From: Thalia democratica
Taxonomy: Eukaryota
Assembly: GCA_965202585.1 (NCBI GenBank)
Contig: OZ241830.1
Span: forward strand, 40,300,001 to 40,364,000
Length of the DNA stretch: 64,000 nt
Direction of reading: 5' to 3'
In this document: positions 1 to 64,000 of the stretch, piece after piece
Position numbering within the stretch: the first letter of the stretch is position 1
How the letters are laid out: each line of letters begins with the position of its first letter
Made by a program: the position numbers and the translations under genes
Notes under the pieces: model-generated
Seen by the model: the letters and a program-made list of their open reading frames with translations, nothing else
Told to the model about the DNA's origin: nothing
Database searches by the model: none

Positions 1-432
1 AAGTAATTGTTATTTATCTGTTAAAACTGTTATACTTCTTAGATCTTTGTTTTATAAAGATCCGAACGAAATAAATTTGTTTTAAATTATAAGCAACAGA
101 TTAGAAATATTGCTTTATTATATATATAAAAGTAATTTTGTATTATGAAGCTTCTTTAACAACTCTATAAAACTAAGTTATTAGTTTAACAATGAGAAAC
201 GTAAGTTAGTTTTAATGGAGCAAGTACTTAGTAAATTATTATTAATTTTTATATAGTTTTACATATTTACACAAGCTATGGTTATCTTAAAGTTTTTGAA
301 TCAAACAGACCTAATCTTATCTAAATTTTGAATATATAATTTTGATAGTTACAGCTTTGAAACGTTTTGTGGTTGTTCCGAAAAATATGTTCAAAAATTG
401 AATTTGTTTTTGTACAAATAATTTAAACTGAC

Positions 433-976
433 TTTGAGTTGTTAGAATTCATCTGATTTGAGTGATTGTTTAAATCAGATCTGGTACTAGACCCACCGTA
501 GTTGCTTTGGTGACCCTGATAACTATATACAATATTAGTAATGCAATTGTTTTTTTATAGACTCATTTCGAATAAAACTTTTTTTATTTAACATTACTTA
601 GCTTACTCTACTAAAAATATGATTTTGTTAAATATAATTTTTAAAATGCTTAATTTAGTCTTTAAACATTAAAATTATTTATTTTTAATTAAACTCTACT
701 TACTTTGAATTGTTCGGATTACATTGATTAGCATGATTATTGGCGTTAGACTGGCTTTGCCTATAAGATAATCTCAATAATAATAAAAAGAGCAAAAAAG
801 GTTTAAAAACTTGAATATAATATAACTAAGTAAATTTAAATTTTAAAGCAATGTACTAACCAAGGTTTAGAATTTCATTAACAAATTTACGAGTACTCAC
901 AACCCTCTTACTAAATAACTTTAGCTTGACTTAAACAATTTTGATAATAAATTCATTTAACAACTTACTTGTCCAT
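433..976 (-). CDS. Asn/Gln-rich two-repeat small protein, copy B1 (partial; exon 4 lies left of the window)
   Basis: Exons 976-969 (ATGGACAA|gtaagt), 760-704 and 522-433, all with GT-AG junctions. Reads MDKQSQSNANNHANQCNPNNSNYQGHQSNYGGSSTRSDLNNHSNQMNSNNS... Confidence 0.85.
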
Positions 977-1042
977 ATTTGTAACTTGTTTTTAAGTGAA
1001 CTGCTTCTAAGAAGTGATAAAACATAACTCATTTCAGCTTAA

Positions 1043-1113
1043 TTTATAGGAGAGTTGTTAACCTAGGTTAATCCCCAATGTGAAAAATAGCTTTCACTTG
1101 TCGGTGAATTCCC
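1043..1113 (-). promoter_or_regulatory. Proximal promoter of B1: TATAAA plus two kB-like sites (GGGGATTAACC, GGGAATTCACC); homologous in the other B and A copies
   Basis: TATAAA at 1048-1043; motifs at 1076-1066 and 1113-1103. The mirror arrangement lies upstream of A1 (GGGAATTTACC 2875-2885, GGGGATTAAT 2911-2920). Confidence 0.55.
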
Positions 1114-1832
1114 TAATCGTCAACTGTACTTTGTAAATAAACATATTATGTAATCGTATATGTCATTGAAAATTTTTTGTTTACTTAAATACACTTTTAA
1201 GTACTTCTTTGTTTACCTTTTTGGAATAAATACAACAACCACTATTTATCACTTTATACACAAACTAGCAAAATCTTTTTCATGTAGTTAAGTGTATAGC
1301 TTTATTGCACAAATCAAAATGTTGAACAATTCTTATTTAATACTAGGTTACGGAAAAAAACATTAAGTTATAACTTTAACAGCAATCTATATTTAATGAA
1401 TTTACTGTAGCATATTATAATATAATGTAATACAAAATGTATATGTTTTATTTATATACAGTTGCGTGAGACTTGTACGCGATTTCCAATTTCGTTTGCC
1501 AATGTAGTTATGCAATCACAAAAAAGTATATAAACACTTAATAAACTCTATACTCTGGTATTTAAAGGTTAAAAGCACACGTTTAGTGTACCAAAATTGT
1601 TTTTATTTTGAGTTACGTCGCACAATGTCCATACTGTTATTTTCTATGAACTTTCAAAACCTTTTAAATACTCATTCATCGCATAATATTTATTAAAACT
1701 GGTATCGTTGTAAAACACTAAAATGTAAATTGATATCATCATAAAATAGTTTTGAATATTCATAAATCATCATAAAAAAAAACAGTTGACGTTTAAGAAA
1801 ACCACCAGTAAATTGAAATAATTTATTAAAAA

Positions 1833-1842
1833 GGGATTTTCC
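1833..1842 (+). promoter_or_regulatory. Consensus NF-kB site GGGATTTTCC, unit 1 spacer
   Basis: Exact match to GGGRNWYYCC; retained in all five spacers. Confidence 0.6.
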
Positions 1843-3004
1843 CAAATGCTTTACTGAATTTTAAAACTATTTGTTTTTATACCTGATTTTATTACTTCAC
1901 AAAAGCGAACACAATTAAATATAAACCATTTTTAATTGATACAAATAGCAATTTTTAATTATATGTTATAATAATATACATGAATCCATAAATAAATAAA
2001 GTTATAGTACTTTGTTTTTAAGCAGCAAATTTTTTGTTTTATATATTTTTCATGAACAAAATACGTTTTAAACTAGAGTTTTAAAGATTACAGTTTAGTT
2101 TATGCGATACATTATTACACAATTTTGAATATTTTTAAACAGGGTTATACCCAAAAACAAAAGCACATTTTAGTGTGTTTAGAATATTTACAATACTGTT
2201 CTGTAACTTTAAACAAATATTTACAATTTTCTCTTAAACCTTTAACAAATATTTAAAGTTAGTGTCAATCATTTTTTATTAAATTCAAAAGTTTTAAAGT
2301 TTTCACTTATCTCTATTAATTTGTCTTAAGAATTTTAGTATTCCGCGATGCATAAATTATAATATATATCTATTCAAAAACTTAAATTAAATTACAAATA
2401 TTTACTAAATAAAAAATATGTTTAAAACTATTTTGGAGCTACTTCAAACTTTCTATACCTGTTTTTCTATCATTTGTATGACTGAAAAAAACTACTTTGT
2501 TGATCAGCAAATATAAAGTTTTAAAACATTTGTATCTAAACTTCAGTAGAAAATTGTTCACATAGTTAACTAAAGTAGCTATTTTCTTAATTATAAAAGG
2601 ATTAATTTTACATGAAGTGTTCAAGTAGTGATGAAGAAGCCTGTTAAGTATTTAATAATCGCTAACTGTAAAAATCATATCTAATGTTGTTTTTGTCATC
2701 AAGTGAAAGTACCCTACTAAGGTATGAGATATAACGTTATAAAATATTGTTATCTAGAGTACCAAATAAGCAACTTCCGTCGGCAAGTCAAAACTATCAT
2801 TTTATTTAAAAACATAAAGTTAAAAAACTTATCATTGTTTAACCTGTTTAAATAGGAAGTACAGTTAACGTTTAGGGAATTTACCAGCAAACATAAATTT
2901 TTCTCACATTGGGGATTAATTAGCATCTTTCGTATATATCAAATTGAGTTGAGGTATTTTTTGTCACTTCATTGAATTTATTCACTTCATAACAAGTTAC
3001 AAAT

Positions 3005-3875
3005 ATGGACAAGTTAGCTGTTTATTGGTTTTGTAGTTGATATAATTAAACTTGCATAAAGCTAATAGTATTGGACAAAAAAGTTAAAATAACTGTGTAG
3101 TCATCAGAGTATTAAGGCTATTTAAGTTTTATAAGTTAATAGTTTAGCTTCATTATATTACACTGAAGTTTTTTTTTAATGTTTTACAAATACTGTTAAT
3201 ATATTTAAATAATAGTTTTTTTACGGGCAAAGCCAGCCTAACGCCAATAACCGTGCTAATCAGTGTAACCCGAACAATTCAAAGTAAGTATAATTTATTT
3301 TAGTACTAAAAAATTTCATGTTCTATAATCTAGTCTAACTTAACTCTACTTACAAAAATAATTTTTAAAAGACATTTTTACTGTGTAAAAAATGGAAAAA
3401 TGTACTTTTGAGCTAGGAATTACAGACATATTAAAACTAGCTAATTTTCTAATTATATACTTTACTCGTAACAAACCTTTTATTATTTATAAGTTATGTT
3501 TTTTCAAAATACAAAACTACTTTATTTATACTTTTCACAGTTATCAGGGTTACCAAAGCAACTACGGTGGGTCTGGTACCAGGTCTGATTTGAACAATCA
3601 CTCAAATCAGATGAATTCTAACAACACTAAGTTAGTTTACATTATTTGTTAGTAAACAACTTCAAATCTGCAAATTCTTTAATAAACATACATACTTTTT
3701 TTTTACTCTAAACAAAACAATCTCGAAATAAAAGATTTTCATTGTAACAAATTTTTATTGAGCTGTAGTGAAATGTATAATACAGTTTCTTAATTTGTAT
3801 TTAAACTTTATTATGATCTATTTTTTATAAAGTATTTTAATAAAGTATTTTTACAGCTACCAAAGAAAGAAGTAG
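3005..3875 (+). pseudogene. Asn/Gln-rich protein copy A1 with a mutated intron-1 acceptor (possible pseudogene)
   Basis: Exons 3005-3012, 3227-3283, 3541-3630, 3857-3875. The acceptor reads tacgg| where other copies have tatag|. It also carries S>P, H>R and G>R changes. An in-frame AG 6 nt downstream could rescue splicing. Confidence 0.65.
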
Positions 3876-4973
3876 GGATAAAAAGAAGCGAAATTTATTG
3901 TTTTTTACTTATTTTCTTCAACAAAAAAAAATATCTAGATCGTTTTACTTTTATCTATAAAAGTAAAGACTTTTAGATTTACGCATAAAAGTATATGATA
4001 AAAAACAATGTAAATTTTTAGACAATATGTACAAAAGACATTTATTTATAAATTGTCTAACTACAAAAGTCTCTACTAAAGTACTGCTCAAGTTAGGGTG
4101 TACAGTACAATGTTTATAAACATTACGACTGCATGACAGTATAACATTATGAAAATGAGTTTTTCAAATGTACCAAGTAAAAACCTTAAAGCTAAATTTT
4201 ACTTATATTTTGAATAGAAATACTTTTAAGTCAAACAAGGTTATAACAGAACTTCCATAATTTTAATTGCTTGATTATAAAAAATTCACTAACTGCTATG
4301 GACAAAAAACTAATATAGAAATGAATTGCGATATGCCTGAAACCAACCTACAACTAAAAAACATTAATTTTAATTGTTTGTAAAAGACTTAGTAATAGTT
4401 ATTTAACGGTTGTTTGATTAAAATTTTGCAATATACAGTTTGTAATTTTTTTTTTGACTTAGATTTTGAAAACTACGCAAGCCGCTAAAAAAATTAATTT
4501 TTAACAGATCTGGTCTGCAAAACACCTTTTTGTGTAAACTAGGGACGTTTATTATATAAATATTTAAAGTGTTGAAATCGGATATAAGCGTAGGTCCATA
4601 AATTTAAGTCTATAAAAAACCTTCAGAAATATTCTTTTATATTCTTATTTGAAAGTTGCTAAAATTAGTACAACAACTGTTACCATGATAATAATACAAA
4701 AAAGCATAAGTTTCAACTCAATCTTTTATATGTAGAATTTAAGCTATTGGAAAAAAAGTTGTTTATATTTATCATTGGACAAAAAAAACATATTTTAATA
4801 AAAACTTTATTTATAACAAAAGCTTATAACAAGTTGTTTTTGTTATTTATTGGTGATTATTGCATTACAAAACATTTGAATATTTATTTATAAAAGTTAT
4901 AAATAGTATTTTTTTTAATACATGCTTGTTGTAAATAAATATAATGCACATGTGAATATCAACAGAGCTTGTA

Positions 4974-5132
4974 TTATTTTCCACTCGAACACATTCTACC
5001 TTCGCACGAAGATCCTACTCGGCTTCTTGATTCTTCTTCAGTGAGACAATCTCCCCTGAACAGGCAGCCTTCAACTGTACTCATGATCATCAACATGACG
5101 AACATCAGTAATGATGCTAATTTACCCAACAT
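4974..5132 (-). CDS. Secreted 4-Cys RGD peptide precursor P1 (52 aa)
   Basis: MLGKLASLLMFVMLMIMSTVEG|CLFRGDCLTEEESRSRVGSSCEGRMCSSGK*. Hydrophobic signal peptide ending VEG; frame intact in four copies with synonymous differences. Confidence 0.9.
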   Translation of the reverse strand: MLGKLASLLMFVMLMIMSTVEGCLFRGDCLTEEESRSRVGSSCEGRMCSSGK

Positions 5133-6542
5133 ATTATATTTAGTTTACTCAAGCTGAAGTATTTACTTTGTTTTGGTTCTTTAGCAATATATGAAATAAA
5201 TTGTTTTAAATAGCTGGTTAATTACAGTATATAACCTATGTTTTGTAAAAATCTGTTATTTTTTCAATAACTTTATTTTTTTAATATTTTTTATAGTTTA
5301 GATTGTTTGCTTTAGCTTTAGCTCTATGTCTACTAGAATCAATTAGCAAAAAGAAATTATTAAAATACCGTTTACAATTTAGTGCAGTGTTTTAAGTCTT
5401 AATTAATAGCTTTTTTTATTTAAGTTCTAATAAAATCTTATTAAAATCCATTATTTATATCAATTTAAATTTTTACTACTAACATTATCAGTATCTAGCG
5501 TTAGGGTCAACAAACTGCAGCCCTAAAAGCAAAAATTTACGGCTGGCTAAGAAACTTTTGACATTAAAAAACTTTACAGTAAACTTCTTAACTAACAATG
5601 ACTAAACTTTATTTGTGCTCTGTTGTGGATTATTTTTGTACAATTAGGTTTAAGAATGATTTTTATATTTTTGCTAGACTTTAAAATAACTGCGTGCTAT
5701 AGAAAACGTTTTCTATCTTATTCACTTATAGAAACTTATAGGTAAATTTGCCGGCTGCTTCTAAATGGCTACTGACCCTCGATCTATTTAGATGCTATTA
5801 CATTTGAAAAAAAAAATTAATACTTTTGAATTATTAAGTATTTGTTTTTACCATTTAGCATAGTAAATGATAACCTAATGAGTTTCCTCAACATTTTTTT
5901 TTTTTATTAGTAAAATAAATTTGTAAATCCTGTACAAACAAACTGTTTTAATGAAAAGTTAGTTAAAAACTTGAGAAAACAGTTAAGTTTGCTGATGAAT
6001 ACGTCTTAGATACCTTTATAATATTTTATGATTGTTATTAATTTACCGGTAAACTAAATTTAGTAGTTATAGAATTTCATTTTCTATGAATATAATTCAA
6101 TTAATTTAATAAAAGCTTCAAAGTTCTGCATTGCTCATGAAATAAATGTATAAAGTATATCCATTTCAAATTCGTTCAAAAATTTAAACAAATAGAATTA
6201 TTTTGTTGGATAAATATAAACTTTTATATAATTTACATTTCTGGCATTTTTTAGTATATTTTTAAGGTTCATATATAAAGTTTTGCACAGATTTACATAG
6301 AACATACTTCATAATTTTCTAAAGACAAATCATGTCTTTTAAAAGCATTAAAAAAAATCATCAGTATATAATTAGAGATAATTTAAGTATTTATATACAA
6401 CTAAAAATTTTTTAATATATAAAACAAAATAGATTTAAAAGAAAAACCTGTTTCTATAATTTACTTCTTTTAAAATTTGTCTAATATAAGCAAATAGTTC
6501 TATCAAACTCATTTTACAGATTAAACTAGCTTCGTACTTTCG

Positions 6543-6574
6543 TTTATATAGCAAATATACACTGATTACGTAAC
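6543..6574 (-). promoter_or_regulatory. Candidate P1 core promoter: TATATAAA plus palindromic PAR-bZIP/C/EBP-type site (ATTACGTAAC)
   Basis: TATATAAA at 6550-6543; site at 6565-6574. The same pair occurs at 15123-15154, 23694-23725 and 32311-32342. A conserved donor (gaa|gtaaat, 6464) and an acceptor ~22 nt before the ATG (5155-5154) would define a 5'UTR intron. Confidence 0.45.
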
Positions 6575-8250
6575 TTAAGTTGTGTAAGATGCTGTTGTTT
6601 TTTCATTATACATAATTATGTAGTTGTTTAGTTTTTCGATGTATAATTATGTTGATACGATTACGGAAGAAACTTGCATGAACTTTTGTTGGTGCATTGA
6701 TTTTTTTATTTTGTTCACTTTGAATAATAAAAGTTATTTAAAAAATTTTTTTTTTGTTTAGTTCTATTTACAACTATAATCTAAAAATATTCAAAGTTAA
6801 ATGTAAATCTTAGTATGAAAAAATAATTATTTATATATAAATAAGTTCAATTTCAAAATACGTATAAACTAAAATTAGATTTAAAGTAATTAATTAAATC
6901 AAAAAGTAATATCAATAAAATTATTTTACCAGTAAAAATCTCCTTTAACATACTTCTTGTAAAAACATGTCAAATATAATAAATAATAATTTAAATTGAT
7001 TTTTCCATGAAAAGTGATCAAATTAACATTGTTTTTATTTAATTTCATCATTTATTAAAACAAGTTTTATCAACTAAAAAAGTATTAATGAAAAACAATA
7101 CAATAACCTTTTTTCTATTTAAAAATTTAAATGTACTATTTTACTGAGGATTTGAATAAATGCAATTTTTCACTGCTTAACTTAATATATACTTTTTTTA
7201 TTTATGAACTTTTCTGTTTCAAAATTTTTGCAAGCCCTAATAAGTATTTTTTATAAACATCGACATATGATAACTAATAAATACATGTGTTCTATTGTGC
7301 TTGTACTATATAATCTTAAATTTGGTAAGGAGTAATTGTTGTTAACGAGCTATAAGCAGCTGATCACTTTAAACAATTTTTACAACATTGAAGTACATAT
7401 TCACATTATTTTTTTTATTTAAATAGTTTTTTAAATTTGTAGCGTCTTTCTTTTTAATAGATCTTTTTCTTGGGTAGTTTGTTTTAGTGAGATGATGTAT
7501 ACTAGAAAATATCTTTTTTTAAAGCACATAACCAACTTCGAATATATAGTCTTTTATATTTTTTATTTTTTTTACTCTATTATCTCGTATTTGGTTTAAG
7601 AATTCGATTATTTTTTTTTTCTAATTTTAACAGTCAACATGATATTTTCAAACTACTTTTTAAATTTCTAAGGTTTTTATGTCGGTTATTTTTCAAAAAA
7701 TGTTTATATGTTGATTTTCATTGCACTTATAGTAATTTTATTGATCACGGTTTAATCTAGAATAATTTTTTTATTTATCAAAAGATTTTAGTTACAGTTA
7801 GTAAATGTCATTCTAAACTTATTAAAACTCTAAAAACAAATATAAGTCAAAAATTGTTAACCAAAGTATACTTTTAAAAACTTTTCTTTTCAAATTCTTT
7901 CAGTATATTAGAATCTAAAACATTAATTTTTGTTTTGTTAAGCATTTATTTTATATTTACTACCTTATAACCTATTTACTTAAAATATCAATTTCATAAA
8001 TTAATCGATAACTTGTTTCCAACTAACAAAAATAAAAGTATTTAAATACATCAAAATATTTAAAATTATGTAAAACATTATAAATGTCTAATTAATAACA
8101 AACTTTTGGTTAATTATTCTTTTATTATCAATTGGTGAAAAGAATTAAATAGTAACTTTATTTCAAGGTTATAAAAACGCTAAAAGTATCTAGCATGTTA
8201 AAATTCTAACAACTAAAATAAAATTTTCAAAATTTTTCTGCGACGATTTC

Positions 8251-9260
8251 TTACTTCTTACCTTGGTAGCTGTAAAATTTATTAATTATATTTAGATATT
8301 CAAACTATTCACTTCTTAGATGTTTGTTAAAAAAACATCCGAACAAAATAAGTTCGTTTTAACATACTAGTAACAGTTTGAAACATTGCTTTATTATATA
8401 TACAAAGTAATTTAGTATTATAAAGCTTGTTTAACAACTCTATGAACAGTGTTACTAGTTTAACAATGAGAAACGTGCGTTAGCTAAATGAAGCAAGTAA
8501 TTTGTAAACTATTTTTATTATTTATATAGTTTTTTGCTTTTACACAAACCATGGTTAGCTAAAACCTTTTGAATCAAACATAGCTGCTTTTTCTAAACTC
8601 TAAATACACAATTATCATATCTTCAACTTTAAAACTTATTTTGGTTGTTCGAAAAATGTGCTAGAAATTTACAAAAAAAATCAAACAAATAATGTAAACT
8701 AACTTTGAGTTGTTAGAATTCATCTGGTTTGAGTGATTGTTCAAATCAGATCTGGTACCAGACCCACCGTAGTTACTTTGGTGACCCTGATAACTATATA
8801 CAATATTAGTAATGCAATTGTGTTTTAATAGACTCATTTCGAATAAAAACTACTTTTATTTAGAATTAATTAGCTTGCTCTACTAAAATTTGAAAAAATC
8901 TTTGATTCTGTTGAAATTATTTTTTTAAATGCTAAGTTTAATTTTTTAACATTAGAATAGATTGTTTTTTAATTAAACATACTTACTTTGAATTGTTCGG
9001 GTTACATTGATTAGCATGATTATTGGCGTTAGACTGGTTTTGCCTATAAAATAAACTCTATAATAATATAAAAAGCAAAGAAAGGTTTAAAAAACTTGAA
9101 TATGATATAACTAATAAATTATTCTTTTAAAGCAATATACTAACTAAATTTTACCATTTAACTATCATATTCACAAGTACTCATAACCCTCTTACTAAAT
9201 GACTTTAGCTTGACTTAAACAGTTTCGATAATAAGTTTGTTAAACAACTTACTTGTCCAT
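8251..9260 (-). CDS. Asn/Gln-rich two-repeat protein copy B2 (57 aa, intact)
   Basis: Exons 9260-9253, 9043-8987, 8793-8704, 8269-8251: MDKQNQSNANNHANQCNPNNSNYQGHQSNYGGSGTRSDLNNHSNQMNSNNSNYQGKK*. Confidence 0.88.
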
Positions 9261-10402
9261 ATTTGTAACTTGTTGTCGAGTGAACTGCTTCTAAGAAGTG
9301 ATAAAAAATTACTCATTTCAGCTTAATTTATAGGAGAGATGCTAGTTTAGGTGAATCCCCACTGTGAGAAATAGTTTTCACTCGTCGGTGAATTCCCTAA
9401 TCGTCAACTGTACTTTCTATTTAAACAAATTTTGTAGTGATAAATGTCAATGAACATTTTTTGTATACTTTTATATACTTCTTTTGTATTTTATGTTAAC
9501 CTTTTTGGATTAAATACAACAACAACTTTTTGAAAGTTTTTACACAAACCAGCACATTCTTTCTATAATAGTATAAAGTATATAATTGTTGACGTAGTTA
9601 AGTAAATAGCTTTATTACATAACTCAAAATGTTGAACAATTCTTATTTAATACTAGTTTACGGGGAAAAAACAATAAAAAATAATCTTAACAGTTATAAA
9701 ACTATATACAATATAACTTTAGTAGTATTTATTATCAACTGAATTAGATATGAAATCTAAACATAGTCCAAAATGTAGTTTAGTCGTTGATATATATTAT
9801 AGAACTGTCCAAAAATAATATTATAAAGTTCAATTCAAAACCTTAATTAGAGTTTAAAAACTACAGAATAACTTTAAAAACTTTTATTAATTTTTTTTGA
9901 ATGTGTTTCTTTATTTGTATTTACGCAAAAATTTGACGTATTGGTTTTTATTGTAAATTAAGTATATATATTTAAAAGATTAATTGAAGTATATTATAAT
10001 ATAATGTAATACAACGTATATATTTTTTATTTATATACGGTAACGTGAGACTTAAACACGTTTTTCAGTTTCGTTTGCCAATGCAGTTGTGCAATCACAA
10101 AAAAGTATATAAATACTTAATAAAAACTCAATACTCTTTTATTTAAAGATAAAAAGCGCACGTTTAGTGTATTATGATTGTTTTTATTTTGAGTTACGTC
10201 GCACAATGTTCATACTGTAAACTTTTATAAATATTCCAAAACCATTGAATAGTTATTCATCGCATAGTGCTTAATTAAACTGGTATCGTTATAAAACACT
10301 AAAATGCAAATTAATATTATCATAAAATAGTTTTAGATGTTAATAAATAAACAGTTGAAATTTAAGAAAACCACCAGCAAATTGAAAAAATTTTATTATA
10401 AA

Positions 10403-10412
10403 GGGATTTTCC
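10403..10412 (+). promoter_or_regulatory. Consensus NF-kB site GGGATTTTCC, unit 2 spacer
   Basis: Exact consensus match at the homologous position. Confidence 0.6.
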
Positions 10413-11565
10413 TAAATATTTTACTGAGCTTTAAATCTATTTATTTAAAGACGTGATTTTCTTAAATCACAAAATCGAACAAGATTTATTTATACTTTAA
10501 TATACTTTAATTTATCATAAATAAAAACTTTTAATATCATTTTATAATTTTATACATGAACACATATTTAAATATATTAATAGTACATTGTTTTAAGCAT
10601 TATATTTGATTACCTTTGTTTATATATTCTTATGAACAAAATACGTTTTGAACTCAAGTTTTAAAGATTACAGTTTAGTTATTGTGAAACATTATTAAAC
10701 TATTTTGATTACTTTTAAATAGGGTTATACCAAAAAACAAAAGCACTTTTTAGTGTTTTTAAAATATTTACAATACTCTTTTGTAACTTTAAACAAATAT
10801 TTACTTTTTTTTAAAAACCTTTAACAAATATGTAGAGTGAGTGTCAATCATTTTGTATTAATTTCAAAACTTTTAAATTTTATTGTTCCACAATGCTTAA
10901 ACGATAATATGATCTCGTCAAAAATTTATATTAAAAACATTTAGATCAAAATTAACTTTTTTAATAATAAATATGCTTAAAAAAAACTTTTCAAACTTTC
11001 TATATCTTTCTTTTTACCATTTGTTTGACTGAAAAAAACTATTTTGTAAATCAAAAAGTATCAAGTTTTAAAACATTTGTATCTAAACTTCAATACAAAG
11101 TTGTTTACAAAATCAATTGAAGTAGCTATATTACTAGTATCAAAATATTAATTTTACATGTAGTGTTCAAGTAATTATGAAGAAGCTAGTTAAGTACTTA
11201 ATAATCGCTAACTTTCATAAGATATTTAATGTGGTTATTGTCATTAAGTATAAGTATACTACTAAAGTATTAGATATAACGTTATAAATTATTATTATCT
11301 AGAGTAGCAAATCAGCAAATTTCGTTGGAAAGTCAAAACTATAATTTTATTCATTTAACATAAAGTTAACAAACTTATCATTGTTATGACCACTAAACCC
11401 GTTCAAATAGGAAGTACAGTTAACGTTTAGGGAATTCACCAGCAAACATAAAATTTTCTCACATTGGGTATTAACCTAAATTAATATCTCTCGTATATAT
11501 TAAGCTGAGTAGAGCTATTTTTTGTCACTTTATAGAAGCAGTTCACTCGACAACAAGTTACTAAT

Positions 11566-12437
11566 ATGGACAAGTTAGCTGTTTATTGATTTTGTAGTTG
11601 ATATAGTTAAACTTGCATAAAGCTAATAGTATTGGACGAAAAAGTTAAGATAACTCTGTAATCATCATAGAATTAAAGTTTTATAAGTTGATAGATTACC
11701 TTTATTATACTATACTGCAGTTTTAATCATGTTTTACAAATAGATTTAAATAATATTTTTTTTATAGGCAAAGCCAATCTAACGCCAATAACCATGCTAA
11801 TCAATGTAACCCGAACAATTCAAAGTAAGTATAGTTTTTTTAGTACTAAAAAATTTCATGTTCCATAATCTAGTCTAACTTTACTCTACTAACAAAAACA
11901 ATTTCATAAAGAAATGTTTACTGTGTAAAAAAATGGAACAATGTGCTTTTGTGCTAAGAATTACAGACCTTGTAAAACTAGATAACTTTTTAAATATTTA
12001 ATTTACACGACACAAACCTTATATTGTTTATAAGTATATTTTAAATACAAAACTACACTATTTATACTTTTCACAGTTATCAGGGTTACCAAGGCAACTA
12101 CGGTGGGTCTGGTACCAGGTCTGATTTGAACACCACTCAAATCAGATGAATTCTAACAACACTAAGTTAGTTTACATTATTTGTTTATAAATAACTTTAA
12201 ATCTGTAAATTCTTAAATAATTAATATCTTAATTCTTAATTATTTAAATTAAAATATAGTTTTTTTTAATCTTAACAAAACATTATCGAAATATAAGATT
12301 TTTATTGCAACAAATTTTAATTATGCTTCAGTTAAATGTATTAAACAGTTTCTCAAATATTTCAAAAAGCTTTTATGATCTTTTTTATATAAAGTATTTT
12401 AATAACGTGTTTTTACAGCTACCAAGGAAAGAAGTAG
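11566..12437 (+). pseudogene. Asn/Gln-rich protein copy A2, frameshifted
   Basis: Exons 11566-11573, 11768-11824, 12077-12165 (89 nt rather than 90), 12419-12437. gaaca-ccactc versus gaacaaccactc in A3 gives ...DLNTTQIR*. Confidence 0.75.
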
Positions 12438-13522
12438 GAATAAAAAGAAACAAAATTATTGTCTTATTTTCTTCAATAAATAATAAAAATATCAAAATCG
12501 CTTATCTTTTATCTATAAAAGTAAAAACTTTTAGATTTTATTAGATAAAAGTATATGATTAAATACAACATAAGTTTATAGACAATATGTACAAAAAACA
12601 TTTATTTATAAATTGTCTAACTACAATAGTCTCAACTAAAGTACTGCTCAAGTTAGGGTGTACAGTAAAATGTTCATAAACATTACGACTGCTTAACAGT
12701 ATAACATTATGAAAACGAGTTTTTCAAATGTACCTAGTAAAAACCTTTGAGCTAAATTTTACTTATATTTTGAATAGAAATACTTTTCATGTCAAATAAG
12801 GTTATAACAGCACCTTCATAATTCTAATTAATTGACATTAAAAAAATCCACTTACTGATATGCACAAAAGACTAAAAAAGAAATAAACTGTGATATGCCT
12901 GACACTAACCTAAAACTAAAAAACATTAAATTTCATTGTTTGTCAAATGCTTAGTAATGGTTACTTAACGATTGTTTGATTAAAATTTTGCAATATACAG
13001 TTTGTAATTTTTTTTCTAGTTTTTAAAAACTACGCAACCCGCTAAAAAAAAATTCTAACAGATCTGGCCTGCAAAACACCTTTTTGTGTAAACTAGTGAC
13101 GTTTATTATATAAATATTTGAAATGTTGAAATCGTATATAAGCGTAGGTCTATAAATTTAAGTCTATGAAAAGTCTTCAAAAATATTCATTTATATTCTT
13201 ATTTGAAAGTAGTTAAAATTAGTACAACAACTGTTACCATGATAATAAAACAAAAAAAATTATCAACTCAATCTTTAATATGTAGAATTTAAGCTATTGG
13301 AAAAAAAAATTGTTTATATTTATCATTGGACAAAAAAAATGTTTTAATAAAAACTTGATATATAACAAAAACTTATAACAAGTTGTTTTGTTATTTAATG
13401 GTGATTATTGCATTACAAAACGTTTGAATATTTATTTATTAAACTTATAGAAAGTTTTTTTTTTATTGAATTCTTGTTGTAAATAAATATAATGCACATG
13501 TGAAGATCAGAAGAGCTTGTAT

Positions 13523-13681
13523 TTATTTTCCACTCGAACACATTCTACCTTCGCACGAAGATCCTACTCGGCTTCTTGATTCTTCTTCAGTGAGACAATC
13601 TCCCCTGAACAGGCAGCCTTCAGCTGTACTCATGATCATCAACATCACAAACATCAGTAATGATGCTAATTTACCCAACAT
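13523..13681 (-). CDS. Secreted 4-Cys RGD peptide precursor P2 (52 aa)
   Basis: MLGKLASLLMFVMLMIMSTAEG|CLFRGDCLTEEESRSRVGSSCEGRMCSSGK*. Confidence 0.9.
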   Translation of the reverse strand: MLGKLASLLMFVMLMIMSTAEGCLFRGDCLTEEESRSRVGSSCEGRMCSSGK

Positions 13682-16600
13682 ATTAGATTTAGTTTACTTA
13701 AAGCTGAAAATATTTACGTTGATTTACTTTTGTTGCAATATATTAAACATACTGTTTTAAATAGCTGGTCTATTACAGTTTATAACCTTTATTTACACTA
13801 TATTTGCGTATACCCATTATTTTTTTATTTTTCTTATTCTTTTAGTAATTTCAATGGCATCAAGTAGATTATTTTCTTTAGTTTTAGCTCTACATCTACA
13901 ACAAATAATTAACAATAAGAAGTTATTTAAAAACAGTTTACAATCTAGCGCGGTGTCTTTTGCCTTAATTAGTAGCTTTTTTGTTTAAGTTTTAATGAAA
14001 ATTTTTACACTTCATTATTTATATCAACTTAAATTTTATTACTTACTTTATCAGTACCGCGCTTGGATCAACATACTACAGCCCTCAAAGCAAAAATTTA
14101 CGGCTCGCTAAGTAACTTTTGACTGAAAACTTTTTCTTTTAACATTAAAAAAAGCTTACAGTTTAGTCCTTAACTAACAATGACTGAACTTTAAAAGTGC
14201 TCTGTTGTGGTTTATTTTTGTTTAAATAGGTTTAAAATTTAATTTCATATTGTTGCTAGACTTTGAAATAACTGTTGTAGCAAAAAGTTTTCTATCTTAT
14301 TCACTTGTAGAAACTTACAGATAAACTTGCCGGCTGCTTATTAAAGGCTGCCGACCCTCGATCTAGTTAGATGCTACTACATTTGAAGAAAATTGTTTTT
14401 TTGATAAAGCAAGTATAAGTTTTTTAAATTTAGCAAACTAAATTAAAACGTAATGAGTTTCCTAAACTTTTTGTTTTTAATACGTAAAAAAAATTTGTAA
14501 GTCCTGTAGAAACAAATTCTATTAAGACAAGTTAGTTAAAAAGTTGAGAAAACAATTAAGTTTGCTAATGAATACGTCTTAGATACCTTTATAATATTTT
14601 ATGATTGTTTTTAATTTATCGGTAAACTAAATTTAGTTTTTATAGAATTTAATTTTCTATTAACATAATTTAATTAGTTTAATAACAGCCTCACAGTTCT
14701 ACATTGTTCATGAAACAAATTTATAAATAATATAAATTTCAAACTTGTTTAAAAATTTAAACAAATAGAATTTTTTGTTGGATAAATATAAACTTTTATA
14801 TAAGTTACATTTCTGCATTTTTTAGTATACTTTTGAGGTTCATATATAAAGTTTTGCCCAGATTTACATAGGACATACTTCACACTTTTTTAAAGAAAAA
14901 TCATGTCTAACTAAAACCATTACTAATAAAACTATCAGTATTTAAATTAGAGATAATATTAAGTACTTATAGACAAGTAAAAGTTTTAAAAAATGTACAT
15001 AAAACAGAATAGATTTAAAACAAAAACCTGTTTCTTTAATTTACTTCTTTTAAAATTTATAAAATGTAAGCAAACAGTTCTATCAAACTCATTTTACAGA
15101 TTAAACTAGCTTCGTACTTTCGTTTATATAGCAAATATAAATTGATTACGTAACTTAAGTTGTGTAAGATGCTGTTGTTTTTTCATTATACATAATTATC
15201 TAGTTGTTTATATTTTTATGGTGTATAATTATGTTGATAAATTAACGAAAGAAACTTGCATGAACTTTTGTTGATGCATTAAGTCTTTCATTTTTTTTAC
15301 TTTAAATAATAAAAGTCATTTTTTTGCAAACTTTTCTTTAATTCAGTACTTTAAGTTAGCTATCCACAACTGTACTCTAAAAATATTCAAAGTAAGCATT
15401 TAAATCTAAGTTTAGCAAAAACATATATTTATTTATCAACATATTCAATTTCTAAAAACATGTAAACTGAATTAAGTTTTAAAGTAATTATATATATCAA
15501 AGTTATCTGAAAAACTGAAATATTATCTTACAAATTAAAAACCCTTTTAAACAAACTTCTTGTAAAAACTTGAAACATGTTAAATATGCTTATTTAGATT
15601 GATTTTTTCATTATTTAGAAATGAACATTGTTTAAATTGCTTATCATAAATTATTAAAACTAGTTTTATCAACTAAAAAAGTTTCAATGAAATAAGCAAA
15701 CAAAAACGTGTTTTCTACTTAAAAATTTAAATTTCCTCCGTTTGTTGAGACGTTAACTTAGTATATACTTTTTGTATTAATGAAATTGTTAGTTTCAAAT
15801 AGTTTTGCATGCCCTAATAAGTATTTTTTATAAACACCAACGTTTAGTAACTAGTAAATACATGTTTTCTATTTTTATTGTTTTACAAAAACTTAATTTT
15901 GGTAGTGATTAATTGTCTTTAACGAGCTATGAGCAGCTGAAAATTTTAAACAGTTTGTACAACATTAAATTACAAAATATACTACAATTATCTATTTTTA
16001 ACAAACTAGTTTAAAAAGTCTATAGTGTCGTGCTTTTTAATAGAACTTTTTCCTGGGTATCTTGTTTTAGTAAGATTAATTATATTACGAAACATCTTTT
16101 TTTTTAAACGCATTACCAACTTCAAATTTATATGTTATTACTTAATTTAAAAATGTTTACACTGTCAGCTCAAATTATTTAAGAATTTGATTTAGTTTTT
16201 TTTTTTTTAACAGTCAACATGATATTTTAAAGCTATTTTTTAATTTTTTCAAGGTTTTTATATCAGTTATTTTTCAAACAAATGTTTATATGTTGATTTT
16301 CATTGCACTTATAGTAATTTTATTGATCACCGTTTAATGTAAAATAATTTTTAATTCATCAAAAGATTTTAGTTACAGTTTGTAAATGTTATTCTAAACT
16401 TATTAAAACTCTAAATACAAATATAAGTCAAAAATTTTTAACCAAAGTATATTTTTCAGAACTTTTACTTATAAAACTTGTCATTATACTAGAACTTTGA
16501 ACATTAATTTTTGTTTTTTTTTGTTTTGTTAAGTATTTATTTTATATTTACTACCTTATTACCTATTTACTTAAAATACTAATTTACATAAACCAATCAG

Positions 16601-16847
16601 TCTACCAGTTTACAAGTAACAAAAATAACAGTATAAAAATGAATTAACAATATTACAAATTTCGTGAAATATTATAAATGTCTTATTAATAACAAACTTT
16701 TGTTTATTTATTTTTTTATTTACAACTGGTGAAAAGAATTAATTAAAAGTAACTTTATAAAAAGTTTATAATAACGCTAAAAGCATTTAAAGTGTTAAAA
16801 TTCTAACATTTATAATAAATTTTTCAATTTTTTGCTGCGATGTTTTC

Positions 16848-17857
16848 TTACTTCTTACCTTGGTAGCTGTAAAACAATTAATTCTTATTTAGATGTTAAA
16901 ACTGTTATACTTCTTAGATCTTTGTTAAATAAAGATCCCAACGAAATAAATTTGTTTTAACATATTAGCAACAGTTTAGAAATATTGCTTTATTATATTT
17001 ACAAAATTGATTTTGTATTATAAAGCTTGTTTAACAACTCTATAAAAAATTGTGTAACTAGTTTAACAATGAGAAACGTACGTTAGTTTTAACGAAGCAA
17101 GTACTTAGTAATTTTTTAATATTATTTATATAGTTTTCACGTTTACACAAACTATGGTTATTTAAAAGTTTTTGAATCAAACAAAGCTGAATTTATTTAA
17201 ATTTTAAATACACAATTATCATAGTTACAGCTTTGAAGCGTTTTGTGGTTCTTCCGAAAAATATGTCTACAGTTTTCAAAAAAATTTCAAACAAATAATT
17301 TAAACTAACTTTGAGTTGTTAGAAATCATCTGATTTGAATGGTTGTTCAAATCAGATCTGGTACCAGACCCACCGTAGTTACTTTTGTGACCCTGATAAC
17401 TGTTAACAATATTAATAAAGCAATTGTGTTTTTATAGAATCATTTCGAATAAAAAACTTTTATTTTGTAAGAATTAATAAGCTTGCTCTACAAAAGGTTT
17501 AAAAAAATATATTATTCTGTTAAAAGAAATTTTTAAAATGCTAAATTTTGTTTTTAAACATTAAAACTGATTATTTTGTAATTAAACTCTACTTACTTTG
17601 AATTGTTCGGGTTACATTGATTAGCATGATTATTGGCGTTAGACTGGTTTTGCCTATAAAACAAACTCAATAATAATAAAAGAGCGAAGAAAGGTTTTAA
17701 GACTAAAATATAACATAAATTATTAAATTATAGTTTTAAAGCAAAGTTTAGCATTTAACTATCATGTTCACGAGTACTCATAACCCTCTTACTAAATAAC
17801 TTTAGCTTGACTTAAACAATTACAATAATAAAATCATTAAACAACTTACTTGTCCAT
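16848..17857 (-). CDS. Asn/Gln-rich two-repeat protein copy B3 (57 aa, intact)
   Basis: Exons 17857-17850, 17653-17597, 17399-17310, 16866-16848, all GT-AG. Repeat 2 reads NNHSNQMISNN. Confidence 0.87.
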
Positions 17858-18983
17858 GTTTGTAGCTTGTTGTCGAGTGAACTGCTTCTAGAAAAGTGAT
17901 GAAATTAACTCATTTCAGCTTAATTTATAGGAGAGATGCTAATTTAGGTTAATCCCCACTGTGAGAAATAGTATTCACTTGTCGGTGAATTCCCTAACCG
18001 TCAACTGAACGTTCTATTTAAACAAATGTTGTTGTCATATATGTCATTGAAAACTTTTTGTTTACTTTTATATACTTGTTTAGTACTTCTTTGTGTACCT
18101 TTTTGGATTTAATACAACAACAACTTTTTGAAACTTTTTTCACAAACCAGCGCAATTTATAAAAATAGAAAGTATACAATTTTTCATGTAGTTGAGTGTA
18201 TAGCTTTATTGCACAACTCAAAATGTTGAACATTTCTTATTTAATACTAGATTACGGAAAAAAACATATAACTTTAACAGTTATAAAACAATAGACAATA
18301 AAATTAAGTAGTATTTATTATCAACTGAATTGATTATGAAATCTATACATAGTCAACATATAGTTTAAGTCCTTCATATATACTATAGAACTATCCAAAA
18401 ATAGTATTAAAAAGTTCAATTCAAAACCTTAATTATAGTTAAAAAACAATAGAACAATTTTAAAAACTTTTATTAAATTTTTTTTAAATCGTTTCTATAT
18501 TTGTATTTACGCAAAAAATTTGACGTATTGGTTTTTATTGTAATATAAGTATCTATTTTTGATAAACTTATGGTAGTATGTTATAATATAATGTAATACA
18601 ACATATAAATTTAATTTATACACAGTAATGTGAGTTTTTGAACACGTTTTTCAGTTTCGTTTGGAAATGCAGTTGTTCCATCACAAAACAGTATATAAAT
18701 ACTTAATAAAAACACTATACTCTAATTCAAAGATAAAAAGCACACATTTAGTGTACCACAGTTGTTTGTTTTAAGTTACATCGCACGATGTTCATACTGT
18801 AAATTTTTATAAATTTTCGAAAACTTTTAAATACTCATTCATCGCATAGTTCTTAATTAAACTGGTACCGTTATAAAACACTAAAATCTAAATTGAAATT
18901 ATAATAAAATAGTTTTTGATACTTATAAATAAACAGTTGACGTTTATGAAAACCATCAGTAAATTGAAAAGTTTTATTAAAAA

Positions 18984-18993
18984 GGGATTTTCC
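18984..18993 (+). promoter_or_regulatory. Consensus NF-kB site GGGATTTTCC, unit 3 spacer
   Basis: Exact consensus match at the homologous position. Confidence 0.6.
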
Positions 18994-20149
18994 CAAATAT
19001 TTTACTGAGCTTTAAAGCTATTTACTTTTATACGTGATTTTCTTATATCACAAATTCGAACAAGATTTATTTATAAATCACTCCAATTTATTATAAATAA
19101 AAACTTTTATTATTTTATTATTTTATAATTTTATACATGAACACATATAAAAAAAATATTAATATTACTTTGTTTTAAGCATTAAATTTTATTACTTGTG
19201 TTTATATATTCTTATGAACAAAATACGTTTTGAACTCAAGTTTTAAAGATTACAGTTTAGTTAATGTGAAACATTATTACCCAATTTTAATTATTCTTAA
19301 ATAGGGTTATACCCAAAAATAAAAGCACTTTTTTGTGTATTTAGAATATTTACAATACTGTTTTGTAACTTTAAACAAACATTTACAGTTTTTTTCTCAA
19401 ACCTTTAACAAATATGTAGAGTGAGTGTCAATCATTTTTTATTAATTTCAAAACTTTTAAATTTTATTGTTCCACAATGCTTAAACGATAATATAAAATA
19501 CTCAAAAATTTATATTAAAAACATTTAAATCAAAATTAACTGTTTTAATAATAAATATGCTTTAAAAAAACTTTTCAAACTTTCTATATCTTTCTTTTTA
19601 CCATTTGTTGGACTGAAAAAAACTATTTAGTAAATCAAAAAATATCAAGTTTTAAAACATTTGTATCTTAACTTCAATACAAAGTTGTTTACAAAATCAA
19701 TTAAAGTAGCTATATTATTAGTCTCAAAATATTAATTTTACATGTAGTGTTCAAGTAATTATGAAGAAGCTAGTTAAGTACTTAATAATCGCTAACTTTC
19801 ATAAGATATTTAATGTGGTTATTGTCATTAAGTATAAGTATACTACTAAAGTATTAGATATAAAGTTATAAATTATTATTATCTAAAGTTACAAATAAGC
19901 AAATTTCGTTGGAAAGTCAAAACTATAACTTTATTAATAAAACATAAAGTTAACAAACTTATCATTGTTATGACTACTAAACCCGTTCAAATAGGAAGCA
20001 CAGTTAACGTTTAGGGAATTCACCATCAAACAAAACATTTTCACACGTTGGGGATTAACCTAAATTAACATCTCTCGTATAGATTAAGCTGAGTTGAGCT
20101 ATTTTTTGTCATTTCACAGAAGCGGTTCACTCAAAAACAAGTTACAAAT

Positions 20150-21015
20150 ATGGACAAGTTAGTTGTTTCTTAATTTTGTAGTTGATATAGTTAAACTTGC
20201 ATAAAGATAAAAGTATTTGACGAAAATGTTAAAATAACTGTGTAATTACCATAGAATTAAAGTTTTATAAGTTGAAAGATTACCTTTATTATACTATACT
20301 GCAGTTTTTATCATGTTTTACAAATATTATTAGTATATATAGATATTAATAATTGTTTTTTTATAGGCAAAGTCAATCTAACGCCAATAACCATGCTAAT
20401 CAATGTAACCCGAACAATTCAAAGTAAGTAGAATTTATTTTAATACTAAAAAATTTTATGTTCCATAATCTAGTCTAACTTTACTCTACTAATAAAAACA
20501 ATTTCATAAAGAAGTTTTTACTGTGTAAAAAAATGGAACAATGTGCTTTTGTGCTGAGAATTACAGACATATTAAAACTAGATAACTTTTTAAATATTTA
20601 ATTTACACGACACAAACCTTATATTGTTTATAAGTTAAGTATAATTTAAATACAAAACTACACTATTTATACTTTTCACAGTTATCGGGGTTACCAAAGC
20701 AACTACGGTGGGTCTGGTACCAGGTCTGATTTGAACAACCACTCAAATCAGATGAATTCTAACAACACTAAGTTAGTTTACATTATTTGTTAGTAAACAA
20801 CTTCAAATCTGCAAATTATTTAATAAACATACATAGTTTTTTTTTACTCTAAACAAAACATTCTCGAAATATAAGATTTTTATTGTAACACATTTTAATT
20901 ATGCTTCACTTAAATGTATTAAACAGTTTCTCAGATTTAAAAAAAAGTTTTTATGATCTTTTTTATATAAAGTATTTTAATAAAGTGTTTTTACAGCTAC
21001 CAAGGAAAGAAGTAG
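20150..21015 (+). CDS. Asn/Gln-rich two-repeat protein copy A3 (57 aa, intact)
   Basis: Exons 20150-20157, 20367-20423, 20682-20771, 20997-21015: MDKQSQSNANNHANQCNPNNSNYRGYQSNYGGSGTRSDLNNHSNQMNSNNTNYQGKK*. Confidence 0.88.
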
Positions 21016-22080
21016 GAATAAAAAGAATCAAAACTATTTTTTTTTACTTATTTTCTTCAATAAATAATAAAAACATAAAATCGCTTATCTTTTATCTATA
21101 AAAGTAAAGACTTTTAGATTTTTACATAAAAGCATATGATAAAAAACAACAAAGATATATAGACAATATGTACAAAAAACATTTGTTTATAAATTGTCTA
21201 ACTACAATAGTCTCAACTAAAGTACGGCTCAAGTTAGGGTGTACACTGTTCATAAACATTACGACTGCTTAACAGTATAACAATATGAAAACGAGTTTTT
21301 CAAATGTACCAAGTAAAAACCTTAAAGCTAAATTTTACTTATATTTTGAATAGAAATACTTTTCATGTCAAATAAGGTTATAACACCACTTTCATAATTC
21401 TAATTAATTGACATTAAAAAAATCCACTTACTGCTATGCACAAAAGACTAGTAAAGAAATAAATTGTGATATGCCTGAAACTAACCTACAACTAAAAACA
21501 TTAAATTTCATTGTTTTTAAAATGCTTAGTAATGGTTACTCAACGATTGTTTGATTAAAAGTTTGCAATATACAGTTTGTTTTTTTTTTCTAATTTTTAA
21601 AAACTACGCAACCCGCTAAATAAATTTTCTAACAGATGTGGTCTGCAAAACACCTTTTTGTGTAAACTAGGGACGTTTATTATATAAATAACTAAAATGT
21701 TGAAATCGGATATAAGCGTAGGTCTATAAATTTAAGTCTATGAAAAACCTTCAGAAATATTCATTTATATTTTTATTTGAAAGTTATTAAAATTAGTACA
21801 ACAACTGTTACCATGATAATAATACAAAAAAAATTTATCAACTCAATCTTTAATATGTAGAATTTAAGCAAGTTATTATTGGAAAAAAAACATATTTTAA
21901 TAAAAACTTGATATGTAACAAAAGCTTATAATAAGTTGTTTCCAAAATCTATTGGTGATTCTTTTATTACAAAACATTTAAATATTTATTTACAAAAGTT
22001 ATATATAGTTTTAATTTTTTTTATTACATGCTTGTTGTAAATAAATATAATGCACATATGAATATCAAAAGAGCTTGTAC

Positions 22081-22239
22081 TTATTTTCCACTCGAACACA
22101 TTCTACCTTCGCACGAAGATCCTACTCGGCTTCTCGATTCTTCTTCAGTGAGGCAATCTCCCCTGAACAGGCAGCCTTCAGCCGTACTCATGATCATCAA
22201 CATCACGAACATCAGTAATGATGCAAATTTACCCAACAT
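22081..22239 (-). CDS. Secreted 4-Cys RGD peptide precursor P3 (52 aa)
   Basis: MLGKFASLLMFVMLMIMSTAEG|same mature peptide; two synonymous changes (TGC, TCG) in the mature region. Confidence 0.9.
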   Translation of the reverse strand: MLGKFASLLMFVMLMIMSTAEGCLFRGDCLTEEESRSRVGSSCEGRMCSSGK

Positions 22240-25200
22240 ATTAGATTTAGTTTACTTAAACTAAAAGTATTTACGTTTATTTAGTAGTTTCAAAATGTTT
22301 AAAACATATTGTAAATAACTGATTTATTACCGTATATAACTTATGTTTGTACTATTATTTATGACATCTATATAAATCTATTATTTTTTCAACAATTTTT
22401 TTTTTTAAAGTTTAATAGTTTAGATTGTTTGCTTTAGCTTCAGTTCTATGTCTACTAGAACTAATTAGCAAAAGGAAATTATTAAAAAACCGTTTACAAT
22501 TTAGTACAGTGGTTTTAGTCTTAATTAGTAGCTTTTTTAGCTTCAGTTTTAATAAAATTTTATTACAATCCATTATTTATATCAATTTGAATTTTTACTA
22601 CTAACTTTTTCAGTATCTAGCGTTTGGGTAAACAAACTGCAGCCCTCAAAGCAAAAATTTTACGGATTTCAAAGAAAATTTTGGCTGAAAACTTTTTCTT
22701 TTAACATTTAAAAAAAATAAAGTAAACTTCTTAACTAACAATGACTGAACTTTACTAGTACTCTGTTGTGGTTTATTTTTTATAATTAGGTTTAAAAATT
22801 ATTTTCATATAGTTGCTAGACTTTAAAATAACTGCGTGCTGTAGAAAACGTTTTCTATCTTCAGTTATAGAAATTTTTTATAGGAAAATTTGCCGGCTGC
22901 TTCTAAATGGCTGCTGACCCTCAATCTAGTTAGATGCTATTACATTTGAAAAAAAAACAATACTTTTGAAAGATCAAGTATTTGTTTTTAACATTTAGTA
23001 AAGTAAATTAAAACCTAATGAGTTTCCTCAACATTTTTGTTTTGTTTTTTTTTGTGGGTAAAATAAATTTGTAAGTTTTGTAGAAAAAAATTCTTTTAAT
23101 GACAAGTTAGTTAAAATCTTGAGAAAACAGTTAAGTTTGCTAATGAATACGTCTTAGATACCTTTATAATATTTTATGACTGTTTTTAATTTATCTGTAA
23201 ACTAAATCTCTTAGTTATAGAATTTCATTTTTTATGAACATAATTTAACTAGTTTAATAAAAAACCCGCAGTACTACATTGCTCATGAAATAAATTTATA
23301 AAGTATAAACATATCAAAGTTGTTCAAAAATTTAAACAAATAGAATTACTTTGTTGATGAATATAGACTTTTATATATGTTACATTTTTGCATTTTTTAG
23401 TATACTTTTAAGGTTCATATATAAAGTTTTGCACAGATTTACATAGGATATACTTAACAATTTTTTAAAAACAAATCATGTCTTTTAAAAGCATTAAAAA
23501 AATCATCAGTATTCAAATTAGAGATAATTTTAAGTATTTAGAGACAAGTAAAAGTTTTAAAGAAGGTTTATAAAACAAAGTACGTTTAAAACTAAAACCT
23601 GTTACTATAATTTACTTCTTTTAGAATTTATCAAATATAAGCAAACAGTTCTATCAAACTCATTTTACTGATTAAACTAGCTTCGTACTTTCGTTTATAT
23701 AGCAAAAATAAACTGATTACGTAACTTAAGTTGTGTAAGATGCTGTTGTTTATTTCCTATAATCATGTAGTTGTTTATAGTTTCCTGATGTATAATTATA
23801 TTGATAAAATTACGGAAGAAACTTGCATGAACTTTCGTGGTGCATTAAGTCTTTCATTTTTTTTACTTTAAATAATAAAATTCAATTTTTTGTAACTTTT
23901 TCTTATATTCAGTACTTTAAGTTAGCTATTCACAACTGTAGTCTAAAAATAATTTAAGTTAGCATGTGAATCTTAGTTTAGCAAAAACATATATTTATTT
24001 ATAAAATATTCAATTTCGAAAAACATGTAAGCTAAATTACGTTTTAACGTAATTAATTATATCAGAATTTAAAACAGAAAAAGTATATTACAAATTAAAA
24101 ACCCCTTGAACAAACTTCTTGTAAAAAACTTGAAACATGCTAAATATGCTTATTTACATTGATTTTTCCATCGTTTAAAAATGAAAATTGTTTAAATTGT
24201 TTATCATAAATTATTAAAACAATTTTTATTAACTAAAAAAGTTTCTAATGAAATCAGAAAACAAAAACGTTTTTTATACTTGTAAATTTAAATGTCCTCC
24301 GTTTGTTGAGAACTTTGATAAATGAAGTTTGTTGAGAACTTTATCACCGCTTAACTTAGTATATATTTTTCGTATTAATGAACTTGTAAGTTTTAAATAG
24401 TTTTGCATGACCTAATAAGTATTTTTATAAACACCAACGTTTAGTAACTAATAAATACATGTTTTCTATTTTTATTGTTTTACAAAAGCCTTAATTTCAT
24501 AGTGAGTAATTGTCTTTAACGAGCTATGAGCAGCTAAACACTTTAAACAATTTGTACAACATTAAAGTACAAAATATATTGTAAATAAACTAGTTTAAAA
24601 AGTTTGTAGCGTCGTTCTTTTTATTAGGACTTTTTTTTTGGTATCTTGTACTAGTAAGATTAATTTTATTGGGAAATATCTTTTTTTTTAAGCATATTAC
24701 CAACTTCCAATTTATACTAGGTATTATTTAATTACATAATTTTAAAGTTGTTTACACTATCAGCTCAAATCAGTTTAAAAAATTCTTATTTTTTTTCAAT
24801 TTTGAAATAGTCAACATGATATTGTCAAACTTTTTTTTTAATTTTTAAGGTTTTTTACGTTTGTTATTTTTCAAACAAATGTTTATATGTTGGTTTTCAT
24901 TGAAAATATAGTAACTTTATTGATCACGGTTTAATTTAAAATATTTTTTTTAATTCTCAAAATATTTAGTTAAATTTATAAATGTTCTTTTAAACTTATT
25001 AAAAGCCTATAAACAAATATAAGTCAATAATTGTTAACCAAAGTATGTTTTTAAGAACTTCTGTTTATAAGACTTGCCAGTATACTATAACTTTGAATAT
25101 TAATTTTTGTTGTTTTGTTTTGTTAAGTATTTACATTGTATTTACTACCTTATTATGTATTTACTTAAAATACTAATTTACATAAAACAATCAATACTTT

Positions 25201-25422
25201 TGTTTACAAGTAGCGAAAATATATCAAAATAATTTAAATTAAGTAAAACATTATAAATGTCTAATTAACAACAAACTTTTGGTTATTTGTTCATTTATTT
25301 ACAATTGTTGAAAAGATTTAAATAGTAAGTTCGTTTCAAGTTTATAAAAATGGTAAAAGTATATAGAATGTTACAATTCTAACAATTAAATAAAGTTTTT
25401 AAAACTTTGCTGCGATGTTTTC

Positions 25423-26456
25423 TTACTTCTTACCTTGATAGCTGTAAAATGAGTAATGGTTATTTATATGTTCAAAATCTTACACTTTTTAGATGTTTGT
25501 TAAAATAAGATAAGAACGAAATAAATTCGTTTGAACATAAAAGCAACAATTTACGAAGTCCTTATTTTATTATATATACAAAATTAATTTAGTATTATAA
25601 AGCTTGTTTAACAACTCTATTAAACAGTGTTACTAGTTTAACAATGAGAAACGTACGTTAGTTTAAATAAAGCAAGTACTTTGTAAATTATTATTATTAT
25701 TATTTATGTATTTTTCACGTTTACACAAACTATGGTTAGCTAAAAGCTTTTAAATCAAACATAGCTTTTTTTTCTAAACTTCAAATACATAGTTATCATA
25801 GTTACAAGTTTAAAAATTTTTGTTGTTGGTCCGAAAAATATGTTCAAAAATTTAAAACATTTTTGTACAAATAGCTTAAACTAACTTTGAATTGTTAAAA
25901 TTCATCTGATTTTAGTGATTGTTCAAATCAGATCTGGTACCAGACCCACCGTAGCTGCTTTGGTAACCCTGATAACTGTGAACAATATTAGTAATGCAGT
26001 TGTGTTTTTATAGACTCATTTTGAATATAAACCTTTTTTAATTAGAATTAATTAGCTTGCTCTACTAAAGTTTGAAAAAAATTATGATTCTGTTAAAATT
26101 AATTCTAAATATGCTAAGTTTAGTTTTTAAACATTAAAATTAATTATTTTTCAATCAAACTTTACTTACTTTGAATTGTTCGGGTTACATTGATTAGCAT
26201 GATTATTGGCGTTAGACTGGCTTTGCCTGTAAGATAAAATCAATAACAATATAAAGAGCAAATAAAGGTTTTAATACTTGAATTTATATAACTAAGTAAA
26301 TTATTCTTTAAAAGCAATATACTAACTAAATTTTAGCATTTAACTATCATATTCACAAGTACTCATAAGTTATGAGTCATAACCCTCTTACTAAACAACT
26401 TTAGCTTGACTTAAACAACTTCACTGATAAAATCATAAAACAACTTACTTGTCCAT
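25423..26456 (-). pseudogene. Asn/Gln-rich protein copy B4 with a premature stop
   Basis: Exons 26456-26449, 26226-26170, 25975-25886, 25441-25423. TCA>TAA at 25914-25912 truncates repeat 2 after NNH. Confidence 0.8.
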
Positions 26457-27598
26457 ATTTATAACTTGTTGTCGAGTGAAATGCTTCTAAGAAGTGATAA
26501 AAAAATAACTTATTTCAGCTTAATGTATAAGATAGTTGTTGATTTAGGTGAATCCCCAATGTGAAAAATAGCTTTCACTCGTCGGTGAATTCCTTAATCG
26601 TCAACTGTACTTTCTATTTAAACAGATTTTGTAGTGATATATGTCATTGAACATTTTTTGTATACTTTTATATACTTCTTTTGTATTTTATGCTTACCTT
26701 TTTGGATTAAATACAACAACAATTTTTTGAAACTTTTTACACAAACCAGCACATTCTTTCTATAATAGTATAAAGTATATAATTGTTGACGTAGTTAAGT
26801 ATATAGCTTTATTACATAACTCAAAATGTTGAACAATTCTTATTTAATACTAGTTTACGGGGAAAAAACAATAAAATATAATCTTAACAGTTATAAAACT
26901 ATATACAATATAACTTTAGTAGTATTTATTATCAACTGAATTAGATATGAAATCTAAACATAGTCCAAAATGTAATTTAGTCGTTGATATATATTATAGA
27001 ACTATCCAAAAATAATATTATAAAGTTCAATTCAAAACCTTAATTAGAGTTTAAAAACTACAGAATAACTTTAAAAACTTTTATTAATTTTTTTTGAATG
27101 TGTTTCTTTATTTGTATTTACGCAAAAATTTGACGTATTGGTTTTTATTGTAAATTAAGTATATATATTTAAAAGATTAATTGAAGTATATTATAATTAA
27201 ATGTAATACAACGTATATATATTATATTTATATACGGTAACGTGAGACTTAAACACGTTTTTCAGTTTTGTTTGCCAATGCAGTTGTGCAATCACAAAAA
27301 AGTATATAAATACTGAATAAAAACTCGGTATTCTATTATTTACAGATAAAAAGCACACATTTAGTGTACCACAATTGTTTTCTTTTTAAGTTACGTCGCA
27401 CAATGTTCATACTGTAAATTTTTATAAATATTCCAAAACCTTTAAATAGTTATTCATCGCATAGTGCTTAATTAAACTGGTACCGTTATAAAACACTTAA
27501 ATGTAAATTAATATCATCATAAAATAGATTTGGGTGTTCATAAATAAACAGTTGACGTTTAAGAAAACCACCAGTAAATTGAAAAAATTTATTACATA

Positions 27599-27608
27599 GG
27601 GATTTTCC
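27599..27608 (+). promoter_or_regulatory. Consensus NF-kB site GGGATTTTCC, unit 4 spacer
   Basis: Exact consensus match at the homologous position. Confidence 0.6.
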
Positions 27609-28758
27609 CAAATATTTTACTGAGCTTTAAAGCTATTTATTTTTATACGTGATTTTCTTAAATCTTAAAATCGAACAAGATTTATTTATAAATCATATTA
27701 ATTTATTATAAATAAAAACTTTTAATAATATTTCATAATTTTATACATGAACACATATTAAAATATATTAATAGTACTTTGTTTTAAGCATTAAATTTGA
27801 TTACTTGTGTTTATATATTCTTATGAACAAAATACGTTTTGAACTCAACTTTTAAAGATTACAGTTTAGGTAATGTGAAACATTATTACACAATTTTGAT
27901 TATTTTTAAATAGGGTTATACCCAAAAACAAATGCACTTTTTTGTGAATTTAGAATATTTACAATACTGTTTTGTAACTTTAAACAAACATTTACAGTTT
28001 TTTTTCTCAAACCTTTAACACATATGTAGAGTGAGTGTCAATCGTTTTTTATTAATTTCAAAACTTTTAAATTTTATTGTTTCACAATGCTTAAACGTTA
28101 AAATATAAAATTCTCAAAAGTTTATATTAAAAACATTGAGATCAAAATTAACTTTTTTAATAATAAATATGCTTAAAAAAACTTTTCAAACTTTCTATAT
28201 CTTTCTTTTAACCATTTATTGGACTGAAAATAAAACTATTTTGTAAATCAAAAAACATCAAGTTTTTAAACATTTGTATCAAAACTTCAATACAAAGTTG
28301 TTTACAAAATCAACTGAAGTAGCTATATTATTAGTATCAAAACATTAATTTTACATGTAGTGTTCAAGTAATTATGAAGAAGCTTGTTAAGTACTTAATA
28401 ATCGCTAACTTTCATAAGATATTTGTAGTTTTTATCATTAAGTAAAAGTATACTACTAAAGTATTAGATATAACGTTATAAATTGTTATTATCTAGAGTA
28501 CCAAATAAGCAAATTTCGTTGGAAAGTCAAAACGATCATTTTATTTATAAAACATAAAGTTAACAAACTTATCATTGTTATGACTAATAAACCCGTTCAA
28601 ATAGGAAGTACAGTTAACGTTTAGGGAATTCACCAGCAAACAAAACATTTTCACACATTGGGGATTAACCTAAATTAATACCTCTCGTATATATTAAGCT
28701 GAGTTGAGCAATTTTTGTCACTTCATAGAAGCAGTTCACTCGAAAACAAGTTACAAAT

Positions 28759-29623
28759 ATGGACAAGTTAGTTGTTTATTGATTTTGTAATTGATATAGT
28801 TAAACTTGCATAAAGATAATAGTATTGGACTAAAAAGTTAAAATAACTCTGTAATCATCATAAAATTAAAGTTTTATAAGTTGATAGATTACCTTTATCA
28901 TACTATACTGAAGTTTATCATGTTTTACAAATATTATTAGTATATATACATATAAATAATAATTTTTTTATAGGCAAAGCCAATCTAACTCCAATAACCA
29001 TGCTAATCAATGTAACCCGAACAATTCAAAGTAAGTAGAGTTTATTTTAATACTAAAAAATTTCATGTTCCATAATCTAGTCTAACTTTACTCTACTAAC
29101 AAAAATAATTTTAAAAGGACATTTTTACTGTGTAAAAAAATAGAACAATGTGCTTTTTTGCTAAGAATTACAGACATATTAAAACTAGATAACTTTATAA
29201 ATATTTTATTTACACGACACAAACCTTTTATTATTTATAAGTTATGTTTTTTCAAAATACAAAACTACACTATTTATACTTTTCACAGTTATCAGGGTTA
29301 CCAAAGCAACTACGGTGGGTCTGGTACCAGGTCTGATTTGAACAATCACTCAAATCAGATGAATTCTAACAACGCTAAGTTAGTTTACATTATTTTTTGG
29401 TAAATAACTTTAAAATCTGTAAATTCTTAAATAAACGAACATAGTTTTTTTTTAATCTTAACAAAACATTATCGAAATATAAGATTTTTATTGTAACAAA
29501 TTTTAATTATGCTTCAGTTAAATGTATTAAACAGTTTCTCAAATTTTTCAAAAAGCTTTTATGATCTTTTTTATATAAAGTATTTTAATAACGTGTTTTT
29601 ACAGCTACCAAGGAAAGAAGTAG
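28759..29623 (+). CDS. Asn/Gln-rich two-repeat protein copy A4 (57 aa, intact)
   Basis: Exons 28759-28766, 28974-29030, 29289-29378, 29605-29623; all GT-AG, frame open. Confidence 0.88.
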
Positions 29624-30709
29624 GAATAAAAAGAAGCAAAATTATTGTCTTATTTTCTTCAATAAATAATAAAAATATCAAAATCGCTTATTTTTTATCT
29701 ATAAAAGTAAAAACTTTTAGATTTTATTAGATAAAAGTATATGATTAAATACAACATAAGTTTATAGACAATATGTACAAAAAGCATTTATTTATAAATT
29801 GTCTAACTACAATAGTCTCAACTAAAGTACTGCTCAAGTTAGGGTGTACAGTAAAATGTTTATAAACATTACGACTGCTTAACAGTATAACATTATGAAA
29901 ACGAGTTTTTCAAATGTACCTAGTAAAAACCTTTGAGCTAAATTTTACTTATATTTTGAATAGAAATACTTTTCATGTCAAATAAGGTTATAACAGCACC
30001 TTCATAATTCTAATTAATTGACATTAAAAAAATCCACTTACTGCTATTCACAAAAGACTAATAAAGAAATAAACTGTGATATGCCTGACACTAACCTAAA
30101 ACTAAAAAACATTAAATTTCATTGTTTGTCAAATGCTTAGTAATGGTTACTTAACGATTGTTTGATTAAAATTTTGCAATATACAGTTTGTATTTTTTTT
30201 TTTAGTTTTTGAAAACTATGCAACCGCTAAAATTTTTTCTAACAGATCTGTTCTGCAAAACACCTTTTTGTGTAAACTAGGGACGTTTATTATATAAATA
30301 TTTAAAATGTTGAAATCGGATATAAGCGTAGGTCCATAAATTTAAGTCTATGAAAAACCTTCAGAAATATTCTTTTATATTTTTATTTGAAAGTTGCTAA
30401 AATTAGTACAACAACTGTTACCATGATAATAATACAAAAAAACATAAGTTTCAACTCAATCTTTAATATGTAGAATTTATGCTATTGGAAAAAAAAATTG
30501 TTTATTTTTATCATTGGACAAAAAAAATGTTTTAATAAAAACTTGATATATAACAAAAACTTATAACACGTTGTTTTTGTTATTTATTAGTGATTATTGC
30601 ATTACAAAACGTTTGAATATTTATTTATTAAACTTAAAGAATTTTTTTTTTCTATTAAATGCTTGTTGTGAATATATAATGCACATATGAATATCAGAAG
30701 AGCTTGTAT

Positions 30710-30868
30710 TTATTTTCCACTCGAACACATTCTACCTTCGCACGAAGATCCTACTCGGCTTCTTGATTCTTCTTCAGTGAGACAATCTCCCCTGAACAGG
30801 CAGCCTTCAGCAGTACTCATGATCATCAACATCACAAACATCAGTAATGATGCAAATTTGCCCAACAT
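30710..30868 (-). CDS. Secreted 4-Cys RGD peptide precursor P4 (52 aa)
   Basis: MLGKFASLLMFVMLMIMSTAEG|CLFRGDCLTEEESRSRVGSSCEGRMCSSGK*. Confidence 0.9.
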   Translation of the reverse strand: MLGKFASLLMFVMLMIMSTAEGCLFRGDCLTEEESRSRVGSSCEGRMCSSGK

Positions 30869-33800
30869 ATTAAGTTTCTATTACTTAAAGCTGAAAATGT
30901 TTACGTTGATTTACTTTTGTTGCAATATATTAAACATACTGTTTTAAATAGCTGGTTTATTACAGTTTATAACCTTTATTTACACTATATTTGCGTATAC
31001 CCATTATTTTTTTTATTTTTTTAACTTTTTATTAATTTCAATGACATCAAGTAGATTTTTTTCTTTAGTTTTAGCTCTACATCTACAACTAATAATGAAC
31101 AATAAGAAGTTATTTAAAAAAGTTTACAATCTAGCGCGGTGTCTTATGCCTTAATTAGTAACTTTTTTGTTTAAGTTTTAATGAAAAATTTTACACTTCA
31201 TTATTAATATCAACTTAAATTTTATTACTTACTTTATCAGTACCGCGCTTGGATCATCAAACTACAGCCCTCAAAGCAAAAATTTACGGCTCGCTAAGTA
31301 ACTTTTGACTGAAAACTTTTTCTTTTAACATTAAAAAAAGCTTACAGTTTAGTCCTTAACTAACAATGACTGAACTTTACAAGTGCTCTGTTGTGGTTTA
31401 TTTTTGTTAAAATAGGTTTAAAATTTAATTTCATATTGTTGCTAGACTTTGAAATAACTGTTGTAGCAAAAACTTTTCTATCTTATTCACTTGTAGAAGC
31501 TTACAGATAAACTTGCCGGCTGCTTCTAAAAGGCTGCCGACCCTCGATCTAGTTAGATGCTACTACATTTGAAGAAAATTGTTTTTTTGGTAAAGCAAGT
31601 ATAAGTTTTTTAAATTTAGCAAACTAAATTAAAACGTAATGAGTTTCCTAAACATTTTGTTTTTTATACGTAAAAAAAAATTGTAAGTCCTGTAGAAACA
31701 AATTCTATTAATGACAGTTAGTTAAAAAGTTGAGAAAACAATTAAGTTTGCTAATGAATACGTCTTAGATACCTTTATAATATTTTATGATTGTTTTTAA
31801 TTTATCGGTAAACTAAATTTAGTTTTTTTAGAATTTAATTTTCTATTAACATAATTTAATTAGTTTAATAACAGCCTCACAGTTCTACATTGTTTATGAA
31901 ACAAATTTATAAATAATATAAATTTCAAACTTGTTCAAAAATTTAAACAAATAGAATTTTTTTGTTGGATAAATATAAACTTTTATATAAGTTACATTTC
32001 TGCATTTTTTAGTATACTTTTGAGGTTCATATATAAAGTTTTGCACAGATTTACATAGGACATACTTCACACTTTTTTAAAGAAAAATCATGTCTAACTA
32101 AAACCATTACTAATAAAAACTATCAGTATTCAAATTAGAGATAATATTAAACACTTATAGACAAGTAAAAGTTTCAAAAAATGTACATAAAACAGAATAG
32201 ATTTAAAACTAAAACCTGTTTCTATAATTTACTTCTTTTTAAAATTATAAAATGTTAGCAATCAGTTCTATCAAACTCATTTTACAGATTAAACTAGCTT
32301 CATACTATCGTTTATATAGCAAATATAAATTGGTTACGTAACTTAAGTTGTGTAAGATGCTGTTGTTATTTCCTTTCACATAATTATGTAGTTGTTTATA
32401 TTTTCCTGGTGTATAATTATGTTGATAAAATTACTGAAGAAACTTGCATGAACTTTTGTTGATGCATTAAGTCTTTCATTTTTTTTACTTTAAATAATAA
32501 AAGTCATTTTTTTGCAAACTTTTCTTTAGTTCAGTACTTTAAGTTAGCTATCCACAACTGTAATCTAAAAACATTCAAAGAAAGCATTTAAATTTTAGTT
32601 TAGCAAAAACATATATTTGTTTATAAACATACTCAATTTCGAAAAACATGTAAACTGAATTAAGTTTTAACGTAATTAATTATAACAAAATTTTCTGACA
32701 AACTGAACCTGAAAAAATAAAAAAGTATCTTACAAATTAAAAACTCCTTAAACAGCTTCTTGTAAAAACTTGAAACATGTTAAATATGCTTATTTACATT
32801 GATTTTTCCAATGTTTAAAAATAATTGTTGTTTAAATTATTTATCATAAATTATTAAAATAAGTTTTATTAACTAAAAAGTTTCAATGAAATAAGCAAAC
32901 AAAAACGTTTTTTCTACTAAAAAATTTAAATGTCCTCCGTTTGTTGAGACGTTAACTTAGTATATAATTTTTGTATTAATGAAATTGCTAGTTTCAAATA
33001 GTTTTGCATGACCTAATAAGTATTTTTTATAAACACCAACGTTTAGTCACTAATTAATATATGTTTTCTATTTTAGTTGTTTTACAAAAACTTAGATTTC
33101 ATAGTGATTAATTGTCTTTAACGAGCTATGAGCAGCTAAACACTTTAAACAATTTGTACAACATTAAGTACAAAATATATTGTAGTTAACTTTTTTTTAA
33201 TAAACTAGTTTAAAAAGTCTATAGCGTCGTGCTTTTTAATAAAACTTTTTCCTGGGTATCTTGTTTTAGTAAGATTAATTATATTACGAAATATCTTTTT
33301 TTCAAACACATTACTAACTTCAAATTTATATATTATTACTTAATTTAAAAATTTTTCACTGTCAGCTCAAATTGTTTAAGAATTTGATTTAGTCTTTTTT
33401 TTAACAGTCAACATGATACTTTAAAGCTATTTTTAAATTTTTTTAAGGTTTTTATGTCGGTTATTTTTCAAACAAATGTTTATATGTTCATTTTTATTGC
33501 ACTTGTAGTAATTTTATTGATCACCGTTTAATCTAGAATAATTTTTTAATTTATCAAAAGATTTTAGTTACAGTTTTTAAATGTCATTCTAAACTTATTA
33601 AAACTCTAAAAACAAATATAAGTCAAAAATTGTTAACCAAAGTACATTTTTAAGAACTTTTACTTATAAAACTTGTCAGTATACTAGAACTTTGCACATT
33701 AATTTTTGTTTTTTTGTTTTGTTAAGTATTTATTTTATATTTACTAACTTATTACCTATTTACTTAAAATACTAATCTACATAAACCAGTCAGTATTTTT

Positions 33801-34036
33801 GTTTACAAGTAACAAAAATAAAAGTATAAAAATGAATTAAAAGTATTACAAATTACGTGAAATATTATAAATGTCTAATTAATAAAAAATTTTTGTTAAC
33901 TTATTTTTTATTTACAACTGGTGAAAAGAATTAAAAAGTAACTTTATAAAAAGTTTATAAAAACGCTAAAAGCATTTAAAGTGTTAAAATTCTAACAATT
34001 AAAATAAATTTTTCAATTTTTTGCTGCGATGTTTTC

Positions 34037-35044
34037 TTACTTCTTACCTTGGTAGCTGTAAAACAAGTAATTGTTATTTAGATGTTAAAACTGTTATACT
34101 TCTTAGATCTTTGTTAAATAAAGATCCGAACAAAATAAATTTGTTTTAACATATCAGCAACAGATTAGAAATATTGCTTTATTATATATACAAAAGTAAT
34201 ATAGTATTATAAAGCTTGTTTAACAACTCTATGAAACAGTGTTACTAGTTTAACAATGAGAAACGTACGTTAGTTTAAATGAAGCTAGTACTTAGTAATT
34301 TTTTTTTGTTATTTATATAGTTTTCACGTTTACACAAACTATGGTTATTTAAAAATTTTTGAATCAAACAAAGCTGATTTTATCTAAATTTTAAATACAC
34401 AATTATCATAGTTACAGCTTTGAAGCGTTTTATGGTTCTTCCGAAAAATATGTCTACAGTTTTCAAAAAAATTTCAAACAAATAATTTAAACTAACTTTG
34501 AGTTGTTAGAATTCATCTGATTTGAGTGGTTGTTCAAATCAGATCTGGTACCAGACCCACCGTAGTTACTTTTGTGACCCTGATAACTGTTAAAAATATT
34601 AATAAAGCAATTGTGTTTTTATAGAATCATTTCGAATAAAAAACTTTTTTTTTGTAAGAATTAATAAGCTTGCTCTACAAAAGGTTTAAAAACATATATT
34701 ATTCTGTTAAAAGAAATTTTTAAAATGCTAAATTTTGTTTTTAAACATTAAAACTGATTATTTTGTAATTAAACTCTACTTACTTTGAATTGTTCGGGTT
34801 ACATTGATTAGCATGATTATTGGCGTTAGACTGGTTTTGCCTATAAAACAAACTCAATAATAATAAAAGAGCGAAGAAAGGTTTTAAGACTAAAATATAA
34901 CATAAATTATTAAATTATAGTTTTAAAGCAAAGTGTAGCATTTAACTATCATATTGACGAGTACTCATAACCCTCTCACTAGATAACTTTAGCTTGACTT
35001 AAACAATTACAATAATAAAATCATTAAACAACTTACTTGTCCAT
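34037..35044 (-). CDS. Asn/Gln-rich two-repeat protein copy B5 (57 aa, intact)
   Basis: Exons 35044-35037, 34840-34784, 34586-34497, 34055-34037; frame open. Confidence 0.88.
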
Positions 35045-35914
35045 ATTTATAACTTGTTGTCGAGTGAACTGCTTCTAAGAAGTGATAAAAAATTACTCAT
35101 TTCAGCTTAATTTATAGGAGTGATGCTAATTTAGGTGAATCCCCAATGTGTGAAATAGTTTTCACTCGTCGGTGAATTCCCTAATCGTCAACTGTACTTT
35201 CTATTTAAACATATTTTGTAATCGTATATGTCATTGAAAACTTTTTATTTACTTTTATATGCTTGTTTAGTACTTCTTTGTTTACCTTTTTGGATTAAAT
35301 ACAACAACAACTTTTTGAAACTTTTTTCACAAACCAGCACAATTTATAAAAATAGAAAGTATACAATTGTTCATATAGTTGAGTGTATAGCTTTATTGCA
35401 CAACTCAAAATGTTGAACAATTCTTATTCAATACTAGATTACGGAAAAAAAATATATAACTTAAACTATATTTTGACTATGTATAGATTTCATAATCAAT
35501 TCAGTTGATAGTAAATACTACTAAACTTATATTGTCTATTGTTTTATAAATGTTAAAGTCTTTCATATATTATAGAACTATCCAAAAATAGTATTATAAA
35601 GTTCAATTCAAAACCTTAATTATAGTTTAAAAACAATAGAATAACTTTGAAAACTTTTATTAATTTTTTTCTTAATGTGTTTCTTAATTTGTAGTTACGC
35701 AAAAATTTGACATTTTGGTTTTTATTGTAAAATAATTATCTATATTTAATAAACTTATTGTAGTATGTTTTAGTATAATGTAATACAACATATAGATTTA
35801 ATTTATACACAGTAATGTGAGTTTTTGAACACGTTTTTCAGTTTTGTTTGCCTATGCAGTTGTTCCATCCCAAAACAGTATATAAATACTTAATTAAAAC
35901 TCTATACTCTAGAG

Positions 35915-38730
35915 TAGGGGTGGGCAACGTAAATAATTGACGGGCCGGATCCAAAAAAAATTAAGTCTCAGCGGGCCGGAGCATTTAGAGTAAGTGATTT
36001 ACCGGATCCAGCTGGATCCTTTTATAGATCCGGATCCTTATTTAATGATATTATCCGGATCTGGCAAAATACTATTTTTAGACAAGGTTCCGGATCCGAA
36101 TAGAATCTAATTCCAAAAAAGATTTGGCTTCCGTCTGGTGTTTTAGAATTTTGAATTAAGTATGAAATTTTATGTTAATTCTATATTGATTTTAACTTTG
36201 AACCGAACTAATACTACTTAATCTTATAAAACCAAAAATTTACTTACTAAAAGTTACTCGAGCCTAACATTTCAAGCTGTAAATTAAAAATAAATTAACT
36301 ATTTGAAACTGTCTAATTTTGACAACCCTTGGCTGGAGTTTACATTAATAATATTATTCAGAAGTTTACTTACATTATGGTGTTAAACTACTACCTTTTA
36401 ATTTAAATAAACTTATAAAGATTCTTTACATATTTTTGCACGTATAAAAGAATCGAAAGAACAAATAAATTTTCTATAATAAACAGTTTTACCATAATTA
36501 GCGAAAAAAAAATTAAATGATGCAGATGAAACACTTAAGGTTGATAATGAATTAGAGTTGTTTAAAAGTTGCATGACGGTTTGGAAAAATCTGCAAGTGC
36601 ACTGGAATACTGATTCGGTATAAAATTAGCTAATCCTTAATGATCTTTAAGGTCGAAAATGTTTGTCTGCAAATGTATGAAGTCTCGAACAAAACAACTG
36701 GTTTCATGGTCATCTTTTGAAGTTGACAAAATTTGGCTTGCTCAATGGTACATAAAATCTATCTAAAAATCTACTAAGAACAACAAAAATTATATGTTTA
36801 ATTTAAATTTTTTTATCAACTTATTTACAAAACTGTTAAACTTAGATAATATAAGAAAATATTGAAACTAAACCTTTTTCAAAATCTATAAAAAAACTGG
36901 ACTGGGATTATTAAAAATGATAAAATAATCATTTGATTTTTTTTTTAAAGCTAAACAGGTCCTGAGAAAATCTTGTTTTTTTTTGAAATTTAAATTATCG
37001 TGAGTAATCCTGAAATTTATAAAAAATATCCTGAGTACACCAAATATCCTGATTGTGTAGATATCTTGAGGTTATGGAGGACTTTTTGAATTTTAAAAGT
37101 ACAACTTTTGCTATTTGTTTTTAGTAAAAAATTACAATTAAGGTCAAAAATTGTGCTTAATAGTATATAATTAATGAAGATACTAAATATATTTAAAAAT
37201 TAAAAAATATAAAAACATATATACAACATTTTTTATCTTATCTAAATTTCATCATTTTATGTAAAAATTGTTAAGGTTTTATCTTGTTATTTTTTAAGTA
37301 CTAAATTGTTGGCAATAAAATTAACTTTGCCAAAATTTTCAAGTTCAACGTTCTTTCAATATTATAGATTAAATATCTAATCCGATACTACAATCTAAAG
37401 GAGATAAAACAAATCTATAAATATTAAACATCTTGCAAAATATGTTTTATTTATTCCAAATTATAATAGGATTGCTCTTTTTGAAAAAACTTAACTTGTT
37501 GAACTAAAATAAGTCTGAGTTTAAAAGAAAAGTCAAATAAAAATTTGATGTCATCCAAGTTTGAAAAATTAACCATTTATCAATCTTAAATACCTAATAA
37601 CATCAAAATAACAATAAAATGCTTAATGAGAATAAAATTGAAAGTTATTATAACCAAACCATAAAATTTTGCCTGCCATTTATAAAAATATAAATAATAT
37701 CCTAAGTTAGCAGAGCTTTTATAGAATTTTAGACTAGCCAGAGTTATTTAGTAGTCTTAATGTGAGTCAACCTTTCTCAAAACATGATAAATTATTTCAA
37801 AAGTAAAATTAATAGATAAGAAACTTTTTTGTACTTTACTTTTAGAATTTAACAACTATTATTTAAAATTTTACTAGATTGTAAACTGTTACTACAAACA
37901 TAAACAAATAAATTTTCAAACAAATCATACTTGAAATTAATGAGATACTATTTTGAAATATTGTTATAATTTGGTTATAACCAAATTTAATCATTCAATT
38001 AATTAAAAAGTCCGTAGTTAAAAATCAATAGCAGAAAAGAGTGCAAACTGTTATCTCAACTTGGAATATTTTACTAAAATGTAAAGTTAAGCACTTTAAC
38101 TTAAAATAATTGTCAATGTCTAAATAAATAAAAAAGTTAACTTTTATAAAATCAACTCACTGCACATCTGCGTTAGACAGCAATTTTTTACACGTCCATT
38201 TTTTATGAAGGTGAATATAGTAGGTTGTAATACAACCGTTGTAATACAACCGTTGTAATACAACCGTTATAATACAACCGTTGTAATACAACCGTTATAA
38301 TACAACCGTTGTAATACAACCGTTGTATCATCAAGTAAGTTGTAACAGCATAAAAATGTTTATGGGGTAATTTGAGAAAGGATTGTTTTAACTGACTTAA
38401 ACCAAAATATCATACCATAACAAAATGGTGTTTTTTCACCACAAAAATAAAAAGCCATTTTTAAAACCGTTATCAGGGTCAAAGTCTTACAGATTTGTTT
38501 TGCGAAAACAATTCAAAAGAGGTTTCGCAAAAATTCTGTAATTATTACATTGGCTTTTCAGATTTCATACAAATTTTAAAAATACCTAGCGGGCCGGATC
38601 ACCTACTCGCGGGCCGGATCAATTTTGTCCGCGGGCCGGATTCCATTTAAACTTAAAAATGGTTTGGGGGCCGGTCGTTTTCACTCCGCGGGCCGGATCC
38701 GGCCCGCGGGCCGTACGTTGCCCACCCCTA
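35915..38730. mobile_element. Non-autonomous hAT-superfamily DNA transposon (2816 bp)
   Basis: 16-bp TIRs TAGGGGTGGGCAACGT / ACGTTGCCCACCCCTA; 8-bp TSD CTCTAGAG (35907-35914, 38731-38738); repeated subterminal GCGGGCCGGATC motifs. Absent from the other four spacers; no intact transposase ORF. Confidence 0.92.
38224..38327. repeat. 14-bp minisatellite (GTTGTAATACAACC) x~7.4 inside the hAT element
   Basis: Seven full units, two of them with GTTATA, plus a partial unit; no spacers. Confidence 0.95.
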
Positions 38731-38984
38731 CTCTAGAGTCTAATAATTCAAAGATAAAAAGCACACATTTAGTGTACCACAGTTGTTATAATTTTATGTT
38801 ACGTTGCACAATGTTCATACTGTAATTTTTTATGAATTTTCGAAAACTTTTAAATACTCATTCATCGCAATTGTTAATTTAAACTGATATCATCATAAAA
38901 TAGTTTTGAATATTCAAAAATCATCGTAAAAAAACAGTTGACGTTTAAGAAAACCACCAGTAAATTGAAAACATTTATCAAAAA

Positions 38985-38994
38985 GGGATTTTCC
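38985..38994 (+). promoter_or_regulatory. Consensus NF-kB site GGGATTTTCC, unit 5 spacer
   Basis: Exact consensus match; lies on the A5 side of the hAT insertion. Confidence 0.6.
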
Positions 38995-40171
38995 CAAATA
39001 TTTTACCTAATTTTAAAATTATTTATTTTTATACCTGATTTTATTACTTCACAAAAGCGAACACAATTAATTTATAAACCATTTCAAATTGTTACAAATA
39101 ATAACTTTTAAATTTATGTTATTATAATATACATGAACTCATAAAAAGATAAAGTAATAGTTTTTTGTGTTAAGCATTAAATTTATTGCTTGTGTTTATA
39201 TATTTTTCATGAACAAAATACGTTTTAAACTAAAGTTTTAAAGATTGCAGTTTAGTTTATGCGATACATTATTACACAATTTTGATTATTTCTAAATAGG
39301 GTTATACCCAAAAACAAAAGCACTTTTTGTGTATTTAGAATATTTACAATACTGTTTTGTAACTTTAAACAAACATTTACAGTTTTTTTTCAAACCTTTA
39401 ACAAATATGTAAAGCGAGTGTCAATCATTTTTCATTAATTTCAAAACTTTTAAAGTTTTAATTAATCTCTATTAAAATGTCTTAAAATTTTAGTGTTCCG
39501 CAGTACATAAATTATAATATAATTCTATTCTAGTCATTAAATTAAAGTTGAGATTAAAGTTAACTGTTAAATAAAAAATATGTTTAAATTGTTTTGTAGC
39601 TAATTCAAAATTTGTATAACTAAAAAAAAATGTTTTGTTAATCAACAAATATCAATTTTTTAAGCATTTGTATCTAAACTTCAATACAAAGTTTTTTACA
39701 AAATTAACTAAAGTAGCTATTTTCATTAGAATCAAAAGATTAATTTTACATTTAGTGTTCTTGAAGTAATTATGAAGAAGTTTGTTAAGTATTTAATAAT
39801 CGCTAACTGTAAAAAAATATTTAATGTGGTTTTTGGCATTAAGTGAATGTATATATTTAAAATATTAGATATAACATAATACAGCGATAAGTTCTAAAGT
39901 TACAAATAAGCAAATTTCGTTGGAAAGTCAAAACTATCATTTTATTTGTAAAACATAAAGTTAACAAACTTATCTTTGTTATGACTACTAAACCCGTTCA
40001 AATAGGAAGTACAGTTAACGTTTAGGGAATTCACCAGCAAACAAAACATTTTCACACATTGGAGATTAACCTAAATTAATATCTCTCGTATATATTAAGC
40101 TGAGTTGAGCTATTTTTTGTCACTTCATAGAAGCTTCATAGAAGCAGTTCACTCGAAAACAAGTTACTAAT

Positions 40172-41051
40172 ATGGACAAGTTAGTTGTTTAATGATTTTG
40201 TAGTTAATACAGTTAAACTTGCTAAAGCTAATAGTATTGGACGAAAAAGTTAAAATAGCTGTATAATCATCATAAAATTAAAGTTTTATAAGTTGATAGT
40301 TTAGCTTCATTATACTATACTGAAGTTTTTTATTTTTTGCAAATACTGTTAATGTATTTAAAAATCAGTATTTTTTGTAGGCAAAGCCAGTCTGACGCCA
40401 ATAACCATGCTAATCAATGTAACCCGAACAATTCAAAGTAAGTAGAATTTATTTTGTTACTAAAATGATATCTATATTTATTATCATATTAAGAATGTAT
40501 GTTTTTTACTCTGGTCTAACTTTACTCTACTAACAAAAAATAAGTTTATAAAGACATTTTTTATGTGTAAAAAAATGGAAAAATGTGCTTTTGTGCTAGG
40601 AATTACAGACATGATAAAACTAATTATAAACTTTTTGAAATATTTCATTCGCACGACACAAACCTAATGTAGTTTATAAGTTAATTTATTTTAAATACAA
40701 TATTACACTATTTATACTTTTCACAGTTATCAGAACTACCAAAGCAACTATGGTGGGTCTGGTACCAGATCTGATTTGAACAATCACTCGAATCAGATGA
40801 ATCCTAACAACTCAAAGTTAGTTTACATTATTTTTTCGGAAACAACTTAAAATCTGTAAATATTTTAATAAACATACATAGTTGTTTTTTGCTATAAACC
40901 ATACAGTATCAAATCTATGAGATTCTGTTGTGAAAAAAATAGTTAAGTTTTAGTAAAATGTATTAAGTTGTGTATCAGTTTTTTTAAAAAGTATATATGA
41001 TCTTTCTGAATAGCATTAAAATATTTTCACAGCTACCAAGGAAAGAAGTAG
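40172..41051 (+). CDS. Asn/Gln-rich two-repeat protein copy A5 (57 aa, intact, most divergent)
   Basis: Exons 40172-40179, 40381-40437, 40727-40816, 41033-41051: MDKQSQSDANNHANQCNPNNSNYQNYQSNYGGSGTRSDLNNHSNQMNPNNSNYQGKK*. Confidence 0.88.
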
Positions 41052-43847
41052 GTATAAAAAGAAGCAAACTTTATTGTCTTTACTTTATTTTGACAATAAA
41101 CTATAATAATATCAGAATTGTTTATTTTTTATATATAAAACTAGTAATTTTTAGTTTTTTTGTTTATTATTTTTATGTTTATATTCTTAATAAACAAATA
41201 ATGATAAAGTCAAAATAATCTTTGAGGCATTTATAGGTCAATCATACAGTAAACGTAAAATAAACAAATAACGTAAAAGTGTGTGTGCATTAAATAAAGT
41301 GCTCTTGAAACTGTTCGGTTATTTTTAGTGTTTCTAAAACAAACCTAAACATTGAATCACCACATCTCAGATTTTTATAATTCCATTGCATGCTTCAAAG
41401 ATCTTTTGAATAGATAGATTATTTTTTATAATTTTGCATCGACTTTTTAATACTAACTAAGTACAACAGTATTTTTTCGTTACTTCTTTACTAATGTTTT
41501 AAAGTAAAATGTTGAAACTGTTGAAAGTTAGAAAAAAGCTGTTTTACTAATCTTAACTAAAAAAAATAATATAAACTATCAAAATTATGGTAATTGTTTA
41601 ATAAATTATTATTAAATAAATATCTTTATAATTAAATACTTAACTTGCTATTTCTAGTTAGTAATAAAATTTATTTTCTCAGCTTTTTCTATCCATCTTA
41701 CTGGCTTTATTAAAAAAAAATAATCATTTAGTAATAAATTAATTTATAAATCTACTGGTAAGATTTTTTTTTTACTTAAAATAGGAAGATGTTTTCCATA
41801 TAAAAATGTTTTGTAATTTAGCAGTTTTGATTACTAACAAATATTTAAATCAACAGATATTAATTGTTTTAAAGCACCTTTTAACAAATCTAAGTAAATA
41901 AAGTTAGTAAAAGTTTAAAAGGTAAACATGAATAACTTTTTGAAATAACTTTTTTGTATTAGTTATAATTCGTACCAAATTCGACATTCTATACAAACAA
42001 TGATCACAAGTATACGTCAGTATGTACTTTATAAGTTTTACCCAGTTAATTTTTCAAGGCAATATTATTATTTGTTGAACTACAAAAAAAAAAGTGCTCA
42101 AAATAATCGGTCTTAGGACCTGGTGCACGGACAAACTATTTGGTTATCGAGTCGCACACCATTTGGATACAGTTTTACGTCTTGTCCAGACAATATATAA
42201 TTTAAGATTTCATAGTACTTTAAAAACTAAAAAGATTACAACAAATATGCAAGGACTGCTTTAGTAAGCACGTTTTTGAAATACACATTACCTTTTATTC
42301 AAGTAATGTATCATATATTTTTGAATTAATTTCTTAATAGCTTTTAGATAATTTTCCAACATGAACTAAAATTAACAAAGTTATTTTGTTTTTGATTTAT
42401 TTTTTAAGTTTTTATTAACCCTTAATTTTTTGACTTAAGTTATACTGTTATAGTCTTATGCATTTTAAAAATAAAAATAAAATCTTAAGCTAATTTTAAC
42501 CGAATTTCTTAATTTTCTAAAAGCTACCGACAAATAAAACTGAAAAACATTAAACTTTAATCTTATCGTTTAATATTTAAAAAAAAATCAAAATGTAACT
42601 TTTAAATATAAATTTAACTTTTGTTTAAAAGCGTTTAAAGCTTTTTAAACTTAAAATACATTTATTTTACAATCATAAAAATACTCGATCAAAACTTTAA
42701 AACTCTTTAAAAAATTATGTGTTTAAAAGGCAAATTGCATTCTACAATATATTTAAAAATATATAACTTTACTTCTATAGAACTTTTGGATATTTTTAAA
42801 GTTATATAACGACGAATACTTGGTTAGTTTAAGTACAACTATTTTAATTGATACCTTATATTAAAATATTTAAAATTATACTTCTCATTACTTATAATTT
42901 TTAATATAATAAAACCTACGGTAGTTGTTATTATAAAGACTAGTTTAACCAAAAATTTCTTTGTTTTTAATTAAGCTTGTTTCTCATACTATAATCAAGC
43001 ATAGCAGACTTATAAGCCTTAACAACGAATACTAAAATATAGTTTAAAGTAGCAAATAACTTGCTAAAATTAGTTTCGTGCAGTTCTAATGTTTAAAACA
43101 CAAAAAAAAATGCTTGTTTAAAAAATATTTTTTTACGATATTGCCCAAACTGATTACTGACCACATACATAAGTTTTTTAATAAAAACTTTTAACATTAT
43201 AGTACTTAAAAATCAAGGCTTTTTTTTTACCAGTTTAGTTATATTTATAAACTCAGCTTTAAAATTTTAACTTGTTTTTCTTTGAAATATAGTAAACATG
43301 TATAAAGTTTACTTTCAAATGCTTTACACATTTTAACACCAATATTCTATGTTAAATACTTAAATATTCAGTTCATCATTGTGTAATTTGGAATTAAGTG
43401 TTACTAAATTCAACTGAAAAACTCTTAAAATTTTTTTTTTTGTTTTGTTCACCTAGAAAAACCGTTTTTAGTATCAGCTTACACTTTATTGCTACAATAA
43501 TTTATTTTTTTTTATTTTACTTACGGATAATTTTAAGTTTATGTTTATTAGTTTTCAAGCTTAAACTTATATTTTAAACTTATAAAGCATTAAAAAAGCT
43601 ATCTTCCTTTAAAACCTACGTACCTACCAAGGTTGCTTCTAAGAATTTTATTTTAAGCTGCGATTTAAGCCGTAAATACGTAAGAAGCTCGCGTGACCTT
43701 GTTTTAATAGAAACTTTCTTGCAAAACGCCCGCGGGAAAAACGAATATAAACGTATATAGTTAATTCTTCGTTCTAAATTCATTACAACTTTTTGTTGCT
43801 GCAGCTATCACTTTTTTTTTGTTTTTTGCTTCAAATTAAATTTTGGT

Positions 43848-46800
43848 ATGTTAAAAGTTTTGTTTAATTCAAAGCTAAGTTTTTTGTTATGTTTTCTGCT
43901 CGTGGCAAAATCTAATTCGTTTGAAGGAGATATTGATTTTGATGGTTTTGATTTTGATGAAGGCTTTGATTTTATAAATGACGATTTGTTTGCGAACTTA
44001 GGCGATACGTGGAATGACAAGGGAAATGATAATATTCTCGATATGTTTGGTGATGCTGATTGGATGGGTTTACTTAACATCGAAGATAACGATTTAGCAC
44101 CTATGCTGGGCCATGATGACGACCATCACCACGGAGACAGTTATAATTTCCACGGTGACCACGGTCATGAAAGTTATGGTGACGAAGACCATGACGACGA
44201 AGATCATGACGACGAAGATCATGACGACGAAGACCATGACGACAAAGATCATGACGACAAAGATCATGACGACGATGATCATGACGACGGTGATCATGAC
44301 GACGAAGATTATGACAACGATGATCATGACGACGAAGATCATGACGACGAAGATCATGACGACGAAGATCATGACGACGAAGATTATGACAACGATGACT
44401 ATGACAACGATGATCATGAAAACGAAGATCATGACGACGAAGATCATGACGACGATGATCATGACGACGATGATCATGACGAATATGATCTTGACAACGA
44501 TGATAACTTTGATGAAAGTTCTTTTGATTTTAAAAAGTTTTTTGAGGACATCCAAGAAACTTTTAAAGATAAGGAAGAACTCGAAAAGATTTTGAGTGCT
44601 GCCGGCTTACTGGAGAGATATGAAGAATACAGACCGAAACCTAAGCCAACAAGAAGACCTAATATGTTTTCAAACTTGTTTCGCGGCTTTTCTAATAGAA
44701 ATAAACAAATAGTTATCAATCGTGAGTTTCGATTTATTACAATACTCGTTCAGATTTGTTTATATTAAAAAGAAAGAAACATGGTCTCTAAATTAGTTTG
44801 TCAAAGTTTCTTTTACTTAAAATAATATTAGTTAAAATAACAAAACAATGATTTATATAGTTTTATAAGTGTATTATAAGTACTAAAAGTAAAAGCAAAC
44901 AAGAAAAATAAATATCGGAACTAACTAAATAACAAAATAAATTTTTTATCAAAAAATGCTTAATTTTTTGAACTTTAGCAGCACTATGTAAAACAACTGT
45001 CTCCTTTTTTTTTTGTAAGTTTTCATAGTTATACCTAGCTTTTATAATGTTTTTGTTTACGATGTACAACGTTTTTATTTTAAAAAATAGATTAACTTTC
45101 TATTTGACTTTTCATTCAGGTTGTGTTGACCGGTGGGTTTGTTTCTTCGCAGTTTGTACATCTCCGTGGGCGATTGAAAACTGCAAGAAAACATGTAGAT
45201 TGTGCGATAAAGGTTAGACTAAAGCTTGCGTTAGTTTGCACATTAACAAACTACATGACTAACAACTACTTGCAACTGTTATAGTAAAAACAGATTCTGA
45301 GAGAGTTTAAGTTCAGTAGCTTTCCGTTTAATATCGCATGTGTAAAAAAGAGTGCAAGTTGTACTAGTGTTAAAAGGTTCGAATATTCATGGTACGTCCA
45401 AATCTAGACTTTGAATACTGAGTCTAGTTGTTTCTAAAGAGCGAAATTACGCAAATAATTTACGTTTGTGTTTCAAAATATATTTTAGTAAAATTTATTT
45501 AAAAATAATTTTAATTTGTACGTTTAGTTCTTGTTTAATAAACAACTATTAAATGCTTTGCACGTAACATAAATCATAGATTAAAAAAAAAATTGTAGAA
45601 AATACAATTATTTTTGCTAAAAATTTAAGTATTTTTAAACTTATCAAATTAAAAGGTTCTACTACTAATACTTAATATTAGCTTACGCATGGTTATCTAT
45701 TTTTTAACAGTTTTAGTCTTAGCTTTTTTTAAAGTAAAACTGGCAAAAATTATTCAAATTAAATTCTCATAAATGTTTTTTCAAACCCTTTTTAATACAA
45801 AAAACGATCACAAACTTTTTCGGTGAAAAATTGAATGATGCTATTGATAAAAAACTATAATTTACTGCACTTAAATTTCAATCGTTTCAAAATAAGTATA
45901 AAAACAAACCTTTAAACTTTGTGTGACATATTTTTAGGTCGATTATCAAAACTGCTAATTAAAAAAAAAGCTATCATGTATTCTTCTTTAAAGTAAATTT
46001 ATGTTTTATAAGGCATTAACCTTACTGACTGTTAAAAGAAAGTTTGTTTAAACCTTTAAACCAGGGTCTCCTGAAGTTAGCCATAAGCTAAGGGCAATCA
46101 GGCCATAATTTGAAACTTACACTAGATATTCTGAAGCTGATGATGAATAGAGAAAAAAAGTTTTAAGCGTTTTTGATGGTAATTTGTTAGAAATCTTGTT
46201 GGAGGGGGCCATTGCGTTTTAATTTTTTTAAACGGAGCCTTATGAAAATAAATGTTGGAAAATCTTTTAAACTGATAAACACTGACGTTTTACGCGACAG
46301 AAGAGAAGAAAGAGGATGAAAAGTCGGAGGGATGGAGTGAGTGGAAGGAGGGAAGGTGCAGCGTGACGTGCGGGTTCGGGGTGAGGAGGGACACCCGCCG
46401 TTGTCGTGGTGACGAGCTTAAGTGCGCGGGTGCTGACGTCAGAAACGTGGAGTGCGAACTTGCCGAATGCAAAGGTGGGATTAATAATGTATATTTGAAA
46501 TATATGTGAAAAAACTAATTTGAAATATATTCACTACAGACTGCAAAGATTTAATCGACCGATGCGATCTGATTCAGTGCGATTCGACGTTTCCAGTTAT
46601 GGTGAAAGCTGTGAAGCAAAAGTGCAGAAAACACTGCGGACTTTGCGGCACAAACAAACCAATCGAAAAGCCTAAAACAGTCGCCAATCAAACTTCTGGT
46701 ACAGGTTGGACTGCGTTTTCTTAGAAAAACAATTATTTTTAAAACCAATTTAACAATTTAGTTTGTGAATGAATTATCTGTTTCATTTCTTTTTCTCTTC

Positions 46801-47607
46801 GGAGTTTAATCATAACAAGTACCTTGGGAAATGTGACTTAGAAAAATTAATGTAAACTGTTATGCTTTTAAAAAAATATTTACGTTGACTTTTAAATTAA
46901 GATCATTTTAGTTATTAATTTAAAGTAAAACTAAAACTTTTATTTAAATAACTAACTTTTTTTCTTTGCAGTAATATTAATTTTTAGTTCATGAAAAGTT
47001 TTTACAACAGTAAATACTTTTTTATAAAACAAATATTCAAGTTTAGCTACTTAGTTGTGTTGTTTACATCTCATAAACATTACGTGAAGGTTGGAGTAGG
47101 TGGAAAGGTACAAAGTGCAGCAATGATTGTGGTAAAGGGAAAAGAATATTGTGGAGAAAATGCCTGGACAAAAGTGATGAGAAATGTGTGGGACCAGCGG
47201 ATAAATTGGTCGAATGTACCGGTGATCAATGTGGTAAGTGTTTTCCAACTTTTCTTTTGTATCTGCTTGTTATTAAACATTACATGTTTCAGTCAGAACT
47301 TCATTATAGTTTTTAAAGTCACGAAACTGTTTAAAATAAACGGGTACAATGGTTTTTTTAACATTCAGAAAAATACGAACATAAGAAGATTAATGACATG
47401 AAAACATTGCTAAGCGACACTTTTTTTTAAACAGACGCAGATGAGTGGGGTGATTGGGTGTCGGGGGAGTGCAGTGTGTCTTGCGGGAGGGGAGAAGTGA
47501 AGGAGGAGAGATCTTGCACGTCGGAAGGGTGCAGCAAGAAGGAGAGTCGAGTTGTTGCGTGTCTGAAGCCGGCTTGCCCGAGAAGATTTTTCAGTTTGTT
47601 TGGTTGA
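43848..47607 (+). CDS. Secreted protein: signal peptide, Asp/His-rich repeats, ShKT, TSP1, ShKT, TSP1, TSP1 (~538-540 aa)
   Basis: Exons 43848-44721; 45120-45212 (CVDRWVCFFAVCTSPWAIENCKKTCRLC); 46301-46474 (WSEW..CSVTCG..RRC); 46540-46698 or 46704 (CKDLIDRC..C..CRKHCGLC); 47090-47233 (WSRW..CSNDCG; weak acceptor); 47435-47607 (WGDW..CSVSCG). All introns are phase 1 and the frame is continuous to TGA. Confidence 0.85.
44181..44480 (+). repeat. Coding 15-bp tandem repeat x20 (consensus DEDHD)
   Basis: GACGAAGATCATGAC-type units within exon 1 of the ShKT/TSP1 gene. Confidence 0.95.
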
Positions 47608-48785
47608 AAAAAAAAAGACAAACTGCATAAAATTAGTTGTATAAATTTTCAAACTTTTGAATACAGTTAAAGAAATAAAATCTTTTTTAACATATAAATT
47701 GCATCGTTTGTTATTTTTGCATCTACCCTCTGAATTATACTGAAGAAAAAAGTTTATAATTTAAGTTTTTAACATACATACTAACATGCTGCTTTTATAA
47801 ATTGTACTACTTCAGTGTTTAAGATTATCAAAAAAAATATTTAAACTTTTACGTAATTATAAGTTTTTAATTATCTGATTTTCGATTATATTAGTGTAAA
47901 TTAATAAACTTATAAAAAAAGCAGAACTAAAGACAAACAAATTTTATACAAATAAAATTAAAATTCATAAGGCAAAGCGTATAAAACTACTGTACAAATC
48001 TCTTAAAACTATTTTCAAAAATTTATGATATTTTTGTAGCAAAGCGATGTATCTGCAATTAATCTAATTATATGATATATCATACAAAAAATAAAAATAT
48101 ATATATAGTGAAAACATGATAGGACAATCAGCCAGCATTTATTTGTTATACTATCGCTAATAAAGCTCATAAGTACAATTTTGTATATAACTCGTAAAAA
48201 AAGTTGCATAGTTGTTTCCATAAAAGCTAAAACATTGTATCAAAGTTTGCAAAATCAATCAAAAAATTTCAGATTTTACTATAAATATAAAATAAGTTTC
48301 CAATATTACGGTGAATAATTAATAAAGATATGTTAAGCTATTCATAAATAACTTACATAAAAATTTAAAAGAAAAAAGTTGATGCTTGTGTGAGGCTAAA
48401 TTAAGAAAGGTTTTACAATAAGTTTTTTTTTACTACTTCATTTTTCAAAGTCTACTTTTACTCTTCAGTATCAAACCCGGAAAATGTGTAATGTAAGTTT
48501 CAACAATTTCCTGCGTAGCGAACCAGGTATACATGCTCACGGGACACAACTTGCCAACCACTGTTCTGAAACTTTACTTTTAATTAGTTTAACGTTTTAA
48601 TGTAACGTTGTAGCTAAACAAACATTTATTTTAACAAAATTTTTGCTACAAAACCTCGTCAACTACTTGAAAAAAATAAAATATCCTAAATTTGAAATGA
48701 CGAAACTTGCCTTTATGTATCTACTATTCATGTACTTTTAGTTTTGTAGCGTCAAGTAATTTTCTATTTGAATTATAATCTAAAC

Positions 48786-49712
48786 ACGAGCATAAAGTTA
48801 ATTTTATAGGCAAATTTATTAATTTTTCAAAAAAACATAAAACTTTAATGTCGATTATTTTCCTTATGTTAAAAGCTATCTAAAAAATTTAGAACGCACC
48901 TTTGTCTTTAATTAAAAAAAAAATTTGGTTTGGGGTTGGAATTATTTCATGGGGTCCCTCCAAAAATAAAGGTTTATTTTTTGTTTTTTTCATTATTATT
49001 GTTTAGAACCAATAATAATTTTTTTTTTTTAATTTTTTTTTTTTTCTCTTATTTTGCATGTTATTTAAACTCTTAAATGTTTATTTTATAAATAATGTTA
49101 ATATCTTTTACGATTTGGCCCCAAATTAAAATGTAGTATATTACACTATCATTTGCCTTGGCCATTTCCTAGATAAAAAATTGATAAAAGGAAAAAACAA
49201 ATTAATAAGAATGTGCATTACAACAAATTCTATTAAATTACTTTAATTTAATTAAGTTTGTTGTAATTCACATTCTTACTAATTTGTTTTTTCCTTTTAT
49301 CAATTTTTTATCTAGGAAATGGCCAAGGCAAATGATAGTGTAATATACATCATTTTGATTTGGGGCCAAATCGTAAAAGATATTAACATTATTTATAAAA
49401 TAAACATTTAAGAGTTTAAATAACATGCAAAATAAGAGAAAATAAAAAAAAAATAAAAATAAATATTTATTTTTGGTTCTAAACATTGATAATGAAAAAA
49501 ACCAAAAAAAAAACTTTATTTTTGGAGGGACCCCATGAAGTAATTCCAACCCCAAACCAAAAATTTTTTTTTAATTAAAGACAAAGGTGCGTTCTCTAAA
49601 ATAAAAAAAAAAATTTTAAATAGCTTTTAAGATAAGGAATATAATCGACATTAAAGTTTTATGTTTTTTGGAAAATCAATAAATTTGCCTATAAAATTAA
49701 CTTTATGCTCGT
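48786..49712. mobile_element. Foldback/Mutator-like element (927-bp near-palindrome)
   Basis: Arms of ~440-455 bp are reverse complements around a 29-bp spacer (49228-49256). Flanked by the 10-bp direct repeat TAATCTAAAC (48776-48785, 49713-49722). Confidence 0.88.
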
Positions 49713-50336
49713 TAATCTAAACCCTATAGTTTTGTATGTCAAGTTTTGATTTTAATAAAGCCACATTAGTACTCTCTTAACGATGATAAAACAATTTCTT
49801 TTATTTGGAAGTCGTAAAAACTAGTGTGTTTAAAAAAAAAACTATAAATACGTTTCAAACATTATAACTATAGTTTACATATTTGATACGCAAACGCAAC
49901 TTTAACTATTTTTTTAGTCATTTTGTTTTTATTTCAAGTAAGTAGTTGATTTAAATTCGAATATAAGTATATTTTTTGTTTGATTTTTTAGTTTTTTTTT
50001 CAACTAGCAAGCCTTTTAAGTAATAACTGTAGTAATAACTAAATACGTATCTTAATAAACTTTACTAAACAAGTAAAGTATATTTATGTAGCAAGTACAA
50101 AACTTTCTAAATACTTTATTTAACATATAAGTCCTTAGTTGTTTTATAAAGAATAAGTTTTGTACTTTTTTACACAAAATATTTATTTTGTAAGTTCATA
50201 AATATGCAAAAGCAATTAATTTACGAACTTAAATGTAATAAATTTAAGTTCTAGTTGTTTATTTGACAAGTAATTGAATTACTCAATTTTTTTTTAAACG
50301 TAAGCTCTTAATACACTACAATATATTAGTTAAAAT

Positions 50337-50755
50337 GGTTACATGATTGTTCAAATTCGGACAACTCAAATTCCGACAATTCAAATTCTTTAAAAAAAAT
50401 TTAAGTGACTATGTCTCAATAAGTAATATAAATTAAAAGAAAAAATTTAAATACATATGTAGATTTTATAAATATCTACAAGCCATTTTTTTTGCAAAAC
50501 GTTAAATACTTTTCAAGATACATTAAAATTACTAAAAATAACTAGGTTTTTTACTTTATTTAAACCATATCCTATAAAATATTTAAAGTTTTGCAAAAAT
50601 AAAAAAATGACTTTTAGATATTAATATGACCTCCATATGTATTTTTTATATTTTACAAACATACATTACTTATTTAGTAGTGGCCCTTTCAACTTTGTTT
50701 TAAGAATTTGAATTGTCGGAACTTGAATAATTCGAAATTGAATAGTCGTGCACCC
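50337..50755. mobile_element. Mutator-like MITE, copy 1
   Basis: Imperfect TIRs with repeated TTCAAATTC motifs; 9-bp TSD AGTTAAAAT (50328-50336, 50756-50764). Confidence 0.8.
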
Positions 50756-51292
50756 AGTTAAAATAACCACACGTGTTTTAAATTTAAGGCTTTATGCAAC
50801 AAGACTAAGAAAACAAAGCAGTTTATGTACTCTTAACTTAGAATAGTAAAAGTAATGTTCGTCTTTTTTTTTAGTAACTTCATCGAAAACTACTTTATGA
50901 GAACTTTTATCAAAATAAGTATGTTAACCATTTTTAATTAGTTTTATTTTCACTTTTATAAATTACTTCTATAATGTTTATTATATTTAAAATCTTTAAA
51001 GTCATTAGACTTTAACTTAAGCAGTTTAAAATAAATTTGTTTTACTGAAAACGAGTATTATTAATATTAATTGTTAACATTGTAAACAAAATTTTGTAGT
51101 TAAAATACTAATTAGAAACAGTTGTATGTTTTTATTGTTTAAAAGTCTTTACTTTTCTGTAACAAAATGTATTTTGTTATTGTTGAGTTTAATTTCTAGC
51201 ACACTAATTTGTAAATTTTGCGCTAAAGAGTGTTTATGTTTTCTTATGGTTGTTCTGTGTTGTTAGAAGTTTTAGTTAAAGTATGTTGTAAT

Positions 51293-51702
51293 GAGTGCAC
51301 GACTATTCAAATTCCGAAAATTCAAATTCTTAAAAAAAATTTAAAGGGCCACTACTAAAAAAATAGTGCATATTTGTCAAATGTATAAAATACATATGTA
51401 GGTCCTATTAATATCTACAACCCATTTTTTTCTTTTTGCAAAAAAAATAATGTTTTATGAAATATGGCTTGAATAAAATAAAAAACATAGTTGTTTTAGT
51501 AATTTTAAAATAACTTGGAAAATATTTAAGATTTTGCAAAAAAAGAAAAAAGTGACTAGTAGATGACAATAAGATCTACATATATACTTTTTTTTTTTTT
51601 TTTCAAATTCAATAACTTATTGAGATATAGTCTTTTAAATATTCTTTTAAGAATCTGAATTGTCGTAATTTGAGTTGCCCGAATTTGAATTGTCATGTAA
51701 TC
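51293..51702. mobile_element. Mutator-like MITE, copy 2 (same family, opposite orientation)
   Basis: Begins GAGTGCACGACTATTCAA, the reverse complement of the right end of copy 1; interior also homologous; TSD degenerate. Confidence 0.75.
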
Positions 51703-52056
51703 TATTTTAAATGCTTTGTTTAATAAACACTTAATCACAATTATTGCTAGAATTTTATATGTATATTTGGCAGTAGATACTAATTTGTATTTTAAGGAAA
51801 AGTAATTTCTTAACCAGGCCGGGGATTATAAATGGTGACCGGAATTATACATTGCACCTTCTGACGGACTCGGGACACCTCAGTAGTAAACCTGCTAACT
51901 CTAAATAAATCAATAGTTCCATGATGGAAAACCAACAAGGTGTACAAAACTTAAATTTTGAAGAAAAGATTAAAATGGTTAGAAAGGTTTACCTTTGATA
52001 TTGAAGACCCAAAACAACAACTTTTATATTTTGAGAACGATATGGCTGACCATGGC

Positions 52057-52980
52057 GGGTAGGTGTCAAGTTTGCACGAGGGGACTAAAATGCACGAAGA
52101 TACTTTTGCACGAGGGGACAAAAATACACGAAGACATTTTTGCATGAAGGGTCAATTTTGCAAGAGCAGACAATTTTGAACGTAGACATTTTTGCACAAG
52201 TTTTTTTTTTAACACTTTTTTTTACCAACTTAGTTTTTTTTTTTTACTTTATTTTACTATCATTGTTATTACCCTCGGTCGGTAACTTTATTTTCTTTAT
52301 CAATTATTTTATTTATTATTTTTTACTATCACTCTTTCCCCTAACCCTAAGCCTCAGTCTACTTTTTTTTTCTATAATTTTATATAGTTTTTGTTTTTTG
52401 TTTACATTCACTGTTACCCCTCTAACCCTTATCCTTGGCTTCTTCTTTTTTTTTTATCATATAGTTTTTTTCCTTTTTTTTATACTTTTTTTTCTGTTTT
52501 TTATACTCTCGTGAAAAATTGACCCTTGGTGCAAATTTGGGTAATTACCTAGGATGATATCGTACCAATATCAAACTGAAAATATATAATGTTCGATGTG
52601 TTTTTTAACCATAACTTTAGGTTAAAAATTAATATTTTGTATACACATTAATAAAATTAAACTTATTTATCATAAATTAACAAAATTTAAATATTTAATC
52701 GCTTTTATTTTGTAATATAAAGTGATGATTTCAAAATAATAATTTATATTGATTTTGTTATTGTTAAATAAAATCGACTAATTATTTTATTTAAAATAAA
52801 CAAATCATGCTTACTATGGATTTATACAGTTTGTTTAAAACAGAGTATCTTTTCTGATTATACATATTAAGTTTAAAACATTAATTTTTAGCCTAAAATT
52901 GTAGTTGAAAAAGCCACAGAATATAATATAATTTCAGCTTGTTATTGTTGCGACATCATCCTAGGTAATTACTGGCATTT
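52057..52980. mobile_element. MITE X (TIR GGGTAGGTGTCAAGTTTGCACGAGGG) with MITE Y nested in its right end
   Basis: Subterminal TTTGCACGA repeats. The right TIR CCCTTGGTGCAAATTTGG appears to resume as TGGCATTT after element Y. Confidence 0.55.
52541..52972. mobile_element. MITE Y (432 bp)
   Basis: TIRs GTAATTACCTAGGATGATATCG / CGACATCATCCTAGGTAATTAC, flanked by TGG on both sides. Confidence 0.7.
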
Positions 52981-53379
52981 TTAAAGAAGCTGAAAAATAC
53001 TGGATAATTTGTGAGTTTTTGCCAAACAAATACATGTGGGCCTATACCTTAAGCACTGACCGTAGAGATAGAAACTTTAAAAGCTTAAGGGATTTCCTAA
53101 TAGAAAAAGGTGGAGTGTTGCCAAGGGTTTTACTACCAAAAAAGCAACTACACTCCGTCAGTGGCCTGGAACTCGACATTTAAATCAGCAAGTGGTTTGC
53201 TGATTTTGAAGACCAGGAATTTATTTCTTGCACCTCATACCAAAACATTTAAAATACAAGATAACCAGTAGCCTGTCACTAGGTTTTGAATAATTTAGAA
53301 TATTTGTGATTTTAACATGTGACTTAGACATGACCAAAACAAAATATAGAGCAAGACAAGGCAGTTGTTTCAAGAAACC

Positions 53380-53750
53380 AAAACAAAACCAACAGTTGTC
53401 TTACCAAAGAAGAAATAAACTTCCAGATAAAAAGATACTTATGGACAAGTATATTCTAAAAATTCAGTTGATGTGTATTTCAAAAAAGAAAAACAAAATC
53501 AGCAGTTCTTTTACCAAAAGAAAAATAAACTGCCAGACCAAAAAGTTTTTTATGGTCAAGGACATTCTAAAACTCTTTTGACAGAATTTTCAATAAACAA
53601 AATCAGTAGTTTTCATACAAAGGAAGAAATAAACTGCCAGTTCAACAAGTCAGTTATGAGCAAAGACATTCTAAAAACTTCTTTGGCAAGAGTTTTAAGT
53701 ATCAAAATCAACAAATCTCATACCAAAGAAGTGAATAGCTAGTTCAATAG
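53380..53750 (+). repeat. Degenerate ~100-115-bp tandem repeat x4
   Basis: The AAAATCAGCAGTT..TACCAAA(G)AAGAAATAAACTGCCAG motif recurs near 53380, 53497, 53598 and 53700. Confidence 0.6.
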
Positions 53751-54459
53751 GTCAATTATGGGCAGGGACAGCCTAAGTCTAAACAAAAATACCATAGAAA
53801 CAAAAAAAAAATCAAGTAAAAACAACCAACAAAGAAGTTATGTTTTGCAACAGCAGCAAAGAAGAAAGTCAAACTTTACTCAACTTCCCATAAATCAAAT
53901 TAGTTGTCCAATCAGCAAAAACAAAGTTTAACAAAAGCAATTACACCTATAAGCATACTCAAAAAGAATAGCACAAGTCACAATATGCTTACTACTGATG
54001 AAAAAATTGTCAGACACCGCTAGGTGTCACTAGTTTGACTTTTGATTCAAAAAAGTTTGATTTCACTCTAAAACCCTCACCTGACTAAACTTCACATACT
54101 AATTTAAGTTTCTCACAAAGTAATTTGCCATCCCCTGGTTTTTATTCTAAAACTGTTAATTATTCTCCTAAAGGTGTGCATATGCAAAGCAACTTACTCA
54201 AACTTCAGCAAAATGGCCAGTTCTGGCCTGACATGAAGTTTTCAAAAACGTCATGAATTGCTAACAAAAAAGTAATCAGGTTAGCCAAATGTCTTCAGTT
54301 CCATGTTCCAATTGGTAAGCCTTCTGTCAACAGTCAATCGACAGTTTTAAAAACAATATCTTGAATTATTTTTGTCAAATTTTCTTTATGTTGCAGGAAA
54401 TATTAAAATAAAGTTCATGAAATACTCATTAGTATATAATTGGTGAATGAGAATATGTT

Positions 54460-54720
54460 TAGCGCAGTTCTCGTTGCAAGGAAAGCTTTATCACCCTTGT
54501 GTACAAAATTCTCAAGCATGTACACCCTGACACTTGAATATCCAGCAAGGCCATAAGCATCATTATCTCTTTAATTTCTGCTGAAGCTTCACTACAACAA
54601 GCGTTCAACCATCAACAATCGCAAATTAAAACTGCTTTTTGTCTCTTATTGCCGGTTAGTTGGCTAAAAACGCTATCCCTGAAAATACAAAAGCTGTCAC
54701 CAAGCACACAAGCAGAGTTA
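54460..54720 (+). pseudogene. H2B: Histone H2B pseudogene
   Basis: Reads KESFITLVYKILKHVHPDT*ISSKAISI...SAEAS / HYNKRSTINNR / IKTAFCLLLP / LAKNAIPENTKAVTKHTS; one stop, deletions and frameshifts. Confidence 0.9.
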
Positions 54721-54840
54721 TGCGAAAAAGCATGGCTCACGGCTGGTAATCATAAAATGTAATATCATAAAACGTGTAAATGAAGGGAACTGATAAGCAA
54801 ATGATCAACACTCAGAACAGAACGATTTCGTATATTCATC

Positions 54841-55121
54841 ATGTCAGATCGTGGTAAGGGAGGCGCCGAAAGTCACCGCAAAGTCAACAACATCAAGGGT
54901 ATCGCCCAGCCCGCCATTCGCCGATTGGCTTGTCGAGGCGGTGTCAAGTCTGAAGGCTTGATTTATAAAGAAACACGTGGTGTGCTAGATAAATTCTTGG
55001 AAACCTTTGTTGTTATGCAGTCACTTACACCGAGTATGCTAAGCGGAAGACAGTCACCGCCTTGAATGTTGTATGCGCATTGGAGCGTCAAGGATGTGTA
55101 TTGTACGGATTCGGAGACTGA
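54841..55121 (+). pseudogene. H4: Histone H4 pseudogene
   Basis: [50 protein letters not shown], then a frameshift to [34 protein letters not shown]; several deletions. Confidence 0.93.
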
Positions 55122-56035
55122 GATACTCCTGGGAAAGAGATAACCAGTAAAAGCATCAGCTAAGGCTGAAAAATAGAGGAACTTCTTAAAATGAAGGATT
55201 TTTTGTTTTCGTGTTGATAACTTATTGATTTAAAAATTTTATTGAGTATTAAAAAATCTATTTTCAAAACTTTAAGTTTATTGTTTAGTAGAAAAAGTAT
55301 AAAAATCCCGCCAAAGGTATTCAGTTATAAGATCTGAGGAGTGAAAATGTAACAAAATGTCATTTTTTATTGTTGATTTCTACCACACTAATTTGGCGCT
55401 AAAGAGTATTTATGTTTTCTTATGATTGTTCTGTGTTTTGTGGGTTTTGTAAGTAAAATTGATTCTTTGAACAAGCCAGGGATTATAATTAGAAACAGTT
55501 AATTTTTTTTATTGTTTAAAAGTCTACACTTTTCAACTTACACTTTACAATGTTGATCCTATTTTATAAATAAAACTGTTGTGTTTTTAGTGTTTTAAAA
55601 AATTACTTAAAGGATAGTTTTTTTTACATGAGGTTATTAGCAGATTTTAAACTAGCCAGGATTGTAAAAAAAATCAATAACTTTTTTGTACTATCATTAT
55701 TACTATTTGTTAGTTTAAATTCTATGAGTTTGTAGTTAAAAGTATAAGTATTAATACTTTTATTTATTAATACAACAATGATTTAGCTTAGATTTTGCTT
55801 TAAAAAAGACTTAGTGATTTTAAAAACTATATTTTTTTATTACTTATCAAAACATTTTCTCGTTTGTTAAAAAGTACAAAAGTATTCAATAACTATTGTT
55901 TCAGTTAAAAGAAAATCATTAAAAAAACAGGTTATATTTTTTTGAAAAAGTAGATTAAGTTAAAAAATATTATTAACTTTTTCAAATGTTTCAAACTAAA
56001 CCATTAAACAGCAAAAATTTCATGTATTTATCAAA

Positions 56036-58916
56036 ATGTCTACAACAACTTGGTACAAAATGGATCATAAAAAAAGAGGAACATTCGTAATACTTTGTTA
56101 TAGCGTTAGTAGTTTACATTTCAATTGGTTATTTCAACTACATATAAGACTGAAACTTTTCAGTAAATAAAGTCTTAATAATTCCTTATATTTTTTTATT
56201 TGTGCTGTTTTAAAAGTATATAACAAATTTTATTGTTTTTTAACTTAACTAAAAAACTTTTTTTTAGCTTTTAGTCCCCCAATTAATTTTTTGTATAACT
56301 TAAAGTTAGCATAAAACGTTTCAGAGTCAACTTAATGAGTTAGTAACTCAAAAAATAAGTTTAACAATTTTTTATGCATTATGCAGTCTATAAAAAAAAT
56401 TTGTAAATGTTTTATCAATTTAAAATTAGAAAATTAAAACCTTTTTATTAAAGGAAACAGATGAATCTGAGAAAGACACTTTTATGTTTGATGAAGTTAA
56501 TCAATTTGAAAATCTTGCACTAAAAATGGGATTTCAACGTGAAGATATTATTTTGTTTGAAAGCTTGACTACAATCGAAACTGTAGAAGCTCTCATATAC
56601 GGTTGGTAGAACATAGGGTTGCGTAAACAACACAAAACTTTATCTTACATTATCTTTATAAAAATAAAATTACAAAAAACATTCGTTTTTATTTGAACTT
56701 AAAAATTTAACGCCATATCAAAGCTCGTTAGGTGTTAAATATGCAGGAAGGGACACTTTGCACGGGTTGAATTTTTTTTTTGATCGGTATTTTTTCTTCT
56801 TTTTTTTATATAACTTTTTATTAGTTTTTAACTATCACCGTTACTCCTTACCCTTAGTCAGTACTTTTTTTTAACCTAATTAACGTTTTTTTTTTTACTA
56901 TCATTGTTATCCGTAACCGTTCGGTAGCTTTTTTTTATTAATTTTGTTGTTGTTTTTTTTTATTTACATGCTAAAGAGTCTTTTTCCTCATGCATACTTG
57001 ACCTATCGCGATAAATAAAAATTTAATTACAGTATCAGAAGAAATAAATAGAGCTGGTGATGACCAAGACTGCCTGGTCTTGGCAATCGTGTCTCATGGT
57101 GACATGGACGGTAAAATGAAGACCAATGACGGAGGGATTTATTTTAACCAACTCTTTCAAATTTTTGGCCCAAACAGCTGTCATGTTTTAAAAGGAAAAC
57201 CAAAGATTATTTTAAAAACCGTTAGACTATTATTAATTAAAAGTTACGTTAAGGAAAATATTTAATAAACTTCTTGTACTCTTAGTTGAGCTTTGTTGGA
57301 GTTATACTATTTTTAAAATGATCTTCAAAGTTTAAAGAATTTAAAAACTTCATACTTTATAACAATATTTGTTTTGGTGTTTTTTGTCTAAAAATAAATT
57401 TATATTGTAATTTAAATGCATATGAATTTTTATTTGTAGCTTCTTAAATCTTATTTTATTAACTAAAGTTAATTTTTTGATGTATAAGGTAGACCAAAAT
57501 AGCATTAAAAATATTCTTACTTTAATTTTTAAGTATTAATGGTAAGTCAATAAACTCAGCTATTTTGTACTTTTATTATAACTGTGATCATCAACTAAAT
57601 ATTGTAAAACTTTAGACTTGTATGGGAAAAAAAGAAGACCGTCGAAATAAAATAAGCACTAAAAACATTAAAAAAAGAAACAAAGCCTTGAAAAGTAGTA
57701 CAAATAATAATAAAAGGTTGAATAAAACTTTTAATAACACAACTTTTGAAGATTTAAATACAGAAGAATATACATCTGAAAAAATATCGAGTGATTTGTT
57801 TAAGATTAAAAAACCAGTATTAGAAGACTATCTTATTTTCAATCCAACTGTTGAAGGTAAACTTTTTTTAATTAACTATGATCTAAATGAGGAACTTATA
57901 ATAACTTTTTAGCATTTTTCATACTTTCACAAATTGAGTTAAGCACAAACTATAATCTACAATAAAATAAACTAAATAGGTTTTAGTTGTGGAGGTATAA
58001 ATCAGGATGGATGTACGTACGCCACCTATGTTCTAAGCAAGTTATTTGGCATCCATGGGTTTAAAATGGACTTCCTTGAAGTTTACTTTTACATATTTTA
58101 TTTTTAGTCTTGCTAATTATACATAGCAATCTATTTTGTTTTTAAACTTTCAACACAAAAGTAAAAAGTTTGAGGTTTAGTTGTCACTTTTATCTTAACT
58201 AAAGTATTTTTTGCATTTTTTGTTCAAAAACTAAATTTGATCTTACCTCTAGATCTTTTTCAAACTCATCACTTATTAAACTGTATTTTAAATTTGTATA
58301 TATGATTATTCTTTAAATACTTAAAAAAATTAGTAGTATTTTATCAACTACTGACTATTTTTTCGTTTAAAATGTTAATGTTCACAAACAGGTATTGACC
58401 AACACAAACTATATAGTAGCAAATAACACTTACCTTCATTGTAAAAAAAAGAAGAATATGTCCTGTTTTCAAAGTAATCTAACTAAACAGCTTATTTTTA
58501 CCAAAAGAAACAAGTAAGTTAGAAATTTAAACATTTTAGCTAATAACATGATATGATAAAATTGTATTATTTTAATTAAACTAGTTAATGATAAGCACAT
58601 TTTTTACAGAAGGGAAGAAACAAACTTTGAAAACATAAGTACAAACGTAAATAAAAAGTTTCTCAATAAACTATTCCTTCGTATTGAAAACCTACAGGAT
58701 CCAAAACGTGAAACAAAAATAAGCTTTTCGGAAAAACTAAAAAACTTGGAAAAAAAGTTTTTTGTTTCCATAAAAAATAAGTCGCTATATGTTTGTTTGA
58801 AAGCTGGTTATCAAAGTCCAGAAGAACGAAATTTTCCACTAAGAAAACGAATAAAAACAAATTTTGATGAGATAGAAAATAAAATTACTTTTCATTTCAT
58901 TGGTCATCTTGATTGA
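56036..58916 (+). CDS. Divergent caspase-fold (peptidase C14-like) protein, 391 aa, 7 exons
   Basis: Exons 56036-56104, 56454-56601, 57033-57220, 57616-57856, 57980-58080, 58392-58513, 58610-58916 (1176 nt, no internal stops). Motifs YKMDHKKRGTFVIL, DCLVLAIVSHG, LKGKPKIILKTTCMG, PVLEDYLIFNPTVEG, MDFLEVLT, SNLTKQLIF. Confidence 0.85.
56743..57009. mobile_element. Truncated relative of MITE X in caspase intron 2
   Basis: Shares the TTTTACTATCATTGTTA..CGGTA and CCTTACCCTTAGTCAGTAC interior segments and a TGCATACTTGACCTA end with 52057-52540. Confidence 0.55.
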
Positions 58917-61689
58917 AGATTGACTTTTGTAGAACTTTATAATTACTTTGAAACTATGATTTTTTTTTCTATCAAAACTGTTTTTATAACATTTTCTATA
59001 GTAAGAAAATACCTTTTGTTTTTTTTAAACGGTAAAAATTAGTAAAAAATTTCTCTTGTGTATTTTTTTTCTAAGTATAAACAACGTAAAATAAAACTTA
59101 GAGAAAATCTGATTATTTGGAATTTCCATTTTTATTTATCAGTAAGATATTATGGAATTAAAGTAACTGTTTACCAGGGGCGTGTTTTGACTGGTTTTCT
59201 GATTCCTGTGAACCCCCTGAAAAATTAAAAAAGAAAAAAAGGTTCTTATAATATCACTAAAAACTTTGTTTTGGTTATTTGAAAAACTCTGAATAATGAA
59301 TGCTGAATTTATAAAAGATTATAAGTTTCCGTAACAAAAAATGCTCGTTTTTGCCCAGCTGAAATAGATTTCAAATAATTTTCAATTTTGACGCGATAAT
59401 ATGCTAAAGTTTTAAAGTAGCTTTTTTTTTTCTGGGAAACTTTTTACTAAGATGCTCTTAGTTCCCATTATAAAATGCTACTTAGTGTAAATTACTATTG
59501 ATTAAGTATTGTTTTTTAACTAGTAACTAGCTTTTAAACCTTGAAAAGTTCAATTCAGAGAGTTTTCAAAACCATCTTTAGACCACCAAATCTCCTGGCA
59601 ATTTACTCTTTTATCATTTAATGGTATTTTAATATTTTTATTTAAGTTATTTTACTTTTGTATATCAGTTGGCCACAAAGTTGACTCTTGATTTTTTGAA
59701 ATTTTCAGCTCAGAGAGATTTCAAAACTATCATGAGAATCCCTGCACCATCAGGTAAACATTTAATTATAACTTAAAGATATTTTAATTGTATAGGTCTA
59801 AACATATTTTTAGTGAAATTTAAAATTTTATAGATTAAATTACTTAAAAAAAATATTTTTATTATAAATAGATATATAAATGTAAAGAGTTTAAAATTTA
59901 AAAGAAAAAATTGTAAGATCTCCACCTATACTAACATTTAATTCAAATTTGAATTTCTTTTTAGAAAAGTTTATTCTAGTTTTAATTATTTCATAACATT
60001 GTTACCTGATAAAAGGGTTAATTTTTTATAAAGTAAAATAGCTATGTCTGTAACAGTTTAAGAAATAAAAAATATTTGTTTTTTAAGCCTTTCATTGGAA
60101 GAAAAAATTCAAATATTTTGATATACAATTTGTAAGTTCATAACTTTTTTCTGGTTCTTTTAGTTTAAATTTATCCAAATTTGATACAGTACAATAATAA
60201 TAATATGATATATTTCTATTACAACTATATATGTTTTTTTAAGCAGAAAAAAGCATTTTAAACACAGAGTTTTTCGGCTAAATATTGCATAGTACGCGCA
60301 ATGCGGCTTTTTACACTTAAGCGGCAAATTAAGAACAAAAAAATGTTGAACCTCCTTTAAAAAATGTCTAGACACGCCCCTACTGTTTACTAATCAAAAT
60401 ATTTCTTAATGATTAAAAGTTATCATATGTAAGTGAAAAATACTTTACAATTAGATAAATTTAGAAAGCTATAGTTGTATAGTTTTTAAATTCATACTCA
60501 GTATTTGTTAATATTTAATAGCTCTCTTAAGTCAACTTAGTTTTAAGATTTTTATTGTTTAGTATAAAATATTTTTAAATCTATTTTTTATCTGTTATCA
60601 AGCACTTTCAACTCAAGATGAACATTTATGGTTATTCGGTAGATTGTTATAACTGCAATCATTACCATAAATAGAATAAAAAAGTTCAACAAAGACTTTT
60701 CTTAAGCTGTATTAGGTGATGAAAGCGAATTAAATATTCAAAACTGTTTTTGGTAAATTAGTAGTACACTAAATGGCTAAAATGTCTAGCATTACATAAG
60801 CGATAAAAACTTTACTAACTTGTTTCTTATGTTACACATACAAAATAATCATAGTTTTGTTTGGTTTTACAAATTCATTATGAACTTTTGAAGGTTTTTT
60901 AAATGAATAAAATAAACAAATCAAGTACTTTTTGTAGAGATTTAGTAACTAAATGAATTGCTTTGAAGTAAACATCACTATATGAGGATATTAAATGTTT
61001 TATTTAAATTATAGTAAAAAATTTATGCAAAAGTAGTTAGTGGCTAGCCGATTGTTTTTCTAACTTGAATTTAATAAAAATGTGCAAATTAAATATTCTA
61101 CTTACAACCAGGTTTCAGTGACAAAAAATTGCGACCTTTTCAAGTAAAATGAAATAGTGAACTGCACATAACAATGTCAATTGAAAGGGCTTAACCTTTA
61201 TTGGGATTTTTATTTAAGAAAAATAACAATGTAACTAGAATTTAAGAAAAAATCTTCTGATTTTTTACTAGTTTCTTTTTAAGTACAAGTTTATAGTATA
61301 AAATTAAGCTTATAATAACTTTTATATATATATATATATTAATAGTTTATTGAGCATAAACACAAATAGGAGTACTTATTTACCACGTTCATCAGTATCT
61401 TGTTCGTGGATTAAATTGCTGTAATATCACTCACTAACAAAAACTGAGTTTTTAACACAGCAATAAAACACAACTATAATAACTAATAAAATAAAGCAAA
61501 CAATAAATCAGTGGTACAAAAATGTAACATAACTTTACTAATTTACTAAATAGACTATAAAAAAAATCACTTTAGGTTAAACAATATGAACGAATAAATA
61601 ACTTTTTTTTGCATAATTCTGGTTTTAGGCTCAAGATTGAAATTGCTTCTAATGATTTTAGATTAAAATCATTATAAGCTATTGTTATT

Positions 61690-63110
61690 ATTTTGAAGTT
61701 ATCCACATTATAATAAACAATCTCGAGTTATTGTTAAGGTACTCACTAGTCGCTTAACTAATATTTAATTTTTGTAGTTCTTTACATTCTTTTTCTAATA
61801 AGATACCGTAATCTTGTTCTTTGGCAGATGTTGATTAATTCTGTTTATTAGATTGTTGCTCGTTCTACCCACGTATGTTTGCTTACAAAAACATACAAAT
61901 TTATAAATTACATTGTTAGCGTCCAGGATGGGTATTTTATCTTTATTATTTATCTGGAACAATTTATTGGTTTTATGTACTATTCTTGAATTGACAGATC
62001 TGTAAAACTGCTCTATCAACTTTTACAAACTATTTTGACAACTGAATTTTGGTTGTATGGTGATTTCAGATAAACGAAAAATTTTTAGACCCAAACAGTA
62101 ACGACTCGTTTTTTATAGCAAATTAGTGTTAATTATGTCTCGTGAATATCCTAGAGCTAAAAAGATGTTTTCCACATTTGCTAATTGTGCTATCAAATAT
62201 CTGTCCGAAGAGATATAGCTCTATACGCAAGGCAGCTAATTAGAATGTTTTTGTTTTAAATGGCTACATAAGTTATATTTGACATCATAACAACTAAATA
62301 TATCTTTTAAATTGATGTTAGTATAGAACCTCTGATTCTCTGAGTGAACTATAATATCTAAAAACACCAAATTGTTTTCTGTAGCTTTTTTAGCTAATTG
62401 CAAATTTGCGTGCATATCGTTTATTAGATAGTATAGCGTCATATTCATTGACATTACTTTTATTAATGTATTTAAAGAAAAATTCTACTTCAATTAAGAC
62501 TCACAAAATAGAAAGTGGTTATTTAAGTACATATGATTAGTGTTGAAAGATAACTTATTTAAATAAATTTCAAGCCAGCTTAGTTCAAAGAAAAAAAATT
62601 ATCCTTAAGGTTGTTTAACTATTCCATATTTATAACTTAATGTAGATTATAATATTCTCAAAACTTAAATAATACAACATCATCAACTAAAATAGTGATA
62701 CCTAAAATGTATATTAATTTCACTTAATTTGTAAATCTAAACACTTGATTTTCTTGCAATAGTAAAAAGTTTTAAGAACTTAATTTTTTTACCCTAGATG
62801 TCATTTAATAACCTTAGGTTTTAAGTAAACACAAAATCACTTATTAAACTAAGTTAACACCTTTACCTCAAATATACTAAACCTTTTATTTGGCTATGAA
62901 AGTTTACAGTCAAATGCTTCAATAACATACATTAATATCTAATAAACTTCACCACACGACCAACTATAACGGCATCAGAGACAACCTACGACCGGTTTCG
63001 TCCTTATAGGGAACCACCAGCAAGGAATAGTCGCGAGAAACCGCTGATGGTATATGACTAAGCGGGGTTAAGTACAAATGCGCTGAAGCGACCGTTTGTT
63101 AGCCGAAATA
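61690..63110 (-). mobile_element. Decayed Penelope-like retroelement
   Basis: GIY-YIG-type segment NVIYKFVCFCKQTYVGRT..L..RINQH (62019-61795) and RT C-terminal segment ND.HANL..A....NNLVFLDI (62454-62236). An upstream GC-richer patch contains a hammerhead-like motif. Boundaries are approximate. Confidence 0.78.
62985..63025 (-). ncRNA. Degenerate minimal hammerhead ribozyme motif
   Basis: Minus strand CCTTG-CTGGTGG-TTCC-CTATAA-GGAC-GAAA-CCGG-TC-GTAGG versus core CTGATGA-GTCC..GGAC-GAAA; palindromic CCGG helix III. Confidence 0.55.
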
Positions 63111-64000
63111 AATACTGGTTAAAAATTCAAAACAACAAATGTATTGATATTTTAACGTTCTTGTTATATTGCTTTTTAGCGTACTGTACTCAAAACCTTT
63201 TTATAAGTACATTGTTTTTATGTCTGACTGGTACGTTTCTAGTTTAAGGTATACAAATATGAAAACTATTTTTTGATTGGTATGTTTTTTTAACTGCATA
63301 AAAAAAGAGATGATTATATATTATATACTACACCCACACATATTGAACTGGCTTTTATTAATTATATACAAAAATTATGTTTAAATTTTAAAGCTTTTCT
63401 CTAACTAAATTAGATTACTTTTTATCTATATAAATCACTTTTTTTTTGTAACAGGTGGCTTATCGGTCTAAAATTGAAAAAAATAACTTAGATACACCAT
63501 TTAATTTGAAACATGAATTAAAATTTTTAGGAATTCTCAGATGCAAAATAAAATATTTAAACCAGTCAACAAGTACTTTATAAATACTAAAGATATATAC
63601 GTATACATTATTTTGAATTTTTTACTTATTAACGTATTTAAGTAGCACTAAAGATACATTATATTAAAATATACTTTTTAAACACAAATTTAATTTTCTA
63701 AGAATAACACTTATTAAAACTTTTACTTTAAAAAAATTTGAACAAGTTCAAGAAGAAACTTCTATAGCCAAACATAAAAGAACTAGATTATACTCTAATC
63801 TTCTATAATGGCAAATAAATATTAAGGTTCTAAGGTTTACAACATTAAATTTGATAAGTAAAATTAATTAGTCTAAATTAGCTAAATATACACCGACAAA
63901 TTCAATACAGTCATTGTTTTAAGACTATGAAGAATTATAATTCCTCTTCAATTTTAAGCATTTTTTAAATGGTTAATTAAGAATTTTTGAATATATTAAA

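Follow-up and report, generated by a model that had tools for sequence, protein, structure and literature searches.

The ten loci described here in Thalia democratica are probably amplified and genuine microprotein genes, whose product would be a soluble intracellular protein of a hydrophilin-like or partner-binding kind. With a much higher degree of confidence, they constitute a real four-exon protein-coding gene family and belong to a wider family that has no name. The evidence comes from the exon structure and reading frame of the copies, from their homologs in other organisms, and from the composition and predicted structure of the product.

In the window, which is the whole 64,000-nt stretch of DNA that was analysed, the ten loci are arranged as five facing pairs within a tandem repeat of ~8.6 kb. 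Chromosome contig C6 carries five tandem units of this cassette, with one A copy on the + strand and one B copy on the - strand per unit, and the segment 433-41051 extends exactly from exon 3 of B1 through exon 4 of A5. The first-pass annotation had described a ten-copy family, and all ten loci were confirmed in the window, the genome-wide total being larger. A second chromosome holds three additional loci, of which one is intact and two are broken, and the unplaced contig C1259 holds one, a near-identical copy of B1 (locus L017); the genome contains at least 13 gene copies. Each unit also harbours a gene for a 52-aa protein with a signal peptide and four Cys, which bears a weak resemblance to defensin-like peptides. 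Scanning the window for Rfam families and tRNAs returned no matches.

Coding exons of 8, 57, 90, and 19 nt are found at each locus, with exon 3 of A2 reduced to 89 nt. The first coding exon is ATGGACAA, 8 nt in length and followed by GT, at every locus. All three introns are in phase 2, their borders are GT..AG throughout except for one acceptor in A1, and each of the ten loci has its own TATA box and stop codon. This exon model, with its 8-nt first coding exon, and the two-repeat structure of the product had both been proposed in the first-pass annotation and are correct. Introns occur at corresponding places within the two repeats. The 57-aa sequence printed there holds as the consensus of the A copies on the + strand, but it is not the exact product of any single copy, as A3 departs from it by R24 and A4 by S9 and A51.

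Seven copies of the window are intact. A3 (20150-21015, + strand) serves as the reference model, with exons at 20150-20157, 20367-20423, 20682-20771, and 20997-21015, a TATA box at 20076, and an AATAAA ~45 nt past the stop codon. On the same strand, A4 (28759-29623) has its exons at 28759-28766, 28974-29030, 29289-29378, and 29605-29623, and A5 (40172-41051), the most diverged A copy, at 40172-40179, 40381-40437, 40727-40816, and 41033-41051. The intact copies on the - strand are B1 (1-976; exons 1 to 3 at 969-976, 704-760, and 433-522, with exon 4 lying 9-27 nt before the start of the window, as seen in L016), B2 (8251-9260; 9253-9260, 8987-9043, 8704-8793, and 8251-8269), B3 (16848-17857; 17850-17857, 17597-17653, 17310-17399, and 16848-16866), and B5 (34037-35044; 35037-35044, 34784-34840, 34497-34586, and 34037-34055).

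The remaining three copies of the ten are broken, each by a different lesion. A1 (3005-3875, + strand; exons at 3005-3012, 3227-3283, 3541-3630, and 3857-3875) is a probable pseudogene that has lost a splice acceptor, the AG before exon 2 being changed to GG at 3225-3226. A2 (11566-12437, + strand) is frameshifted by a 1-nt deletion near 12133 in exon 3 (12077-12165), which corresponds either to a pseudogene or to an assembly indel. B4 (25423-26456, - strand; exons at 26449-26456, 26170-26226, 25886-25975, and 25423-25441) is a pseudogene with an in-frame TAA stop codon in exon 3, at 25912-25914. Because three of the ten copies in the window and two of the three on the other chromosome are broken, the constraint on any single copy is loose. 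With 5 of the 14 loci of the genome broken, the turnover of the array is of the birth-and-death type.

Purifying selection acts on the reading frame, in a pattern far beyond chance. The proposed frame has a pN/pS ratio of 0.145, compared with 0.93 and 1.57 for the two alternative frames, which contain 16 and 59 stop codons in the intact copies where the proposed frame contains none. When A and B copies are compared, divergence is 6-9% in the exons and 40-50% in the introns, and introns 2 and 3 cannot be aligned while the exons are conserved. An extremely improbable alternative has no functional gene at all, the exons being conserved fragments either of a segmental repeat or of a decaying array that has ceased to be expressed. 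The proportion of broken loci in the genome would be in line with such decay. Contigs from sequencing runs aligned over 16800-21100 were fragmented, collinear and DNA-like, and showed no joint at any of the predicted introns. However, purifying selection is confined to the proposed frame, the intact copies have all retained their start codon, stop codon, splice sites, and TATA box, and the full-length products align collinearly with equally long homologs from many phyla.

With regard to these homologs, a search with exon 3 led to P0001, a contiguous 57-aa ORF that starts with MDK and ends with KK, and a search with P0001 led in turn to 29 relatives, including the Ciona protein H2XY69 (P0019). 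Exons 2 and 3 of A4 align in order to H2XY69 (E 7e-6 and 4e-9, respectively). The homology queries were single exons or database proteins, the joined products being handled only by local scripts, for translation, dN/dS, alignment, and an hmmsearch against the family's own profile (profile A2), which they match with 71-76 bits versus no match among 200 shuffled versions. The core unit of the family is [DN]-N-H-x-N-Q-[CLM]-N-P-N-N-x-x-Y, which is present in one to three copies per protein. The Thalia democratica genes belong to it by their two copies of N-[HRK]-x-N-Q-x-N-P-N, their G-x4-Y-x-G-x-G-T linker, and a length in the range of ~50-70 aa. The positions that are invariant in the family alignment (N, Q, N, P, G, Y, G, D, N, Q, N, and P) recur in all intact copies of the window, with a partial exception for the Pro of the second repeat, which is a Ser (NSNN for NPNN) in every intact window copy but A5.

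Animal homologs were found in Ciona, termite, cricket, bee, ant, springtail, rotifer, mussel, clam, and tubeworm, and all are labelled hypothetical. The family comprises 448 clusters (50% identity) at E<=1e-3 and 672 proteins at E<=1e-5, of which every named one is labelled hypothetical, and 112 bacterial and archaeal loci were confirmed. The eukaryotic and prokaryotic profiles match each other with an hhalign probability of 99.2% (E 1.4e-19). As judged from these sequence matches, the family is ancient and unnamed, and spans animals, other eukaryotes including protists, bacteria, and archaea. The likeness to small uncharacterised invertebrate proteins, which the first-pass annotation had pointed out, was right, with bacteria and archaea extending the family further. 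Searches of Pfam-A and NCBIfam gave only sub-threshold chance matches and none at the curated cut-off, and neither a PDB sequence search nor Foldseek gave a match or a solved structure. Clusters returned by the protein atlas were exclusively of the "hypothetical protein" kind and scored <0.9 throughout. A literature search by motif, accession, and description yielded no relevant paper on the NQxNPNN family. Gene finders routinely overlook microproteins that have fewer than 60 residues and a tiny first exon.

In prokaryotes, the homologs are likewise annotated as hypothetical protein only, and their gene neighbourhoods show no partner that recurs across phyla. In Shewanella, Rheinheimera, and Alkalimonas, the homolog is located directly downstream of the gene for a 907-aa ankyrin-repeat protein. 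Other bacterial neighbours include a 350-480-aa protein without a Pfam match and, occasionally, integrases or resolvases. The module is also present as a tail on unrelated proteins of PLAC8-like, tetraspanin-like, glycine-zipper, and single-transmembrane types. For some of the long fusions, the called ORF may extend too far.

These observations bear on whether the module acts through a conserved target. Its invariant Asn/Gln/Pro/Tyr surface could bind an enzyme, a ribosome, a nucleic acid, or a membrane protein, in which case the microprotein would be a regulator and no bulk protectant. The same positions are kept identical from archaea to tunicates, which is unusual for a protectant acting by composition, and both the tails on unrelated proteins and the ankyrin-repeat gene immediately upstream in the three genera point in the same direction. 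Nevertheless, the ankyrin-repeat neighbour does not extend beyond a single group of related gammaproteobacteria, and the fusions may partly be artefacts of ORF calling. We regard a purely partner-binding role as possible but doubtful.

The composition of the products is strongly hydrophilic. The eight intact copies show 7.0-10.5% glycine, a GRAVY of -1.93 to -2.07, and a hydrophilicity of ~2, and in the Thalia democratica proteins Asn and Gln together account for ~40% of the residues and Tyr for 5-7%. The low GC content of the genome (24%) may account for part of the additional Asn. The N-terminus is polar (MDKQSQSN...), and only three or four residues per protein belong to the set I, L, V, M, F, and W. 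As had been stated earlier, no signal peptide is present, the N-terminus not being hydrophobic, and a secreted antimicrobial or signalling peptide was rejected on this ground. The idea that the Cys and His residues form a metal site was also rejected, since no Cys or His column reaches >=90% conservation in an alignment of 80 sequences. AlphaFold2 predicts two helices, at residues 5-16 and at residues 36-45, both of which end at NPNN, with a mean pLDDT of 76.8, a pTM of only 0.39, and a mean pLDDT <60 in three of the five models. On this model, the repeat unit is predicted to be a short helix ended by an Asn-Pro turn.

Upstream of the genes, a TATA box is present ~70 nt before each ATG, one per gene, and GGGAATTCAC and GGGGATT[AC]ACC motifs are located upstream of each TATA box. 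The intergenic region between B3 and A3 (17858-20149, ~2.3 kb), which has equivalents in the other units, contains in its middle one canonical GGGATTTTCC (18984-18993). The kB-type sites reported in the first-pass annotation are present as sequence motifs, in stretches that show no variation among the five units.

The composition had led to the suggestion that the product is prion-like or amyloid-prone, and together with such sites to that of an inducible intracellular defence or stress effector. In this scenario, an N/Q/Y-rich effector would assemble upon NF-kB induction in intracellular defence. The high Asn, Gln, and Tyr content, the canonical and near-canonical kB sites conserved in every unit, and the weakly defensin-like, four-Cys signal-peptide gene of each unit would fit this scenario. 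The prion-like reading is nevertheless weakly supported because it is based on composition, yet the conservation is position-specific. Shuffled versions of the products lose the match to the profile, so that similarity to the relatives depends on the order of the residues. The orthologs contain 20-32% Asn and Gln, which is half the value in Thalia democratica, and the bacterial members are acidic. The usual core of a prion domain comprises ~60 residues under the PLAAC defaults, and the protein has only 57. The two short helices predicted by AlphaFold2 also differ from a featureless low-complexity stretch. Overall, we consider a prion-like effector quite improbable.

A related and rather unlikely proposal is that NQxNPNN is a very old, undescribed structural module common to the three domains of life and that the tunicate three-gene cassette into which it was recruited, with two microprotein genes and one gene for a defensin-like secreted peptide under NF-kB-type regulation, is a new inducible stress or immune locus. 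If so, the microprotein would be the intracellular arm of the response and the defensin-like peptide the product of its secreted partner gene.

Our preferred reading is that of a soluble intracellular protein encoded by an amplified gene, for which we offer only a tentative mechanism. The microprotein would remain intracellular and soluble, folded as a helix-turn-helix or in part disordered. It could act as a hydrophilin-like protectant, or use its invariant Asn/Gln face to bind a conserved partner, and the array would provide a high or rapidly inducible dosage. This putative mechanism draws only on physico-chemistry and promoter features. The family comprises hundreds of sequence clusters for which no Pfam or NCBIfam model was found, and naming it and its repeat unit would give a handle for annotation. 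The Ciona ortholog and the Shewanella homolog are tractable systems for functional work, and the tunicate array illustrates clearly how a three-gene cassette evolves by birth and death.

Among known proteins, the fungal conidiation protein Con-6 and the bacterial KGG-repeat stress proteins YciG and GsiB are small, hydrophilic, two-repeat proteins of the stress type, and the Con-6 repeats contain an NPN-type motif. The NQxNPNN proteins are not members of these families, because an hmmscan of 23 family members against Pfam-A (E<=10) gave neither of them. A broader likeness is to the hydrophilins, a group that includes the LEA proteins and yeast Hsp12 and Sip18, which are likewise small and without a signal peptide. 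This likeness is a physico-chemical one of class, as the search gave no sequence relation to any Pfam family, those of the hydrophilins and LEA proteins among them. Hydrophilins are defined by a glycine content >6% and a hydrophilicity index >1.0 (PMC11277543), and the eight intact Thalia democratica copies exceed both values, whereas many bacterial homologs have <6% glycine and fall under the threshold.

The closest counterparts are found within the family itself. Prokaryotic ORFs of 35-70 aa, for example in Shewanella, Rheinheimera, Flavobacterium, Massilia, Nitrosopumilaceae, and an Asgard MAG, share the repeat unit in the form of one to three DNHxNQ[LM]NPNN..Y motifs, but they are devoid of the 12-residue Gly/Tyr linker and are mostly strongly acidic, with a pI of ~4. 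H2XY69 of Ciona intestinalis is, like the Thalia democratica products, 57 aa long, has the same MD[KR]Q... and ...NYQGKK ends, shares the two NQxNPNN motifs and the G...Y.G.GT linker, and is 67% identical to A4. Compared with Ciona and the other invertebrate relatives, Thalia democratica is distinguished by an array of three-gene cassettes, with at least 13 loci, and by a content of Asn and Gln raised to ~40%.

The ten loci belong to a multi-copy gene that is under selection and whose 57-aa product, which is not secreted, falls within an ancient, as yet unnamed protein family. The window has a GC content of 24% and no N runs, and the surrounding genome comprises 802 Mb. A six-frame motif scan of the window recovered the peptide pieces of the first-pass annotation at ten sites, five per strand, in agreement with the ten copies it had described. 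Repeat finding and BLAST revealed a unit of ~8.6 kb, present five times over roughly 1-43000, with each unit exhibiting one minus-strand copy (B1-B5) and one plus-strand copy (A1-A5) in head-to-head orientation. The ATG-to-ATG distance within an A/B pair is 2.0-2.3 kb, except in unit 5, where it is 5.1 kb. The intergenic region of this unit (35045-40171), which is about 2.3 kb in units 2-4, appears to carry an insertion of ~2.8 kb with no long ORF.

All ten loci were aligned and the exons were then placed by pattern. Every locus exhibits ATGGACAA, followed by GT[AT]AGT and then by exons of 57, 90 and 19 nt, so the proposed exons of 8, 57, 90 and 19 nt are present at all ten loci, exon 3 of A2 being short by a 1-nt deletion. 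In A3, the reference copy, the exons are located at 20150-20157, 20367-20423, 20682-20771 and 20997-21015 on the plus strand. All introns are in phase 2, with GT..AG at every border but one: GG replaces AG at the exon-2 acceptor of A1. The proposed two-repeat structure is also borne out, as the two internal 16-residue repeats of A3 are identical at 12 of 16 positions. Introns 2 and 3 interrupt both repeats at the identical point, within the Asn codon before YQG. The codon and phase match in both repeats of every copy (N|YQG), as a result either of a repeat duplication that included the intron or of insertion of both introns at one proto-splice site.

When intact A-type copies are compared with intact B/C5-type ones, the proposed frame gives a pN of 0.037 and a pS of 0.258, a ratio of 0.145, versus 0.93 and 1.57 in the two shifted frames. 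The eight intact copies considered contain no stop codon in the proposed frame, versus 16 and 59 in the other frames, and third codon positions account for 15 of the 28 variable columns among intact copies. Between A copies, introns diverge by 12-18% and exons by 2-6%; between A and B copies, introns diverge by 40-50% and exons 2 and 3 by 6-9%, and BLAST detects no A-B similarity in introns 2 and 3. The frame-specific pN/pS, the absence of stops and the higher conservation of exons than introns are the signature of a translated gene.

Within the array, A3, A4, A5, B1, B2, B3 and B5 are intact, exon 4 of B1 being located 9-27 nt outside, before the window start (locus L016). A1 has lost a splice acceptor (3225-3226, plus strand), A2 exhibits a 1-nt deletion near 12133 (plus strand), for which an assembly indel is also possible, and B4 exhibits a TAA stop (25912-25914, minus strand). 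Searching the whole genome added three B-type loci, all on contig C5 (14.94, 14.99 and 15.05 Mb); C5b is intact, and the remaining two are damaged by stops, frameshifts or loss of splice sites. The unplaced contig C1259 holds one more intact copy, apparently an alternative version of B1. With 5 of the 14 loci in the genome broken, the family follows a birth-and-death pattern.

For every gene, a separate TATA box lies ~70 nt 5' of the ATG and an AATAAA 3' of the stop; the ten are thus individual transcription units, each with a core promoter of its own, and do not depend on a single shared bidirectional promoter. The kB sites claimed previously do exist: the canonical site GGGATTTTCC is found once per unit (5 found versus 0.27 expected, the five being mutual copies), and GGGRATTYAC occurs 12 times, 5' of TATA boxes. 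These kB-type motifs fall within stretches invariant across all five units, and the motifs and their conservation would be compatible with inducible expression. All ten copies share, ~30 nt 5' of the ATG (20100-20122 and equivalents), a pyrimidine tract with [CT]AG|AAGC[AG]G after it, which A5 has in duplicate; this element could be a spliced-leader trans-splice acceptor.

The units also contain a third gene, an intact minus-strand ORF of 52 aa (4974-5132, 13523-13681, 22081-22239 and 30710-30868), with further copies at G000:C6:40296792-40296944, on the contig of the window, and at C1259:20589-20744. The array is thus 5 x [peptide(-), B(-), A(+)]. The ORF exhibits a hydrophobic, signal-peptide-like start; the 30 residues that follow include four Cys and an RGD and terminate in GK. 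Only two residues differ among the four in-window copies, both within the signal-peptide-like part, and no other part of the unit is as well conserved as its block (98% invariant columns versus a mean of 68%). It has no Pfam match, and the protein-atlas leads are weak (0.82): nodule Cys-rich peptides, termicin and conotoxins. Elsewhere in the window, a 74-aa ORF (54841-55065, plus strand), with an MSDRGKGG start and ...RRLA.RGGVK inside, resembles a degenerate histone H4 and is probably a decayed copy. A near-perfect inverted repeat lies at 49017-49467, with arms of 224 nt, 94% complementary and 3 nt apart.

Homology was searched exon by exon. Exon 3 of A4, extended into its open flanks (29260-29400), gave one protein match, P0001, a contiguous 57-aa ORF on a 1.7-kb Logan contig that begins with MDK and finishes with KK. 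Used as query, P0001 gave 29 relatives, including Ciona intestinalis H2XY69 (57 aa) and proteins from termite, cricket, bee, springtail and bdelloid rotifer; every one is annotated as hypothetical or uncharacterised, and no Pfam domain is present in any of them. In local alignment, the window proteins share 67% identity, equal length and both ends with the Ciona protein, which supports the 8-nt first and 19-nt last exons. Exon 2 aligns to Ciona residues 4-21 and exon 3 to residues 33-51, in the same order. Scored with a local script against an 80-sequence family profile, the joined products reach 71-76 bits, whereas none of 200 shuffled versions scored.

The window proteins are highly hydrophilic (GRAVY about -2.0, pI 8-9.4), with 7-10.5% glycine and 39-42% N+Q. 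As each has just 3-4 residues from I, L, V, M, F and W, the absence of a signal peptide holds. The first-pass annotation had read this composition as prion-like or amyloid-prone. We consider this the weaker reading, since conservation follows residue order, as the shuffled sequences indicate, and the N/Q-rich composition is not common to the relatives. As N+Q is 20-32% in orthologs and bacterial forms are acidic, the extreme Asn/Gln content is due in part to the Asn-rich motif itself; another part may reflect drift in an AT-rich genome. AlphaFold2, given the Ciona protein and the 80-sequence alignment, predicted helices at residues 5-16 and 36-45, each closed by an NPNN turn (mean pLDDT 76.8, pTM 0.39); with a mean pLDDT <60 in three of five models, this fold serves as a lead only. 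None of the columns with >=90% conservation is a Cys or His, which speaks against a metal-binding site. We favor a soluble intracellular microprotein, probably with two short helix-turn units, whose invariant Asn/Gln/Pro/Tyr positions may bind a conserved partner or confer hydrophilin-like protection, and whose array and TATA promoters could provide high or inducible dosage. Hydrophilins are defined by glycine >6% and hydrophilicity >1 (PMC11277543), and the window proteins exceed both values.

The likeness to small uncharacterised invertebrate proteins, noted in the first-pass annotation, extends to Ciona, insect, springtail, rotifer and mollusc homologs. A profile search of 1.84 billion representatives returned 448 clusters at E<=1e-3 and 164 at E<=1e-10, and a word-indexed profile search 672 proteins at E<=1e-5, with named members from Mytilus, Mercenaria, Lamellibrachia, Gryllus, Apolygus and several ants and bees; all are uncharacterised, and no characterised family emerged. 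For the NQxNPNN family, we found no match in Pfam, NCBIfam, PDB sequences or Foldseek, and our literature search found no paper on it. A scan of one genome per species confirmed 112 prokaryotic loci, in Shewanella, Rheinheimera, Flavobacterium, Massilia, Desulfobacter, Nitrosopumilaceae, an Asgard MAG and others, in some cases on contigs several Mb long; homologs in plasmid records are annotated 'hypothetical protein'. In Shewanella, Rheinheimera and Alkalimonas (L052, L080, L082, L084, L086, L089, L091), the NPNN ORF follows a same-strand gene for a 907-aa ankyrin-repeat protein at a distance of ~85-100 nt, and in other Alteromonadales and one Aequorivita the ORF points away from a 350-480-aa protein without a Pfam match. 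The prokaryotic ORFs are 35-70 aa long, with one to three DNHxNQ[LM]NPNN..Y motifs each. The eukaryotic and prokaryotic profiles align with an hhalign probability of 99.2% (E 1.4e-19), the eukaryotic form differing from the prokaryotic one by an additional 12-residue Gly/Tyr linker.

What the first reader, a model, noticed from the sequence alone, without database searches (positions are those of the whole stretch)
4974..30868. Hidden four-copy secreted, amidated cyclic-RGD peptide (CLFRGDC...CEGRMCSS-GK)
Seen: a 52-codon minus-strand ORF below the ORF-track cutoff, at 5132-4974, 13681-13523, 22239-22081 and 30868-30710. It has a 22-aa hydrophobic leader, then CLFRGDCLTEEESRSRVGSSCEGRMCSS-G-K-stop. 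Established: Cys-constrained RGD loops bind RGD-type integrins (disintegrins, leech decorsin/ornatin, synthetic CRGDC peptides), and C-terminal G-K signals carboxypeptidase trimming plus PAM amidation. Inference: an endogenous minimal disintegrin-like or cell-adhesion-modulating peptide of 28 residues with two disulfides; I do not recognise a named family.
Basis: partly seen in the sequence, partly recalled or inferred. Interest (0 to 1): 0.9.

Follow-up and report, generated by a model that had tools for sequence, protein, structure and literature searches.

The report
Orphan secreted peptide gene, four copies
A tiny unannotated gene, repeated at least four times in an AT-rich marine animal genome (probably a pelagic tunicate), is real, transcribed and under protein-level selection; it encodes a secreted 28-residue cysteine-bridged peptide with no detectable relatives, and nothing yet shows that its RGD motif binds integrins.

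Summary
An identical-length 52-codon minus-strand ORF sits at all four stated places, once per ~8.6-kb tandem unit. It behaves like a real gene.

- It is the only ATG-ORF of 35 or more codons in unit B that is intact in all four units. Its GC is 0.42, against 0.15-0.31 for the others.
- It is the unit's longest high-conservation island.
- 7 of 9 substitutions between copies are synonymous and 8 lie at third codon positions (P=0.004). Both amino-acid changes fall in the leader, and the mature peptide is invariant.
- Contigs from two independent oligo-dT marine metatranscriptomes cover the ORF, running unspliced through the stop, while the flanks are silent.
- The leader is a canonical signal peptide. 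The -Gly-Lys-stop end is a standard amidation signal.

No relative was found by any search: exhaustive phmmer over 1.84 billion proteins, Pfam, PDB sequences and folds, metagenome loci, or the literature.

The disintegrin/integrin reading is untested here. RGD in a 30-mer occurs by chance about 0.6-1.6% of the time, and its conservation says nothing because every mature residue is conserved. The gene fails membership tests for the disintegrin, vasopressin/oxytocin and calcitonin families.

Best reading: a lineage-restricted secreted signalling-type peptide, dosage-amplified in a three-gene cassette. The same scan noted this cassette on this same stretch (s1-311209).

The parts
4974..5132 (-). 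Copy A of the 52-codon peptide gene ORF (leader variant L5, V20)
13523..13681 (-). Copy B of the ORF (L5, A20). Start codon 13681-13679, leader codons 13681-13616, mature part 13615-13526, RGD codons 13606-13598, stop 13525-13523.
   Evidence: Oligo-dT RNA contigs lie at 13473-13612 and 13513-13674.
22081..22239 (-). Copy C of the ORF (F5, A20). Carries three private synonymous changes: Thr19, Cys29, Ser35.
30710..30868 (-). Copy D of the ORF (F5, A20)
13694..13696 (-). In-frame TAA five codons upstream of the ATG, so the ORF cannot be extended N-terminally through the upstream AG
13704..13710 (-). Pyrimidine tract plus AG, 23 nt before the ATG, kept in all four copies. Candidate (trans-)splice acceptor; inferred only.
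13755..13784 (-). TATA-like boxes (TATAAA 13784-13779; TATTTAAAA 13763-13755) 75-105 nt upstream of the ATG. The second is disrupted in copy C.
13465..13522 (-). Conserved 3' UTR, followed by A-rich AATAAA-type signals. An RNA contig runs contiguously from the ORF to 13473.
325..34391 (.). Four complete ~8.6-kb tandem units: A 325-8600, B 8601-17204, C 17205-25782, D 25783-34391. Each carries one ORF copy. The tail of a preceding unit is at 1-324.
34392..40871 (.). Partial fifth unit, interrupted by a ~2.8-kb insertion (35911-38745) and ending before the peptide-gene offset. This is the right end of the array.

Best explanation
Each ~8.6-kb tandem unit carries a small, apparently intronless (in its coding part) gene on the minus strand. 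It encodes a 52-residue prepropeptide. SHOWN: the ORF is kept intact in all copies, evolves under purifying selection on the amino-acid sequence, is GC-enriched like an exon, and is present in poly(A)-selected RNA libraries. INFERRED from the sequence and from established secretory-pathway biochemistry: (1) the 22-residue leader (n-region with Lys4, a 13-residue hydrophobic core, small residues at -3/-1: A/V-E-G) is cut by signal peptidase, so the product starts with Cys; (2) the C-terminal Lys is trimmed by a carboxypeptidase E/D-type enzyme and the exposed Gly is converted by PAM to a C-terminal amide, giving a 28-residue, near-neutral peptide (4 basic and 5 acidic residues; predicted monoisotopic mass 3078.28 Da with two disulfides and an amide); (3) the four cysteines (C-x5-C-x13-C-x4-C) form two disulfides. 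Most likely function (inference): an extracellular ligand of hormone, neuropeptide or cytokine type that acts on an endogenous receptor of the animal itself, with gene dosage raised by tandem duplication. The reason is that the mature peptide is invariant while the leader and synonymous sites drift. That is the reverse of the pattern usual for arms-race toxins and antimicrobial peptides. The peptide is also not cationic. An RGD-binding integrin is one candidate receptor but has no specific support. My rough odds: real protein-coding gene 0.9; secreted 0.85; amidated 0.6; endogenous-receptor ligand 0.45.
For:: it is the only one of 12 ATG-ORFs of 35 or more codons in unit B that is intact in all four units. 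GC is 0.42 against 0.15-0.31 for the others and 0.24 for the region; the ORF island (13486-13690) is the longest high-conservation island of the unit (0.92 all-four identity against a unit mean of 0.67). Conservation falls to 0.56-0.58 right upstream of the ATG; 9 substitutions, 7 synonymous and 8 at codon position 3; 6.2 non-synonymous were expected against 2 observed (P=0.004). The other sense frames give 1 synonymous and 8 non-synonymous. Both replacements lie in the leader, and there are 0 replacements and 2 synonymous changes in the mature part; two independent oligo-dT marine metatranscriptomes each give a contig on the ORF (13513-13674 with 5 mismatches; 13473-13612 with 3 mismatches, running unspliced through the stop). 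Elsewhere in the 5.5 kb laid, only exon-like pieces of the neighbouring gene match well. A at -3 of the ATG, an in-frame upstream stop, the stop codon kept in all copies, a conserved 3' UTR and A-rich polyadenylation-type signals; hydropathy peaks at 3.2 over residues 8-16 and turns hydrophilic after residue 25; net charge is +4/-5; language-model features resemble small secreted Cys-rich peptides only at class level (scores 0.82-0.83).
Against: No 5' end, transcript strand or tissue of expression is known. The RNA evidence is two low-depth contigs (depth 2 and 3.6) from runs that were found by searching for this very gene. No orthologue outside the two closely related source organisms was available, so selection is measured only among paralogues; gene conversion could contribute to their similarity, although it would not produce a third-position bias. 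Signal-peptide cleavage, amidation and disulfide pairing are predictions. Only two of the five AlphaFold models were confident. The signalling-ligand function rests on an evolutionary-pattern argument and on charge, not on any receptor or homology evidence. A conserved kB site in each unit would fit an immune effector equally well.
Confidence: 0.5

Rival explanations
1. One reading: the Cys1-Cys7 loop presents RGD to RGD-type integrins, so the peptide is an endogenous minimal disintegrin-like modulator of cell adhesion, for example of blood cells.
For: RGD lies inside a C-x5-C loop in all four copies. From general knowledge, not tested here, disulfide-constrained CX5C-CX7C RGD peptides bind alphaV/alpha5-class integrins. 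AlphaFold puts a small hairpin-like bridge at residues 2-3/6-7 around the RGD. Earlier scan notes report several integrin genes in this genome (s1-287049, s1-313702; not checked by me). In the whole-genome contig of the second organism, the only listed difference around the RGD codons is the synonymous 13595 A>G.
Against: Its conservation is uninformative because all 30 mature residues are invariant. There is no similarity to disintegrins or leech antiplatelet proteins by Pfam, PDB sequence or fold. The C1-C7 pairing is unproven. In RGDC the Asp is directly followed by Cys, unlike the long loops of natural disintegrins.
Confidence: 0.12
2. A host-defence or deterrent peptide aimed at other organisms (antimicrobial, antifouling or toxin-like), amplified for output and perhaps induced through the kB site of the cassette.
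For: Tandem amplification of small secreted Cys-rich amidated peptides is typical of immune and venom genes. One perfect kB site, GGGATTTTCC, is conserved in all five units, with 0.22 expected in the whole window. The Atlas nearest neighbours are termicin, nodule Cys-rich peptides and scorpion, spider and cone-snail toxins, all below the 0.9 level that would count as more than a lead.
Against: The peptide is slightly acidic (pI about 5), not cationic or amphipathic. The mature part is invariant while the leader varies, the opposite of the diversifying pattern common in such families. The kB site is about 3.1 kb from the gene, on its 3' side, between two other genes.
Confidence: 0.2
3. A highly derived member of a known chordate hormone family: calcitonin/CGRP-type (N-terminal Cys1-Cys7 ring, helix, C-terminal amide) or vasopressin/oxytocin-type (ring directly after the signal peptide; compare Ciona CFFRDC... 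with CLFRGDC here).
For: The architecture matches the three CT/CGRP hallmarks listed in PMC6283891: Cys at positions 1 and 7, a predicted helix at 10-17 and an amidation signal. Ci-CT is 30 residues with a Cys1-Cys7 ring. As in VP/OT precursors, the Cys-ring peptide directly follows the signal peptide (PMC7181382), and the ring residues resemble Ciona VP.
Against: No Pfam hit at E<=10 and no phmmer hit. The ring lacks the conserved Ser/Thr-Thr-Cys of the CT family. The end would be Ser-NH2, not Pro-NH2. There are two extra cysteines. It is a one-exon precursor without a propeptide, against four exons for Ci-CT. For VP/OT, the ring is Cys1-Cys7 rather than Cys1-Cys6, and no neurophysin-like Cys-rich exon exists in the unit.
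Confidence: 0.05
4. Not a functional protein-coding gene: a conserved non-coding or regulatory island, or a decaying duplicate kept alike by gene conversion, with the RNA contigs coming from DNA carry-over or read-through.
For: The ORF is short. The antisense frame 2 is also open across the 159 nt in all copies. RNA depth is low, and the runs were selected for holding this sequence. Other non-coding islands in the unit reach about 0.9 conservation.
Against: The third-position bias of substitutions (8 of 9) and the 7:2 synonymous excess are specific to this frame: the antisense frame gives 5:4 and the others 0-1 synonymous. GC is 0.42. Signal-peptide anatomy is intact in all copies. Two independent RNA libraries hit the ORF but not its flanks. 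The plus-strand ATG-ORF is intact in only 2 of 4 copies.
Confidence: 0.08

Closest known systems
Generic metazoan amidated, disulfide-constrained secreted peptides (prepropeptide = signal peptide + peptide + Gly-basic end)
   Same: A signal peptide is directly followed by a short Cys-containing peptide. A C-terminal Gly-Lys comes before the stop, which is a substrate for carboxypeptidase and PAM. The size is about 30 residues.
   Different: No sequence relative in any library searched. One peptide per one-exon precursor, amplified as whole genes in an 8.6-kb tandem cassette rather than as repeats within a precursor.
Calcitonin/CGRP family (e.g. Ciona Ci-CT, 30 aa, Cys1-Cys7, Pro-NH2; PMC6283891)
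   Same: Cys at positions 1 and 7 of the mature peptide, a predicted helix after the ring, a C-terminal amidation signal and a length of 28-30 residues.
   Different: No detectable sequence similarity. No Thr before the second Cys and no Pro-amide. Two additional cysteines. No propeptide or dibasic sites. One coding exon.
Vasopressin/oxytocin-type peptides of tunicates (Ciona CFFRDCSNMDWYR, Styela CYISDCPNSRFWST-NH2; PMC7181382)
   Same: The Cys-ring peptide lies immediately after the signal peptide. It is C-terminally extended relative to nonapeptides. The ring residues F-R-(G)-D resemble Ciona VP.
   Different: The ring spans Cys1-Cys7, not the Cys1-Cys6 conserved in all family members. There is no neurophysin domain in the ORF or in the unit.
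Disintegrins, leech decorsin/ornatin and synthetic cyclic RGD peptides
   Same: An RGD tripeptide lies between two cysteines in a secreted peptide.
   Different: 4 Cys instead of 6-14. No Pfam disintegrin match. A 5-residue loop with Asp abutting Cys instead of an 11-13-residue hairpin. Encoded by the animal itself rather than in a blood-feeder's saliva or a venom. No binding data.

Membership tests
Disintegrin (Pfam PF00200) | Match to the disintegrin domain profile with its conserved 8-14 Cys framework | tested here: not met
   hmmscan against Pfam-A at E<=10 gave 0 families. The mature part has only 4 Cys.
Disintegrin (Pfam PF00200) | RGD/KGD at the tip of a long mobile hairpin loop that binds integrins | not testable with these tools
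   RGD is present in a C-x5-C segment. Loop exposure and binding need a solved structure and binding assays. The AlphaFold model is small and only 2 of its 5 models are confident.
Vasopressin/oxytocin-type neuropeptide | Cysteines at positions 1 and 6 of the mature peptide (PMC7181382) | tested here: not met
   The cysteines are at positions 1 and 7.
Vasopressin/oxytocin-type neuropeptide | Peptide located immediately after the signal peptide | tested here: met
   The predicted cleavage after A/V-E-G puts Cys at position 1. The cleavage site is predicted, not measured.
Vasopressin/oxytocin-type neuropeptide | C-terminal neurophysin domain in the precursor | tested here: not met
   The ORF stops 30 residues after the leader in all copies. 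RNA contigs run unspliced through the stop. There is no Cys-rich open segment elsewhere in the unit and no Pfam hit.
Calcitonin/CGRP family | N-terminal ring closed by a disulfide (Cys1-Cys7 in CT type; PMC6283891) | tested here: inconclusive
   The Cys1/Cys7 spacing is present. The actual disulfide partner is unknown because two more cysteines compete.
Calcitonin/CGRP family | Central alpha-helix after the ring | tested here: inconclusive
   AlphaFold single-sequence model: helix at 10-17, best model pLDDT 82.6, but the five models range from 45 to 83.
Calcitonin/CGRP family | C-terminal amide (Pro-NH2 in CT type) and sequence match to the family profile | tested here: not met
   The Gly-Lys-stop end predicts Ser-NH2, not Pro-NH2. 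There is no Pfam Calc_CGRP_IAPP hit at E<=10. The ring ends G-D-C rather than S/T-T-C.
Secreted amidated peptide precursors (general class) | N-terminal signal peptide with n/h/c regions and small residues at -3/-1 | tested here: met
   Lys4; hydrophobic core at residues 5-17 (9-residue hydropathy up to 3.18); A or V at -3 and G at -1. No dedicated predictor was available.
Secreted amidated peptide precursors (general class) | Gly followed by basic residue(s) at the C-terminal processing site | tested here: met
   All four copies end Ser-Gly-Lys-TAA. Whether amidation actually occurs cannot be tested here.

The most novel reading that the evidence does not exclude
An animal encodes its own minimal cyclic-RGD peptide: a 28-residue amidated mini-ligand whose Cys1-Cys7 loop presents RGD to the animal's own integrins. 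It would act as a soluble, dosage-amplified, possibly NF-kB-linked switch of blood-cell or epithelial adhesion, an endogenous counterpart of venom disintegrins and of synthetic cyclic RGD drugs.
Probability: 0.12. Interest if true: 0.75.

Novelty: new member of a known kind. Interest (0 to 1): 0.45.

Why it matters
Gene prediction misses ORFs this small, and this one was absent from 1.84 billion representative proteins. Even so, it passes every test of a working gene that sequence alone allows, and it is present in ocean metatranscriptomes. If the genome is a pelagic tunicate, as earlier notes of this scan say, the peptide adds to the small catalogue of bioactive peptides in the sister group of vertebrates. 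It is a concrete candidate for peptidomics, receptor de-orphanisation and adhesion assays. The invariance of the mature peptide across duplicates that have drifted at silent sites predicts a specific molecular partner. The cassette it sits in (a divergent pair of N/Q/Y-rich genes around a conserved kB site) gives a testable link to immune regulation.

Tried and rejected
1. Homology searches all gave nothing.
- The word-indexed search of 5.8 billion proteins found no candidate.
- Exhaustive phmmer over 1.84 billion representatives gave one hit, P0001. It is the translation of a 4x-repeated unrelated sequence that shares only GDCL..E..RSR, so I judged it spurious.
- Also empty: Pfam, PDB sequences, back-translated patterns in JGI metagenome contigs (599 pattern hits, none confirmed), exact-protein look-ups for both leader variants (33, 34) and a literature string search (64).

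2. Fold searches with the AlphaFold model gave no meaningful match. Foldseek against PDB gave one hit at E 8.6. VIA-align wide gave nothing at Z>=2.

3. ESM Atlas gave only class-level likeness to small Cys toxins, below the 0.9 level.

4. tRNA and Rfam scans of the window were empty. The conserved island at 12040-12198 turned out to be an exon of a neighbouring gene, not an RNA gene.

5. Further paralogues in the window: tblastn at E<=100 found only the four copies.

6. Multi-exon reading (a donor at AAG|GTAGAA inside the ORF, with downstream exons): rejected. Both RNA contigs run unspliced through that site and through the stop, conservation continues to the stop, and no Cys-rich downstream exon exists.

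7. My first guess that the genome was Hydra-like or cnidarian was dropped after the earlier scan notes pointed to a tunicate.

8. The bacterial promoter/terminator scan is irrelevant to a eukaryote.

9. I could not inspect the exact mismatch positions of the RNA contigs or the second organism's full ORF.


Full report
OBSERVATION. Translating the minus strand at the four stated intervals gives an ATG-to-TAA ORF of 52 codons each time. The product has a 22-residue hydrophobic leader and a 30-residue hydrophilic part. That part begins CLFRGDC, has two more cysteines (pattern C-x5-C-x13-C-x4-C) and ends Ser-Gly-Lys-stop. The copies differ only at leader residues 5 (Leu/Phe) and 20 (Val/Ala). A 36-nt probe from the RGD region finds exactly these four sites, with zero expected in shuffles.

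The ORFs sit at the same offset in a head-to-tail array of ~8.6-kb units:
- the tail of an earlier unit at 1-324;
- unit A 325-8600, B 8601-17204, C 17205-25782, D 25783-34391;
- a fifth unit that carries a 2.8-kb insertion and ends at 40871, before the ORF offset.

Pairwise unit identity is 85-94%. The region has 20-27% GC. 'Four copies' therefore describes this window, and the array continues past its left edge.

IS IT A GENE? Five independent lines say yes.

(1) Intactness. Of the 12 ATG-ORFs of 35 or more codons in unit B (both strands), this is the only one intact in all four units. It has GC 0.42, against 0.15-0.31 for the rest.

(2) Conservation. In a four-way alignment, 67% of columns are identical in all units. 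The ORF island (13486-13690) scores 0.92 and is the longest such island. Identity falls to 0.56-0.58 immediately upstream of the ATG and to about 0.62 some 60 nt past the stop.

(3) Substitution pattern. There are nine substitutions among the copies. Eight are at third codon positions and seven are synonymous. Simulation that places the same base changes at random expects 6.2 non-synonymous against 2 observed (P=0.004). The two other sense frames give 1 synonymous to 8 non-synonymous. The three antisense frames give 0:9, 5:4 and 1:8. Both replacements are conservative and lie in the leader. The mature part has two synonymous changes and no replacement. Gene conversion alone would not create a third-position bias.

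(4) Gene anatomy. There is an A at -3 of the ATG and an in-frame TAA at 13696-13694, so the ORF cannot be a downstream exon in this frame. TATA-like boxes lie 75-105 nt upstream. A pyrimidine-AG 23 nt before the ATG is kept in all copies and may be a (trans-)splice acceptor. The stop codon is retained in all copies, and a conserved ~60-nt 3' UTR is followed by A-rich AATAAA-type signals.

(5) RNA. Two oligo-dT RNA-seq runs from marine metatranscriptomes of different studies each hold a contig on the ORF. One covers 13513-13674 (5 mismatches, depth 3.6). The other covers 13473-13612 (3 mismatches, depth 2) and runs unspliced through the stop into the 3' UTR. In the 5.5 kb laid, the only other good matches in those runs fall on exon-like pieces of a neighbouring gene, not on the AT-rich spacers.

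Caveats on the RNA: depth is low, the contigs carry no strand, and the runs were found by querying this sequence. Two runs of unrecorded library type cover the whole stretch evenly, so I take them to be whole-genome DNA. One is labelled as a second organism. Around the RGD codons its single contig shows only the synonymous 13595 A>G, a change also present in unit C and in both RNA contigs.

WHAT THE PRODUCT LOOKS LIKE. The leader has the three regions of a signal peptide: Met-Leu-Gly-Lys, a 13-residue hydrophobic core (9-residue hydropathy up to 3.18), and Ser-Thr-Ala/Val-Glu-Gly with small residues at -3 and -1. Cleavage there leaves Cys as residue 1.

A C-terminal Gly-Lys is the standard substrate for carboxypeptidase trimming and peptidylglycine alpha-amidating monooxygenase (established biochemistry, not tested here). 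That would give a 28-mer ending Ser-NH2. It has 4 basic and 5 acidic residues, pI about 5, and a predicted monoisotopic mass of 3078.28 Da with two disulfides. There is no dibasic or furin-type site inside the peptide.

AlphaFold without an alignment gave pLDDT 82.6 for the best model, but the five models ranged from 45 to 83. The best model has a small bridge at residues 2-3/6-7 around the RGD and a helix at 10-17. Disulfide connectivity cannot be read from these outputs.

RELATIVES. None was found.
- Word-indexed search of 5.8 billion proteins: no candidate.
- Exhaustive phmmer over 1.84 billion cluster representatives: one hit, which is a translated 4x repeat sharing a few residues and is not a relative.
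- Pfam: no family at E<=10.
- PDB sequences: none.
- PDB folds: none, by Foldseek or VIA-align.
- JGI metagenome contigs: 599 pattern matches, none confirmed.
- Exact-product look-ups: none.
- The ring heptapeptide string does not occur in the paper library.
- The ESM Atlas places it near termicin, nodule Cys-rich peptides and scorpion, spider and cone-snail toxins at 0.82-0.83. That is below the level at which such hits mean more than 'small secreted Cys-rich peptide'.

Small ORFs are usually not predicted in eukaryote assemblies, so their absence from protein libraries is weak evidence of true restriction to this lineage.

CONTEXT. Earlier notes of this scan (AI notes, which I did not verify) identify the genome as a pelagic tunicate. 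What I saw is consistent with that. The sequence occurs in marine metagenomes and metatranscriptomes. Introns are GT-AG. Neighbouring ORFs carry motifs that read like ShKT and TSP1 domains (read by eye, Pfam not run on them). Composition is very AT-rich, at or below the low end of the 28.0-42.7% genome GC range reported for tunicates, among which some thaliaceans are AT-rich (PMC13746493).

Each unit also carries a degenerate inverted repeat (arms ~8660-9430 and ~11400-12210). Its arms are a divergent pair of paralogous four-exon genes. They encode ~58-residue Asn/Gln/Ser/Tyr/Gly-rich products ending Tyr-Gln-Gly-Lys-Lys-stop, with no signal peptide that I could see. One metatranscriptome contig splices exon 3 to exon 4 exactly at the acceptor at 16866. 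Between the pair lies one perfect kB site, GGGATTTTCC, conserved in all five units, with 0.22 expected in the whole window. The peptide gene is convergent with the plus-strand member of the pair, about 1.1 kb from its last exon. So the amplified unit is a three-gene cassette, as another first-reader note on this same stretch proposed (s1-311209).

HOW IT MOST LIKELY WORKS. Shown: a conserved, transcribed, coding ORF with signal-peptide anatomy. Inferred: secretion, Lys trimming, amidation and two disulfides.

For function I commit to an extracellular ligand acting on a receptor of the animal itself (hormone-, neuropeptide- or cytokine-like), at about 0.45. I have three reasons. First, the mature peptide is frozen while the leader and silent sites drift, which is the reverse of the usual toxin and antimicrobial-peptide pattern (conserved leader, diversifying mature part). 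Second, the peptide is slightly acidic, unlike membrane-active defence peptides. Third, amidation is a hallmark of receptor-active peptides. Tandem duplication with an identical product then reads as dosage amplification.

The kB site keeps an immune-effector or cytokine role open (about 0.2 for an outward-directed defence peptide).

The integrin reading (about 0.12) is chemically reasonable, since constrained CX5C RGD loops are known integrin ligands (my own knowledge, not tested). It has no statistical or comparative support here.

COMPARISON WITH KNOWN FAMILIES. The peptide is not a disintegrin: there is no domain match, it has 4 cysteines rather than 8-14, and the loop has 5 residues.

It resembles tunicate vasopressin/oxytocin-type peptides in that a Cys ring lies directly after the signal peptide, and in the residues F-R-(G)-D (Ciona CFFRDC...; PMC7181382). 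It fails the family's invariant Cys1-Cys6 spacing and has no neurophysin domain.

It matches the three architectural hallmarks of the calcitonin/CGRP family (Cys1-Cys7 ring, following helix, C-terminal amide; PMC6283891). It has no sequence match, lacks the conserved Thr before the second Cys and the Pro-amide, has two extra cysteines, and has a one-exon precursor without a propeptide. I therefore file it only under the general class of secreted, disulfide-constrained, amidated peptides. It is a new member of that class with no family.

VERDICT. The gene is real with about 0.9 probability. Secretion and amidation are likely. The disintegrin-like function is unsupported but not excluded. Interest is moderate: this is a well-evidenced orphan peptide gene in an under-studied chordate lineage, with clear experiments available, and it would be more interesting only if the RGD proves functional.

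Noticed in passing
window 8140-9320 (-) and 11455-12440 (+), repeated in every unit; e.g. exon 3 copies at 522, 8793, 17399, 25975, 34586 (-) and 3541, 12077, 29289, 40727 (+): Each 8.6-kb unit holds a divergent pair of paralogous four-exon genes on the arms of a degenerate inverted repeat. They encode ~58-residue Asn/Gln/Ser/Tyr/Gly-rich products ending YQGKK-stop, with no evident signal peptide. One oligo-dT RNA contig splices exon 3 to exon 4 at the acceptor at 16866. Of the nine exon-3 copies whose frame I read, the copy at 12077 has a frameshift and the one at 25975 a stop; a tenth copy near 20680 was not read.
   Followed up: partly
window 1833-1842, 10403-10412, 18984-18993, 27599-27608, 38985-38994 (+): One perfect NF-kB consensus site, GGGATTTTCC, per unit, in the ~2-kb centre between the divergent gene pair. 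It is conserved in all five units, with 0.22 matches expected in the whole window.
   Followed up: partly
window 13500-13760 (+): The antisense frame over the peptide ORF is open in all four copies (86-codon GTG ORF in unit B). It shows 5 synonymous to 4 non-synonymous changes, its ATG sub-ORF is intact in only 2 of 4 units, and it runs into unconserved sequence. It is most likely a by-product of the sense ORF.
   Followed up: yes
window 54841-55065 (+): A 74-codon ORF that reads like a decayed histone H4 (recognisable GKGG...HRK...RRLA.RGGVK...ETRGVL motifs with many replacements). Probably a retro-pseudogene or a degenerate copy.
   Followed up: no
window 35911-38745: A ~2.8-kb insertion interrupts the fifth, partial unit, and the array ends at about 40871. 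The content of the insertion was not identified; it has only short ORFs, some Gly/Arg/Pro-rich.
   Followed up: no
window 1-324: The first 324 bases match the last 325 bases of a unit (87%). The tandem array, and probably more copies of the peptide gene, therefore continues beyond the left edge of the window. Summed whole-genome contig depth over the unit is several-fold that of single exact-match contigs, which fits more than four units.
   Followed up: partly

Follow-up and report, generated by a model that had tools for sequence, protein, structure and literature searches.

Animal caspases are defined by their strict requirement to cut after aspartate. R179, Q283, and R341 (caspase-1 numbering) make up the basic S1 pocket in which this aspartate is bound (PMC2064784). 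In the metacaspases and paracaspases, acidic residues are found at positions 283 and 341, and another Asp lies six residues after position 179 (PMC2064784). Among the caspase paralogues, mouse caspase-12 retains the catalytic dyad, carries the substitution R341K, and is regarded as a pseudocaspase, and cFLIP has lost its catalytic residues (PMC11121540). In the literature, we found no description of caspases that lack the whole S1 triad yet retain the dyad, and nothing on thaliacean caspases or on the caspase family described here.

The window is a stretch of 64,000 nucleotides from Thalia democratica (contig OZ241830.1), which is very AT-rich, with a GC content of about 24%. On its plus strand, the translated open pieces between positions 56000 and 58600 join in a single frame into a caspase-type gene, all the introns of which are of the GT-AG type. 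The gene has seven exons and is predicted to encode a 391-residue, prodomain-less caspase homologue of the effector type, with the following features.

56036..56104, plus strand: exon 1, with the start Met and the first beta-strand MSTTTWYKMDHKKRGTFVILCYS; the prodomain is effectively absent; donor GTTAGT
56454..56601, plus strand: exon 2, with the L1 loop and helix 1; begins ETDESEKDTF
57033..57220, plus strand: exon 3, the p20 core, with S-H-G (His codon CAT, 57095-57097) and GKPKIILKT; the last codon, 57218-57220, is the Thr at the Q283 position
57616..57856, plus strand: exon 4, with T-C-M-G and its catalytic Cys (TGT, 57619-57621), the linker, and the start of the p10-like part
57628-57819, plus strand: intersubunit linker in exon 4, 64 residues, rich in K, R, and N
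57980..58080, plus strand: exon 5, with the L3 loop; codons 57991-57996 (Gly-Gly) at W340/R341
58392..58513, plus strand: exon 6, with the last helix and the dimer-interface strand MSCFQSNLTKQLIF; closes with AA at the donor GTAAGT
58610..58916, plus strand: exon 7, a Met-less C-terminal extension of about 100 residues; stop codon TGA at 58914-58916

A preliminary description of this locus, made from its letters alone, had placed seven exons without a stop codon in the interval 56036-58513. Only six exons lie in that interval, and the seventh is found at 58610-58916. The frame of exon 6 does meet a stop codon, TAA at 58515-58517; however, this triplet is part of the consensus donor GTAAGT, and an acceptor 96 bases past exon 6 opens a phase-compatible frame of 102 codons at 58610-58916. 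Because the TAA is embedded in a donor and exon 7 is compatible in phase, the gene reaches about 400 bp past position 58513. The preliminary description had ended it there and had overlooked the last exon as well as the existence of a family.

The arrangement of exons 6 and 7 is found in four gene copies, namely, the window gene, its orthologue in contigs L011/L012, and two paralogues, L007 and L013. In the latter three, a phase-2 donor directly after the caspase C-terminus is followed by an intron of about 90 nt and then by a Met-less frame, and in L007 the in-frame stop is wholly absent at the exon 6 donor. The tails of the window gene and L007 match each other at an E value of 2e-13 (tblastx). 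The conserved core of the tail, at 58707-58862, is centered on NLEKKFFVS.KNKSLY.CL ... FPLR.RI and has a dN/dS of 0.27; the part invariant between the window gene and L007 is NLE..F.VS.K.KS.Y..L ... PLR.RI. The recurrence of this arrangement and the conservation of the tail argue for a product of 391 residues that consists of the caspase domain and a tail of about 100 residues. A search of exon 7 against Pfam gave no family above noise, and a search against the Atlas gave no relative, with a best score of 0.64. The AF2 model of exon 7, computed from a five-row alignment, had a pLDDT of 50, which is too poor for a fold search.

The paralogue L007 is complete, with 389 amino acids, and is roughly 30-55% identical to the window gene when compared exon by exon. 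All six intron positions and phases are common to the two genes, and exon 1 of L007 matches that of the window gene in start position, length, and phase. The matched sequencing runs are genomic contigs, in which the introns are covered and splice joints are absent, so that the introns shared with L007 give the best support for the gene model. A full-length or spliced copy of any member was not found in the large protein collections searched. The start ATG lies at 56036, six residues ahead of the Y-K-M-D motif, in agreement with the near-absent prodomain noted previously. Two modifications of the model were considered and rejected: an upstream prodomain exon, since the position of the Met is conserved in L007 and the upstream frame is non-conserved and closed by a stop; and an overlooked exon in the first intron, by which the R.G motif would be restored, since the RG-to-GF segment spans 37 residues both in the window gene and in P0066, the closest canonical caspase, and since the window gene shares its exon 1/2 junction with L007 and L005. 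No second copy or paralogue was found elsewhere in the window, and an Rfam search of the window gave no match. A histone H4 pseudogene is located 1 kb upstream of the caspase gene.

The caspase fold is recognized from sequence profiles. The Pfam family PF00656 (Peptidase_C14) matches exon 3 with 28 bits (cut-off 21.4), and a self-built profile of 11 canonical caspases aligns with residues 3-290 at 128 bits (E 4e-41). BLAST alignments to full-length caspases span residues 7-290, with a Ciona caspase-3-like protein among the best full-length matches. In the PDB, the nearest entries to exon 3 are effector caspases (ancestral caspase-6, caspase-3/6/7, and the insect entries 3sip and 1m72), and the best 60 of the 134 PDB matches are all caspases; searched singly against the PDB, exons 2 and 5 gave no match and exon 6 gave only a marginal one. 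By these profiles, the protein has the caspase fold with its p20-p10 order of elements, and no extra Pfam domains, including death or Ig domains, were found in it.

The catalytic dyad was retained. The His of the SHG motif and the catalytic Cys, to which the preliminary description had drawn attention, are encoded by CAT and TGT in the translated frame, and both are conserved in orthologues and paralogues. The motif [S/A]-H-G is present in all 18 exon-3 sequences of the family, the window included, and Cys-Met-Gly is known from three species for the window gene and also from the paralogue L007, which makes two paralogue groups. TCMG is identical in the orthologue contigs L003 and L004, where the codon of the preceding Thr differs synonymously.

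The orthologue contigs come from marine metagenomes; their alignment with the window runs on through the introns, with a DNA identity of 72-92%, which indicates that they derive from related species. The identity of exon 3 is 94% in one contig (flanking introns 89%) and 88% in another (introns 68-76%), and the conservation of exons 4-7 at the DNA level is about equal to that of their own introns. Indels are located in the introns and none occur in exons 3-6, the splice sites are kept, and no exon contains a stop; in exon 7, one small indel preserves the frame and the 3' end has diverged. The values of dN/dS, determined by the Nei-Gojobori method, are about 0.3 relative to the window for exons 3 and 4; exon 5 has 0.06-0.27 and exon 6 has 0.20 (relative to L011); for exon 4, the comparison of L003 with L004 gives 0.70. 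Pooling exons 3-6 gives a dN/dS of 0.24, with 21 synonymous and 21 non-synonymous changes (binomial P=7e-6), and the pooled value for the more distant relatives is 0.35 (P=5e-5). The SNPs listed from three genomic runs, read codon by codon, point in this direction too, with at least about 7 synonymous and at least about 4 non-synonymous ones in the exons.

The low dN/dS, the unbroken frames, and the conserved splice sites in the orthologue contigs provide good support for a functional gene under purifying selection. The earlier judgement that the locus is not a pseudogene is thus borne out, with dN/dS of 0.24-0.35 at P below 1e-4, no stops in the orthologue exons, no indels in exons 3-6, and introns shared with L007. 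It may be considered that the gene is a decaying duplicate or has been mis-modelled, with an open frame that is merely fortuitous. The lack of a spliced copy in the protein collections, the genomic nature of the matched runs, the very weak match to solved caspases outside exon 3, and the neighboring histone H4 pseudogene would be in line with such decay. However, two independent comparisons each give a dN/dS significantly below 1, at least three species and several paralogues agree in frame, splice sites, and intron phases, and the domain as a whole scores 128 bits against the caspase profile. This explanation is largely refuted by the sequence comparisons and is very improbable.

The gene belongs to a family. 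An exon-3 profile search retrieved 17 further distinct sequences, a mixture of orthologues and paralogues, from marine metagenome contigs. All 17 end with KPK-x-x-x-x-[T/S/H/F/Y/L/M] right before the conserved intron, where canonical caspases end with ...I-Q instead. In a tree of the short exon 3, the family lies on one side of a branch with a support of 87/99, together with one long-branch outsider. The protein collections gave exon-sized open reading frame fragments that trace to contigs of marine metagenomes, among them several Tara Oceans assemblies. Canonical caspases that have QACRG and share the intron position (P0012, P0077, and P0066) come from similar samples. A scan of JGI metagenomes with the exon-3 profile gave three unrelated loci (37-38% GC), none of them belonging to the family. 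On these sequences, the family is lineage-specific and multi-membered and is so far confined to this genome and marine plankton metagenomes. The exon 7 tail, the family context, and an Asp that would occupy the R179 position are new here.

The residues found at the positions that bind or surround the P1 side chain in caspases are as follows.

Q283: T in the window gene, H in L007
A284: T in the window gene, S in L007
R286, the Arg of QACRG: M in the window gene, M in L007
W340: G in the window gene, V in L007
R341: G in the window gene (A in one related species), V in L007
Trp of the following GSW motif: T in the window gene, where the motif reads GCT

The pentapeptide QACXG is absent, as had been observed previously: TTCMG is found in the window gene and two relatives, and HSCMG in L007. 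In the window gene it straddles the junction of exons 3 and 4, its first Thr being the final codon of exon 3. The replacement of SWR by CGG in exon 5 is likewise reproduced. The L3 motif GFSCGGINQDG, compared with G-x-x-S-W-R-N of caspases, has C/G/G in place of S339/W340/R341, the orthologues have FSCGG or FSCGA, and L007 has FAHVV. The loop that carries R179 in caspases reads ETDESEKDTF at the start of exon 2, without the Arg, as first described. In place of the basic triad R179/Q283/R341, the window gene thus has D (or a deletion)/T/G and L007 has D/H/V. The claim that none of the Asp-specificity residues is left can be extended to the whole family, in which Gln at position 283 is found in 0/18 sequences.

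The assignment of position 179 depends on the alignment of the loop. In the MAFFT alignment and in the alignment with the canonical-caspase profile, an Asp codon at 56475-56477 falls on R179 of caspase-1, with a Lys before it. In all five paralogue groups with an available exon 2 (window, L005, L007, L018, and L019), this K-D pair keeps a constant distance from helix 1. An acidic residue is also present six residues after position 179, where canonical caspases carry one too, and it anchors the alignment; the equal length of the stretch from RG to GF in P0066 was mentioned above. BLAST offers an alternative with paired compensating gaps of eight residues in the loop, in which R179 is simply deleted. 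Since MAFFT and the profile agree with each other against this gapped alternative, the register with Asp on R179 is likely but not certain. An Arg at the R179 position is absent in every alignment.

With all three Asp-specificity residues replaced and the dyad kept, the protein probably either has another P1 preference or serves as a regulator. A protease that is still directed to acidic residues (Asp/Glu) can also be conceived, in which P1 would be bound by other residues, such as the invariant Lys 178 or basic residues of neighboring loops. Some room is left for it by the Lys found in front of the Asp in each of the five paralogue groups and by the uncertainty of the loop alignment. However, the residue that precedes R179 in caspases does not line S1, the joint loss of both arginines and the Gln is hard to reconcile with the binding of Asp, and neither Arg nor Lys is found at or beside position 341 in any copy. 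We consider acid-directed cleavage improbable.

The preliminary description had suggested a re-specified protease, possibly for a basic P1, or else an odd regulator, and the first of these suggestions gains indirect support. The explanation ranked first is that the protein is an active cysteine protease and prefers a residue other than Asp, possibly a basic one, at P1, because the dyad is invariant, an acid is invariant at one position of the pocket, and small residues occupy two others. Based on the sequences, we place its chance of being correct at about even. We infer catalysis and P1 preference here as follows. The S1 pocket would no longer accept Asp; two positive charges would be exchanged for one negative charge in a deeper pocket, which would favor Lys/Arg or another non-acidic residue at P1. 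The substrate groove would be rebuilt around a retained catalytic His-Gly and Cys, caspase core, and dimer strand. The basic linker, and perhaps the PLR.R motif of the tail, would be candidate sites of self-processing or pseudo-substrate sites. Lys and Arg account for 18/64 and 16/64 of the linker residues in the two full-length paralogues (window and L007, respectively), and the linker has no indels in the orthologue comparison (L003 and L004); the basic character of the linker is nevertheless weak evidence, since K-rich stretches are common at 24% GC.

The variation among the paralogues tells against active non-Asp cleavage. Position 283 is occupied by T/S/H/F/Y/L/M and position 341 by G/A/V, which could mean relaxed constraint instead of a tuned pocket, and the L3 loop differs even between close species. 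To our knowledge, no enzyme uses this pocket arrangement. An acid at position 179 as the solution is without precedent, because in the meta- and paracaspases the acids of the pocket are contributed by different positions (PMC2064784).

The same variation is compatible with a pseudo-caspase or regulator, which would adopt a caspase-like fold and dimer without productive substrate binding and would heterodimerize with canonical caspases or act as a decoy for them. The models of such action are cFLIP-L with caspase-8 and, as proposed, caspase-12 with caspase-1, and the tail and the basic linker would then serve localization or the binding of partners. All three P1-binding residues and the tryptophans of S2/S4 (W340, and the Trp lost in the change of GSW to GCT) are gone, the paralogues differ from one another at positions 283 and 341, and the dimer-interface strand and the core are well conserved. 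Possible partners with the canonical QACRG and a similar sequence, P0066, P0012, and P0077, occur in the same metagenomes, and caspase-12 is a precedent for a pseudocaspase with a dyad (PMC11121540). On the other hand, His-Gly is kept in 18/18 sequences and the Cys in every copy with a known exon 4, across a protein divergence of about 40%, whereas known pseudocaspases such as cFLIP are without catalytic residues (PMC11121540). A selected pocket residue, and not decay, is also suggested by the K-D pair, which is invariant at the R179 position. Because of the varying positions 283 and 341, the labile L3 loop, the lack of an enzyme precedent, and the example of caspase-12, a regulatory role is the chief rival and is to be taken seriously, although it is a doubtful one.

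If active non-Asp cleavage is assumed, a more specific proposal can be put forward tentatively: a C14A clade in a chordate would have shifted from Asp to basic specificity through the charge reversal at R179 together with the loss of the side chains of R341 and Q283, its paralogues would have diversified the loops of S1-S4, and the linker would be self-processed. If the proteins do cut after a residue other than Asp, they could be the first natural caspases re-targeted to another P1, and the family offers a natural template for the engineering of non-Asp caspases; alternatively, the family could be an extensive new group of pseudo-caspase regulators in which the dyad is kept. Both outcomes are relevant to the evolution of protease specificity and to the organization of cell-death and immune proteolysis in the closest invertebrate relatives of vertebrates.

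Compared with the known systems, the family resembles the bivalve caspases (PMC7836458) in its lineage-specific expansion and its non-canonical active-site motifs. The variants quoted for bivalves, QSCRG and QTCRA, keep the Gln and most of them also the Arg, whereas the Gln is absent here in every member; loss of the whole S1 triad is not reported in the part of the bivalve paper (PMC7836458) drawn on here. With the pseudocaspases cFLIP-L and caspase-12, the window protein shares the nature of a caspase paralogue whose specificity pocket is damaged and which may work as part of a heterodimer. In cFLIP, however, the dyad is lost and DEDs are present, whereas here the dyad is intact and a prodomain is absent. 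Caspase-12 has one changed pocket residue and a CARD, as opposed to three changed residues and no prodomain here, so that the likeness is a sequence analogy of the pocket substitutions only.

The similarity to the effector caspases (caspase-3/-6/-7 and DrICE; MEROPS C14A) is extensive. The order of the p20/p10 elements, the His of SHG, the short N-terminus, the Cys four residues past the KPK strand, the intron directly before the Cys motif, and the C-terminal dimer strand, which reads CFQSNLTKQLIF here and CFxSxLTKxLYF there, are all in common. The differences are that R179, Q283, R286, W340, R341, and the Trp of GSW are all replaced here, that the linker of about 64 residues is rich in K/R instead of bearing Asp sites, and that one more exon, encoding about 100 residues, is present at the C-terminal end.

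With MALT1, the metacaspases (C14B), and gingipain R, the window protein shares the clan CD fold and the His/Cys dyad, and here too the S1 region would contain an acid, the feature that gives those enzymes their specificity for Arg/Lys (PMC2064784). The nearest sequences are nevertheless caspases, and the window protein has T at position 283 and G at position 341. In those enzymes, Asp/Glu are found at positions 283, 341, and 179+6, with Leu at position 179, whereas in the window protein the acid would sit at position 179 itself, and positions 283 and 341 are small and neutral.

Four features of the window, in addition to the caspase gene, are listed below by their window positions.

43848-44768, forward strand: ORF whose start resembles a signal peptide, containing a long tract of an Asp/His pentapeptide (DHDDE repeated)
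53368-53602, forward strand: 110-bp tandem repeat, 2.1 copies with a 77% match
54841-55065, forward strand: decayed histone H4 copy, ~1 kb 5' of the caspase gene
56663-56983: high-copy repeat in intron 2 of the caspase gene, recognized from contig depth

Conceptual translation of the 110-bp tandem repeat gives repeated K/N/Q-rich ORFs (53306-53931), for which a search for a Pfam match found none. The histone H4 copy contains a 74-codon ORF that aligns with H4 residues ~10-70 (E = 4e-16), where the N-terminal tail is partly absent and the H4 frame is lost past residue ~60. This copy is likely to be a pseudogene, either processed or degenerate.

In the intron 2 repeat, the summed contig depth of three genomic runs increased from ~100 to 39,000-54,000, and numerous alternative joints were found in the same runs around 56776-56889. 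The depth jump and the alternative joints suggest a short interspersed or MITE-like element of very high copy number.

An acceptor-like AG of good quality lies a few to ~20 bases 5' of the start ATG in both the window gene (56008-56035, context aaacag) and its complete paralogue on contig L007 (115-123, context caatag). Spliced-leader trans-splicing is common in tunicates, and this AG could be a candidate spliced-leader trans-splice site.

The L3 substrate loop (57991-58011) reads GGINQDG in the window gene and GGINEDG or GAIDDSG in its relatives on the marine metagenome contigs L003 and L004, and the flanking residues are identical among the three. Such variation of the specificity loop between close relatives could reflect diversifying or relaxed selection.

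The Apostichopus japonicus 'caspase-8-like' sequence (P0035 and P0065 in our set, NCBI XP_071853473) has F-F-F-V-T-C-L-G-G where the canonical sequence is F-I-Q-A-C-R-G, and the Arg residues at the 179 and 341 positions are kept. In this sea cucumber homologue, from another deuterostome, Q283 has been lost independently.
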